64,000 nucleotides of DNA. Origin: Balanoglossus misakiensis. Taxonomy: Eukaryota; Animalia; Hemichordata. Below, one piece after another: positions 1-64,000 of the stretch; within the stretch, counting starts at the first letter, position 1; the number at the start of each line of letters is the position of its first letter. The stretch covers positions 8,254,232 to 8,318,231 of the forward strand of contig CM082589.2 of NCBI GenBank assembly GCA_040954595.2. The letters are read 5' to 3'. Made by a program: the position numbers and the translations under genes. The notes below the pieces were generated by a model. That model was given only the letters and a program-made list of their open reading frames with translations, searched no databases and was not told the origin of the DNA.

Positions 1-3000
1 AGTAATTTTGGAATAATGGACGTTTCTTGTGGTATAATTCACTGGTCATATATTTCGCCACTACGTATTCTTTCATACTTAGATCTTCTAGTATGTATTT
101 TCCAAACTGACTGCGTAGTAGTTCCGCGTGTCTCTGCGAATCTGGCAAATATTCAGACAGTGGTTCTTCTGTAAACCAATCTCTGGCGAGGGTTTCTCCA
201 AGACTGTTGAACGATTCTGGGGTGTGTTTCAAATGGCCCCTTTGAAATGCGTCAACAACATTTTCATATAATGATGTAAGTGTGTCAGGGAATTTTCCGG
301 AAATTTTCCAAATTTCATATTGGTAACACACGTTTCTAGGATTTTCTGTTATATCCTGTATATACTCTTTATTACCCCGAATCGCCATTTGTTTGGTAAA
401 ATCATCGACATTTTCTGCAGCATATACGCTTAAGTGTCGACCATATGAATTTAACGGTAATCCTTGCATTTTAAGGTAAACGATGTCATTTTCACCTGTT
501 ATGTCACTATCCAACTTTCTGGATGTCACGATTAGTTTACAACATGGCAATGTAGAACCAGATACGAGATCGAACGCTTCGTTTTCCACATTGCATGTAA
601 CATCATACATACCGTCAAACAAGAAACACACTTCACGTTGGCATTTAACGATCACATTCCACAAAGTTGCTTTATCTATATCTTGCATCGGCAATTGTCG
701 AAATATTGCCTCCCGTAGGTCAGTATCACCTTTGTAAAATTGTAGGACAAATACTAATTTACAATCTTTAATAGGGCTTTCTGCATCATTCACGGACCAG
801 TCATAGGCAAGTTTTTTACACAATGTTGATTTTCCAAAACCCGGTTTACCCTCTATGAATATTCGCCTTGGATATTTACAAGACTGGCTCTTACCAAAAA
901 GCTCACACAAAGGTACGCTTTGGCCGCCAGCGCTATGCGTATTGATGAGGTTCAGATGTGGAGAATCGAGGGTACTGGAAGTTTTCTTCCACGGGAATGG
1001 TTTGGATTCTTTGTAGGCTGAGTAGTACGTTCGGAGGACATCATCGCACCGACGAAATGTGTCAATTTCTTCTGCAAGGCAAGGCAGTTAAAATGAATAT
1101 GTGTGTAGATACAGTATGCGAAGCAAAATTAATAGTTAATGTGTAAAATTGTCATACACGAAACGCCTGTATTACCATTTTTCTTTTGTGTAATGAGAAG
1201 GGTATCTGAACCAGTTCAGTCGCCGCCGTTTAATGGGGACACCATGGGCTAAGCTAGCTAAGGAGATGACATGTCTTAGCCAGACTCCTCAATCCGTGGC
1301 ACATTTCGGCCAACCAATAAACCGATTTGCAACTTCAAAAAAGGAAATTGAAAAAATGATAAATGTCGATTTTCAAATTGTTTCTTCATCTTAATTATTA
1401 AATTTTAGGCCTATTTTCTAATTACAAATTCTTCGTCTGAGATTGACAAATGGGAAATTGGTATATGCTGCTGTGAGGATGGCACTTTGCGGCCATTCAA
1501 ATTTCCCTCCGACGAACGTCATTTCCAACAATGCACTATTTCCGTTTTCTCAATTTTCAATTTACCAAAAATCTCTTTATCCTAATGAAGGGGGGGGGGG
1601 GGAGCTGATAGTATCAATCTTTTGCCAAGGAATGCATGAAATTGTTACACTTTTTTTTCGCGGGAAACTTCTTACCATGCATAATGTAACGATCATACAA
1701 AGAACACAAAAATCCTCTGTGCACGAAACCATTATATTTTAGAGAGGGCCGAGGAGATCGGAGGGTGAACATGTGTATTTGAATAATATAACATGCATAG
1801 CATAGAGACCTTACCCCTACCTTAACCTTACCATAATTCTAACCTAAACCTAACCGTGACCCTACCCCATCTTCCGTATTTTTGTCACTTTTTTATTTTA
1901 CAATATATGTGATCGGTCCCTCTTTGTTCAAGTAAACATGGTTACCCTCCAAATTCCCTTACATTCCCTCCAAAGTAATGGTACCGTCCTCGAAGTAGTA
2001 TTTACCCGCTTAATTTTTTTTTGCGAGCAAACCTTTTTACTTCGGTCGGTATAATACTTTCACTATGAACTTAAGTCGATATGTTCAGCCGCTAGAGATA
2101 CAAGAACTGGTTGAAAGGGGAAGAAGTCATCGCGAAATAAGTGGTCATCTCCAAAAGGTTTTTCCCAGGATGAAAATATCTCTGAACGAAGTGTAAAGAC
2201 GATACTGTCTCCAACATGATATCAAACGCCTTCAAGGTCAAGATTTCGATCGGGTTGTAACGGATGCTGTTCATGATGTAGGGCCGGCATACGGTTTAAA
2301 AACTATGAAGGGATATTTGGCATCGAAGGGTATATATGTAGGACGCCAGAGACTTGGAGAGAGCCTAAAGAGAAGTTTAGCTCTCAATGTTTGTAATCAT
2401 GGTGCGTCTGTACAATTCGAGTTGGGATTCCCACGGGTGAAGCTTTAGTGCTGATGAACACGTACGTACATGTATATTGTAAAATTAAAAAAAAGGACAC
2501 AAAGAAGGACGATGGGGCGGGGTCACGGTTAGGTTTAGGTTAGAATTATGGTGAGGTTAAGGTAGGGGTTCGGTCTCTATGCTATTCATGCTATATTATT
2601 CAAATACACATGTTCACCCTCCGATCTTCTCGGCCCTCTCTAAAAAATAATGGTTTCGTGCATGGTAAGAAGTTTCCCGCGAAAACAAGTGTAACAATTT
2701 CATGCATTCCTAAGCAAAAGATTGATACTATCAGCTCCCCCCCCCCCCTTCATAAGGATAACGAGATTTTTGGTTAATTGAAAATTGGGAAGACGGAAAT
2801 AGTGCATTGTTGGAAATGACGTTCGTCGGAGGGAAATTTGAATGGCCGCAAAGTGCCATCCTCACAGCAGTATATACCAATTTCCCATTTGTCAATCTCA
2901 GACGAAGAATTTGTAATTAGAAAATAGGCCTAAAATTTAATAATCAAGATGAAGAAACAATTTGAAAATTGACATTTAGCATTTTTTCAATTTCCTTTTT

Positions 3001-4411
3001 TGAAGTTGCAAATCGGTTTATTGGTTGGCCGAAATGTGCCACGGATTCTCCTCTAAATGTAGTTTCTAAAGCAATTTGCCGCAGCGCAACGACGTGAAAG
3101 AGGGGTGAATTACAGTTTGCTGCGCGAGCGACGCGTGGGACATAGGACTATAATGGAGAAGGGAGTGGTAATATTGTTTGTAATTACGTCAAAGCATGCG
3201 GTTTTGCCATGTTGAATCTATCATAATATACTCCGATGGAATTTCTCAATGCGAAAAAATTGTAAATAGGATACTTTGAAAGAAAACGTGGACGTTTTTT
3301 ATGTAGAATGTGGATGCGCTCATCAATATGAAAGTTGCCAACCCATCGTCTACGTTGATCACCTGATTGCACTGTACGTCACCAACTTGGCTATGCAGCA
3401 ATTCCGAAGGCGCTAGGTTCAAATTTCTGGTCGTGAAATCGTTTATCTCGGCGCATTTTTGCAAATTGTACTGTTTAATAGGTGTGATAAAGAGTTATCA
3501 CACGAAGTTTGACCGATATCGTATTGCATTGTGAACACATTCTGACGAGTGCGCAGCAACGAGTCAAAATGTGACCATAGTACCTATATGCGCTACATTT
3601 TATTCCGAAATGTTGTTTTCAAACATGTAAATAGCAGGAAAAACTTTACAGTAAGCGAGTGTTTGTACTCCCGATCGCCATTTTGAAATCCCATAGAACT
3701 TCGACAAAATCCCGAAAATAGCAGCTGGACTACCCAAGATTTTGTTGCTTTGCTAACCCGTTGCTCAGCGAAATTATCGAGATTTTGTCATTTGACAGCC
3801 TTTCGTTCCATCCCGATGATATCGATTCTACGCTTGCTAATATTGCTTATAGGCCTGACATTGAAGGCAGCGACAAAAGCGTCGCCAAAACTTAGTTTAA
3901 GATATATTATAAAGAAATGTACGGGTCGAACCACCTGAAAATGTCATAAATTCAAGGTGTGGGTTTTCTTCTACACTGGCAATCAAATCAACGACGGCAC
4001 CAAAATTGAAATTTTGAGAAAATAGTGTTAATTACCTTGATTTAATACTCGCAATGTAGGAGGCGTTTCAAGAAAGGTCTTAACCTCGTCCGCCAGTTTA
4101 GGTTCATCAATTTCTCGTAATACCTCTTCGAGTAGATCCATATTGGTGTCATGTATGAATGTATTATCATACAAGTACAGGAAAATGTCAGGTGCTGTTT
4201 TCAACTTTGAAGTTTCTTTTTTTGGTATCTGTGCACCACTGAGGAGGTTTTTCATTGACCGAACTTTCTCGTCATTTAGTTTCGAACCCAGTGCATGGAA
4301 GAATCTGTTCAGCGGATTTATTTGACGGGAAGCCTCGCGTGACCTGTCCATTGCTTTCCGTACCGCGTTGGTTTGAGCTACTGATGGTTTGATCAGTGTT
4401 CCAGTAAACAT
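1..4411 (-). CDS. DED-NACHT NLR-like protein, 3' end outside window (exons 4411-4036 and 1071-<1)
   Basis: Exon 1 is a death effector domain (LNRFFHALGSKLNDEKVRSMKNLL..IP..APDIFLYL..NMDLLEEVLREIDEPKLADEV) ending CAAG|gtaatt, phase 1. Acceptor ttgcag|AA at 1071 continues in frame with no stop to base 1: RRIFIEGKPGFGKSTLCKKLAYDW (Walker A), VCFLFDGMYD (Walker B), KLIVTSR (sensor 1), ENP..FPDTLTSLY, LSMKEYVVAKYM (winged helix). Confidence 0.9.
1291..3047 (+). mobile_element. Internally deleted IS3EU-like DNA transposon in the NLR intron
   Basis: Long TIRs (1291-1871 / 2511-3047, AATCCGTGGCAC...GTGCCACGGATT) and a 6-bp TSD CTCCTC (1285-1290, 3048-3053). Frameshifted internal remnant at ~2065-2375 (EIQELVERGRSHREIS..ISERSV..VGPAYGLKTMKGYLASKGIYVGRQRLGESLKR) resembles the N-terminal part of IS3EU-type integrases. 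Confidence 0.75.
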
Positions 4412-5192
4412 TTATCATTGGCATAAATTATCCAGGTAGCTCACGGTGATTGGTGGTTACTTTTTAATGTGTTTGCTGCGTGTCTCGTTGATATGATATT
4501 AATAGGCCTAAATGTTAAAAGCAGATCAATCATTAGCGTTGTTGAGAAACAAAAATCAAGTGTGCGTCCCGGAACGCTATTGGACGCGTCCGATGTCTTT
4601 GATGTAAGATTAGTGTGGCATAGAAAGGCTTTGGACGCAGGCTACGAAGGATGTAAGATAAACACTGGGACAGGTTTAGGTAATATTCACAAACAACTGC
4701 AGGGGGAAGACCTGGGCCTGTTGACTTGAAGAATCTGACACTATGTCGGGGGGGGGTGTATTACTTGAAAGAAATATCGACACTATAGAGGGTAGGCTGT
4801 CAAATATGTACTGTGTTTATGGAACTCTACTGAGACAAACAAGAATCATACAATTGCCATGTCATGATAAAATTAACATTTTCATTAAAATGCATATGAA
4901 AAATATCACTATAAATCGTCGAAATTCTCGGTTTATGTGCCATTTAGCCAAACTCCGGGGCTAGTTCTGTGCCAATTTCAACAACCAGTTTAGAACCAGT
5001 GGATGGAAAGCACACATTAAACTAGTACTCGTGGCGTGATTTATTGTGAGAAACGAAAACATTATGTCAAGTGAATATCTTTGGTGCTGTCGTGGTCGTT
5101 TCTGCTGTGTAATACATCCATACATCCACCTCTCTAACTTGCCGTAAGTGATACCATGAAATTATCGCCCGATATCACCTCTTGGTTGCGGT

Positions 5193-8100
5193 TGTGAGCC
5201 GCATCACACGTGTCGAAGGCGATAGTGGTGCAGCTCACAACCACACATGAGCGGCAAATATACGGCCCACCAAGATCTGATATGCGGCAATAACTGATTT
5301 ATCATATGCTCCCACAAGGATTCCACAAGAAAATAAAAAGAAGGCGAGAACATTTTAACTTTAACGAATTATTTTGTTCCACTTAGCGCATTGATGTTTC
5401 ATTCACTTTATATAAACTGGCCTCTTTCACAACTCGCGGTGTTGATCGATGCATACTATAAAAGTTGTTGCCCAAGGGTGCCCGAGTGGCACTAGGCGGA
5501 ATTTCAAATGGGAAGTCATAAATGAACATATTTCAGCAAAAAATGACAGACGGACCATTACACTCGTCTGTCTCGGCAACCTGACTATATTTAGTTTATG
5601 CAAGGTTGAACCAATAAGTTATCACCAAATTCAACTTGAACTAACAAGGGTTATCTGTTTACATTAAGAAACATGTAATTTACACCAGAGCCCTAAATAA
5701 CCATAAAAAGGTACAGTGAAGTGGCAAGGATTGTATATATACAATATAACTCACTGGAGCCAAACAAATGATTTACTAATCAAAATCTTCTTGAAAAGAT
5801 ATTCATGAAAAGGGATTCAAACAACGACAGAGATTCATTGTTTTTTATTGAGGTTGGAATTACATATTTTTGTAGCTCGGTAAGACAACGATCCCTGACT
5901 CACAGTAGCCCTAAACATTGGTGGGTAAAGGTTACCAAAACTGACACCACGAGTATTTCAGCTATTCGCGTCTGAGAGAGGCGGCAGGAGATATCCAATA
6001 CATCCAGTGAAATGTATAATACAAAACTCAATGGGCAACCAGTGCACAATCAGAATAGATCGATAAGGAAAGGTCGTATTGACTCCAAGTATGACCGTAC
6101 CAGCTCTTTTACGAAGTTTATACAATCACATAAGATTACATTTAGATGTATTGACCAATATAATTCAGCAGCAATCGATCAAAGAAAGAAAATGCGTTAA
6201 AGACCAATAAATGCGCTTATTTTGAGAATCGTAGCCATCTTTAAATTCCAATTGTAGATGGCAATGTTTTGACATAAATTATTAATGTGGCCATCCCAAC
6301 TTAAAACGCTGTCAATTGGAACAAGTACTTAATGACCTCAAACATTATTAATAAGGGTGTCATTAAATACAACATTAATGGATCAAGATCCCCATCCATT
6401 CTCCGGTTAACATAATCGACTATTTTTTGCTGTCAAAATTTCTGCTTAATAAAACCAGGGCTTACATCATCACCTTTAGGCCTATAGGTCTTGAAAGCAG
6501 GCTGTTTCACCGAACCAATTGAGCAATTCAATATACGTCAGTGTTTCATTAAATGAGTGTCAGAAATCATTGAATAAAGACTGTTAACATGGATGAGGTG
6601 ACAAGTACGCACTGGTATGGTGTCTGTCTGGGCATGTTTAATTAACCTTGCAATAGTCAGGTTGCTCAGACAGAAGTGGGTAACAGCGTCTGTTATCTGA
6701 AATGTGTTCATGACACTGTGTGAACAATATTAACAAAGAGAGCCAAATTCCTGACCATAATAAGCTGACAGGGGACTACTGATATGGTGTGAGCCGCATC
6801 ACACGTGTCGAAGGCGATAGTGGTGCAGCTCACAACCACACATGAGCGGCAAATATACGGCCCACCAAGATCTGATATGCGGCAATAACTGATTTATCAT
6901 ATGCTCCCACAAGGATTCCACAAGAAAATAAAAAGAAGGCGAGAACATTTTAACTTTAACGAATTATTTTGTTCCACTTAGCGCATTGATGTTTCATTCA
7001 CTTTATATAAACTGGCCTCTTTCACAACTCGCGGTGTTGATCGATGCATACTATAAAAGTTGTTGCCCAAGGGTGCCCGAGTGGCACTAGGCGGAATTTC
7101 AAATGGGAAGTCATAAATGAACATATTTCAGCAAAAAATGACAGACGGACCATTACACTCGTCTGTCTCGGCAACCTGACTATATTTAGTTTATGCAAGG
7201 TTGAACAAGTCCAGACAGACACCATACCAGTGCGTACCGGTCACCTAATCCATAGTCTGGCCCCAGACCAGTGTGTTTAAGATATATAGAAATTACTGTG
7301 TAGAATTTCTATATATCTAAAACACACAGGTATGCAGCCAGGCCACCAAATTCGTAGACCTCCGAGGGTTTATGTTTTATCGTTTTAATGATACTCAAAT
7401 ACTGTAACAATGACATGTATTGAATTTATTAATTGGTTCGGAGAAACAGCCTTTCCGGACCTAAAGGCATAAAGGTGACTATGTACGAAGTGCACTGATG
7501 AGATAACCACGTGTTATGAACTGTATCGTTTGTCATGGTCAGTCTGAGGAATCGGTTTGAAGAAGTACAGAACAATTCAACATAGCACTCACGACGAGTT
7601 GAAGGGGTTGGTGGATGTATTACACAGTAGAATTGATCACGACAGCACCAAATATATTCACTTGACACAAACGATGTTTTCATTTCTCAAAAGAAATCAC
7701 GCCCCTTCGAAACAATTCAGGAGAATTTGTCTCAATTGTTTACTAAAATATGAAACATTACATAAATCGCAAGTTGTTTCAATACAAAATAAATCTGAAA
7801 AAATACCACTGTATGAAAAATGGAGTTTAAGATAGAAGTAAACGTAAATGTTACGTAGCGAATACACATCTATCTCGTCATGTACGTAATCGTCTAGCAA
7901 TGACCTCCAAGGAGACTGCGCTGTGGACGCATGGACACGCCACACAGCCCGACATAACCAGATCAAACAGATCAAAGCGATCTCCATTACTAGACAACAT
8001 CATGTGTCTGTGAATAGGCTGAGCTATTCAAACTATACCTTATGAAATTAGTGACAATCCATTCGAAATGGATACGATTTGCAGTGTGCCAGCAAAGAGG

Positions 8101-11100
8101 GGAATTTTCACGCGATGGACTTGTAGAAATTATGTTTTATCATTCTGTAGAGTCATTTTCATCAGATCTGTGCTCATATTCATAAATTATCATGAAACAG
8201 GCTGGGTTTTTTTCTTTAACCAGATATGAACTGGATGTGCTCACGTGTCCATACATGTTATGTTATTAAAACTGAAAATGTGCAAATCTAACCAATAAGT
8301 TATCACCAAATTCAACTTGAACTAACAAGGGTTATCTGTTTACATTAAGAAACATGTAATTTACACCAGAGCCCTAAATAACCATAAAAAGGTACAGTGA
8401 AGTGGCAAGGATTGTATATATACAATATAACTCACTGGAGCCAAACAAATGATTTACTAATCAAAATCTTCTTGAAAAGATATTCATGAAAAGGGATTCA
8501 AACAACGACAGAGATTCATTGTTTTTGATTGACGTTGGAATTACATATTTTTGTAGCTCGGTAAGACAACGATCCCTGACTCACAGTAGCCCTAAACATT
8601 GGTGGGTAAAGGTTACCAAAACTGACACCACGAGTATTTCAGCTATTCGCGTCTGAGAGAGGCTGCAGGAGATATCCAATACATCCAGTGAAATGTATAA
8701 TACAAAACTCAATGGGCAACCAGTGCACAATCAGAATAGATCGATAAGGAAAGGTCGTATTGACTCCAAGTATGACCGTACCAGCTCTTTTACGAAGTTT
8801 ATACAATCACATAAGATTACATTTAGATGTATTGACCAATATAATTCAGCAGCAATCGATCAAAGAAAGAAAATGCGTTAAAGACCAATAAATGCGCTTA
8901 TTTTGAGAATCGTAGCCATCTTTCAATTCCAATTGTAGATGGCAATGTTTTGACATAAATTATTAATGTGGCCATCCCAACTTAAAACGCTGTCAATTGG
9001 AACAAGTACTTAATGACCTCAAACATTATTAATAAGGGTGTCATTAAATACAACATGAATGGATCAAGATCCCCATCCATTCTCCGGTTAACATAATCGA
9101 CTATTTTTTGCTGTCAAAATTTCTGCTTAATAAAACCAGGGCTTACATCATCACCTTTAGGCCTATAGGTCTTGAAAGCAGGCTGTTTCACCGAACCAAT
9201 TGAGCAATTCAATATACGTCAGTGTTTCATTAATTGAGTGTCATAAATCATTGAATAAAGACTGTTAACATGGATGAGGTGACAAGTACGCACTGGTATG
9301 GTGTCTGTCTGGGCATGTTTAATTAACCTTGCAATAGTCAGGTTGCTCAGACAGAAGTGGGTAACAGCGTCTGTTATCTGAAATGTGTTCATGACACTGT
9401 GTGAACAATATTAACAAAGAGAGCCAAATTCCTGACCATAATAAGCTGACAGGGGACTACTGGTATGGTGTGAGCCGCATCACACGTGTCGAAGGCGATA
9501 GTGGTGCAGCTCACAACCACACATGAGCGGCAAATATACGGCCCACCAAGATCTGATATGCGGCAATAACTGATTTATCATATGCTCCCACAAGGATTCC
9601 ACAAGAAAATAAAAAGAAGGCGAGAACATTTTAACTTTAACGAATTATTTTGTTCCACTTAGCGCATTGATGTTTCATTCACTTTATATAAACTGGCCTC
9701 TTTCACAACTCGCGGTGTTGATCGATGCATACTATAAAAGTTGTTGCCCAAGGGTGCCCGAGTGGCACTAGGCGGAATTTCAAATGGGAAGTCATAAATG
9801 AACATATTTCAGCAAAAATGACAGACGGACCATTACACTCGTCTGTCTCGGCAACCTGACTATATTTAGTTTATGCAAGGTTGAACAAGTTCAGACAGAC
9901 ACCATACCAGTGCGTACCGGTCACCTAATCCATAGTCTGGCCCCAGACCAGTGTCTTTAAGATATATAGAAATTACTGTGTAGAATTTCTATATATCTAA
10001 AACACACAGGTATGCAGCCAGGCCACCAAATTCGTAGACCTCCGAGGGTTTATGTTTTATCGTTTTAATGATACTCAAATACTGTAACAATGACATGTAT
10101 TGAATTTATTAATTGGTTCGGAGAAACAGCCTTTCCGGACCTAAAGGCATAAAGGTGACTATGTACGAAGTGCACTGATGAGATAACCACGTGTTATGAA
10201 CTGTATCGTTTGTCATGGTCAGTCTGAGGAATCGGTTTGAAGAAGTACAGAACAATTCAACATAGCACTCACGACGAGTTGAAGGGGTTGATGGATGTAT
10301 TACACAGTAGAATTGATCACGACAGCACCAAATATATTCACTTGACACAAACGATGTTTTCATTTCTCAAAAGAAATCACGCCCCTTCGAAACAATTTAG
10401 GAGAATTTGTCTCAATTGTTTACTAAAATATGAAACATTACATAAATCGCAAGTTGTTTCAATACAAAATAAATCTGAAAAAATACCACTGTATGAAAAA
10501 TGGAGTTTAAGATAGAAGTAAACGTAAATGTTACGTAGCGAATACACATCTATCTCGTCATGTACGTAATCGTCTAGCAATGACCTCCAAGGAGACTGCG
10601 CTGTGGACGCATGGACATGCCACACAGCCCGACATAACCAGATCAAACAGATCAAAGCGATCTCCATTACTAGACAACATCATGTGTCTGTGAATAGGCT
10701 GAGCTATTCAAACTATACCTTATGAAATTAGTGACAATTCATTCGAAATGGATACGATTTGCAGTGTGCCAGCAAAGAGGGGAATTTTCACGCGATGGAC
10801 TTGTAGAAATTATGTTTTATCATTCTGTAGAGTCATTTTCATCAGATCTGTGCTCATATTCATAAATTATCATGAAACAGGCTGGGTTTTTTTCTTTAAC
10901 CAGATATGAACTGGATGTGCTCACGTGTCCATACATGTTATGTTATTAAAACTGAAAATGTGCAAATCTAACCAATAAGTTATCACCAAATTCAACTTGA
11001 ACTAACAAGGGTTATCTGTTTACATTAAGAAACATGTAATTTACACCAGAGCCCTAAATAACCATAAAAAGGTACAGTGAAGTGGCAAGGATTGTATATA

Positions 11101-14100
11101 TACAATATAACTCACTGGAGCCAAACAAATGATTTACTAATCAAAATCTTCTTGAAAAGATATTCATGAAAAGGGATTCAAACAACGACAGAGATTCATT
11201 GTTTTTGATTGACGTTGGAATTACATATTTTTGTAGCTCGGTAAGACAACGATCCCTGACTCACAGTAGCCCTAAACATTGGTGGGTAAAGGTTACCAAA
11301 ACTGACACCACGAGTATTTCAGCTATTCGCGTCTGAGAGAGGCTGCAGGAGATATCCAATACATCCAGTGAAATGTATAATACAAAACTCAATGGGCAAC
11401 CAGTGCACAATCAGAATAGATCGACAAGGAAAGGTCGTATTGACTCCAAGTATGACCGTACCAGCTCTTTTACGAAGTTTATACAATCACATAAGATTAC
11501 ATTTAGATGTATTGACCAATATAATTCAGCAGCAATCGATCAAAGAAAGAAAATGCGTTAAAGACCAATAAATGCGCTTATTTTGAGAATCGTAGCCATC
11601 TTTCAATTCCAATTGTAGATGGCAATGTTTTGACATAAATTATTAATGTGGCCATCCCAACTTAAAACGCTGTCAATTGGAACAAGTACTTAATGACCTC
11701 AAACATTATTAATAAGGGTGTCATTAAATACAACATGAATGGATCAAGATCCCCATCCATTCTCCGGTTAACATAATCGACTATTTTTTGCTGTCAAAAT
11801 TTCTGCTTAATAAAACCAGGGCTTACATCATCACCTTTAGGCCTATAGGTCTTGAAAGCAGGCTGTTTCACCGAACCAATTGAGCAATTCAATATACGTC
11901 AGTGTTTCATTAATTGAGTGTCATAAATCATTGAATAAAGACTGTTAACATGGATGAGGTGACAAGTACGCACTGGTATGGTGTCTGTCTGGGCATGTTT
12001 AATTAACCTTGCAATAGTCAGGTTGCTCAGACAGAAGTGGGTAACAGCGTCTGTTATCTGAAATGTGTTCATGACACTGTGTGAACAATATTAACAAAGA
12101 GAGCCAAATTCCTGACCATAATAAGCTGACAGGGGACTACTGGTATGGTGTGAGCCGCATCACACGTGTCGAAGGCGATAGTGGTGCAGCTCACAACCAC
12201 ACATGAGCGGCAAATATACGGCCCACCAAGATCTGATATGCGGCAATAACTGATTTATCATATGCTCCCACAAGGATTCCACAAGAAAATAAAAAGAAGG
12301 CGAGAACATTTTAACTTTAACGAATTATTTTGTTCCACTTAGCGCATTGATGTTTCATTCACTTTATATAAACTGGCCTCTTTCACAACTCGCGGTGTTG
12401 ATCGATGCATACTATAAAAGTTGTTGCCCAAGGGTGCCCGAGTGGCACTAGGCGGAATTTCAAATGGGAAGTCATAAATGAACATATTTCAGCAAAAATG
12501 ACAGACGGACCATTACACTCGTCTGTCTCGGCAACCTGACTATATTTAGTTTATGCAAGGTTGAACAAGTTCAGACAGACACCATACCATCGCGTACCGG
12601 TCACCTAATCCATAGTCTGGCCCCATACCAGTGTGTTTAAGATATATAGAAATTACTGTGTAGAATTTCTATATATCTAAAACACACAGGTATGCAGCCA
12701 GGCCACCAAATTCGTAGACCTCCGAGGGTTTATGTTTTATCGTTTTAATGATACTCAAATACTGTAACAATGACATGTATTGAATTTATTAATTGGTTCG
12801 GAGAAACAGCCTTTCCGGACCTAAAGGCATAAAGGTGACTATGTACGAAGTGCACTGATGAGATAACCACGTGTTATGAACTGTATCGTTTGTCATGGTC
12901 AGTCTGAGGAATCGGTTTGAAGAAGTACAGAACAATTCAACATAGCACTCACGACGAGTTGAAGGGGTTGATGGATGTATTACACAGTAGAATTGATCAC
13001 GACAGCACCAAATATATTCACTTGACACAAACGATGTTTTCATTTCTCAAAAGAAATCACGCCCCTTCGAAACAATTCAGGAGAATTTGTCTCAATTGTT
13101 TACTAAAATATGAAACATTACATAAATCGCAAGTTGTTTCAATACAAAATAAATCTGAAAAAATACCACTGTATGAAAAATGGAGTTTAAGATAGAAGTA
13201 AACGTAAATGTTACGTAGCGAATACACATCTATCTCGTCATGTACGTAATCGTCTAGCAATGACCTCCAAGGAGACTGCGCTGTGGACGCATGGACATGC
13301 CACACAGCCCGACATAACCAGATCAAACAGATCAAAGCGATCTCCATTACTAGACAACATCATGTGTCTGTGAATAGGCTGAGCTATTCAAACTATACCT
13401 TATGAAATTAGTGACAATTCATTCGAAATGGATACGATTTGCAGTGTGCCAGCAAAGAGGGGAATTTTCACGCGATGGACTTGTAGAAATTATGTTTTAT
13501 CATTCTGTAGAGTCATTTTCATCAGATCTGTGCTCATATTCATAAATTATCATGAAACAGGCTGGGTTTTTTTCTTTAACCAGATATGAACTGGATGTGC
13601 TCACGTGTCCATACATGTTATGTTATTAAAACTGAAAATGTGCAAATCTAACCAATAAGTTATCACCAAATTCAACTTGAACTAACAAGGGTTATCTGTT
13701 TACATTAAGAAACATGTAATTTACACCAGAGCCCTAAATAACCATAAAAAGGTACAGTGAAGTGGCAAGGATTGTATATACATGTATACAATATAACTCA
13801 CTGGAGCCAAACAAATGATTTACTAATCAAAATCTTCTTGAAAAGATATTCATGAAAAGGGATTCAAACAACGACAGAGATTCATTGTTTTTGATTGACG
13901 TTGGAATTACATATTTTTGTAGCTCGGTAAGACAACGATCCCTGACTCACAGTAGCCCTAAACATTGGTGGGTAAAGGTTACCAAAACTGACACCACGAG
14001 TATTTCAGCTATTCGCGTCTGAGAGAGGCTGCAGGAGATATCCAATACATCCAGTGAAATGTATAATACAAAACTCAATGGGCAACCAGTGCACAATCAG

Positions 14101-14427
14101 AATAGATCGATAAGGAAAGGTCGTATTGACTCCAAGTATGACCGTACCAGCTCTTTTACGAAGTTTATACAATCACATAAGATTACATTTAGATGTATTG
14201 ACCAATATAATTCAGCAGCAATCGATCAAAGAAAGAAAATGCGTTAAAGACCAATAAATGCGCTTATTTTGAGAATCGTAGCCATCTTTCAATTCCAATT
14301 GTAGATGGCAATGTTTTGACATAAATTATTAATGTGGCCATCCCAACTTAAAACGCTGTCAATTGGAACAAGTACTTAATGACCTCAAACATTATTAATA
14401 AGGGTGTCATTAAATACAACATGAATG
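5193..14427. repeat. Tandem array, unit ~2680 bp (~3.3 near-identical copies plus a deleted leading copy)
   Basis: The same spurious ORFs recur at 6012/8693/11373/14059 (offsets 2681, 2680, 2686) and at 7557/10237/12917. The leading segment recurs at offset 1595 (5449 vs 7044). Confidence 0.97.
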
Positions 14428-15629
14428 GAAATGCGAGAGGCACCAACCATACAATTTGTTTGGGAACAAGATCTCCATCCATTCTCCGGTCAACATAATC
14501 GACTATTTTTGCTGTCAAAATTACTGCTTAATAAAACCAGTGCTTACATCGTCACATTTAGGCCTATAGGTCTGGAAAGCAGGCTGTACGTTTCTCCGAA
14601 CCAATTAATAAATTCAATACATGTCATTGGAGTGAAGGAGACCTCGTACGACTAAAAGTACTTTAATACACTCGAAATGCACTCAAATTACAATATATTA
14701 GGCCAAAGTAAGTAAATTCTTTGTTTTGCGTCCACTCAAAATTCTAAAAGGTACGAGGGTAAGCGGTCAAAAAACACACACAAAAAAATAACACAAAATT
14801 AGTTTGCCTTTATTTCAGAGTTTTTCTCGTGCAATATGCACATTTATGTAGTAGTGTGACACACTACTACAATATGATCAAAATACAATGTCATTTGTAG
14901 CCTTTAATCTGTCATTTGCTTTTCTTTTACGAGTTTAAGATTTCTTATTTGTGTGCTGAATGTGGCCACTGTCTCTACAAGTTCTGCAGACTGGCTGGAT
15001 AGACTGGTACTGTTCCCTCATATCCGGTGTAATAGGGATGAGATGATTCCTGACCCACAAACATATCAAACATCAGGACTATTCAATCTGGCACTGTAGT
15101 AATGTGGAGAAACTTCCATCTGCCAAGTTTGGTTGATCACGATGAAACATTTCTGTGAAGAAATGTTTTTGAAAATTCTGTAAACAAAATACGAAAACAT
15201 GCTTGAGTATAGTGATAACATCTCACTACGAAGTATGATGCATATGCCAACCCATGAGATGATAATGATAATATGACTGTATTGCAAAAAAACACAAATG
15301 TTCTACATTCACTGAACTTCACAGTCCCACCACCTATTTTTACTGATCTACCACCATAGAATTTTCTTTTGCTTACCCCCCCCCCCTTTAAATGCTCCCT
15401 TTCTCTAGTACCATTTCACTGACAGAACGATTTGTAATGCTCACCATCATCTGGTGGACCTAGATCTAAAAATCACAAATGAAATGAATTTTAAATATCA
15501 AATATTTGAAAATAAAATGTGACAAATATAACTGTTTCACACTTTATGAATATATTTAAAAACTGTCCAGGAAAACATCTAACAAAATCAAAAAAACATG
15601 TGACTGGATTTAAAAGACAGAAATCAAAC

Positions 15630-15960
15630 CACAAGGGGCTCTCCCTCCGCGATTTTGTTTGTTTGTTTGTTGTTGTTATTGATTGGCATAATAAATAAAT
15701 ATGGTCACGTTTGTCTGTTGACATGTTAGGTATAATATTCAACGGTCAGGGTTAGGGTCACGGTGTATTCAACGGTCAGGTGGGAGTGCCATGGATCGAA
15801 AAAATGCCAACACTTACTCTAACCGTTGAATACATGTACACCCTAACCCTGACCGTTGAATACTAGTATACCTTACATGTCAACAAACAAACATGACCAT
15901 ATTTATTTATTATGCCAATCAATAACAACAAACAAAATCGCGGAGGGAGAGCCCCCTGTG
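15630..15960. mobile_element. MITE, P-element-like termini
   Basis: ~100-bp TIRs CACAAGGGGCTCTCCCTCCGCG / CGCGGAGGGAGAGCCCCCTGTG. A perfect 7-bp TSD ATCAAAC flanks both ends. Confidence 0.85.
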
Positions 15961-16789
15961 ATCAAACAGCAACAAAGATTATTGTGTTCTGGCTTGACTA
16001 TAAAAGTTTTCTCTACTAAGATAAATTAGTTACCTGGGTATGGGGCCGCACAAAAGGTGAAAAACATCCTTTGGTAGACGAGGTGGTGATGATCGGCGAC
16101 TGAAACACTGTCTGGCCGGCTTTATGGTACATTCACCATGGCTTCCAGTAGCCGTGCAAAGTTTTGCGCGTCGGTCACTTCCATCCTGAACTAGTCAAGG
16201 ATAGTTTTATCTTTTTCCGTAACCTTTAGGACGACTTATTCGTTGGCTTCATTCATGTTAAATCACGGGGATCCCTGGCTTTCCCAGCAGACAGAGGAGA
16301 TGCGCGGCGACAGGACGCGTGCAGCCTGCATCGTGTGTTGACAGACTTCAACTACGAGCATGCGCAGTTGCTGTAGGGCGTACCGTTTTACGTCACACCA
16401 TGATTAGAATAGGACTGCCGTAAAGTGGCATTTGTCGAAATGCAATTTTTTTCGACAAAATACCGCCGTGGATTGGAAATTTATGCAAATGAGTTTTGTG
16501 TTATTTTTCTCAAAAAAGCCCGAAAACCTACGCGCGCGCGGACGCAAAACAAAGAATTTACTTACTTTGGCCTTACATTTATATATGCTTCAAAAAGTAA
16601 ATTAATGAATGGTGCCAGCAAAATAAACGTTCATGATACGTTTAGATCATTTTGTCGTCCAGCTAGGGGGTTTAACGTCAAAGGAAAGTTCACTATTCAA
16701 ATGCAAATAAAGTCATTAAAGAGTCCTCATCTCTTCTCTTCAGTCATTGTTACAGTATTTGAGTATCATTAATCATTGAAAAGATACCA

Positions 16790-17035
16790 ATAAACGATAA
16801 ACCATAAACCCTCGGAGGTCTATGGATTAGGTGACAGGTACCCACTGGTATGGTGTATGTCTGGGCATGTTTTAATTAACCTTGCATACACTAAATAGTC
16901 AGGTTGCTCAGACAGAAATAGCTTACTGCGTCTGTTATCTGAAATGTGTTCATGAATCTATTATATGTGGACAATATTAATAAGAGAGCCAAATTCCTGA
17001 CAATAATAAGCTGACCGGGGACTACTCGTATGGTG
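16790..17035. repeat. Diverged copy of the element that forms the fold-back in the 2.68-kb unit
   Basis: Matches 6590-6790 directly and 7110-7385 in inverted orientation (actggtatggtg..ttaaccttgca..gtcaggttgctcagacaga). Confidence 0.8.
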
Positions 17036-17346
17036 CTTGCCTGGACATGTGTAATCTCCCATAAAACAGAACTAACATTCAAAATTTCGATGACTCGCAA
17101 AAGAAATTCTCATTAATTTTCCGTTTGTTTTTAAATAAATCTAAATGAAACCTTTATTCCTTCAAAAGTTTGCACTCCTATTAAATGGCCGCCATGCAAA
17201 AATTTGTGATCCAGGATAGTTTCATAAACCCAAAGCTATCTTAACTGCCTTGATTATTCTAAAAAAAAATATAAACTTTAGCTTCTGTGGATCAGAACAT
17301 TATTTTAATCGTATAATTCGTGACTAGTAATTGCTTGCACAAAAGA

Positions 17347-17347
17347 T

Positions 17348-17433
<86 letters not shown>
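17347..17433. repeat. (TTTA)n microsatellite
   Basis: Visible directly in the sequence. Confidence 0.97.
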
Positions 17434-17434
<1 letters not shown>

Positions 17435-17739
17435 GATCAGCAAAAAGCAATATGCAAGCACTACAAAACATCTACTAATGACACAGAATTACATTTGGAA
17501 ACAACAATTTATAAGACTTTATTAAACAACAATAATGTATACGAGTTAAAGTGTTTCAAAGAGAAACCTCCTTTTAGCTATGGATTCTATTCCTGTGAGA
17601 ATTTGCAGTATCGAAAATGTTTCCCCGACATAGCCAACAAAGCTTTTACCACAACAATCTTAAAAACACTATTCTGACAGCAAAAATGTCATAGATTACA
17701 ACAAAACAAAGACAAGATATTCTTTTTGTCACGAAAGTC

Positions 17740-19340
17740 GACTTGATTGTCAATACTATACACAGCGATAAAACCGGTGGAAAACTAGATACCGGAAGGG
17801 GTGATATTGTTAATTGCAGTAAAGAAATTGTAGGTGCGTGTGAAGACTTTTAGGAGGAGCTTTACTCAGAAAGAAAATTTGACAATCAAAGTGCCGATTT
17901 TTTTCTGTCAAATGAAAACGTCCCCTGTATATCAGAATTAGAGAGAGCCTCTTGTGAAGGACGAATTACTTTACTGGAATGTCAAAAGGTGTTGTCAACT
18001 TTTAAGTCGGGGAAATCTCCAGGAAATGATGGGTTAACGAACGAGTTTTACCGTAAATTTTGGAATATTAGTCGCCATTTTTTGTCAATGTTGCAAACTG
18101 TGCTTATGATAAAGGTTACATGAGTGAGACTCAGAAACAGAGTATCATTATACTTTTGGAGAAAAAAAACGCGGATCGTTCTAAACTCAAGAACTGGCGT
18201 CCCATCTCCTAAATAAATGTTGACAGCAAAATTGTTTCAAAAGTCATTGCATTTCGAGTTAAGAACTGTTTGCCCTCCATCACAAGTTCTTCTCAAACAG
18301 GTTATGTAAAAAAACAGCTATATTGGGGAAGCTATTCGGCTGATTGCTGACATAATGCACTATACAAAGGAAAGAAATATACCCGGTATTCTTTTATTGG
18401 TTGATTTTCAGAAAGCATTTGACCCCTTCAATTGGGAATTTGTGTTGAAATGTTAAGAGAAAATTGGTTTTGGTCCTTCATTGAGACGCTGGTTTACTGT
18501 GCTTTATGCTGATATTACAAAAAAATGTAAGAGTTGTGTTATTAATAATGGTTTCACCTCGAGATATTTTGATATAAAACGAGGGGTCCGTCAAGGACTC
18601 CCTCTTTCACCATATCTTTTTTTATCATACAGGGTTTTAACGTTTCAAGTGATGAAATTAAGATTGTTCAATTTGCATACGATACCACTGCTTTTTTACA
18701 AAATGAAGATTCTTTTGCCACTTTTATGGCTGTCATGGATAAATTTACACAATGCTCAGGTCTCTGTGTGAACAGAGACAAGACATTTGTTTTCTGGTTG
18801 GACAAAGATAGACACAGAACAGACAGTCCCATTGGTTTAAAAGTTACAAAGATTTTTGTGTGTATTTTTCCTACAATATCTCAGAAGCGAATAAGCTGAA
18901 CTTTTATGATAAATTCAGAAGTGTCAAACAAACACTTGCAATGTGGAGAGGTAGAAACCTCACTCTTATATAGGAAAAATTACAATTTTGAATACTCCCA
19001 TTATTCCAACATTTGTATATCAGGTTTCCCTCCTGCATCTCCCCGAGCATTTTCTCTCGAAATTGCATAGCATTCTAAATGAGTTTCCCTGGAGTGGTAA
19101 AAAACCTAAGCGGAACGACCATACAATGTGCTCTCTCTGGAAAGATGGGGGTTTTGATCTTACTCACCTGTTGTCCTGGTCTCAGGCCAATAAATTGACT
19201 TGGATCAGACGCTTTCATGTTACAAAGGGACAATGGAAATTGATCCCTTTATATTATCTTCGGAAGAAGGGAGGGACACTTCTGTTGTTTGTAATTATGA
19301 TATGCAAACTATTCCATCAAATTTGCCCTTGTTTTACAAA
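17740..19340 (+). mobile_element. Decayed L1/Tx1-clade LINE ORF2 (reverse transcriptase)
   Basis: Motifs KSPGNDGLTNEFYRKFW, KNWRPISLINVDSKIVSKVIA, LLVDFQKAFD, INNGFTSRYFDIKRGVRQG.PLSPYLF and QFAYDTT, broken by stops and frameshifts. Confidence 0.92.
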
Positions 19341-19742
19341 TATATTGGGTAAAACACTGTCTCAAAGTGACATAAACGCAATTGCCTTTGATAAGTCTGC
19401 CCACATTTCCGTAATCATCGTCCGATTTAACTTTCAGCGTGAATTCCTTCTTCTGAACGGGCTTGATCAGACTCGTCCATTTCACCAGTGCGTCTCAACC
19501 AAGTATCGTCGTTTGGCATTTTCGATAAAATTTCTTGTGTGTGTCCTTTAATAGTCATCACTTCTTTGTAAATTTTGTCTTGTTTCTCTGGAGAAAAGTG
19601 GGAAGAGAATGTAAAAGATCAGATAACAACAAAGTGATAGATATTTTTCGTATATGATGAAGATATTTTGTACGAGTATACAGCCCTTGTATTACAGCAT
19701 CTTTCAATACAGCGTGGAGTTTAATTTGTTATTATACAACAG

Positions 19743-19960
19743 TTAAGGTGTTGTACCTGTTATTGCATTATGACGTTTCCTTGTGGAAAACAATATAAAC
19801 TTTGATAAATTTTGTATAATGGAATCATTTTCAGATGGTAAAAGTTTGACAAATTTATCAATGGACGGTAATGTATAGTATTGTTTTGGAATATACTTGG
19901 CTCTCAGATCTATAATCTCAGATGTATAAAATGGACATATCAAGGAAAAATGAAATTCAT
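19743..19960 (-). mobile_element. 3' fragment of a non-LTR retrotransposon ORF2
   Basis: ICPFY..DLRAKYIPKQYYTLPSIDKFVKLL resembles the C-terminus that follows the zinc knuckle in CR1/L2/RTEX-group LINEs. Confidence 0.55.
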
Positions 19961-19994
19961 CTTCTATATTATTTGTGTTACAATAGAGACAAAT

Positions 19995-20128
19995 CCGCCC
20001 TGACCATTAACATTTGTTTATGGGCGCGGGCTCGAGGAAAGCCCAAATTCATGGGCTCGGAAGCCTCGCCCGTGAATTTTTGGCTTTCCCCTCGCCCTTT
20101 CCCATAAACAAACCTCAATGGTCAGGGC
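19995..20128. mobile_element. Short hairpin MITE
   Basis: cgccctgaccatt..tttgtttatggg..cgaggaaagcc is mirrored by ggctttcccctcg..cccataaacaaa..aatggtcagggcg. Confidence 0.55.
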
Positions 20129-20172
20129 GTCGTCCATTATTTCTATAATAGCCAGGACTTTATCATAAGACA

Positions 20173-20396
20173 TAGACTTGCTCCAAGTCTATGAGCTTCA
20201 TTATGTGTAGGGAACGCGACGATACCCGAAACCACAAGCTTAGTCCCAAATTCGAAACTCACCTCACTACCAAAAACACGCTCAAGGCAAGCATGCACGC
20301 AAAAAGTATTGCAATTATTTATTAAGACAAAAAAACACCGAAAACACAAAAAGTATTGAAATTTAAAAATCACCAAGCGACTAGTGGGCTAGTCTA
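20173..20396. mobile_element. Dispersed MITE with TAGACT...AGTCTA ends (Academ-like), copy 1
   Basis: A close inverted copy lies at 61599-61803. TAG...CTA termini. Confidence 0.7.
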
Positions 20397-20964
20397 CATA
20401 AGACATGACAGCAAACTTGAATATTTCTACGAGGATATCTTCGGAAAGAAACATACAATCGCGGACAGCGAGATGGCCCACTAATAACTATTTCTTCAGA
20501 AACAGTCGGACACTGTGAAGGAAAGTATGACTGGTTTGACTCTGTCCTATATACGCGTGCACAAAATTATGGGTAAACATATAGTTTATACTCCTGTGAT
20601 AAGCCACCGTTTACACGAGCGTTCAAGACTCCCGCCCAGCACATTTGTATATCCTACACCACCTATTGTGTGCCCACGGCCAATTTGTTATCGTGTTCTG
20701 ATATCAATTTAAGATAAGGAGTGAACGTGATTAATTTGTTGGAGAATTTCTGTTGTGTTAGTCGGCAACTCTCTTTTAAATGCTCCAAATTTGCAACAGC
20801 TGTTGCAACTTTTGAGCATTTGAGAGAGAGGTCTCAACACACGCTGAAAATGCCGCCTGAATGCCAACACAAAGTAGTTTTAACATGACACATAAATACG
20901 TTTTATGAGCTACAACTAAATTTTCTGCACATGTACTACGTGAGGTCACCGTGGTGAGGTGAAA

Positions 20965-21599
20965 CACGGGCGTCATGGAACAATAAAGTGTATAGATACA
21001 TGTATTAATAAACTTAGCATAAACGCGACGTCCTCAACGAACAAAGAATAAAATATTTCGTGGGTTTGTTTGGTGTGGATGAGAACTGCAATAAAGCTGC
21101 GTCAGTGTTAACTTTATGTGCAAAACCACACCGTACGCGTACCTCTATAGGGGATAGGCATGCGTGCGCGCCCGCAACTGATCTGCCCTGTGTGATTAGC
21201 GTCGCGTCCACAGGACGTTCTATACGTAACACAGACGCGCATTTCATTTTCAGTATCACACAATCTTGGAGCAAGACTAGCTGTGTACGTGAGGTACACA
21301 TATATACACTGTATACGGGCGCGTCTGTCTTGGCTAGCAACAGAGTCGTAACGATCGTCTGCCGCGCGCTGGGCCGGGCGCGTGCGCGGGTGCAATTTGT
21401 AGATTGCGCCATCACTTCCGCGTTCCGCGGCGCTATCGCTAGTGCGTTCACTCGCATATTTTGCAAGTCCAGCTGTAGCTAGGCCGTTCGTGAGTGTAGT
21501 TCTCGTTCACACCAAAAAAAACAAACACTTATTTTATTGTGTGTTCGTTTAGGCCTATGCTAAGTTATCCATACACTTTATTGTTCCATGACGCCCGTG
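20965..21599. mobile_element. MITE, P-element-like termini
   Basis: TIR CACGGGCGTCATGGAACAATAAAGTGTAT at both ends. 7-bp TSD ggtgaaa / cgtgaaa with one mismatch. Confidence 0.85.
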
Positions 21600-21996
21600 C
21601 GTGAAATTCAGTGACAACATCATGGGAATCGTATTCAAAAGACCCAAGATCCTTATTTTCCCAGACATCATTATCAAAATGATACCATTCTTCTGGAAGA
21701 CGCCGCTGGAATATTTGAAAATGTTAGACAACTAAATGTAAATGTATCTTTACAATGGTGTCGAAAACATCATAAACACGTACATATCCAACACATCCAT
21801 CATAGTTTCCAAACATTATACGCATTTTTGTTATGAAAGGCCATGTTTTGGTTAGGGTTGGGGAGGTTTTTTTTACGTCGAACAAGAAAAATAAGCCTCC
21901 CGACTTTGCAACGAGGCAAATAAAATTAATATGCTGCATGATTAATGCTTGAAAACCACGATGAGATGTGTTTCTGACAGCTGAGTTCATACATAC

Positions 21997-22336
21997 CTGA
22001 CAGCACTTCGTATGTACATGTACTTAGGTTTTCCGAAATATCAATTTTTCGTTTTTTCGACCTTGTTCTATTCTGGTATGCTTCAATTTCTGCGCACATT
22101 GGTTTCTTATTTAACAACTCGAATGCATCTTTTAGTAATATAAGTGTTTCATCATCTCCTTCCTGTTGTTGCAGATATCTGAATACGGCAAGACCCATAT
22201 CAAGAGAATCGAAGTCCCTCAGTTGTATCCGTTCCTTTAAAATTTCTTTCAGTCTTTGAAATTCGCTCGAAAGCAGGTTGCCGTCAAGAAGTGCAAATAG
22301 GTTTGTTAAATCAGAAATGCCTGTAGACTTACTCAT
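21997..22336 (-). CDS. Death-effector-domain exon (second DED gene, downstream exons uncertain)
   Basis: ATG at 22336: MSKSTGISDLTNLFALLDGNLLSSEFQRLKEILKERIQLRDFDSLDMGLAVFRYLQQQ..TLILLKDAFELLNKKPMCAEIEAYQ. This has the DED helix pattern and aligns with the NLR exon 1. It is followed by basic RSKKRK and a donor TCAG|gtatgt (phase 1). Confidence 0.72.
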
Positions 22337-22909
22337 ATTCCTTTGATTTCCACATAGTATATAGTAAGACGAAGATCCCTGTAGTAATAATGATATTTTG
22401 TCTGCCCGACGATAATCCTTCAAACTTATGCTGGTAAATTACACAAGGTTATAAGCAACTTGAACACAGGCTGTTGTTAATATCGGGAAATTTGATTTAT
22501 TAATAAACAATCCGCAGTAGACGATTGTGTGTGGAAATCGGTTGTGGGAACTACAATAGCCTGATCGAAACCAAACGAAACTTACGTCATTAACATACGC
22601 ACCAAGCGCGACCAATTATGGACAAACAATTCTTGAAATTCAAATCGTGTGTTATCTCACCAACAATCCTAATGGGAGATAGTATCGGGTGGTATTTTAG
22701 CAAACATTTGTTGCGACGGTAACATAGAATTGTTTGTACTTTAAGACAATGACACAATGTACTATTGGAAGAAACCCTTTTGAAAACGCCCCGCTAAGTA
22801 CCTTCAGCGGAGGACATTTGGCCGTTGCTAGAAAAATACCTGAAGTCGGTTAAAACGTATAGCTTAAGTACCCAGCATGCTATGCATTAATGATGAAGAG
22901 GCATATGAC

Positions 22910-22967
22910 ATTTTTAGCTCACCTGTGTACACACATGATCTAATGTCGCCGCCTTTCTTTCTTTCTT

Positions 22968-23000
<33 letters not shown>

Positions 23001-23125
23001 ATGTATGTATGTATGTATGTATGTATGTATGTATGTATGTATGTATGTATGTATGTATGTATGTATGTATGTATGTATGTATGTATGTATGTATGTATGT
23101 ATGTATGTATGTATGTATGTATGTA

Positions 23126-23170
<45 letters not shown>

Positions 23171-23640
23171 ATGTATGTATGTATGTATGTATGTATGTAT
23201 GTATGTATGTATGTATGTATGTATGTATGTATGTATGTATGTATGTATGTATGTATGTATGTATGTATGTATGTATATGTGTGTGTGTGTGTGTCTGTCT
23301 GTCTGTGTGCACGATATCCCAAGAACGGCTGAATGAATTCAAGTCAAATTTGGTACGCTGGTTTAGTTTCCAAATGACAAGGACTAATTAGTTTTTGGTG
23401 GGCGGGGTTTCCATATTAATGAAGTTAACAGGGTTTAAATTTTTCCGTTACATGATTCTCTATGGGAGGCAACATAATATCATTGTCATACACAGAGAAT
23501 TACTGCACCAAATTTGATGAAACCATCTACAGATAGCAATCTCACGAGGTACTATGTGTGTCATGTCAATTATGTGTCCATTTGCATAATTATTTAATGA
23601 CATTTTTTCTAATTAGTGCTGTATTTACTGCACCGATATT
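22910..23640 (+). mobile_element. Non-autonomous repeat with internal (TCTG)n/(TATG)n/(TG)n microsatellite (HINE/Helentron-MITE-like)
   Basis: Starts tttttagctc, microsatellite at 22955-23310, then gatatcccaagaacg..aaatttggt. A related layout occurs at ~51055-51165. Confidence 0.55.
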
Positions 23641-25517
23641 GATCTGACCAACATATGGCTGTGTTATGAGAATTTACACTGAAAATTGTCGCACCTGCAA
23701 CGACCCATCGACTGAGCCGTTGATTTTATTTATCGACGCACTCGACTGTTATCAGGCTGACTGAATGGGCATGTAACAGAATTTGCAACATTGTTGTGTT
23801 GAAGCAGACGCGGAGTCTCGGATTACATTACAGAGTGAATATACGACCGAGACACTTGATGAAATCAAAAGTTCAAGTTCTTAATTGTAGAAAATTACCC
23901 ACAGCGCCTGTCATTTTGTATAAATTACTAATCATGATATGATATGGTAGCGTAATATAGATTTCACCTGCTAGGTGATCATCAGTTGCATAATGATAGA
24001 TTGAAAAGGGTGAAGCAGCAAAAATGAATTCAGTTGTATGAACACTATGCTCCCAACCACACTAACCCTAACCGTAACCTTAAATCTTTCTGTTAAAATA
24101 CTTTGATGCATTTCCTTCTTCGTCTACACTTTTGAGAACCCCTTTCCAGCTTTCAATTTTGGATTGACCCCTCCCCCGTTAACTTCCCCGTCCCCAGGCC
24201 GTAAATAATGAAGTCTCCGGCGGGAGAGTACATGATTTCGGATCACATCGGATCGACTGTCTAAGTCTGTCGCAATAGTTGAACTATATACTAATTTTAT
24301 TCAGCGCACCCGTGCCCGCTACCTCCCCCCCCCCCCCCCCCCGTACTGGCAAGTTTTACTCCCTGTACTTATTACATTTTAGCACCCTACCACACTCGTA
24401 GATTTTCACAAAGTACAACCCATGCATTCAGCCGCACTGTACTGAAATGTGTATCCCTATAATATATGTGATGACATCCAGGCTGTTTATGTTTCAAAAT
24501 AGCAACAGGAATGTGACTTTAAGTTGTAGCCAGTTGTTCGGTGCAGCCTCCAGTGTGTACTTGTGATGACATCTAGCGCCCTCTCGTGGCAAAAGTAGTT
24601 AATTTCGGTAACTCGGAACTCACGAATTGTACCTGCTGTCCCATTGTATGTTCTTTGCCATGTGATGGCGCTCTTTAGCTCGTTCATTTTTTGGTGCAGA
24701 ATCGTCCATCCATCAACCTAAGAAGCCTGTGAATCGTAGTAGTTCCTGGTGATAATGAAGCAGTCAAGTGTCTCTCCTGTGCGGGCTGACCGAGGATAAG
24801 TTGATTGTTTCCCAGAACAAAAATGGATAAAGAGAGCGTTTCCCGGCAAAATGTCTAGGTCTCGAATGTCCTACCCTCCTTTCTTTACAAGGCTTTCCCT
24901 TCTCTTCTGTTCTGACTCGATTTGGGGCGTTGCATTCGCAGGTACATGTAATGGCATTGATACCTGTTGCCGATGGCTTCTGATTTTCTTCGTCGTCATT
25001 TTACTAAAACTGAAGTCGAACATAGCATGCATGCGAATTTAACTAGTTGGCTAATTCTAATATTTTAAGGAGGTTTATCTTGCATATGACGACATGAATT
25101 GGCATTTGTTTATGTTGTATGCTAATAAGGATGGGTTAACGTTCCATTCAGGTCATTAGTGTATATTAACAAATAGGCTATATGAACATAAAACATGCCA
25201 ACGTAATGTATGTTTGTTTTAATATTACTGCGTAAAGTCAAAAACTAATTTACACTCTTCTAATGGACGCCTAAATTCGTCAGCAGGGCTTTTCATTTTT
25301 AGAATGAAATGGTGGCTTCCCTTGAAGTCAATGGAATCACCAAGCAACGAATGGAATATGAGTGTGCTCGGGCATGCGCATGACTGAACAAAACAAATGA
25401 CCACAGGTAGTGCCAGTATTATTGCTGACGTGGCCCACACTGGTCAGTGTAAATCCTAACAGGTAAGATTGTTCAACAGTATGGTTGCATTGTGTCTGCC
25501 AGTGTATGTATGTATAC

Positions 25518-25739
<222 letters not shown>

Positions 25740-28700
25740 ATGTATGTAAACTAGTTTATTGTGACAAAATCAACATTCACTTACAGATTACCCCTTTCCA
25801 AACAATATACAATTCTTAGGGCTAAAAATACATGTAGATTCGAGACGGGAAAGTGATCCATTGGAAAACACGCAAGGAAAATTCCCGCCAATATATCTTA
25901 GAACGACTCATAGATTCCATTATTGTTGTTTATAATGTATGCGCAATTCTTGCGAAACACCAGTAAATTACTGCGTGAATAGTGCAACTATTATACCATA
26001 CTCATTTTAAACCGTACAGAACACTTGGGAATAATATGGCGCAACGCTGTCAGTGCGTTTAGTCACGGTGACGCAGTGTTTAACTTCTTTGGAGTGGTGA
26101 GTACTATTTTTCTTTTTCATTCGTTGGTGTCCGGTTTGGTGTAAAACGGTTGCATCGATTCATTGCTGTGAGTCGTTTTGCCAACACATATATTGAGAAA
26201 ATGGTTTATTTTATCTATTGGATACGTCTGCTATAATATGATATGATATAGTGCAGCGGGTATAATAGTGAAGGGGTTGGAATAATCTGGTTCACATCTT
26301 AGTTCTTGGTTTGCTGTATAGCCTCTATAGCGGTCGCCAGGTAACGCGTCGTACGCAGTTGCATTCCTTATCATTTATTATGATAAAGATATTACTTAGT
26401 GTTGCTATAACGACGAAAGCAGTTCTCTTTAACAGTTATGACATATATATTACTACAGCTGCTGCAAGGGCAACAGGCTGTATTATTCGAAAGGATATCA
26501 CCCTGAACAGATCAACTTTCGGTTTAATCTGACATTTAAGGCCGTGGGACGATGAATTGATGCCACGTCATCGGCTGTTGGTCGAGTAAATAGCCATAGC
26601 AATCATTCATGATGTTTTCGTTCGGGGGATCCTGTATGTCGCATTTGTATGACTTTATTTATTCATATAAATGCCCAATGTTTCAGTGGGGACGATAGCC
26701 TAAAACGTAAACGGAAAGAATGGACAAAATAAAACAAATTACGCGTCATGTGACTTTAAGGACTGACTACTTACGGTATTGCAGCACAAAATATGTGGTA
26801 AACTTCGGCTAAATGTGTAGATATTAGTCTGACCTATTGCTGCTTTGAGGATGAGTTCATCCTCCATGGAAATTTAGTAGAAGGGTCCCAAACGGCTACA
26901 ATGTCAATGAACATTCTATTGTTAGATTTCTAATATATCCATCATCCATCTCTTGAAAGGAAGTTGACTGTGTCTACTAAAAAGGAATTATTGATAAAAG
27001 AATTACACCTGTTCAGTCGCTTTTTGCATAATATACATCGAGTTTGTGACAGCAAAATATAGACAGTAAGACTAATATCTCGGTAGCCCGGATGATTTCT
27101 ATGAGTCAATATTATAATCCCGCCATTTTTCCGTATAGGTCATGCACCTACAACGGCCCCAAACATTGAGTGAATAGAGTGACGTACCGAAACCATGATA
27201 CCCACGTAAACAATAAGACCGCAGTATTTTGGGGTCATAGGTCACTCCAGACAATTGTCTGCGACTGTTTGCGCACCATTGTAGCTAAAGTTAAAAAAGC
27301 CGCAAGCTAAACCCATTGTGCGAGCAGTCACCATTGTAATGACCATTCTTTTCTTCGGAAGAATCCAAACGCGACCACGAGATACATGTAAGCATTTGGT
27401 AAATGAAAAACAAGAATGTGGTTCTTTCAATGTATTGAACAGGTTGTTTACCACTCGACTGTTTCGTAGCCGCCAGCGCTGAGAAGCAGGTCAATTCATA
27501 TGATAAATTAGCAATGCATCAGCCTTATTAACTTTGCGGAATGACAAATGGGTCAATAAATCTAGTGAACTGCGTCGCTTTACTTGAATAAGATGATTAA
27601 AACCCGTGCGTATATTTGAAACCCACCAAAGATCCTACAGGAATACAATATTTAAGAGATCGTAATTTTTCATCCAAAGGTTTACATTTGTTCAGTAAGC
27701 GCTAATGCTGTGTTTTGTGTTGTTTCGTATTGGCATTAGCAACAGGTTATATCCTCTCGACATAGAACGATCGGTGATCGACATATCGAAACCCGCTTTC
27801 GGGCTGCGCACAGTAGCAGGTGAATTCTTTGTGCGCATGCGTGTTTTTATGGGGTTGTTTTCAATTCAGGGTCCAAACACACGCGGTAACCATTAACAAC
27901 GCATTCAGTTTACCAGTGTGGACTTACATTTACGTGTATGTGATTTTGCTAGCTGCTGGATTTGGTCTCACGCTGACAATTTTGGAGGCGGACAGAATAT
28001 TTCAGGTCAGAACCAGTCATTCTTATTTAGGACCCTGATCATAACAATGCTAATTGTTGACGTAGATAACTTGCATGCACATAAATATTTTCATAATACC
28101 TGAAACCTTTATACGGTTCCCGAGTGGAGTTGCAACGTACATGTACACGTACTCCGCCTGAGCACCGCATGAAGAACTATTTTGGCTCTCGCGTATTTTG
28201 CGAAAATTTATTCCTCGCGAAAATAAAGTGTTTTACAGTATTTGTCGGCTACACATCAACTTTAATACGTTTATATTCACCATAAAACAGCATAAACCGG
28301 GTATCTTTTACACTGTTAATTTAAATTGCAAGCTGCCCAGGGACTTGTTGAGTCCGTCACCATGGTAACCTGAAAGCGATCATAAGGTCGTCCGCCTGAG
28401 CGCATGAGCATAAAACCAAGCCACCATTCTGTTGTTATGAAGTCGTCAGCATAATTTGGAGGCCAGAACAAGGTTTATCTTTAGGCCTGCGTAAATTTTC
28501 TCTGTTTTTTATTTGACTGCCGGTAGCGAAACTATCATACACGGTGACTATAATTAACTATAATATTGTAAATATAATGTTCCAATACACAGTTTCAATG
28601 ACAGAGAAGATGTGTATACATGTACTTTAAAAGGCACTTAAGATTAAAGTCAGGCACTTGCATAAATAAATCTGTGTAAATGATCCAAGGATATAAATTG

Positions 28701-29239
28701 ATTAATTTAAGCACACATGTATTTCATGATATGTCACCTGCGAGGCTGATAAACCCAGCTTAAAATAACTCCCACCTCGTAAAACAATTAAATCTCTGTG
28801 TAAATAGTATAACAAGAAAAGAGAACCCTCTTTACAAAGTCATAATCATGTGACCATAATCAGTTTGGGGGGAAATATACACCTATATTTACAATCCGTC
28901 TTCAGATAACCATTCTTGACAAATGCGTGCCGAAGTATCGAACTTCACGTGTAATACATTCAACCCAGAAAGCAATGCATAACTTGAAGTAGTCACACGA
29001 GCTTCGTGAATGTTTTATCGTGCACACGTTTGTCAATACCTCAGCCGCCGATCTGAAATAGACCGCTTTTGCCATTTCACCTAAGTCATGTGTTCATTAA
29101 ATTTCAGAGTTGGCCTATATACGCTACTCGCGCAAAACTCTCCGCATCAAAATTAAAATTTTTGGGCAACAATGGCAAAGAATGTCACCCAAATACTGTT
29201 TTAAAGAACTTATCATGATATGGTGACTCTTGATACAGT

Positions 29240-30406
29240 CTAGAGGTCTTCCTGAACAAAACGTGCTCCGTCGTCACCGCTATCGGACATGTTCTCGTCA
29301 TATCCATTGGCGGGTAGGACTCCATTGTGATCAATTAATGTCGTTGGCTGTTTTGGTTGCCGCCCGGCAGCGTCGTACATCTGTCGATTTGGCTCCGGTC
29401 GTCCAGTTTCTGCAACCAAGTACCGGCATTAACGTTTTTCTATGCTAAAGGTGTAAGTGTGTGTGTGTTGGGGTGAGGGGTAGCCGTATGAGTTCAGCAC
29501 CGACTTACATGTAGGAAGTGAGGCACTCCCCGTGCTCTCCCTCTCCCCTATCTCTTCTCCTCTTTCCATACCTCCCATCCCTCCCCGTCTCTCCCCTACC
29601 CCCCCCCCCACACCCGTCCATTGCTTCCACTCACCTGCCTCCACAATAGTCTCCCCGTTTGATCTTCGCCGCCGCCGCTGTAGTATGAATATGATCACAA
29701 CAGCAGCGACCACAGAAAGTACCACTAACACTGGCACCAAGACCTTTGGCAAAATGTCAACATCTTAAAAACAAAAACGTCATTGTTAATATGTATTTTT
29801 TTAAACATCAACATCTATTGGTTATTGACTATGCTAGACTTCTTTGCATGTCCAATTTAACGCGAAATAGATTCATCTCCAAATGTAATCTACCTACCGC
29901 GTCAAGATATATGGGACAGCTCCAGAGACATATTGTAAACACAAATAAAAAAACATGAAATGTGTTCGAAAAACAATACTGTCGTCTTCAGTTAGAAGTT
30001 AAAAGCTCCAAAGGGACATGGGACGTCCATTGATATTTTGGAATGGAAAAATACACAATTAAACAAACATCCATTGAGTCGTGGACCAATGTCGACAGGT
30101 CTGTCGAAAGTGTCCCGTTTATTCAAACAGGGAATAAACGATGTCATGACCATGCACGGTCGTTTTTGACTGACCTGTCTTTGGTAGAATGCACATCCCA
30201 CAGTTTTTGTCCGGAACAGAGTCGCACAGACTGCATGGTTGACACAATCCGTACAGACTGTCGCAAAATTGTCCGGGTTTGCATAGACAATCTTCACCCT
30301 GAACTGTGGTCAGCAGCGTTGCTAAGGCTACCGTGTAGAATAATGTGACTTCGCTCGGCGATATTGGGCATTTAAACTTGCCAAAAACACCTAGCGGAGA
30401 GGCCAT
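29240..30406 (-). CDS. Single-CRD TNFR-like receptor A (exons 30406-30175, 29763-29635, 29409-29240)
   Basis: Signal peptide, then 8-Cys CLCKPGQFCDSLYGLCQPCSLCDSVPDKNCGMC. TM VLVPVLVVLSVVAAVVIIFIL followed by QRRRRR. Tail ..RQPKQPTT..ARFVQEDL*. GT-AG phase-1 introns keep the frame. Confidence 0.85.
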
Positions 30407-30478
30407 TACTCACGATTTCAAAAGCGAGCGGCAGTTGTGCACGTCTTGGGGTTGAGTATCGTCAGGTTTCCACGCCAT

Positions 30479-30995
30479 GGAAAATTCCATCACTTTTTGT
30501 TGTTGTTGCAGCGAACATGCTTACTCAGTTTTGGGGAAAGTCCCACAGTTAATCCTACCGTGCACGTTCACAGAGTCCACGCAGCTTTTAGCGCGTGATA
30601 GCCAAACCTTGTGTAAAATCTGTTCAGAATGGGTTAGGTTATAGAGTATCCTTTTCACACCATGGAAAATTCCGTAATAAAATGTGTTATTCTTTTTTTT
30701 AAATTGAGCACGTGCTTGGCAATGTTTCAGGTTTAGTGGAAATTCGAATACTCACGCATGCTCAGTTCAGATAGCTTCCAGTTTGAAAAGGGTCATATGT
30801 TTTGTCTCTTCTCCTGAGCTTTTTAACAATAAACACGCCATACCACAAACTTTACTGTGTGTGGCTATGCTACCACCCAGCTTTATTACAATAATAGTTT
30901 ATAACAATTGAACTGATAAATGGCGGTTCATAAAACGCCTAAAGACCCCGCCCTAAAAAAAAGAGCTTAAAAAACCCTCTTTGAGGGAAAATTCC
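30479..30995. promoter_or_regulatory. Cluster of NF-kB-type sites upstream of receptor A
   Basis: GGAAAATTCC (30479, 30664), GGAAAGTCCC = reverse complement of canonical GGGACTTTCC (30535-30544), and GGGAAAATTCC (30985). Confidence 0.6.
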
Positions 30996-31166
30996 TCTGA
31001 AAACGCGTTAGGTCTCTGAACCAAAACAGAAAAGAAAAGAAATAAAATTTTAACAGATCAAAAGGTGACTCGACTGACCGGTGGTAGCGAGTAGACTGAC
31101 CTCATTACCATACCTACTTGATATTCGTACTCCTATAAACAGCGCCCTCACGAAACAACAAAACAT

Positions 31167-33203
31167 TTTTATATCCCTGCACCAGAATAGACCTGTACTG
31201 GTCATTTTGCTCTGTTTGTGGGAGATACAAAAACACGACACAACCAGAATTGGCGAAAAATGGCCAAGAGATATTGACCCTTTATTGCAAAGTTAACAAT
31301 GTGTAAAGATGATGAAAAATTCCTCGCCAGTTGCCTGCCTCAATAAAACAGCAAAAACCTCAACAAGGTAGGTATAGGTCAAAGGTCAACTGGCGAGGAA
31401 AATTAACATAACACTAAACACTGTAAAATAGGTACATAAAGAATCTCCCACAAAGGTGTGGGCCTAAAAACGCCTCTAACAAGTACAATCCAATGCGACA
31501 ATGAGATAAGTAAAGATACAAAGTCCATGTAAGCTCTAAAATACATATACCTCCGTCCCATACGACCTAGGTAGGGGAGGTAGATGGGGAGGCGGTGGGA
31601 GTGAAAATTCGAGGAGATGAACCAGCTCGTTGTCTTGAAGTCACGGCTGTAAAATGGAAAAGGCTGTTCCTAGTATTGACTCCCCCCCTATAGGAAACTG
31701 CAAATATTGTCAAGGCGGGAAAATGAAGTTGCTCTTCCATGAAGTGTCTCCCCCCGGAGACTAAAGTGCTGTAAACCTCCCTGTCGGATAATAGAAAACT
31801 GTAAAACTTGATCACTAAGAAGCATGTCTATAAATGCGATTATAATAGTGATTATAATCGTGCTTTTATATCCCTGCACCAGAATAGACCTGTACTGGTC
31901 ATTTTGCTCTGTTTGTGGGAGATACAAAAACACGACACAACCAGAATTGGCGAAAAATGGCCAAGAGATATTGACCCTTTATTGCAAAGTTAACAATGTG
32001 TAAAGATGATGAAAAATTCCTCGCCAGTTGCCTGCCTCAATAAAACAGCAAAAACCTCAACAAGGTAGGTATAGGTTAAAGGTCAACTGGCGAGGAAAAT
32101 TAACATAACACTAAACACTGTAAAATAGGTACATAAAGAATCTCCCACAAAGGTGTGGGCCTAAAAACGCCATAAGCCACACCCTGGTGTGGCCGCCCCA
32201 CCCAAAATGACCAGACCACCCCAGGGAAGGACCCTAAAAACACCATCCCCTGCTCTTGATAGCCATAAGCCTAAAAATTGGTTACCAAGATGCTGGTTGC
32301 CTAATGTACCCCTTAAAAGCATCTGACCTCCACCTGCCTAAGGCACGTATCTGTGCATCAGACAAACCGTCTTTAGCAGCTTGAGAGGCTGCTCCTATCC
32401 TAAAGCTATGTCCCTTGAACCTGTCTACCTCAAAGCCGCAAAAAGTGAGCAAACGCCTAAGCTGTGCCGTGAAATCTCCCCGTCCTATGCCTAACGGCCC
32501 TGGCATGCAGAAAAGAGGGCCAGGCTCACTCCCCCTCAAACGATACCTTCACTTGTATCATGTTGCACTCGTACAATGAAAAGTCTAGATGTAATAACCA
32601 AGTCTCAAAATTTGAGAGAAGAAAGTGCGTAATGTAATGTAAAATGAAAATAAACCACGTAGATGAAAACCTTGGAACAAGGTAAAATCGGACGCCGTAA
32701 TATATCAATGTGGGGCTTGTAAAGCTATACCATAAAATGTAATTACAACTCGGGATGCAAAACTGTGAAACGGCGTTAAATGAAAGCTACTATGAAATAT
32801 TGAATAACATATATACCGACAACTACTTCGTAAAAAAGAAAATAGCCTTAGCATTTACCGCCAATGCTATATGCAATTCTCTACAAAAACCTTATGCATG
32901 GTAGGAAATTGGCACTTGCCTGAAAAATCGAAGAAAAAATGAAAATTCGAGGAGATGAACCAGCTCGTTGTCTTGAAGTCACGGCTGTAAAATGGAAAAG
33001 GCTGTTCCTAGTATTGACTCCCCCCCTATAGGAAACTGCAAATATTGTCAAGGCGGGAAAATGAAGTTGCTCTTCCATGAAGTGTCTCCCCCCGGAGACT
33101 AAAGTGCTGTAAACCTCCCTGTCGGATAATAGAAAACTGTAAAACTTGATCACTAAGAAGCATGTCTATAAATGCGATTATAATAGTGATTATAATCGTG
33201 CTT
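31167..33203 (-). mobile_element. Ngaro/PAT-type tyrosine-recombinase retrotransposon, internally deleted, with split direct repeats
   Basis: Repeat A at 32940-33203 = 31602-31865. Repeat B at 31864-32171 = 31167-31474. Order on the minus strand is A1-(YR)-B1-A2-B2. Confidence 0.85.
32282..32525 (-). pseudogene. Tyrosine recombinase C-terminal fragment
   Basis: FKGHSFRIGAASQAAKDGLSDAQIRALGRWRSDAFKGYIR contains the HxxR, W and catalytic Y motifs of DIRS/Ngaro recombinases. The N-terminal part is missing. Confidence 0.9.
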
Positions 33204-36001
33204 ATTTCACTCGACTATACGTTTTACTTTGAGAAATAACATTTTTCATAAGACAACCTGAGCGCATGCGTGCTAGTAACATTATAGAAACAGTGCAAGC
33301 GAGAATACTAATGATTTACCAGTGTACTGGTAATTCATGCTGGGGTTGCTCTGTCTCTTTTTTAATTATAAAAGTTCTTAATTCACCCTATTGAAAACAT
33401 TTGGCTATAAAGGCCGCGCGACATTCAGGTACGCAGGTGACTTTTCTGTGAATAAGTATTTGGATAGCCAGTACGCGCAAATAAATGTATGAATATATGC
33501 ATGTACATGTCACAATTTAGCTGCAGTTATGTGTGTGTTATTGATCAGTCACTCGTATCATTTACACAAGTGTTTGTTCTGTTGGTCGTAAATTTAAATA
33601 GGTCGACATTTTGACAGACTCGTTAATTTATCACATTGGCAAATGATTGTTCTGTCCAGGGACTGTTTTTTTTATCACGACACACATACCAGGGCACACT
33701 TATCTGAACACTGCAGAGGATGAAAGCAATATGTTGGTATATGAGTACATATGTCGCAGTTTTGAACTTCGGGAAAGGCGTCACTGGCCAATTTCCATGG
33801 GGTAGCTATACAGAGAATGTTGAGTGAATAACCTGTTTACCCACTAAAACTGACAAGGGACACTTAATGGTGTGCGGGCATTCATGAACTGTGGACAACT
33901 CAAACAAGGTACGTCCAAGGTTCAGTTGATTCGAATTGCAACTTCAAATTTGACTATTTCGTGAACAGAGCGTTAATTAATGGTAAAGTGGTGATAATTA
34001 GGTCCACCCAAATGTTTAAACCACTGCATGACGCAATTCATGATTCGCAATCACTTCACTAAGCAGACGGTTAGGGAGGAACACTTTTTAGGGAAGTATA
34101 AGCGGTTGGTAAAACATTGAAACCTGGCCGTTCAGTTTTGGTACGTGTACCGAGTTGTCAGGGTAGGTCAACCCTGGATGCAGATATTTGAGTGGGCGTT
34201 CATGCGATACCATATCGCCGCTGGAAAGTCTGAACACGGATAGTGGGCGGAACACTTTATCTGAACTTCGACTAGTCCTAACGTTGTGTCAATTAAGTTC
34301 GTGGAAAAAGCTTTAGTTGTCCGTGCTTCTGAGAGTGATTTCAATGTTGACGAAAACTATAGAGAACAAAACGAAAGAAATTCATAATAAGCAAGCCAGA
34401 TAGGTATTTTCCAATAGGGAGACCCTGTCCACCAATACAAGATAAAGTGACAATCATGTTTGCAATAACGTATAGCTGCTACACCCTTTGCACCTCCTTT
34501 GACTTGGTTGCAACTGCGTCACAGATGGGACCCATACCCGCGCCTCACTGCTGGAAGAACGCCAAATCATTACTCATTTCTCGAAATTGCTTTGCGATTT
34601 CACTGGAACCTGGATGACCGCCATTGCAAATACCTAATTTGCATACGTCGGATACCAGTCTAGGTTCTTATGTATACATTATAACGTTTTTACGGCTCAT
34701 ACGTATAAAGTCGAACTTTACTTTGCTTGCTTTAAACGGCTAAGGGGCTGTTGATACTCTTATACGTCACGACATTGCAGTTGTAATTGGATGATTTTTT
34801 TCGCTTACGATAGCGAACGACAATTTTTCAAAATAGTTTTGGTTATGCGGCCATTTTGAGTCGGCAAGGGTGAAAAGTGTGTTAGAAAGTATTGAAACGC
34901 AAGAAAAATAAAAGCAAGAGTTTCGAATGTATTTTTAATAAAACGTTTTTGGTAAATACATGCACACTTACAGGGATAAAGCACCAAATGTTTACACACA
35001 ACATACTACTTATAAAAAGTGCAAATCATGTAAATTAAATAAGACAGAATCTGGAAAAAAAGATTCACTTCACGTTCTATTGAAGTCTTATTCACTAAAC
35101 ACATAGAGACAATATTCTTTAAAAATTACAATTACTCAGTATTTTCCATTTTTGCGTAAATGACAAAGACCCCTTCTTACCCGCCACTTAAAAACTAATG
35201 CTAGCATTTTAATCTACACCACCTAATTGGTGATATTGTTTTAATATATGCATGATGTGTAAATGTTTTTTGTTGTTTCCATATCAACCATCCCTGAAAT
35301 TGCACTCTTTATGTCACTCTTTATATTATCAATACAGCTCAAAGTTAGTCATACAGATATATGTTGAGCATAAGGACCTTTTCATGGAAATATGTGGGAC
35401 TTGAAGGTTTGTTTAAATAACACTGAAATTTTCAGATCATTGCATTACTTGTCTTGTAAATAATATGGTCCAGTATGAGAAAAGCACCCGTTGACATAAT
35501 ATATTTTGCAATTTGTTATAATACTGAGAATGTGAAAAACGTTATATAGGCATATTGCGTATAATAATATCTTATTATAGGAACGCTAAAATGTACATCT
35601 ATTGATAAAGCTTCACTCTTATGCTCAAATATATATATAACACACTTAACAACATTATAGAGATTATACCACTAGTCATTTCTCCAGCTACCCAACTGAG
35701 ACAGAAGCAAATCTATTTTGGTCGTTTCCCCCTCTGTAGTATGTCATCCTTATTAAGAGGTCAAATCGTCCAGTAAATGAAACTTGAAAGTGCGCAAAGT
35801 AGGCTACGAAATGATGTGACATACACTGTCCAGAACCTCTTTAGTACTTGTTGCTTTCAGGCCCATAAACCTACTTAATGTTTTTTTCGGCAAACAGCAG
35901 GTACAGTCACAATTCTGTTTGTTCGGGGCCAAGGAAATTTCTGTCGGGGATGACGTCATCGTTAGGGAGTGAATTTCAGACGCTTATCCCCTTCAATCAC
36001 A

Positions 36002-37765
36002 TCACACCTCGCTCTCTCGAACTTCCTCGTTTTGTGAAGACGACGTGCTGCCCCTATTGCATTCCGTGTTACCGCCTCCGTTGAGGTGTCTGGCCTCCAA
36101 CGGTTGCCTCTCGGGGTCGCGATTTTCCTGCTGCGTTGTGGGGGCGTGGAATAGTGACTCCTGAACTCCTATTATAACAAATTAATACGTCACAGTCACA
36201 TAATAATAAATGCAATTTGTAACGTGTGCACAATAGTTTTACGGAGTGATAAACAACCATTTATCTTCGATACTGTTTGCATTGCTGCAGTGGTGACAGA
36301 TGACAGCTTTTATACGGCCGCGGCCTATGTAAGTCATAAGTACGCATATAAATAATAGTTTTATGAAATGTGCATAGTATACCGGAAAAGGCTATTAGCA
36401 TCAGCCAGTTAACTCACCGCCCATTGGAACGTCGTCATGGTAACGTCTACCATATCCAGTGGCGTTTCGACGTTTCCGCACGATGTGGCAGACAGTGGCA
36501 CCTACTCCCGCTAAAACGAAACCTATTGGCAACCAAATCCAATCGTACACTGGGATGGCAGATTTCTGTTCGTCGACAATTGGCTTCTCTGGCTTCACAT
36601 TTATGTCTGGAAAAAAAAAACAATAAATTTATTGTTATCATTTTAGACGCATAATGTGACGGCGCTTACAGAGTTAAATAGAATATTTTTTTATCTGTGT
36701 ACCGTCGACGATGATCGCATGATATACACAGCCTGTGAATCGGGAGGCGATGCCATATCTACAAAATCTGGCTGTGGAGGCGCTGTCGTCCATTTATACT
36801 TGCCTATGCATTTCGGTAATTAAAAGACCACGCGGGGCCTGCCATGATTAATGCGTACACGCCCTCCCTGCGCGATTCAGGGTCACAGTAAAACCACGGG
36901 TTGACCATGTGGACATCACAATCGAAGTGTAGCAGTTTGTTTCAATCACTGTGGTTGGATACGTCCTTTGTGTTTCTTTGTTTATACCAGTTTATACACT
37001 GTATGAGCAAGGGGGCCTGACATGATTAATGCGTGTCACACACGAGTGGCATAGAGCTATTTCAATAGTTACGAGCCATGTGTAGGATAAGCTTGATAAT
37101 ACTCTACCAAACTATGTAAACCACGGTTGATCATGTGGACAACACACTATCCCGTAGTGGACAGTTAATTATGACTGGTTGACATTTTTTGCGATATGAG
37201 AACAATTACAGCTCCTACCTTATCTCAGTACCATAGATATCATCGCCGAAAATTTTCCAACCGCTGGCATGGCAGAGCTATTTCAAAAGTTATGAGCGAT
37301 GTGTAGGATAAGCTTAATTAATACTCTACCAATTTATGCAATTCACGGTTTGATCATGTGGACAACACACTATCACGTAGTGGACAGTTTATTATGACTG
37401 GTTGACATTTTTTGCGATATGAGAACAATTACAGATCCTGCCTTTTGTCAGTACCAAAGACATCATCGCCGAAAATATTCCAGTTTTCTCGTGAGCATCG
37501 CACACGAGCGCAACTAAATGCATTTTGCTAGAAGCGAATCGCTAGCTGTACCTCTTGGATATCCTAAAAGGACGAAGTTTGGCTTACCTTGATGACATAT
37601 TTTGCAATTTTCCTCGCCAGGTAGATCATCGCACAATGTACACGAAAGACAATTACCGTAGATAGAGTCACAAAACTCATCAGCTGCACAGTAGTCACAT
37701 TCTAATTTAGAGGCCAGCGCCACTCGAATTACCGCCGCCGACACTGTCATCCAAAAAATCAACAT
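36002..37765 (-). CDS. Single-CRD TNFR-like receptor B (exons 37765-37588, 36606-36418, 36168-36002)
   Basis: Signal peptide, then CDYCAADEFCDSIYGNCLSCTLCDDLPGEENCKIC. TM WIWLPIGFVLAGVGATVCHIV followed by RKRR. Tail GVQESLFHAPTTQQENRDPERQPLEA..EEVRESEV*. Confidence 0.85.
37048..37481. repeat. ~224-bp tandem duplication in intron 1 of receptor B
   Basis: agagctatttcaa..tgtgtaggataagctt..catcgccgaaa occurs twice. Confidence 0.85.
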
Positions 37766-38712
37766 ATTGTGCCGACAAAACGGGTCAGATTGGACTCAGA
37801 AATACTCGCGTGGAGCACAGTGTAGTGTGTCCAACTGCAGCCACTGAAATGAGCGAAATCGGGACATTCAATCGCTACATGGACACAGTTAGCCGTGTGG
37901 ACATCACGTGGAACAGTACAGCCATGCATGCGGTATATCTCGCACAACCAGGAACCAAGTCGCTGGCGCTGTCCAACAGTCCTCTTTTTTATATCTTAAC
38001 GGCGACTAGCTTTGTCTTTCACCTTCTAAACACACCTTTTTATGTATTTCTGTTTACCGTTTCAACTGCAGTTTCTACTTCAAAGTCCACAATTAAGATT
38101 GTCATCAACACAGGCCACATTTTGAAACTCATCGTGTTCCATTGCTTGGAACGAATCCAACACACGTGTATAGGTGTTTTGAACTGTGAACTAGGCATAC
38201 TTTAAGCCTTATCTATTGTATGAGATACCCATAGACCACAACCACCGCTTCTGTCTTTGGAACTCAGTGTAAGGAATGCATTTAATTGTCTTATTGGGAC
38301 AATTAAATATTACAAATACCATGTCTCGAAAGACAAAGACCACTTGTTCTCATCAACACGTCTGTTTATCGTGCTACTCACACTTACCTATAAAAAGTGT
38401 TACATTATGAATCAATTGGGTCTATGGTTTAATATTGTTTCTAAATATTTGTTCTTGCTGCAAGCGAGGCATCCAAATAGGAAATGATTTTTCATGTGAC
38501 GACTCTATACTGGAGCTTTTTTTTAACAACAGCGTGTGTATTATTGCCTTATTACAGTGAATGTGTAAACACTGGCCTGAGATGGGAGCTCAAGAGATAC
38601 ATTTGAATATGATAATGAAGGCCCATTTTGAAGGGAGAAAGACTAGAAAAAATATACGCAAGCCAGAATACATGGCGTACCTTACATAGCCACACAATCC
38701 AATTTAACATAA

Positions 38713-39110
38713 GGCCAGAGAGAAAAAAAAAATCTTGTTCATCAGATTTTTTGGACCAAGTTCCAGGAGCGGCGAGCGAATATTTTTTTTAGGCTGAAGG
38801 TAAAATGCGGTTAATTTTCTCTGGCATATTTGCACAGATGCAGACAATGCGAGATAACTTTACCAGAAATATCTCAGACAAAAACACTGTACATGTACTT
38901 GTAACCGAATTCAATACTATATTTCCCAACAATAACATAGGCCATTACATTTACAGTTGGTGTTTGCACAACATATTCTGGCCACCATCGGCAGTACATA
39001 CTAAGAATTTTGTAACGCGGAAGTAGAAATTTGCTGAGATCCCCCCCCCCCAAAAAAAATCCAAGTAGAAGAGGCGATTCCGATTAACAATTCATTTTTT
39101 CTTCCTGGCC
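38713..39110. mobile_element. PIF/Harbinger-like MITE, copy 1
   Basis: taa|GGCCAG...CTGGCC|taa. A second copy lies at 43498-43901. Confidence 0.75.
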
Positions 39111-40672
39111 TAACCTTCAAGTATATACATGATAGTCATAAATGAAGAAACCATAATGAATCAATTGATTCAAATTTAACATTTTTGATAGGTAAACGTG
39201 TGTAGCGAAAATAAACAGACAGCCTTTTCAAGCTCTAGAATAACCTTGTGGTCAATATCAATGCCCCCGTAACAAGAGAAATGCTGTCCACGTGTGGAGC
39301 CAGTGCACAATTTCGTCATTTCGACTGTTATGCAATGGCATTATAAAATAATCAATTTAATTTGTTGCTGTTGTGTGAATACATAAATGTCGGTTTATCA
39401 AATTTTCATAAATCGTGTTTATGAAATTGAATTGGCGTTTGTTTCACGTTGCATGCTTCTGGGAAGTTATACGTTGGTAGCTGTGCTTTTCGTATGCCCC
39501 TCAAGTTAACAATGTCAATGCACCAGTAGAGGAAATGAGATATGGTAATTATTGCTATCTTTATTTCAGGACATCACAGTATACAACCTCTTAAACTTAA
39601 TACATAGCACATATATATAATTAAACAGGTAGTAAAATAGAGTAGTAACAACAAAAAATGAATGCACACTTCAGAAACTGTAGATAAATAAAATGTCATA
39701 TCAAGATAAAGAGGAAATATTTGAATGCCCTTTATAGCAAAGCGTCATGACTATTAAACACTCCAACATCGAATAAATTAATCAAACTTAACAAGTGAAA
39801 CAACAAGAATTGTAAATGAAAAAAAAGATAGAAATTTTACACGTACACGTATTAAATATAAGCAAGAATTCAACCGGTTTAACTTAAAGAGACGCCCTTG
39901 CAACTGTTGTAAATACAGACGCAAATCACTACTAAGGACATTATGAAATCTTCAGGCTTTCCAATAACCACTATACAGACATGTCTTTGTCTATATGAAC
40001 CCACAATACATACTCATACATGTACTTGTATACTTATATCAGTGAAAAGGACCTACATATTCAAAACGCGCAATACATGTAAATACAATCTATGTAAGTG
40101 TCTCTGTGTCTACATGTGGACAAGACGTGCAACATTTCCCCAAGACTTAAATCCAAGAACTCCTGGATAATCACGCTTAATATTTTCTATAACAACGAAC
40201 TGAATCTCTACTTAGTACTGTCTGTATTCAGGCTATATCAAACAAATTGATCTGTGTGATGTAAATGTTTTTAGAATTTACAAGAGATTTGTAAAAAATA
40301 ACCAGGAGAAGGTATCCGGATTCCTTCTTTCCAATAGTCTCAAATGTTTCCATCTTTCAATATGTCTGTAACAGTGTCAAATTATTCTACACTTCTTTTT
40401 GTATATTTGTACAAATGTTTCACTACTGCAACTCTGAGTAACATAATTCGCTAGAGTAATGACCTGAAAATTAGGCCCAATGAACGAAAACTTAGCGTGA
40501 GGGCAAAACCCTGGCACCTCAAGAAGCCACGTGCACTATTCTGTAAATGTGTTAGTCTTGACTAAATGTTGTCTGATAATTTTGTATTGCCATGGTATGA
40601 ACGCGACTTCTAGTTTGATAACTGGTCTGGGACGATATTTCACGCTGTACACGCCTGGACAGTGGCTTAATT

Positions 40673-41906
40673 TTACATACTTGCATCTAACGGTTGTCTT
40701 TCGGGGAGTGGTTCCTGGGTCTCGCGGACTGCTTTCTGGAGGTCTGTCATCTCAGTTCCTGGATGGAAGACGAGAAATTCGTTGTCATAAAATCCCACCT
40801 ATCGCTACAATATCTCTCAGATGTGCTTAGGAAAAGAAAAGGGCTACCCTACTAGGCAGTCTCTAATATGTGGACATGTGTCTGTTTTTTTCCTTATGTA
40901 ATCAATTGACCATTGCAACAGTCCTTGTTACGAGATTCATGGAAAATTCTAAGAAATACTTGTGAACTTACCACCGCCATTAGCAGTTCGTTTCCTTGAA
41001 GGTTTTAGAAGGCGATCTCTGTGTCTCCTGAAACAAAACCCTGATGTTGCTCCGATCCCTGCAAGACCAGAGCCACTCAACATCGATATCCACAACGACT
41101 TAAACGAAGGAGGCTTAGTTTTCTCTTGAGTTATGTCGTTGACATCAGTTGTATCATTTAAGCTCCCAATCTTCTCCAGCCCTTGTTCTCCTGTCAAACA
41201 ACGGGTTAATTAGTTGGTGTAAACCTAAATGAAAGCAGCAAAATCATGTACACTTCTGATGGGCAACTGGGGAGCTTATTTGTCTCAAATTTGAAAGCCA
41301 ACTTAAAAATGACCCCAAAAATATCTCCAAGGAGAAAATTTCAAGTAGAGAATGTTTTGAAAACCAGACAGTAGATATACCCTGTTTCTTTTTTGTTTTC
41401 AGTAAGAATACACACACAAACTATAATATTACAAAGAATTGAAAGGTATCTTGGTGTATACTACCATAATAGTAAGCCAATACGCGAGTTGCAAAGAATT
41501 ACGTATAAAATATTTTTCGCCACGATCGTATGCACAGTATCGCTTGCGTGCATTTGTTTTTAAGGAATGGTATACATGTAATCTGTATGTAGAATTGGCC
41601 AAATTGTTGCAAGATGTAAGAGAAATATCGTTCTTACGTGTATTATATGTACACACCGGCATGCGATGCAATTGACCAGCGCGCGTGTTGAAAGAATGTT
41701 CTCATACCTGAGCACATTTTGCAGTTTACCTCGCCGGGTAGGCCGTCGCACGCGCTGCACGGTAGACATGAACCATGGACAGAATCACAAAATTGGCCGG
41801 GTCCACAGTCGCGGTGTTGACATATGTCAGTCGATGATGCCAAAGCCAAAGCTACTACTAACGCAAGAAGCGTTGCACTAACACCGAAGCACAGCACTCT
41901 CATCAT
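40673..41906 (-). CDS. Single-CRD TNFR-like receptor C (exons 41906-41708, 41190-40972, 40758-40673)
   Basis: Signal MMRVLCFGVSATLLALVVALALA, then CQHRDCGPGQFCDSVHGSCLPCSACDGLPGEVNCKMC. Weakly hydrophobic TM LWISMLSGSGLAGIGATSGFCF followed by RRHR. Tail ..RETQEPLPERQPLDA(SM*). A further 3' exon through GCAA|gtatgt is possible. Confidence 0.8.
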
Positions 41907-42006
41907 GTGACCTTGCTTCACTGGAACTCCTGATGAAAGAGGGCGAACTGCCCACGCATTGCTACTTTTATTCTGATCGCAGTGCACTATGGGATTGGTA
42001 ATCTAT

Positions 42007-42122
42007 GAAAAGCGAAAAAAAGCCCCGACTTCATCGCACGCACCATGACGTCATCACATCATTTGCTTGGCTTCTAGATTGCCTTTATTTGTTAGTCAGT
42101 ACTTTTAAATAAGTGAAAGTGT
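42007..42122. promoter_or_regulatory. IRF-like and CRE motifs upstream of receptor C
   Basis: GAAAAGCGAAA (42007-42017), TGACGTCA (42046-42053) and AAGTGAAAGT (~42111-42120), 100-215 bp upstream of the ATG. Confidence 0.35.
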
Positions 42123-43497
42123 GTAATTCCTCTGCAAAAATGTACTAAAATGTTTATAGAGACAAAACACAAAAATGAGGCATTCTTATAATTGTAATAT
42201 TGTATTTCGACTAGTTGCATTTTTCCATTCCAGATGGAACGTACCACCACAAAATAAGAAGAAAAGGTGTGTTTTGCGATTAAAAGTAAGGTTAGACATT
42301 TTTGATGACAGAAGTATTACATTCGTAAGACACCACCGAGTGTATAATATGCTGGTTATTTTTGTGTATGGGATTGGCGTTAGTATTGGTATTAGCAGTT
42401 TATGTAGTCGACTATTCACAAACTTATGTATTGGCGTCGGACAAAACATTATTTGGATTTGCAGTGTCGTCAAAAATTAAGGCATAACTATAAACAAACT
42501 ATAGAGTATATGGTTTTAAAAACAGGTCAGCTAAAACACCAACTTAATGATTTGCATTATGCAAAAGTGCGGTGTATCAAAATAGCTACAAAGCCTCAAA
42601 ATGTCAGTGTTGCATTTACACTGCTTTTTATAGCAAGGGGCGGTTTTCCATTCTAATATTTAATTTATGTGCACAGCAGGAGGTCAGCCGAATTTTTGCT
42701 GACGCCAGCAAACGTGAAGTCAACACAATTAAATTAACTGGAAGGTCGGAAATTTGGTTTCTAACATATTCACCCGAAAAGGTGTGGAGGCCGTGTGGTT
42801 TTGAGATTCCTGGTCTAAATAAACTAATAAAATCTAGTTTTTAACCGGTTGACTTCGAAGTCACCTACATTCAAATTCAACAATAAAATCACATTTTTCA
42901 GACAATTCATCATGCTCACAATATCCGTAGCAGTCAGTTTGTTTGTCTACATGTACCTGTGGGTATATTCTGCCGTCTGAAAACACATTTTATTAGACCG
43001 GGCTAGCACAGTGCTGGACACACGGGTCATCTCAGAGGAAATATAGTTATTTACAGAATATTGCTTTACCAAACACCAACAGCATGATTGATTGATTGAT
43101 TGATTGATTTATTCATTGATTCATTGATTCATTGATTCATTGATTCATTTAATAAGCAGCAATAATGCATCTTTAGAATTTAGTAGCTGCTCTGTATAGA
43201 CAGCGCCCTCGCTGGTATCAGCCCTACTTCTTACGTTTTGTATTACTGCGCATGCGCAATTGATACGGCTGTACTGCCGCGCTCATCAACGGACTCGTTA
43301 CTTTAGTCTTGCAAGAGACCAAATTATCATCACCCACCCTCCCACTGTCTTATTTAGGCATATATATTAACTAGTCATGTGTTTCCAAAGAAACTATAAT
43401 CTGAATAGGAAATTGAGATCAGTTGCGAAAAAAAAACTATTTTGACCATGCCAGTCTGATCATGAGAACCGTGTCCATACCTTATACAAGTAGGTAA

Positions 43498-43901
43498 GGC
43501 CAGAGAGAAAAAAATCTTGTTCATCGGATTTTTTGGTCCAAGTTCCAGGAGCGGCGAGCGAATAGTTTTTTTTTAGGCTGAAGGTAAATGTGGTTCTCTG
43601 GCATATTTGCACAGATGCAGATAAGGCGAGATAATTGTTTCCCTTTTTAACAGAAATAACTCAGACAAAAACACTGATACATGTACTTGTAACTGAATTA
43701 AATACTATATTTCCCAACAATAACATATGCCATTACATTTACAGTTGGTGTTTGCACAACATCATTCTGGCCACCAGCGGCAGTACTAAGAATTTTGTAA
43801 TGTGGAAGTAAAATTTGCCGAGATCCCCCCCCAAAAAATCCAAATCAGCCAAAGTAGAAGCGGCGATTCCGATGAACAATTTATTTTTTTTCTTCCTGGC
43901 C
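43498..43901. mobile_element. PIF/Harbinger-like MITE, copy 2
   Basis: Direct copy of 38713-39110 with TAA flanks. Confidence 0.75.
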
Positions 43902-43919
43902 TAAAGGCTACTTTCTTTC

Positions 43920-45170
43920 CGTTGGTGGATTAAAATAATAGCGGGGAATATACTTCATCCTCTGGTTTTTCGAAAAAAATACAGAATAAAACAAAATGAC
44001 ATTCGTTTTCAACTTAATTTTTGTTACATATCAAACATACTCTTTTATTGACATCATTTTTCAAATTTCTGTCTCTTTCAATACACAAATAATGGGAAGA
44101 ACATCTTAAGCGTGCTAAAATAGAAATGTGTACATTGATTTTTACAACATAGAGATATTTTTCTGGTGTAAGTGAACATAACAGGAAAGTTTATCAAGGG
44201 TAGAAATTTCGCCATACCAATTATTATATAAATAGCTCTTAAAATTACTTACAAAAATCTTGTGATATCGATTTTTTGGCATTTTTAAAAGTTTGCACCA
44301 ATATTTGACACATTTTGACAAATGAATTGGAAATCTTCCACATTCACCTAAAACAGCAACATTTGGCGTGTTACTCGATACACCCAAAAAACACTTACAT
44401 GCTAGATATTGAATTCTCTCAATATAATCATAATTTGTGTATCCCCATACTTCTGAACCATAGGTAAGTATTGGTAAAACCATTGCATCAAAAATCTTGA
44501 AAAAAGTGTCTTTGGAAAAATAACCAGTCTTTTTGCTCACTCTAAAAATACCCATGAGAACCTTTCTTGCTTGTTGTGCAAGAGTTTTTGTGGCCATTGA
44601 CCATTTCAATCTACAGGAAAACAGAATACCTAAATATTTATAATAGGAAACAACATTTACCCTCTCTCCGTTAAAATACTATTTTTCTGTTTTTGCAAAA
44701 TAACCACCAGATTTAAATACAACCACTTTTGTCTTTTGTAAGTTGACTGTCATCTTCCATTTTATACAATAACAATGCAACAAAGTCGCTGTAGACCAAT
44801 TACAGAGTCAGAAAAATGTACAACATCATCTGCGAACAGCAGACATAAAATTTCTGTCAAATATGGCGAAAGTTGTATACCACGCTGACCACTGTTCTGT
44901 ATATCATGTGTCAGTTCATTTATAAAAAAAGAAAATAAGAAAGGACTGAGCATACATCCCTGTCTAACCCCGACAGGACAGTTGAAATATTCCGTACATT
45001 TACCATTGTTTCTTACACAAGATTTAACGTCTTTATACATGGAATTCAAAATTTTAAAAAGTTTGCCATTTACACCGCCTTTCAAGAGAATAAACCAAAG
45101 CCTCTGTCGCTCGACAGTGTCAAATGCTTTCGCAAAATCAACAAAAGCGCAGTAAAATTTGCCACTAATT
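43920..45170 (-). mobile_element. Decayed non-LTR retrotransposon RT (CR1/L2/RTEX group)
   Basis: FYCAFVDFAKAFDTV, GVRQGCMLSPFLFSFFINEL, LLFADD, YKYLG and FDAMVLPILTYGSEVWG, with frameshifts and deletions. Confidence 0.92.
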
Positions 45171-45272
45171 TTTGAATAACTACCGCGTGATGTCGTTACT
45201 GAAACAAAACAAACTGCAACGTACTAATTTAACATTATCAAAATTATGAAAATTATAAAATTAGCGAGCATG

Positions 45273-46826
<1,554 letters not shown>

Positions 46827-48144
46827 TTTGACACTGTAGAGTAAAATTAAAAATCAAAATTCCGGGGGTTGATAATTGTGAAACAACTTATTCAAGAAAT
46901 TACACAGCAGCTGCAGTATACACGTGCCGCGCGCATTGATACATGAACATGCCACCACAGACCAGCCTCTTTATACACTATACCTATACGTGTCAGTTCA
47001 GTCTCACAGGTTTGGTGATAACTTTTATAAGTCACACATGTTCAGCGATAACTTTCGAAATTCCACAAGGACAATGTGGTTTTTATCTTGTCTTACCTGG
47101 TCTTCCTTACTGTACCTTAGTTACCTTACAAAGATTGATTTACTGAACATGTATCGAACAACAGTGATTTAATAAGCGCTCCAGTGGCCGGAGTGAGAGA
47201 GAGAGCGAGCATCTCACGAGTTGCGAGAACATGCAACTCTCGCGGGGAACTCTTCAAAGCTACAAGGAATGCTGGGTCAAGTATAATCATAGACCCTCGA
47301 GGGTCTATGGTATAATAGACTGTTTAATATCAGTAATGAGATGTGTAAGACTTAAAACGCCTCACCCGCCATGGTGGTATAAAACAGGTATACGTTTCTC
47401 ATTCAGGTAGACTCATGCATGATAAGCGGTATAATCTCTACATCAGGAGATTAAACTGGCCAGTTGCGGGTGTGAGATTCTATTAATCCCATTAATCTTA
47501 AAAATTATATCAGTAAATGTATTTGCAAAATGTTTAGACTCATGCTGTCATCATTGAGGCTGAGAGACACAGAGGTCAAATAGGACTTAATCTCAATGAC
47601 TTTTGATAGGTCCGTTTATGTGGTGTGTAGATACACAAATATTAAGGTCACATAGCAACCGGATAACGCCATTATTTCGATGCTTTGTGCGGTAGACAGT
47701 TGAAGTGCTTTGTTTGAGTACACGTTGTTCAAACGCATTCAAACACCACTCATGCTTGAAAGAAACGATATTATCCATGAGTGAAACTGAAGATAGGGGT
47801 AAACTCATTGCTCTGTAATGTCACTGAAATTCACAGTTGGAGAATATTGAAAAGCCTTTGTTCATACCTAGACTACTGTCACAAAGAGAGTAATCATGCA
47901 TGCAATGCATGGTCCAGCACAGCAGGTGTTCTCCAGTAAACGGAACTGGTGTTTTATCAAAAGGGAGTGTCCAATTAGGGGAAATCCATCCTCAATTAAT
48001 GAAGTTTGTAGATAACACATTCTAGTAATTTAAAGCAAATTATTCGCTAGTTTCGAATAATATTTTATTTCAGTAAAAAGCAAAATACATAGCTCGCCAG
48101 CGTTGATCCCCTTCAATTCGATGTAAAGACACCAACTATCTATT

Positions 48145-48181
<37 letters not shown>

Positions 48182-48608
48182 TACACTACTAAAGCTTAAC
48201 AGATATCCGCAAGCAGCAACTGTTGTCTATGGCACCTATAGTTCTGCAACTCGTAAGCAATTTTGTTGCTGACTACAAGGCAAAAGTAAACCAATGACGT
48301 AATGTTCCTTCCACTTCTCTTTATTAATGAATATTTCACATCCAAGCGACCGTCTTACCACAACCCGTCACACAGTAAATTATTCCACAGCCTGATGGCG
48401 CCTACATGAGGAACACGCTCGGAGAGTTGTTGCGCATGTGTCAAAGGTTGACCGCGTACATTGCAAACTCGGACGAGTCATGTTTCAACAGGTGCTTGTC
48501 AATGTACAGAGGTATTGACACTTGGTGGAGACAATAGAGATGTCATGATATATTATTCATAGCACCAAAGTAGACTATGAAAGCTGTGTCAGTCACACCC
48601 ATTCGGGG

Positions 48609-49973
48609 TTAAACCGCGGTCACTTGACTCAAATTGTCTGTGTCTTCTGCATTTGCTGGTTGTGTGACGATCGCAGGTCCTGTTCCATTTTGACCTGGAC
48701 GATGAAAGAAAAAAAATCAGGCGCTAATAATGTGTCTAACATGTGTAAACGACTAACTTCAAACAAACTACAACGCAACCATGTCTTCCGTTATGTTGTA
48801 GATGTTGTCAAACAGATGGAACAAAATTTCGTGAAAAATAACGAAATGTTGACTATGACGTTTTATGTGCTGGAATGTTCACATTCATACCTTCGAGTGG
48901 ATTCAGCCTGCCATTTATACCGTTCATATTGACATTACAATGTGGTCCTCTTCTCTCTGTCATTGAAGAAAAAGTGCGTGTTAAGAAGTCTATGTTTCGG
49001 TATCCATGTTTTTCAAATGAAGAAAGGAGAAAGTGTCAAGCAAAAGACTCATTTTCATTACCCTTGCTCAAAAACAACTGCATGGAAATGAACTAAAAGG
49101 TAATTTCACACTGCGAATAAATGGATTGTTGATGCATGGGTGGGTTGGTCGGTGGGTGTGTGGGTGGGCGGTTTGGTGTGTGATGTTTGGTTAGGTAATC
49201 GCGATGAATTATATAGGTCAACTAACATTTTCACCTTTTAGGATCTGTTCCAGTTGTTCATGACCCTTGATTATACCGTCCATCTTCTTGCTATGCCTCC
49301 ACTGAACGCACAAAATAGTAGTGCAAAGTACCGCCACGAGAACCGAGCAGCCAATTGCCGCCGACACGACATTCCAAAATGGAATATCAGGGAACTCTAT
49401 AGAATTAAAGCAAACGTGTCATCTTAGACCACATGTAATTTTTACAACAACACATAAATATGAAAATGTTGGTCAATTTCGTGAGACTAAAAAAAACTGA
49501 AAAACTTAATCTTTGTGAGAAAAAAAATAAAAGATGAAAAATGACTCACTGGTGATAAGTTTCTGATATGTTCCAGGCGTCGTTGAAGTGACGTCATCTT
49601 CTGAGTTCTCATGAATAATTATCTGATTTGGCGTTGAAGTGACGTCATCTTCTGAGTTCTCATGAATAATTATCTGATTAGGAGTAGTCGCCAGATTCGC
49701 CCTTGGGGTCACTGGTAGTGTTGGGTTGCTGGGAGGCCTTGCAGTCACCATGGCCTCGTCAGGTACATGATGTGCAAAGTCATTATCAGGACCATTCATG
49801 TAGCACTGGTAACGCCCTTCCTGAGCAATTCCTACGCCATGGTCAATGCACGTTCCCTCATCACAGGATGACAAACATGCTTCCATTGATGGAAAGTACT
49901 CGGACGACACTCCGGGTATCGCTCCAAGGATTAGTATCACGCCCACTACAACAATCTTTAGCTTTGACGTCAT
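48609..49973 (-). CDS. Receptor E: half-CRD, long stalk and TM (exons 49973-49550, 49396-49235, 48956-48891, 48694-48609)
   Basis: Signal peptide, CLSSCDEGTCIDHGVGIAQEGRYQC, P/T-rich stalk, TM FWNVVSAAIGCSVLVAVLCTTILCV, tail ending DNLSQVTAV*. All introns are GT-AG and phase 1. Confidence 0.85.
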
Positions 49974-52316
49974 ATCAGCTGTCGATACAGAACGGGAATT
50001 GCCAGTTTAGCCAATTGATGTACATGTACTAAGTCACTGGGCTATATCACGCTGAAGTAAGCGAGTAAAGGTGGTAGATGTCTGGTGTACATGTCTGCTT
50101 TTTTTTAAATTAGAAACTTGTAATTGATCAACCAATAAGCCATGATGGAGGCCGGGGCCTTTATCATGCGATGAAGTTGTTGGTGGCGATCAGAATGTAC
50201 ATTTTGCAAGGTATTTGAAGAAAAGTCCCAGGGCTATGATACAAATATATGACACCAATAAGTTTTGTTTCCGATCAACCTTAAATTTTAATTTTTGAGC
50301 GGATTGTAGAAACCAGCCGAGAAATGCGGAATGCCTCAACACGAATATAAACTGAAATTCCCAGAGTTGTTATAAGTTATTCCATTTATAAAACATAATT
50401 CGGAGGGAAAAAAGAATAAAACTTACCCATTAAGTATTTCTGTGCAAGATAATTGCCTCCAGAGCTTGAAATGGGTGGTCCCGGCGCGGCAAAGCCCAAC
50501 ACGTGTTAATCTAACTCCCTAGGTTAATGCATATGGATCTTCTAAGTAAAAATTTGTGTAGTAAAAAGTAAACTCAAGAAGCCGAAATTTTGAATTCAAC
50601 AATTGTAAAAGATACGAAAAACGTTTACAGTTTTGTGTGATTAAAGTTAAGTCTATTATACGACTTACGAGTGTACAATTTTGGAACTATTAATTAATTT
50701 ATTAGTATTTGCCGCGCCTAGGGAAACCATTACCAAAATTACGTCGAGGACGATTTCATTTTTAACAATCAGGGGGTTTCCCAGTGGTCTCTCATGGCAG
50801 TATAGAATTAGTGGTCTGTCATGGCAGGAAATTAGCATAAACAGGATATCCCAATTAAGAACATGATCACGTGATATTGAGCCACTTTCTTTTTTTAAAA
50901 ATCTACGTTAAAATCACGCTTTAATAAACGGCCAGTTGTAACCCACTAAACATACAGCACAGTACAGAAGAGAAAATCAACAAAGCACATCGAACAATAA
51001 AAGCCGGGATAAAATACCGCTAATGCAGAAGGAATGGCTTCCGTACTTATATTATTTATGAGCTACTGTCATAGAGATAGCTGTCTGTCTGTCTGTCTTC
51101 GGTTGGGTGGGTGGGTTGGTGCTAGCGGTATCTCAAGAATGCCTTGCCAGATTATTTTCATAAGTTCTTCATCGGATCTCAATAATCTTGCAGATGCAGA
51201 TCAGCTGATATTGACAAACGTTTCAAAAATCAAAGCAGGCAGAACTCGTAGTCAAAGCGTGTATGTGTGTTTGGTTTAAGCTTTGGGGGACTTTTCATAT
51301 AATCACTGTGACATCACCTACTGCATGTGTGTTACCAGTACCGTCTAATAAATTTAAATCTATTCTGTCCAGCAAAGTTTATAAAAATGCACCCTGTATT
51401 CAACAAAATATTCGTACTCTGCTCATTCATTCATAAAAATGCTTCATTTATTGCTTGTGTAGTATGAACCATTAAAACTCCCCAATGACATATTTTCAGG
51501 ACAAAAAAATCAATCATCCAACCTTTTTAATTATGTTCTATATTAAAGTACATGTGAGGAATCTTTTTCAAAACAAAGAAGAAAACTTGGCGTTCAAAGA
51601 GCATCCCCATTAAAAGAAAAAAAGGTGTGGCTCTTAAATTATCGAATGTTTGACAGCGACAAAAAAATCCTTTCTTGTAGTTCGAAAATTTGCATTCTAT
51701 GACGTCATTGAAAACTTTAAATAATACAGTATACTGTTTTCATTGCAACTGTTTAACTTTTACATTAATGTCCGGTCATCACATGGTTGTGGCATTGTAT
51801 GGAACTCACCGCTGTTTGACTATTGTTATAGTAACAGATGTCCGTTTGTCTGTCTGTTGGCATGCTCGTTAAGTCGTAAAAGCCAATAATATTACTCCAA
51901 TAAACTTATAATAACCCTTTTCAACAACCATTTAACAACTCATCAACAACTCTTAGCCATGTCAACATCCAGGGCTAAACTTTCAGCGCGTGGTAACTAT
52001 CACGCTGCTGTCATGGACCTGAATTCCCCACCATGTCAAACAATTAAACATTTATTTGGGAGTAGATTTAGGTTGTGAAAATGCCATAATGTCTCACAAC
52101 CAACAGTCAACGGAAGTAAAACCTCCGTGAAAACGTGCCCTATCTTGTGGAATGAATGAATGCGTCCAGTTTTCCGTTAAAATCAATTTATTGCATTGAC
52201 TCAAACTGCATGATATTTTACCGGAAAACGCTCTCTTAAAACCCAAGATGTCTAAAATTAAAAATGAAAAGACACACACAATAAAACATAGGTCAAGATT
52301 ACATAATCCACACAAA

Positions 52317-54294
52317 TTAAGATTTCAAAACTTGGGTTTGAATGTCTCTTCCTTCGTCTGTTGGAGTAGAGTGTGAAACCGGGCGCCTAGTTCCTGCACT
52401 GTTCAGAACCATGTCCGTCTCGCTGTTGTTACGAGGTATCTGCTGTCCACGCGAGTAACCATTGATTTGTCCGTCTGTGAATCGAAATATATGAATAAAC
52501 ATATTTCAATTTGATAGAAACTGTCAGCTCGTATAGAATGCAATTAAACGCCCAACTGCATGGATATGGATGATCAGGTTGATATTCACAAATCAGCGTT
52601 TAGGTAGAGCTTCGACTTACTTGTCTTCGGTTGTTCGTTTGACACATGATTGACAGTTGAAATGTTGACCACACTCTGGGGATCTCCTTCTGTGCTGTTT
52701 AGTTCTGGAAAAGAAAAAGTAAAACTCAACAAGTTTTCCTTTCAACCACTGCAAACGGCTAAATGAGTTGATATTAGGAGATCCGTTTAATATACCACAG
52801 TTGCGATTGTACTTTAAGAATGCTGTATAGAAAACAGACACTTTCAGGAATTATATTTTTGTGCCAATTATGATCGAAGTCTTGACCTACTAAAAGTATA
52901 CTAGTATATTTTAAACATGTCATTAAAGGATGAAGATTTGACCTTAAAGGGACAAAGTCTCTCTCGCTGCCCTTTTCCATTTATTATGTTTGATACAAAA
53001 CACCGTTTATGTTAATGTGCATGTGGATATATAGTGAATCAATGTTCGACCACACACAACTTCCATCCCACTGGTAGACATGAGTGTGAAAAAAATCACC
53101 AAAATGAATAAATGGTAAACACCGATTATTCATTTTGGCGAATTTTTCACTCTCGTGTCTTCAAGTTGGATGGAAGGTTATGTGTAGTTTAATGTCGATT
53201 CACTATATATCCACATGCACATTAATATAAATGGTGTCTTTTATCAAAAACATAATTAATGGAAAAGGGGCAGTGAGAGAGAGACTTTGTCCCTTTAACA
53301 AATAGAAAAATAATGCCATCGTTTCTGAGAATTCTTTCCAGTGCCAAATTTACCTGTGACGTTTGTATAATTTCTGTACTTCATTCTGCGTTTAATTGTG
53401 TCCTTCGCGAATAAAATACAGATGACACACAGCACAAAAAATGAGACCACTGTCATTGATGTCATCACAATGTCTCCAGCCAGAGTTACTCCAAGAAAAC
53501 CTAGCACGAGAAATAAACAGACCAAAATTACTGCTCATTGGCATTTAACAGCTAATAATAGATTATTTTCTGTTGATTGTGAGAATTCGCGAGACTTGGT
53601 TAATTACCGTAGCAACGGATTTCTAGCCAAGTAGTTATAAAAGTCAAGCTTTGTATAAAAGTAGAAAAGCTTGTGCCGATTAACTCGATGGACCATGTGT
53701 TCTTTGTCCTGTGTATCACAAGAAATACAAATGTATATGCCTGAAATTTAAAACATGAGGGACTTCCGTTCGGCAATGTGCCACTCTGCATTCATGTTCT
53801 TGCTTCACAATATAATCGATCAAAAATCTAAAAACGTGCTGCCTACCACTGAGGCGTTTTTCTTCACTTCTGTACCTTAGGAAATCTACATGTATAGAGA
53901 AATATATATTTAGCGTTATGACAATCAAAACTATATTTAGCATTATGATAATAATGAACTATATTAAGCATTTAATAATACTGAACTATATTAAGCATTA
54001 TGATAATACTGAACTATATTTAGCATTATGATAATAATAAACATGGTAATATGAATGATAATTGAACTTACGTGAGCAATGATCAGTGCATCCTAAGGAT
54101 GGTCTTTCATTGGGATCAGCATCCTTTAGTGGACAGATGTCATCACACGGTTTACATTCATATCTGTCGTCTGCTGAGATACCTTCTCCGTGATCGATAC
54201 AGTATTGATCCATTGTGTAACAGTCAAGTTGACATTGACCTTTGACGAGGCCAAAGGTCATAATAAGGAACAAGGCTCCGGAGAAGATGTTCAT
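52317..54294 (-). CDS. Grindelwald-like single-CRD receptor F (exons 54294-54072, 53885-53847, 53500-53354, 52704-52621, 52474-52317)
   Basis: Signal peptide, CQLDCYTMDQYCIDHGEGISADDRYECKPCDDICP..GCTDHC|SHFLRY, TM exon GFLGVTLAGDIVMTSMTVVSFFVLCVICILFA, tail ..SETDMVLNSA..RRPVSHST..TQVLKS*. Confidence 0.85.
52948..53294. mobile_element. Kolobok-like palindromic MITE in intron 3 of F
   Basis: TTAA|AGGGACAAAGTC...GACTTTGTCCCT|TTAA. Nearly the whole element is an inverted repeat. Confidence 0.85.
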
Positions 54295-54828
54295 ATTTAT
54301 ACCTCTGAGAATTTGGGCGCAGAGAATGTTGAGAAATATTGGTTAATCGGTTGATTAATATTTACTGCACAGTGTCAAAATGGACAGAAATCGTGTAAGG
54401 GAAATACATACTTATGTTTAACTGCAGTTTTAACACCACCCTATTGTTTTAATAAACATTATTACTGAAACTTTTCTCCCAATCTGATCAAAATCAGATG
54501 TAGGGAACGGCGATGTGGTTTTTTATGCTGTCGCACTAGTGTAGGCGCGACAGCATTAAAAACACGTCGCCGTTCCCTACAACTGATTTTAATCAGATTT
54601 TTTTTCTCCATAGAGTTGACGCAGAGATTGGCGGCCAATGTGAAATTCAAATTTAATGATGAGTGATGTCATACACACAAATGTGAGGTAACTCAAGGGT
54701 CATGGAAGTGGCCTATTGACATTTTACCACACAGAAATGGCGGATACTCAAATTTGAATCATATGTAAATATTGGTCTGTTGTGGCAGGCAAGAGAGTCA
54801 TGTATAATGTTTTACGAACGTTCCATTG

Positions 54829-55580
54829 ATGCTATTTTTGGCCCGTTCGCGAGACGCAACAGACAGCACGTATATACGCAAATTTGGCATAAATGAGTGA
54901 ACGTGGTCTGAGATGGCAGGTGCACACAGGTACGCCCTTATCACATGGCACGGATGTGTGAATCTGTGACTGGACTTACCTGGTCTGTTCTCCAACGATA
55001 ATAAATTTTGTACTGACCGCTATAATGGCAAGAAACAAATAAAATCAATCAAATGTGTTCAATTATTCTTGAACTCGATAATATACTTGTCCCAGTCGGG
55101 TGCTTCCCGAACTGCAGTAGAGGGGTTCCCCTAAAATAACGTCATCGAATAGTCTAAATTGGGGGAGTTTACAGGAGGTTGCAAACTTCCGGTGTGACCT
55201 CCATGCTGGAAGGATTCTCCCCATGACCGAACCAATTTTCCCTAATTTTAGAGTGATGATGTGTTTTCTCCATTGAATTAGAGTGACCACGCGGTAGAAA
55301 CATTCATCCCTTATACTACAAGTGGATATATTTTAGGTATCCTTGGTGTAATTTAGTTATTATTACCAAATATTCTCTCAACAAAGTCTTTGTTAATTCT
55401 GATCAATTAGGACCAGTCCCATCGATGCTATTTTATGGCCTGTTCGTGAGATGCAACACGTGCGCAAATTTTGAATAAATTATTTAACGTGGTCTGAGAT
55501 GGCAGGCACAAAGAGCTACGCCCTATCACATGACACTGATGAGTGAATCTGTGACTGGACTTACCTGGTCTGTCCTCCAA
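54829..55580 (-). repeat. Direct duplication (54829-54995 / 55425-55580), each copy carrying a minus-strand splice donor
   Basis: aatctgtgactggacttacctggtctgt occurs twice. It reads ACCAG|gtaagt on the minus strand at 54980 and 55565. Confidence 0.75.
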
Positions 55581-55706
55581 GTGAATCAACGCTTTCTGGT
55601 AGAATAATCTCGGACTGTGTTTCTCAACGGATATTGACAAACGTTTCAAACAAACAGGAAGACCTCGCCGTCAGTGACCGTTCCAAACGCGCTTCTGTGT
55701 ATTTGG

Positions 55707-55735
55707 TATATACAAGTTGTGGGGACTTTCCCCCA
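55707..55735 (-). promoter_or_regulatory. Candidate promoter of F: canonical kB site and TATA-like box
   Basis: GGGACTTTCC at 55722-55731 and TATATA at 55707-55712, ~140-160 bp upstream of the donor at 55565. Confidence 0.5.
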
Positions 55736-56944
55736 CAAAATTACACCGCCTACTTCTGATCAAATACTGATGTGTTACAGTACCATGCCATAGATATAAA
55801 TCTACGCCGTTCGTTGTGTCCCATATCCTGTATCCATAACAACATTAATGTGTGCTCTCTATTTCATTCAACTACACTATTATCGCTTGTGCTGTATAAA
55901 ACCAAGGTCAAGTGCCCGCCTCAAGGACAGATAGTCCTCCAAACCTGTCATGAAATCTTGGAAGAGAATTTTTTTTAAACAAAGAAAAGTATGTGTTCAT
56001 CGTCCTTATTTCAAAAAATAACTACTGTGCATTTTCAAGTTCTCCATCGAGTTAACACAAAGAATTACGGTCACTTTGAATTCCAAATTTGTGACAATTT
56101 TGCTTTTCTAGTTCAAAATTTTGCACGTCAGTGACACCATTTTTATTATCACTTTGAAGAGCAAAATTTGAGAAAAAGTTTAAGACTGACTTTCCAGCTG
56201 TGTACTACACTAACGACATGTATTGGGAATAGTAACAAGGCGACTGCGACCAGGAGCTCAAACTTCTGACTTTATTGAAAAAAAAAACTTTTCGGTGACT
56301 AAAGTGTAAAATCAAAGGTGGTAGCCCTGCAAAGTCAGTGAAGAGAAGCTATGCATTGTAATCTACATCTTATGAAACTACATATCGTGAATTGAAAGTG
56401 TTCAACATTCGACCCATTGCTACATGGCGAGCGTGTATAGACAGTAAACATGATACAAAGCGATAATCTAGAACCATTCTAGCCTAGAACCGTATAGAGA
56501 GATTTCTTTTGATGAAGATTCACTCGCATTTGCAGTCTCTCACAGCTCCCTGTTAAAAGTATACAGTACAAGTAATTTTGACGTCATGCAAGAAATTACA
56601 ACCACCCTGAGAACTGACGAATATGTGTGGATGCTTTGTATAGTTCTTAAATTGAATTTTGCTTTGAACAATCTACTTATCACAACTAACATGGCTACAA
56701 GCGTAAGCTGAAATTGTATTTTTTTTCTTAATGTATACAATGTCATGGGTGCAGAAGTTCTACATTTAATCTACATGTATGTTCATGGGGTTTCTCAGAA
56801 AAAAATAACTTAACCCTGGTGCACGAGTGACATCCGAACTATTAACTTGCGCCCACTCATTTACGTTTAGACATGATGGACTTTGTCATAACAAACATTG
56901 TAATTTGTCCAAACCTCTAGCGATTCAAAGGGCAAAGGCACCTC

Positions 56945-58722
56945 TTAACATTTTAATACTTCAGTGGGTCCTATATTTCCTTCTGCAGAGTCGGTGGCAT
57001 GTAGGACTGGGTGGCGGTTGTTGTCCATATCACTGGCACTGTTCAATAACATCTCTGTTTCTGAATGGCACCTTCTCAAGGGAGGATCCGACAGCTTTGG
57101 CTTGGGCGAAGCTGAAAGGAAATTTGAAATACGCTCTTAGTAATTGCAAATGGGAACGTTTTGTTCCAACAAAGCAAGTGCGGTATTTGCTTATTTTTAT
57201 TCCGATCTCCAACTAGTAAATTTTCTCTCTTCTTTTTTAAAAGAAAAGAGGTGTGGCGCTTAAATTATCGAATGTTTGACAGCGACAAAAAACCCTTTCT
57301 TGTAGTTCGAAAATTAACCGTTGCGATTTGCATTCTATGACGTCATTAAAAACTTTAAATAATACAGTATACTGTTAACATTGCACTGTTTAAGTTTTAC
57401 ATTAATGGCCGGTCATCACGTGGTTGGATAATTGTGTGGCATTGTATGAAACTCACCGCTGTTTGACTGGTTGACTGTCACGTGGGTGATAGTACTCGGT
57501 GGAGCCAGAGCAGCATGCACATCTTGTGGTGATTCAACATCACTTGAACCTGCAGTTAACAGAATAATTATTATTGCAAATTAGAGTGTATTCTCTTGAT
57601 GTAGCTTTTTTTAGTTTGGCAAATATAGACTATGGATCTCAGTCAAGTCACTCGTGAAAATTTGCACTAGAGTTCAATCCAAAGTAAAAAAATATGTGCT
57701 GTTCCGATTACCCGACTTACCCTATATTTAACCTTACTCTAAACTTTTCAGAGTTTCGTAAATCCGGAAGTAAAAATAAAGATGCCAAATATACAAAAAT
57801 TATGAAAATTGCGCGAATCACTCGAGAACTATGACGTCATTCTTCTACACTACGGCGGCCAGAGAAATAAAAAAAAAATCGCAAAATAATCGGAACAGCA
57901 CGTATTATTTTATTTGGCCTCAGCGTGTCCCTTACCAGAAATATCAGTCCCACTGCCTTGTTGGTCGCGTCTAATTCTGGTTTCTCGTTTCTTTTTCCGT
58001 TGTAGGTTGATGAACATCGCCACCACGACAATGACAAGAACTGCAATAACAGCTAACACAATGATATCCACGGCAAGGGACGAACCAAGAAAACCTGTAC
58101 CTGAAATATTATATATGAACTGAAGTTTCACTCATGGATAACAAAAGGGCATTTTTGTGACTGTTTAGTGTACGAAGTCAGAAAGACTCAAATGCAGACC
58201 AAACTATTGTTGTCAGAAAAAAATATAAAATCCTATCGTTATGCTCACCTTGTTTTGAGCCTAGAAATGATTGATGGAGGAAATCTACAGGCAGAAAAAT
58301 AACATCAGTTAGATTGTGTAGAGATGGAGGGAGGGAGGGAGAGGGGGAGGGAGAGAGAGGGGGAGAGAGAGAGGGGGAGAGAGAGACAGCCAACAGACTA
58401 AACAGGCGACCAAATCGTGCCAATAATTGTAATGAAACATTTTTCTATGCAATGACAAACTGCCGATTAAATTCTCATTTTGAGTAATCAATTTGTGGTC
58501 ATCGAATTTTCTTTCTGAATAAATAAGAAAAAAATTACCTTTGCATTGTTCTATGCAAGTCAAAGACACCTGTGATGTAGAAGTACCCTCGTCGGGCCTA
58601 GGGCAAATATCCCTGCAGGGCATACATTGGTACCTTTCAGACGGGTCGAGGCCTTCCCCATGATCCACACAGTAAAATCTGGCATCTCTGTAGCAGGATA
58701 CTTGACATCCATAGGCGGTCAT
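56945..58722 (-). CDS. Grindelwald-like single-CRD receptor G, no signal peptide (exons 58722-58539, 58284-58249, 58100-57936, 57549-57457, 57111-56945)
   Basis: MTAYGCQVSCYRDARFYCVDHGEGLDPSERYQCMPCRDICP..TCIEQC|KDFLHQ, TM GFLGSSLAVDIIVLAVIAVLVIVVVAMFI followed by RKKKR, tail ..SETEMLLNSA..RHPVLHAT..TEVLKC*. Exon-for-exon paralogue of F. Confidence 0.85.
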
Positions 58723-59590
58723 CTTGTTTCCTCAGGTGTCGATCGTGTACTGGAAAGTTTGAATCTGTCGAACAAACACAGGATTATATAGCACCACGCC
58801 GAAAATGTTCTTGTGTGTCCGCGCAGTCGGTCTAGACAATCTGCTGGTCAAACTGCCACGTAAGTGAAAATCAGTAAGTTGTCGGACTCCGACACAAGTG
58901 GAATACTTTTTTCTGCGAGAAATAACTGGTCCTTATACGAATGTTGCACACTTAGGATAAAGAACAGTGACCTATTACAACACCTGCCATATTAGACCAC
59001 TTTGCTTTTCGAGCCGATGACCTACCACACAGGGCCACTCAGGACAGAAATCGTACTAATGACATCATGAATAAATTCAACCGTAGAAAATCCGAATATA
59101 ATATTCATTTCATAGTTTATAATCTTTCAACTGGCGATACGATCGATCCCAGCATGCGTAACATGGATGTTGACAACAAATTTACTGTTCAAATAATTAT
59201 CTCAATGAGACTCTATCAAAATCAAACAGGCATTAAACCACGCTAAGTGACGCATTCCTCCACTGGAATGCGAGCACCAATTTACGGTACACCCAATACA
59301 TTAGACGAGCCCACGAGTCGTTTAAATTGCTTCTGTAAACCGCAAGCGACACGCACACCTATACTCGCAATTTGAAACCCAATCAGGCCTACTTACATGC
59401 GTGCAGATTATGCGCTGGCGAGTGAAATACGCGTGTGGTAACTCCTACTTTTATACAAACATGGTATTTATGTGATTGGCTGCCTGTAAAGTCATCATGT
59501 GACCAAGAGTGGCAAATCAGAAACCATTTATTGTGCAATATATGTACATGTGATAAGAAGCAGAGGGGTCTGGGTAACCGAGACTATGGA

Positions 59591-60020
59591 TAATATGACA
59601 GAACTTCATGACCACTGCGCGCGATCTATCGCCAGTGTTTCAAAATGTATCGCTGAGATCTCACGACCTCAGGTAACCCACTGATGGAATGACCCCACAT
59701 GACCCTTCTTTGCACGGAAGAATACACCTTGTTACGAGTGAAAATAACATCCATATTGCACAGATCGCGCGCAGAGGTCATGAAGTTCTGTTATTATTGC
59801 ATATGTTTCCCCAGATTTGACGAAAATCAAAGAATCGATCTTAGCGTATTGATTTTCATTACAGTGATGCGCCAAAGGCTATGCAACCCAGAGAAAGCTG
59901 CTCATTGGCCAAAATGACGCAACCTTTGTTATGCAAAGAAGGGTCATGTGGGGTCATTCCATCAGTGGGTTACCTGAGGTCGTGAGATCGCAGCGATAAA
60001 TTTTGAAACACTGGCGATAG
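59591..60020. repeat. Interleaved inverted repeats (MITE-like)
   Basis: 59626-59713 pairs with 59932-60020, and 59591-59627 pairs with 59762-59796. Confidence 0.75.
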
Positions 60021-60681
60021 CGAGACATTTTCTTTATTTTCGAGGTTCCAAAACACACTGACAACTAAATGTTCTGTTATTCTGACGATAGTTGGGAAGG
60101 ATAATAAAACAACGTGCCAGAATGTTGAAAAATCCGCATGTTTCGGCGATCATGTTGGCTCATTTCATCGGTGTTTTAGCACAGGTCGCAAGATAGCATC
60201 GGCAATATTTGAGAAACTGGCGATAGCGAGGGATTTTCCGACAAAATTTGGGAAGGATAAAACAATGACGTCTCCGAATGTTGAAAATTCCCCACGTTTC
60301 GGCGATCATACTCCAGCTCTGCCGACGGCGTTCAATGTTTACAAACAAAACGTAGTCCGGCTTGTTTTTACTCATTTGCATATGGGTTGTGAAAAATACC
60401 ACTTTGTCACGCGCACAACTAAAACAACATTCGGCTTTTTTGCGACTGAAATAAAACTTTTGTTATATCCTCCAGAGGTTTATATGAACTCCAAGTGATT
60501 GCGTAACAGAACGAGGGTTAAACTTTGAAAGATACGATCGATTGAAGGGGAAATGGGGGATCTTATTCTTCTGGATGCTCATTTGCATATGAGCTTGCAA
60601 AAATACCAGAATTATTATTGCACGGGCCGCTTGGAATACTGTAGTACATATGCAATAATTATATGCATTTCGAAGATTAGC

Positions 60682-60684
<3 letters not shown>

Positions 60685-60751
<67 letters not shown>

Positions 60752-61545
60752 TTTTTATTTCAGGCAATACTGCCCATATCAAAAAACACACAATCTACAC
60801 AAAGTTACAGAGAATAAATAAAAAAAAAAGGAACAACAATACAGAAAAAGGGTTTTAAAACTGTAAAAAAAAACTCAACTATACATTACAAATCTAAAAT
60901 GTTTCCAAAAAGATAAAAACAACAAAAAATCCGAATCTAAAAACAACGAATTAAAAAGTTCTCACTATCAAACAGGCGTGCCCTGAATTTAAAAAGAAGT
61001 GAGGAAAAATTCAAGATGTTCCTCTGTACACAGGTGTTACTGATACTACATGCAGATTTAAGTTTAAAAATTATTCTCATCGAGTTATTATAAGCAATCC
61101 ACGTACTGTTCATCTGCTTCACAATGTACTCACTCCAGATGTTAAGGCAAAAAACACTGTACATAAAAGTTTTAAAAAGAACATTTTTGACTTCATAAGA
61201 ACAATGGCAGAAGTTGCGGATGATATAATTGGCTCTGGCATACATACACTTTAACTGTCTCTGAATGTCATTGTTGTCATCTCCAGAAGACGACACTATG
61301 TAGCCCAAATACTTTTTTATCTTTACAAACTTGAGCAACTCTCCATAGAGATACACTTTCGGGTTGTTGTCTAATTTCCAGGACTTCGGCAGAAAGTACA
61401 TACATTCAGATTTACCAGAATGGAAAAGGATGTCATGGTCATTTCCATACATTTCGCACCACGTTATCAATTTTCTGAGTGATTTAGCAGAAGGACAAAT
61501 CAAAACAATATCATCTGCATAGAACAAATGATTGATTATAATTAC
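60685..61545 (-). mobile_element. 5'-truncated RTEX-like LINE with (ATT)n tail
   Basis: HLFYADDIVLICPSAKSLRKLI, KYLG and YARANYIIRNF. The 3' end atgggc..tgcctgaaataaa runs into the (TAA)n tract at 60685-60750. Confidence 0.88.
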
Positions 61546-61598
61546 TATCTATTCGTTACGTAAGTGAATTCACATGTGTTCGTGCGTACATTGAGCGT

Positions 61599-61803
61599 TA
61601 GACTAGCCCACTAGTCGCTTGGTGATTTTTAAATCTCTATACTTTTTGTGTTTCCGGTGCTTTTTTTGTTTTAATAAATAATTTCAATACTGTTTGCGTG
61701 CATGCTTGCCTTGAGCGTGTTTTTGGTAGTGAGGTGAGTTTCGAATTTGGGACTGAGCTTTGGTTTCGGGTATAATGAAGCCCATAGACTTGGAGCAAGT
61801 CTA
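61599..61803. mobile_element. Academ-like MITE, copy 2 (inverted relative to 20173-20396)
   Basis: tagactagcccactagtcgcttggtg...catagacttggagcaagtcta. Confidence 0.7.
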
Positions 61804-62858
61804 ATAGAGAGTGAGAAGTTCTTTATTAATTATTAATTATTGAATTTTTCATGGATGCTGTACTTGTAACTTGTATTTCAATTGTTGATCATTTGTATGT
61901 AACAATGCTTCTGTAAGGGGGGATCATGAAATAAATGTGGTGGATATGGTTTGGGTACACAGTACTCGTGGGGTATAAGACAACCACCGCATGTTACTGC
62001 ATTTATTGTGTTTTGTCTTAATTTTTTAGTATGATCTACTTTAGTATAGATGGGCGGGTTATGTCAGTGTAATATCATTTGTCTACGTTCGTCATTGGCA
62101 GTCATTTCGTTTGAGGGCGCTTCTTTTCGGCTGGGTGCGGGTGTACGTGGAGGTACGGAGCGCCCTCAAACGGCTCTACCTTACAAGTTAAAATCTGCGT
62201 TCTTTCATGCATGCGTCCAGCCGTCCAGATCAATACCCAGTCTCCCAGACACAATTCAACCAACTTCATTCAAACTTGGTACATTGACATGTTCATGATA
62301 TGATCCAATTTGGCAGTCGAACGACAATTTTGTTGTTATATTTTTCATGTCATGAGGCATTTCTATTCGGTTTTTATTAAGATTTGGTAGAGTCAATATA
62401 CACTTTTTCCTCGTGTATGGAACATGGCGATACCTATGCATATCAATTTTTGTCGTGATATGATTCAATATGGGCAACGGGTGTTTATTTTGTAGTGTGT
62501 ATAATAGTAACTTCGTCACTGTTTACATTATTTTCTTTGTGAAAGCGTGGCTTTCTGTCAATGTGCAATAAGAAGAAATAAACTGAGTATGGTATCAGTT
62601 CGGTAAATTCAAAATCCAAAAAAGAAATGTCCATTTCTCCTTTATAAAACATCACTAAAATAGTGCTGAAAAGTTATAATTGTGAATGTTGCCTGAAATG
62701 TGGGGTCCACTGTGAACTATAACAGTTTACCTAGAGATGCCATAGAACAAACAAGTAGTTTGATCATATCATATCTATATTCAACCTGTACGGTGAAATC
62801 TGCCCAAGAAACATCTCACTACATTTTGATTCATCACTACACCTCAAAGATTCGTAAG

Positions 62859-62922
62859 ATGGGGCTGTTTATAAGAGACTTCACTGCTGTCACGGTTTTC
62901 TTGATGTTTCTTGCTGTAACAG
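62859..62922 (+). CDS. Possible signal-peptide first exon of a divergently oriented gene
   Basis: MGLFIRDFTAVTVFLMFLAVT-G|gtgggt (phase 1), with TATAAAA at ~62643. No second exon identified in the window. Confidence 0.35.
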
Positions 62923-64000
62923 GTGGGTGGAAATTGAGTCGTTTTTGCGTCAATCTCCATGATGATCTTTGTCTAAACATCAAGACGACATCATCGTCTG
63001 TCGACAGTGTCTCACTGGATTCTATAATACACATATCAAATCACAATTTGTTCTGACGCCAGTAGTAGGTGGCCCGGAGAGAGTTCAGCGTTGAGGGAAT
63101 ATATATCTAGAGTCTGTTTTGTATCTTCAATGAAATATAACTTTTTTTCGAAATGACAATGTAAACGACATGTTGTACGGTCACAAGGGCTTGGCCATTT
63201 CGTGGATGCATTGATTTAATGTATATTATAAAATGTGTATTTTTTCCACGAAAGCAGTATTAATTTACATGTGTTTTTTCATGAAAGCAGTAAGAATCGG
63301 CGATGTGTCGAAAAAAAACCAAGGGTGAAAAAACTAAACTTTGTTGTAACATGATTAATGAATAAACAATATATCTTCCCATCACTTAATCTTATTAAGT
63401 AAATCTGTGACGTCATAATGTAAAATTTCAAAGGCTCTAAGAATTTTCGATTTGATCGTTGATTTTTCAAAATACACACATTGAATCGAATGTGATTCTT
63501 TGTCGGAGAATATTTGGTACGGTTGTGATCAACAAAGACAGGTGTTTGATGGCGATCAATTTCTGAACATTTACAGTTTGTCTGTTGCAAAGTGAACTGT
63601 ATCATTCAGTTTACATAAAGGTTTAAGTCACTTAGAGCATGGGTGTTGTTTTGAATTAACATAGGAATGTTATTAGGTAATGGGTACAGTCGCCGCCGCT
63701 TTCAATCCTGATAAACGTTCTACTGTGTAACAGAATTTTTACATGGAAATTTGAACGGTGAAACATAACACCCTGCCGTTTAATCTGGACGTTTTGATCA
63801 GGATTTGAACAATGAAGTTCTGATTCAGCGAAAGACGTTTGTGTCAACGGTTTGTCCTTTATTTACTGGCTGACACTTAGCCTCGACAACCTGAACAATT
63901 CCGTACCCTGAATATATGTGTACAACGTTGCAAAGTAACCGACCGTTGGTGGTGCTCTTCAATGCCAATACTGATTGAAAAGTGAACAAATAACATATTT

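Follow-up and report, generated by a model that had tools for sequence, protein, structure and literature searches.

Introduction

The closest described systems to the genes reported here are small TNF receptors that have a single Cys-rich domain (CRD). In the available part of one study (PMC8024323), Grindelwald (Grnd) is described as having 8 Cys in X2 and C2 modules with Phe46 between them and as missing the D-x-L motif that is used by Fn14, BCMA and TACI; a precedent for a minimal 4-Cys module, the X2 module of BAFF-R, is found there as well. Another study (PMC11377715) regards the 8-Cys pattern of Grnd as unique and as having been derived among pancrustaceans. Four human TNF receptors with one or two CRDs were found to be untraceable in a further study, the main text of which does not name them (bioRxiv 10.1101/2021.12.26.474206).

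Grnd-like invertebrate receptors with a single CRD and a transmembrane (TM) segment, which are overlooked by the Pfam family TNFR_c6, span cnidarians and protostomes, including arthropods; they carry the signature C-x2-C-x3-C, have been expanded to 12 paralogs in one annelid, and were placed in a tree with nine human grnd-like TNFRSF members (bioRxiv 10.1101/2024.07.27.603686). Expanded Grnd-like repertoires as such have therefore already been reported in protostomes and cnidarians. The main text of that preprint contains none of the terms deuterostom, hemichord, chordat, echinoderm, Fn14 or BCMA, and our literature search found no report of hemichordate single-CRD receptors. The Saccoglossus kowalevskii protein described below (XP_002739389.1) was not found in the text supplements of PMC11377715, in which the tree labels are garbled and outside of which Table EV1 perhaps lies.

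Results

Seven gene models in two families

Seven minus-strand gene models lie head-to-tail from 29240 (the stop codon of gene A) to 58722 (the ATG of gene G) in the window, the whole 64-kb stretch of Balanoglossus misakiensis DNA that was analysed (Table 1). All read open to one stop codon each, and they follow a common plan, in which a first exon rich in Cys is followed by a hydrophobic segment and a short tail. Because the exon borders were predicted from the DNA and chosen by eye, it is not independent evidence that all 19 introns are GT-AG and of phase 1. Independent support for the exons comes from protein alignments scored against shuffles: A with the Ptychodera flava protein P0005 over the length of A (72/160 identical, z 19.6), B with P. 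flava P0002 (71/166, z 24.8), C with B (52/149, z 18.0), and F with G (72/193, z 18.3); the later exons of D and E are without paralog support. An eighth copy was not found in the window by tblastn.

The original prediction of seven head-to-tail genes is thus borne out. It had also given each gene one Cys-rich domain, and this was only partly correct: A–C, F and G have 8 Cys, but the domains are of two kinds and D and E have just 4 Cys. The array consists of two families, A–C and D–G, and not one.

Table 1. Positions of the array genes and neighbouring exons in the window
Feature	Positions	Strand	Exons	Product or match
NACHT exon	1071 to window edge	(-)		Pfam E 1.8e-14
DED exon	4411-4036	(-)		Pfam E 6.6e-13
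DED-like exon	22336-21997	(-)		PF01335 E 0.0015, below cut-off; ends at phase 1 donor
Gene A	29240..30406	(-)	30406-30175, 29763-29635, 29409-29240	176 aa
Gene B	36002..37765	(-)	37765-37588, 36606-36418, 36168-36002	177 aa
Gene C	40673..41906	(-)	41906-41708, 41190-40972, 40758-40673	167 aa
Gene D	45273..46826	(-)	46826-46562, 46030-45812, 45604-45506, 45385-45273	231 aa
Gene E	48609..49973	(-)	49973-49550, 49396-49235, 48694-48609	223 aa
Gene F	52317..54294	(-)	54294-54072, 53885-53847, 53500-53354, 52704-52621, 52474-52317	216 aa
Gene G	56945..58722	(-)	58722-58539, 58284-58249, 58100 (or 58094)-57936, 57549-57457, 57111-56945	214 or 212 aa

The Cys-rich domain of A–C

Genes A–C each encode an 8-Cys domain with the motif F-C-D-S-[LIV] (FCDSL in A, FCDSI in B, FCDSV in C) and, after the second Cys, gaps of 5, 6, 2, 2, 8 and 2 residues, with 7 replacing 8 in A, as had been claimed; the second-module spacing is that of Fn14. 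The strict form of this pattern occurred three times in the window and in none of 100 codon-shuffled windows, and a loose 8-Cys pattern five times and in no codon-shuffled window, both patterns having been composed after the genes had been seen. All 8 Cys, F-C-D, and a G, a P and an N were invariant in eight of eight aligned rows, which represent six independent genes. It was found that D-S-[LIV] of A–C is in gapless register with D-S-L of BCMA, by way of the Saccoglossus relative (E 0.08), the top five PDB sequence matches of which were BCMA with D-S-I placed on D-S-L; in all, D-[ST]-[LIV] is in this register in A–C and three relatives. The proposed correspondence to the BCMA D-x-L site therefore holds for A–C, but not for D–G, which carry D-H-G.

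TNFR_c6 (PF00020) was the sole Pfam match of A, B and C, in each case below the gathering cut-off of 29.4 bits (A, 20.2 bits, E 0.00082; B, 16.0 bits; C, 24.7 bits, E 3.2e-05). The Atlas language-model neighbours of C were BCMA/TACI clusters at 0.81–0.82, with nine of the ten best matches in agreement, which we treat as a lead only at a score under 0.9. The best PDB sequence match of the A–C profile was CRD1 of mouse 4-1BB (E 0.15, seven of eight Cys aligned), which is not a mini-TNFR, and C alone had no match among PDB sequences. Likenesses of A–C to LDLa and Opy2 were set aside as weaker than the TNFR matches.

Predicted fold of the A–C domain

The model of the B ectodomain (pLDDT 75.7) has strands at 12–14 and 21–23 and helices at 24–29 and 34–38. 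In a search of 48,161 solved chains, six reached a Z of at least 2, and all six were mini-TNFRs: Fn14 (Z 3.3, rmsd 2.6, 38 aligned), BCMA (3.0), Grnd (2.7, rmsd 2.2, 38 aligned), Xenopus Fn14 (2.6), a further BCMA (2.3) and BAFF-R (2.1); no multi-CRD receptor reached Z 2. Fn14 and BCMA were the best structural matches, at a sequence identity of only 18–29%. In the proposed Foldseek comparison of B, BCMA or Fn14 stood at ranks 1–9, Grnd at rank 11 and LDLa modules among the lower rows, none of them significant (E 0.65 or worse). The B ectodomain is thus predicted to be a beta-hairpin followed by a helix-loop-helix of the mini-TNFR type, as are those of A and C by homology. Every fold and sequence score for A–C is individually weak (Z 2.1–3.3, Pfam below cut-off, Atlas <0.9). 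However, TNFR_c6, the Atlas neighbours and the fold search agree, and this agreement points to a Grnd/Fn14/BCMA-type domain in A–C.

Hemichordate relatives of A–C

A full HMMER search with A–C against 1.84 billion representatives returned seven matches at E 0.001, four of which were true and all of these hemichordate. Of the others, P0001 and P0007 were dropped as repeat proteins on inspection, and P0006 (1602 aa, seven short stretches) was dropped also. The relatives are XP_070569383.1, XP_070569392.1, XP_070571007.1 and XP_070570933.1 of P. flava, each on a contig of 44,037,996 bases, and XP_002739389.1 of S. kowalevskii. They have the domain, TM and tail motif as in A–C. The supposition that such genes are easily left unannotated needs restating, as all five are annotated, yet only as 'uncharacterized protein'. 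No TNFR_c6 match was found in P0002, P0003 or P0008, and P0002 and P0008 gave marginal Pfam Opy2 matches (E 1.8–3.1).

The P. flava relatives are 43–45% identical to A and B over aligned columns, and A and B each pair with their own P. flava protein. Therefore, the A/B duplication predates B. misakiensis, and the lineage-specific expansion that had been proposed is limited to this extent. A word-indexed protein search with the A–C alignment had returned no relatives, though HMMER later found those of P. flava.

Membrane segments and tails of A–C

Genes A–C open with a signal peptide-like sequence and have the Cys-rich domain within one exon. Gene A has a predicted signal peptide, a strong TM (86–104) and a basic stop-transfer, and B has a TM of moderate hydrophobicity with a basic stop-transfer. 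The expected TM and stop-transfer are therefore present in A and B, but C has only a weak membrane segment (mean hydropathy 1.13). The tails are 48–76 residues long and, as predicted, no death domain was matched in the tail exons, nor in the full-length relatives.

The tails of A, B, C, P0002, P0003 and P0005 each contain a single copy of the motif P-x-x-Q-x-[LY]-[DEN]-A, with the forms RQMYDA in A, RQPLEA in B and RQPLDA in C, and the motif is absent from D–G. It was the best common 8-mer of these six tails, equalled in 0 of 1000 shuffles with orthologs included; with one gene per branch, the values were 8, 89 and 150 of 1000, significant in one of three tests. This motif deviates from the TRAF consensus given in the available part of PMC6125299 (Px(Q/E)E, Px(Q/E)xxD or PxQxT), and the exact consensus matches PKQPT in A and TQQE in B are not conserved in the P. 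flava partners. The tail of B contains VQESL and the common motif and terminates in ESEV, an end of the class I PDZ type; PDZ-type ends are also present in both P. flava relatives. The tail of C, which is a paralog of B, stops just past the motif and, given this cut tail and the weak membrane segment, C may be a decoy or a decaying copy.

Genes D–G

Genes D–G have in common the motif C-[IV]-D-H-G-x-G. Gene D encodes a signal peptide, a 4-Cys module with CIDHGEG, a Pro/Ser/Thr-rich stalk, a strong TM and a tail, and among 11 proteins its sole local matches were F and G (E about 1.6e-4). Gene E encodes a signal peptide, a 4-Cys module with CIDHGVG, an 84-residue stalk containing a perfect 51-bp duplication, a TM and a short tail ending in VTAV. 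Neither D nor E has a complete domain of 6–8 Cys: the 4 ectodomain Cys are followed in exon 1 by 42 or 84 Cys-free residues, and the module ends right past the fourth Cys, at the position of the junction of the Grnd modules. The first module of D and E is clearly kin to that of F and G.

Gene F has a signal peptide, an 8-Cys domain (gaps 3, 6, 14, 2, 3, 14, 3), a TM and a tail motif in common with G, and G has an 8-Cys domain (gaps 3, 7, 14, 2, 3, 15, 3) and the most hydrophobic TM of the seven, followed by eight K/R. Both have C-x2-C-x3-C, a Tyr before the third Cys, and C-x-P-C, which A and C contain too. A signal peptide is absent from G: there is an in-frame stop three codons upstream, and beyond a TATA-like box at 58790 the first ATG is that at 58722. 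Gene G is thus predicted from its sequence to be a type III membrane protein, a parallel to BCMA, TACI and BAFF-R, which have this topology.

The model of the F ectodomain, made from a two-sequence input, has two strands and then two helices in the order found in B. The fold comparison found no match for F, in searches that are uninformative at a pLDDT of 55.6. The Atlas neighbours of F (0.78) were unrelated sets, D–G had no TNFR_c6 match in Pfam, and the F/G profile had no match among PDB sequences. F and the D–G profile matched rubredoxins only (E 0.16–0.9), and these matches were dropped as chance Cys spacing. A profile–profile comparison of D–G with A–C gave a probability of 0.4%, and the scores between them did not exceed those of shuffles. 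No relatives were returned when the D–G and F/G alignments were used in word-indexed protein searches; because this kind of search overlooked the P. flava relatives of A–C, these blanks are weak evidence. The family identity of D–G as TNF receptors is therefore unproven.

Neighbouring DED and NACHT genes

The nearby DED and DED-NACHT genes of the original prediction were recovered, 6.9 and 24.8 kb from the array. The stronger DED exon is predicted to join the NACHT exon in frame (neighbour gene 1..4411); exons downstream of the DED-like exon were not found. The predicted receptors have no death domain through which to reach the DED genes.

Discussion

Genes A–C resemble Grnd (PDB 6ZSY, 6ZT0) in the single 8-Cys domain, a Phe ahead of the third Cys, the single TM, the absence of a death domain and, in some members, the PDZ-type end. 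They differ in having the D-x-[LIV] hairpin tip that Grnd is without, and in a second module of C-x2-C-x7/8-C-x2-C compared to C-x3-C-x11-C-x3-C. The x3 spacing of Grnd recurs in F and G (x3, x14/15, x3), but their hairpin has 14 residues, and the array has several tandem copies, unlike Grnd. Compared to Fn14, BCMA, TACI and BAFF-R, A–C have two additional Cys in the first module and no canonical conserved TRAF motif. The grnd-like invertebrate receptors have the single CRD and TM of A–C, and their C-x2-C-x3-C signature is found in F and G, whereas A–C have C-x2-C-x2-C. A mix of Grnd and Fn14/BCMA features, originally envisaged as a bridge for the whole array, is therefore supported for three of seven genes, whereas neither Pfam and PDB searches nor the fold and Atlas searches linked D–G to TNF receptors.

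We consider it likely that A–C are one-domain TNF receptors that combine a Grnd-type 8-Cys domain with a BCMA-type D-x-L tip, and that D–G are a second, older-diverged family, maybe of the same module. In the predicted structure, the A–C domain would consist of a hairpin and a helix-loop-helix, and the Phe that precedes the third Cys would pack between these modules like Phe46 of Grnd, and by analogy with Grnd the disulfides of B are proposed to be C1–C3, C2–C4, C5–C8 and C6–C7. On the model of Grnd, BCMA and Fn14, the hairpin tips of three receptors would hold a single TNF-family trimer, most likely a ligand of the Eiger/EDA/BAFF-APRIL type. Clustering would gather the tail motif as a candidate TRAF-like adaptor site, through which signalling could take place without a death domain, and the PDZ-type ends of B and both P. 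flava relatives may tether members to a polarity scaffold, as in Grnd–Lin7/Veli. For the second family, the chances appear about even that F and G keep the whole Grnd-type domain with a hairpin eight residues longer and that D and E retain the first two-disulfide module alone, carried by a mucin-like stalk.

A stronger form of this interpretation, that all seven are mini-TNFRs from one ancestral gene that were diversified into a receptor and decoy repertoire, has in our estimate a somewhat less than even chance. The genes form one array on one strand, with the Cys module in one exon and 19 phase 1 introns; F and G show C-x2-C-x3-C among their 8 Cys, and an aromatic residue precedes the third of these; the strands and helices of the low-confidence F model come in the order seen in B; and the first modules of D and E are clearly akin to those of F and G. 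However, similarity between A–C and D–G is not measurable, F has no fold or family match, half the domain is gone in D and E, and D-H-G stands in place of D-x-L.

The likeness of A–C to the known one-domain receptors could instead be convergence, in which an ordinary TNFR domain such as the 4-1BB-like CRD1 was shortened in hemichordates and there is no fly–vertebrate bridge. The 4-1BB match of the profile and the finding of relatives only in hemichordates among the 1.84 billion representatives are consistent with this, as is the statement in the available part of PMC11377715 that 40-residue domains hold little phylogenetic signal. We regard it as unlikely, however, because the second module is predicted to be helical, like that of Fn14, BCMA and Grnd, with no multi-CRD receptor at Z 2, because both D-x-L and the Phe46 equivalent align in register, and because grnd-like receptors across cnidarians and protostomes favour an old common origin. 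Very unlikely in our judgement is that the genes lie outside the TNF receptor family altogether and encode small surface proteins rich in disulfides (LDLa-like, Opy2-like, furin-repeat or toxin-like knots) that serve adhesion or self-recognition. The LDLa rows for B and the marginal Opy2 matches could be read in this way, and rapid divergence and the mucin-like stalks of D and E suit a recognition locus, but the leading matches of A–C are of the TNFR family in four kinds of search; this rival applies mainly to D–G.

The origin of the one-domain TNF receptors is unsettled, and a hemichordate mix of Grnd and BCMA/Fn14 features fills a gap in deuterostome sampling. It also exposes a portion of the hemichordate immune repertoire that is invisible to Pfam and provides concrete proteins, including those of two laboratory acorn worms, for work on ligand binding and on JNK versus NF-kB signalling. 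A more far-reaching possibility, which we hold to be doubtful, is that A–C retain an ancestral bilaterian one-domain TNF receptor with four disulfides and D-x-L, from which Grnd arose by loss of the tip and Fn14, BCMA, TACI and BAFF-R by loss of a disulfide or a module, and that D–G independently replay vertebrate paths, G as a type III protein and D and E as four-Cys forms. If this is true, the 8-Cys Grnd pattern would be no pancrustacean invention, and the B-cell survival receptors would gain an invertebrate deuterostome counterpart.

Array structure and gene models

The seven head-to-tail, minus-strand genes of the original prediction (A to G, from low coordinate upward) were rebuilt from coordinates, and each model translates open with a single stop to give 167 to 231 residues. 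All 19 introns are GT-AG and in phase 1; because exon borders were picked by eye, independent support comes from homology. For five genes (A, B, C, F and G), alignments to relatives or among themselves extend over the exons, at z values of 18 to 25 versus shuffles; in D and E, the exons after the first lack homology support (D vs. E z of 2.9; unlike transmembrane, TM, exons). The strict A–C cysteine pattern occurs three times in the window versus zero in 100 shuffled windows, and a search of all 64 kb found no additional gene copy. The seven-gene array is real, and its origin by duplication has left a partial copy of G just downstream of F.

Coordinates of individual features in the window
Feature	Position	Strand	Observation
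Array, genes A–G	29240-58722	-	Seven models
Weak acceptor	~4384		Phase 1; within second DED exon
Tandem repeat	5609-14629		Unit of ~2.68 kb, ~3.4 head-to-tail copies, 98-99% identical; located between first and second DED exon
LINE-type fragment	17854-19551	+	Broken reverse transcriptase (by eye)
First DED exon	21997-22336		Ends in phase 1; no exon found beyond
Local repeats	31167-33203		Around recombinase-like ORF
ORF fragment	32282-32548		Looks like C-terminal end of tyrosine recombinase
LINE-type fragment	44142-45223	-	Broken reverse transcriptase (by eye)
D exon 2	45813-45870		Amphipathic, putatively coiled-coil-like stretch located after TM and several juxtamembrane Cys
Stalk of E	49581-49679		Lengthened by perfect 51-bp in-frame tandem duplication
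Partial copy of G	51610-51821 vs. 57237-57468		85% identical to exon 4 end and following intron
G TM exon acceptors	58100 and 58094		Both in frame, 6 bases apart; downstream one corresponds to the F border
LINE-type fragment	60937-61548	-	Broken reverse transcriptase (by eye)

Two families within the array

Genes A, B and C each have 8 Cys and F-C-D-S-[LIV], with the Cys spacing as it had been read before. D, E, F and G have in common C-[IV]-D-H-G-x-G as well as R-[YF]-x-C. In F and G the Cys number 8; the gap past the third is 14 residues long, and the ending is C-x3-C-x14/15-C-x3-C. D and E have the first four Cys only, then 42 or 84 Cys-free residues, of which Pro, Ser and Thr make up one third. 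There is no measurable similarity between A–C and D–G: profile–profile comparison gave a probability of 0.4%, and when D–G were scored with a profile built from six A-type domains, 82 to 478 of 500 shuffles of each sequence scored equally well. At the sequence level, the array is two predicted families, A–C and D–G.

Identity of genes A–C

All seven genes had been proposed to encode one-domain TNF receptors (mini-TNFRs: Grindelwald, Grnd; Fn14; BCMA; TACI; BAFF-R). The sole Pfam match of A–C was TNFR_c6, at 16 to 25 bits, under the cut-off of 29.4, and the Atlas neighbors of C were BCMA and TACI clusters (0.81 to 0.82, a lead only). For the Saccoglossus relative of A–C, the top five PDB sequences were all BCMA (E of 0.08 to 1.1), and its D-S-I falls on the BCMA D-S-L without a gap. 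Counting against a mini-TNFR identity, the best PDB sequence match of the A–C profile was CRD1 of 4-1BB (E of 0.15). The B domain model (8 rows, pLDDT 75.7) consists of a hairpin followed by two helices, and 6 of 48,161 chains matched it at Z of 2 or above: human Fn14 (3.3), BCMA (3.0), Grnd (2.7), Xenopus Fn14 (2.6), BCMA (2.3) and BAFF-R (2.1). These Z values are singly weak, and their weight comes from all six chains belonging to one small family; Foldseek likewise ranked this family highest, at no significance. The mini-TNFR proposal is supported for A–C and uncertain for D–G, which gave no TNFR lead in Pfam, PDB or Atlas searches. It is likely that A–C are mini-TNFRs mixing Grnd and BCMA/Fn14 features.

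Genes D–G

The model of F (two rows) was poor, with a pLDDT of 55.6, showing two strands and then two helices, and fold searches with it returned no informative match. Several features speak for TNFR kinship: D–G have a gene plan in common with A–C, D and E end their Cys set where the two Grnd modules meet, and F and G share the x3 spacing with the C2 module of Grnd and have the C-x2-C-x3-C that is given as the signature of grnd-like receptors in the accessible text of bioRxiv 10.1101/2024.07.27.603686. In gene G, a stop lies in frame three codons ahead of the ATG, the N terminus is without a hydrophobic stretch, and a TATA-like box is present 68 bases upstream of the ATG with no ATG between. 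Its membrane segment is the strongest of the set, and 8 basic residues come after it. Therefore, type III topology, which is that of BCMA, is predicted for G. We regard TNFR kinship of F and G as evenly balanced, and a functional TNF receptor role for D and E as less probable than that. D–G are an orphan family of uncertain kinship.

Cytoplasmic tails

The tails are 48 to 110 residues long, and the earlier reading that they have no death domain agrees with our searches, in which none was matched by tail exons taken singly or by full-length relatives. The C terminus of B, E and the Ptychodera flava relatives P0002 and P0005 is S/T-x-V, the class I PDZ-binding form. One tail motif, P-x-x-Q-x-[LY]-[DEN]-A, is common to A, B, C and three relatives and missing from the D–G tails. 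With all six tails it scored above every one of 1000 shuffles; in three tests limited to a single gene from each branch, 8, 89 and 150 of 1000 shuffles equalled it. Its fixed Q and the acidic residue three places on resemble the minor TRAF motif, and it did not match the consensus in the portion of PMC6125299 available. The binding partners of Grnd include Lin7 and Traf2, according to the accessible part of PMC8024323. The membrane segment of gene C is weak, with a hydropathy of 1.13 (that of P0002 is also low, at 1.32), and its tail is truncated.

Neighborhood of the array

Beyond A there is a DED-like exon at a distance of 6.9 kb and, at 24.8 kb, a DED exon predicted to be spliced in frame with a NACHT exon. 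The DED/NLR neighbors claimed previously are present and fit an immune-gene region; what does not follow is a direct route from the receptors to the DED proteins, since the receptors are without death domains. A tandem DED-DED-NACHT transcript could run across 17.6 kb through the weak acceptor in the second DED exon. The repeat between the DED exons, two ORFs of which had no notable Pfam match, is either a tandem repeat of recent origin or a product of the assembly. The recombinase-like ORF has a motif that we take to be that of a DIRS-type element, and one LINE-type fragment adjoins the gene D stop.

Relatives of the genes

Searching 1.84 billion representatives by full HMMER with the A–C profile gave seven matches at E of 0.001, of which four are true relatives, all named "uncharacterized": P. 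flava contributes three, from two genes, and Saccoglossus kowalevskii one. The other three were set aside as repeat-type. These relatives point to an enteropneust hemichordate as the probable source of the window. An unrooted tree unites A with the relatives P0005 and P0003, and places B and C together with P0002 (100/99); because A and B are on separate branches with P. flava partners, their duplication is older than the split from P. flava. The P. flava annotation also contains P0004, a splice form of the A relative that differs from P0005 by a frameshift and has lost the membrane segment, possibly a soluble decoy or an annotation artefact. D–G had zero relatives in word-indexed searches, a method that also missed the A–C relatives.

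Known receptors and the A–C family

The accessible text of bioRxiv 10.1101/2024.07.27.603686 reports grnd-like single-CRD receptors in cnidarians, annelids, molluscs, brachiopods and arthropods, one annelid having 12 paralogs, and places them in one tree with 9 human grnd-like receptors. Therefore, the receptor kind, its expansions and the fly–human link were already known; that same text has no mention of deuterostomes, hemichordates, Fn14 or BCMA. In the parts available of the other sources, Esteban-Collado et al. (PMC11377715) sampled Saccoglossus via human queries and took the 8-Cys pattern to be exclusive to Grnd, the PITA preprint (bioRxiv 10.1101/2021.12.26.474206) termed Grnd arthropod-specific, and PMC7674686 and PMC12843592 deal with ligands, the former placing BAFF and APRIL in the EDA cluster and citing two EDA-like sea urchin ligands. 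No description of the hemichordate A–C family was found in the literature searched; preprint supplements could contain one.

The second module of A–C is C-x2-C-x7/8-C-x2-C, the spacing of Fn14. Grnd is described, in the accessible part of Palmerini et al. (PMC8024323), as consisting of a two-disulfide X2 hairpin and a C2 helix-loop-helix, with Phe46 packed between, and as lacking D-x-L, the ligand-binding motif of Fn14, BCMA and TACI. Like Grnd, A–C possess a four-Cys first module and the Phe; unlike Grnd, they possess D-x-[LIV]. Because these features and the Fn14-like spacing coexist in A–C, the suggested "bridge" between the Grnd and Fn14/BCMA types is apt as a description. What appears to be new here is the A–C family in a hemichordate, and its sequence features support such a description, with which ancestry and convergence would both be compatible.

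Follow-up and report, generated by a model that had tools for sequence, protein, structure and literature searches.

How a cell-surface receptor could be made without a signal peptide is the question raised by gene G of the hemichordate Balanoglossus misakiensis, which lies in the 64,000-nucleotide stretch of DNA analysed here (the window). G belongs to an array of seven genes (A-G) located on the minus strand between 29 and 59 kb of the window, each encoding a single-pass protein with a cysteine-rich N-terminal part (gene A was modelled from two exons only). The reading that we favour, and consider probable, is that G is a TNF-receptor-like surface protein that is oriented N-out by its transmembrane (TM) helix alone, as type III proteins are, and that has lost the signal peptide of its relatives (membrane-protein types are used as they are defined in PMC9496750).

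G encodes 214 amino acids in five coding exons, all of its introns being GT-AG and in phase 1, and its reading frame is unbroken throughout, with eight of eight cysteines retained. Coding exon 1 (58539..58722; all G features are on the minus strand) carries the ATG, with A at -3, and a domain with the cysteine spacing C-x3-C-x7-C-x14-C-x2-C-x3-C-x15-C-x3-C. It is followed by a 36-nt stalk exon with AG/GT ends in phase 1 (exon 2, 58249..58284), which has a 39-nt counterpart in F and can be aligned with the acorn worm protein P0001 discussed below, and by exon 3 (57936..58100), encoding the TM helix (residues ~86-104, ~58065-58009) and the basic cluster RKKKR (57999-57985). Exons 4 (57457..57549) and 5 (56945..57111, with the stop TAA at 56947-56945) are predicted to be cytoplasmic and specify most of a low-complexity tail of about 109 residues, in which no domain is expected. 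A SETxMxLNSA motif in exon 5 is common to F and the orthologues of F; since the protein ends in VLKC, a C-terminal PDZ motif was ruled out. Paralogue F (52317..54294, minus strand) has the same layout of five coding exons, with signal peptide and eight-cysteine domain in one exon, and shares all eight cysteines with G, the identity being 42% in the domain exon and 38% across domain and TM helix. The spliced model of F is collinear with the Ptychodera flava protein XP_070570934.1 through the last residue, which validates the exon calls.

The surroundings of these genes contain several other features. About 230 nt from the exon-4 donor and intron 4 of G are found a second time in the interval separating F from E (51610-51821 versus 57237-57468, 85% identical); on this likeness they are left over from a partial duplication or from a lost G-like copy. 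Reverse-transcriptase remnants and a tyrosine-recombinase-like fragment are found between the receptor genes (60937-61548, 44142-45223, 32282-32548), and a tandem repeat with a unit of ~2.68 kb (~3.5 copies, 98% identical) occupies 5193-14629. Exons encoding a NACHT domain (PF05729, E 1.7e-14) and a DED (PF01335, E 6.6e-13), at 2-1060 and 4031-4411 on the minus strand, probably belong to one DED-NACHT NLR gene that extends past the window start, and a second, weak DED-like ORF (E 0.0015) lies just downstream of the receptor array (21929-22438, minus strand).

The start of G proved to be as the preliminary description had stated. The protein begins MTAYGC, with the ATG at 58722-58720 and the first cysteine as residue 6; an in-frame TGA is found four codons ahead of the ATG (58732..58734); and upstream of this stop there is a good acceptor, ttcgacAG, with its AG at 58765..58766. 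When scored with a matrix derived from gene models in the window itself (19 internal acceptors, four of which belong to G), this acceptor reached 9.3, a value equalled by 0.8% of the 3211 minus-strand AGs, and its AG-free zone of 43 nt falls within the training range (16-111). The stretch from the acceptor to the ATG (58723..58764), predicted to be the 5' UTR part of exon 1, occupies the position of the signal-peptide codons in F; it reads in frame as 14 polar codons, the TGA among them, and contains neither an ATG nor an in-frame hydrophobic stretch. The geometry of stop and acceptor thus bears out, at the level of DNA, that no leader can be read through from the strong acceptor.

This arrangement would be bypassed if G were an ordinary type I receptor, with a signal-peptide exon lying unseen upstream and spliced to a weak AG before the ATG, and missed in the P. 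flava gene model as well. There are indeed two AGs in the interval from the TGA to Cys6, of which one (GAG at 58732-58731) would yield a phase-1 junction, the usual phase of the family and that of every G intron, and the residues MTAYG ahead of Cys6 end in A-x-G, resembling a cleavage site. However, both AGs have scores lower than those of all 19 training acceptors (leave-one-out minimum 0.2), namely -8.6 for the AG with G at -3 (exon start 58730) and -4.2 for the one with A at -3 (58722), and they stand 34-42 nt behind an acceptor of the top 1%. Because the matrix is small and the presumed first-exon acceptors of F score only -2.4 and -1.2 with it (7.9 for D; E was left out), a low score does not exclude the use of a splice site. 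A further argument against the type I explanation comes from D, E and F, which, like other relatives of G, carry the leader inside the domain-coding stretch, so that the family lacks a stand-alone leader exon that could take over. All things considered, we regard this explanation as unlikely.

The window covers just 5.3 kb upstream of G, up to its end at 64000, which leaves the type I explanation some room. In this interval there are 72 ATG stubs of at least 10 residues, of which two combine hydrophobicity with a terminal phase-0 donor (at 63269 and 61134). Since 26 such signal-like stubs occur in 128 kb (the window, both strands), about 1.1 would be expected in 5.3 kb, and the two observed correspond to the chance rate. 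The better of the two, ending at 61134, was rejected as a leader of G, given that it reads a reverse-transcriptase remnant in another frame and lies upstream of the candidate TATA and CCAAT boxes described below, while a phase-1 stub with its end at 62731 is a borderline case (best hydrophobic 8-mer 2.05). Also rejected were a stub at 59108 that recalls the start of F, read as a leader severed by an insertion, because the DNA likeness is not significant (28%, 4.8% and 33% of ~2,540 tiles score equally high against the starts of F, E and D, respectively), and the derivation of the G Met from Met12 of F after a deletion, which no significant alignment backs.

A candidate CCAAT box (59475..59479), a candidate TATA box, TATAAAAG (59448..59455), and a GTAAGT donor at the end of a predicted exon at 59397..59425 (score 7.1-7.6, in a scoring with one of 20 donors left out) suggest, over the interval 59479-59397, that G has a short non-coding first exon. 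The candidate TATA box is one of seven TATA-like sites on the minus strand between 44000 and 64000, of which only two have a CCAAT upstream, the other one being inside a coding exon of F. The 71-nt leader predicted from this arrangement contains no ATG, and a TATATAA near 58790 would permit an intron-internal start that leaves the protein unchanged. As to other upstream regions, a segment upstream of F is duplicated (54820-54995 and 55416-55580, 81%), with a GACCAG/GTAAGT donor in each copy, giving two candidate first exons, and the upstream regions of four genes (A, E, F and G) contain NF-kB-like GGGRNWYYCC sites (30544, 50782, 55131, 55722 and 60230); the window holds 11 matches to this pattern as a raw count, several being both strands of one site.

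To compare leaders across the family, we judged them by hydropathy, taking the best hydrophobic 8-mer before the domain. G reaches only 0.56 and P0001 1.50, as compared with 2.20-3.65 for the remaining nine of 11 proteins, and hydrophobic leaders are present in all neighbours A-F. With a stop before its ATG and an 8-mer of 0.56, G has no cleavable signal peptide at the genome level.

Homologues were obtained only from a full HMMER scan of 1.84 billion representative sequences with a G/F profile, which gave four matches; word-indexed searches of longer proteins, with the G exon and with an alignment of D-G as queries, were negative. True homologues were found only in the acorn worms P. flava and Glandiceps talaboti, with three representatives (P0001, P0002 and P0004, E-values 3e-14, 1e-11 and 2e-4), all four records from these species being annotated as 'uncharacterized protein'. 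The fourth match, P0003 (E 1.5e-5), owes its place to a short YCIDHG word; being a repeat protein unrelated to the family, it was excluded from all counts, and a metagenome match (L001), inside a bacterial histidine-kinase-like ORF, was dismissed as chance. P0001 (XP_070570946.1, a P. flava RefSeq model) has a cysteine spacing identical to that of G, 44% identity to G in the core, 15 residues before Cys1 and no hydrophobic leader, whereas XP_070570934.1 and XP_070571006.1 from P. flava and XP_077993164.1 from G. talaboti have hydrophobic leaders and keep the eight cysteines; P0002 carries the cysteine spacing of F. P0001 is a predicted model of 145 aa. It ends just past the TM exon in what resembles read-through into an intron, which means that the 5' end of the model may be imperfect too. 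The leaderless N-termini of G (5 residues) and P0001 (15 residues) have no sequence in common. A further search among 1436 candidates of 33-384 aa yielded P0001, P0002 and P0004 as the sole homologues and hence no leader-bearing isoform of P0001.

In a six-sequence tree computed with the leaders removed, G and P0001 formed a branch with support of 91/90 (88/87 in another run), and together with Glandiceps P0004 they stood opposite the F group (98/98). F had been described as the closest paralogue of G with a normal leader: it has the leader (8-mer 2.59 versus 0.56 in G) and is the nearest relative in the window, but it is not the sister of G, since grouping G with F was rejected (AU p=0.0003), whereas grouping G with P0004 was not (p=0.078). 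In an 11-sequence tree with full tails, G and P0001 were not joined (6% of 200 bootstrap trees); their grouping was not rejected (AU p=0.29), and the forks and the root were left open. The idea of a switch from type I to type III between adjacent paralogues is borne out in part: the states of F and G do differ, but the F/G split predates the separation of this species from P. flava. Because a leader-bearing Glandiceps relative falls on the G side of the tree, the loss was likely later, on G's own branch, and from these sequences it likely took place once, before this species and P. flava parted.

Alternatively, G could be undergoing decay, could be a rare allele carrying a deletion, or could have a leader concealed by an assembly error; to this explanation we give little credence. 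It would suit a fast-evolving tandem array containing mobile-element remnants, and an out-of-frame hydrophobic stretch (8-mer 2.89) does occur ~65-100 nt before Cys6. However, this stretch has no Met and overlaps the pyrimidine tract of the acceptor, and three of the 19 internal acceptors score equally high; in addition, the ORF, the splice sites and the cysteines of G are all intact. The likely orthologue in P. flava is also leaderless, which strengthens the leaderless state first proposed for G, and with leaders present in the F orthologues and in Glandiceps the loss is probably a conserved one, as opposed to a mistake in the assembly or a degenerating allele. We conclude that the leaderless state of G is likely to be real and conserved.

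Regarding topology, positively charged flanks of TM helices stay cytosolic (the positive-inside rule), and the net charge of G is 0 ahead of the TM helix and +6 after it, which predicts that the C-terminus is inside. The TM helix of G had been claimed to be more hydrophobic, and indeed its single 19-mer (residues 86-104) has a KD19 of 3.66, the highest of 11 proteins; P0001 has 3.31, and the leader-bearing A, P0005 and D have 3.29, 3.22 and 3.16. The TM helices of B and C (36418-36606 and 40972-41190, minus strand) are unusually weak and Gly/Ala-rich, with KD19 of 1.84 and 1.13. The strong RKKKR, put forward as suiting a reverse signal-anchor, does not set G apart: the 15 residues that follow the TM helix include eight K/R, a number equalled in C and P0004, both bearing signal peptides, and the cluster is therefore not a special adaptation. 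The N-terminal domain of G comprises 85 residues, with no N-glycan site in the ectodomain, and fits the range of the human type III TNFRs, for which N-domains of 54, 82, 138 and 164 residues are listed (PMC8249459, Supplementary Data 1a). Type III insertion has been placed on an SRP-EMC-Sec61 route in the same paper, where the TM helix of BCMA is described as very hydrophobic. From charge and hydrophobicity, G would thus be predicted to have a type III topology.

A leaderless G could also be something other than a type III surface protein, inserted with the N-terminus inside (type II) or residing in inner membranes, with its cysteine domain in another role. The topology of G is a prediction, the combination of TM helix and basic cluster is not unique to G, and Pfam and fold searches gave no TNFR match for it. 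Nevertheless, the charges on the N- and C-terminal sides of the TM helix (0 and +6, respectively) point to C-in, eight of eight cysteines occupy positions used by the leader-bearing relatives, and the length of the N-domain lies inside the human type III range, so that we view this possibility as rather improbable.

The label 'TNFR' itself is plausible for G, but it finds no backing in a Pfam match, a fold match or profile-detectable homology to A-C. Pfam, including PF00020 or related CRD profiles, gave no family for the G, F, E and D exons, while C, A and B matched PF00020 below the cut-off (E 1e-4, 1e-3 and 0.045); profile comparisons with A-C gave a probability of 0.4%, and sequence searches of the PDB gave nothing significant. 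The AF2 models (pLDDT 60-62, low confidence) show strands at 16-20 and 31-35 followed by two helices, and Foldseek and VIA fold searches with these models gave no match. The A-C profile reached BCMA at E 1.5-1.8 only, and a CDS(V/I/L)(H/Y)G hairpin in A-C faintly recalls BCMA (E 1.5). In ESM feature comparisons the P0001 domain was nearest to TACI (0.88) and BCMA (0.85 and 0.83), values below 0.9 that serve as a lead only, with ten of its ten best named matches in one family group; the G exon itself had no usable match in the Atlas. A TRAF-motif pattern search of six tails, which atypical sites would escape, found none in G and one (TQQE) in B. On the minus strand, at 46562-46826 and 49550-49973, D and E retain only the first four cysteines (the hairpin module), after which come stalks rich in Pro and Thr; the E stalk contains a perfect internal repeat of ~17 residues. 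On present evidence G looks like a single-domain TNFR, and it may belong to the superfamily, as suggested by an eight-cysteine layout of the Grindelwald/TACI kind, the sub-threshold ESM match and the weak Pfam matches of its neighbours.

Under the favoured type III reading, a short non-coding exon would be spliced to 58764, and translation would start at the first AUG, at 58722. SRP would bind the helix as residues ~86-104 emerge, the +6 flank would keep the C-terminus cytosolic, and the 85-residue N-domain, reduced and unfolded, would be moved into the ER lumen by a BCMA-type EMC/Sec61 route. Four disulphides may then build a beta-hairpin module and a helix-loop-helix module, as in Grindelwald, and G may finally bind a TNF-family trimer and signal via the tail motif common to F, which is the weakest step of this scheme. 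Should G be type III, it would form a natural pair with F, the two having the same exons but only F a leader; swaps of leader and TM helix within this pair would test which changes a type I receptor needs in order to drop its signal peptide, and TNFR-like proteins would have made the type I/III switch more than once, although no new pathway is revealed by the finding.

The closest parallels in design are BCMA (TNFRSF17), TACI (TNFRSF13B) and BAFF-R (TNFRSF13C), described as type III in PMC5360319, which, like the predicted G, combine the lack of a signal peptide with an N-out orientation, a small cysteine-rich ectodomain and one TM helix. The human proteins have no sequence or fold match with G, and as the relatives of G carry leaders, its origin is likely separate from theirs. 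The BAFF/APRIL receptor group is characterized by an Asp-x-Leu hairpin tip and a domain of 4-6 cysteines (PMC8024323), in contrast to G, with DHGEG in a 14-residue loop and eight cysteines. We consider it very improbable that G and the vertebrate BCMA, TACI and BAFF-R all go back to one and the same single-domain receptor, already leaderless in the deuterostome ancestor, in which case a BAFF-type type III receptor would predate B cells: the root left open by the 11-sequence tree and the feature matches of P0001 to TACI and BCMA are compatible with such an ancestor, but it would require regained leaders or a misplaced Glandiceps relative.

Grindelwald of Drosophila, which has a leader, offers a second comparison. 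Like G, it has one eight-cysteine domain and no death domain; in the published description (X2+C2, PMC8024323) a four-Cys hairpin is followed by a C-x3-C...C-x3-C helix-loop-helix, an order to which the end of the G domain and its low-confidence AF2 secondary structure correspond. Grindelwald is reported as pancrustacean only in PMC11377715. The border of its hairpin module coincides with the four-Cys border in D and E; the loop of the second module is x15 in G versus x11 in Grindelwald, and there is no structural match. Saccoglossus TNFRs are included in the trees of PMC11377715, where the term 'signal peptide' is absent from the accessible text. Type III TNFRs are known from vertebrates; a literature search, covering mostly open-access sources, found neither an invertebrate type III TNFR nor a description of the G family, though bioRxiv supplements may list hemichordate receptors.

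TROY and EDAR, by comparison, have leaders. XEDAR (EDA2R), which groups with them (bioRxiv 10.1101/2021.12.26.474206; PMC2772990), is given as a type III TNFR with an N-domain spanning residues 1-138 (PMC8249459). Unlike G, XEDAR is a vertebrate protein with a multi-CRD ectodomain. A type III receptor among the leader-bearing TROY and EDAR provides a precedent for a type I/III difference between TNFR paralogues, and G is likely a convergent invertebrate case of a design already known in human type III TNFRs.
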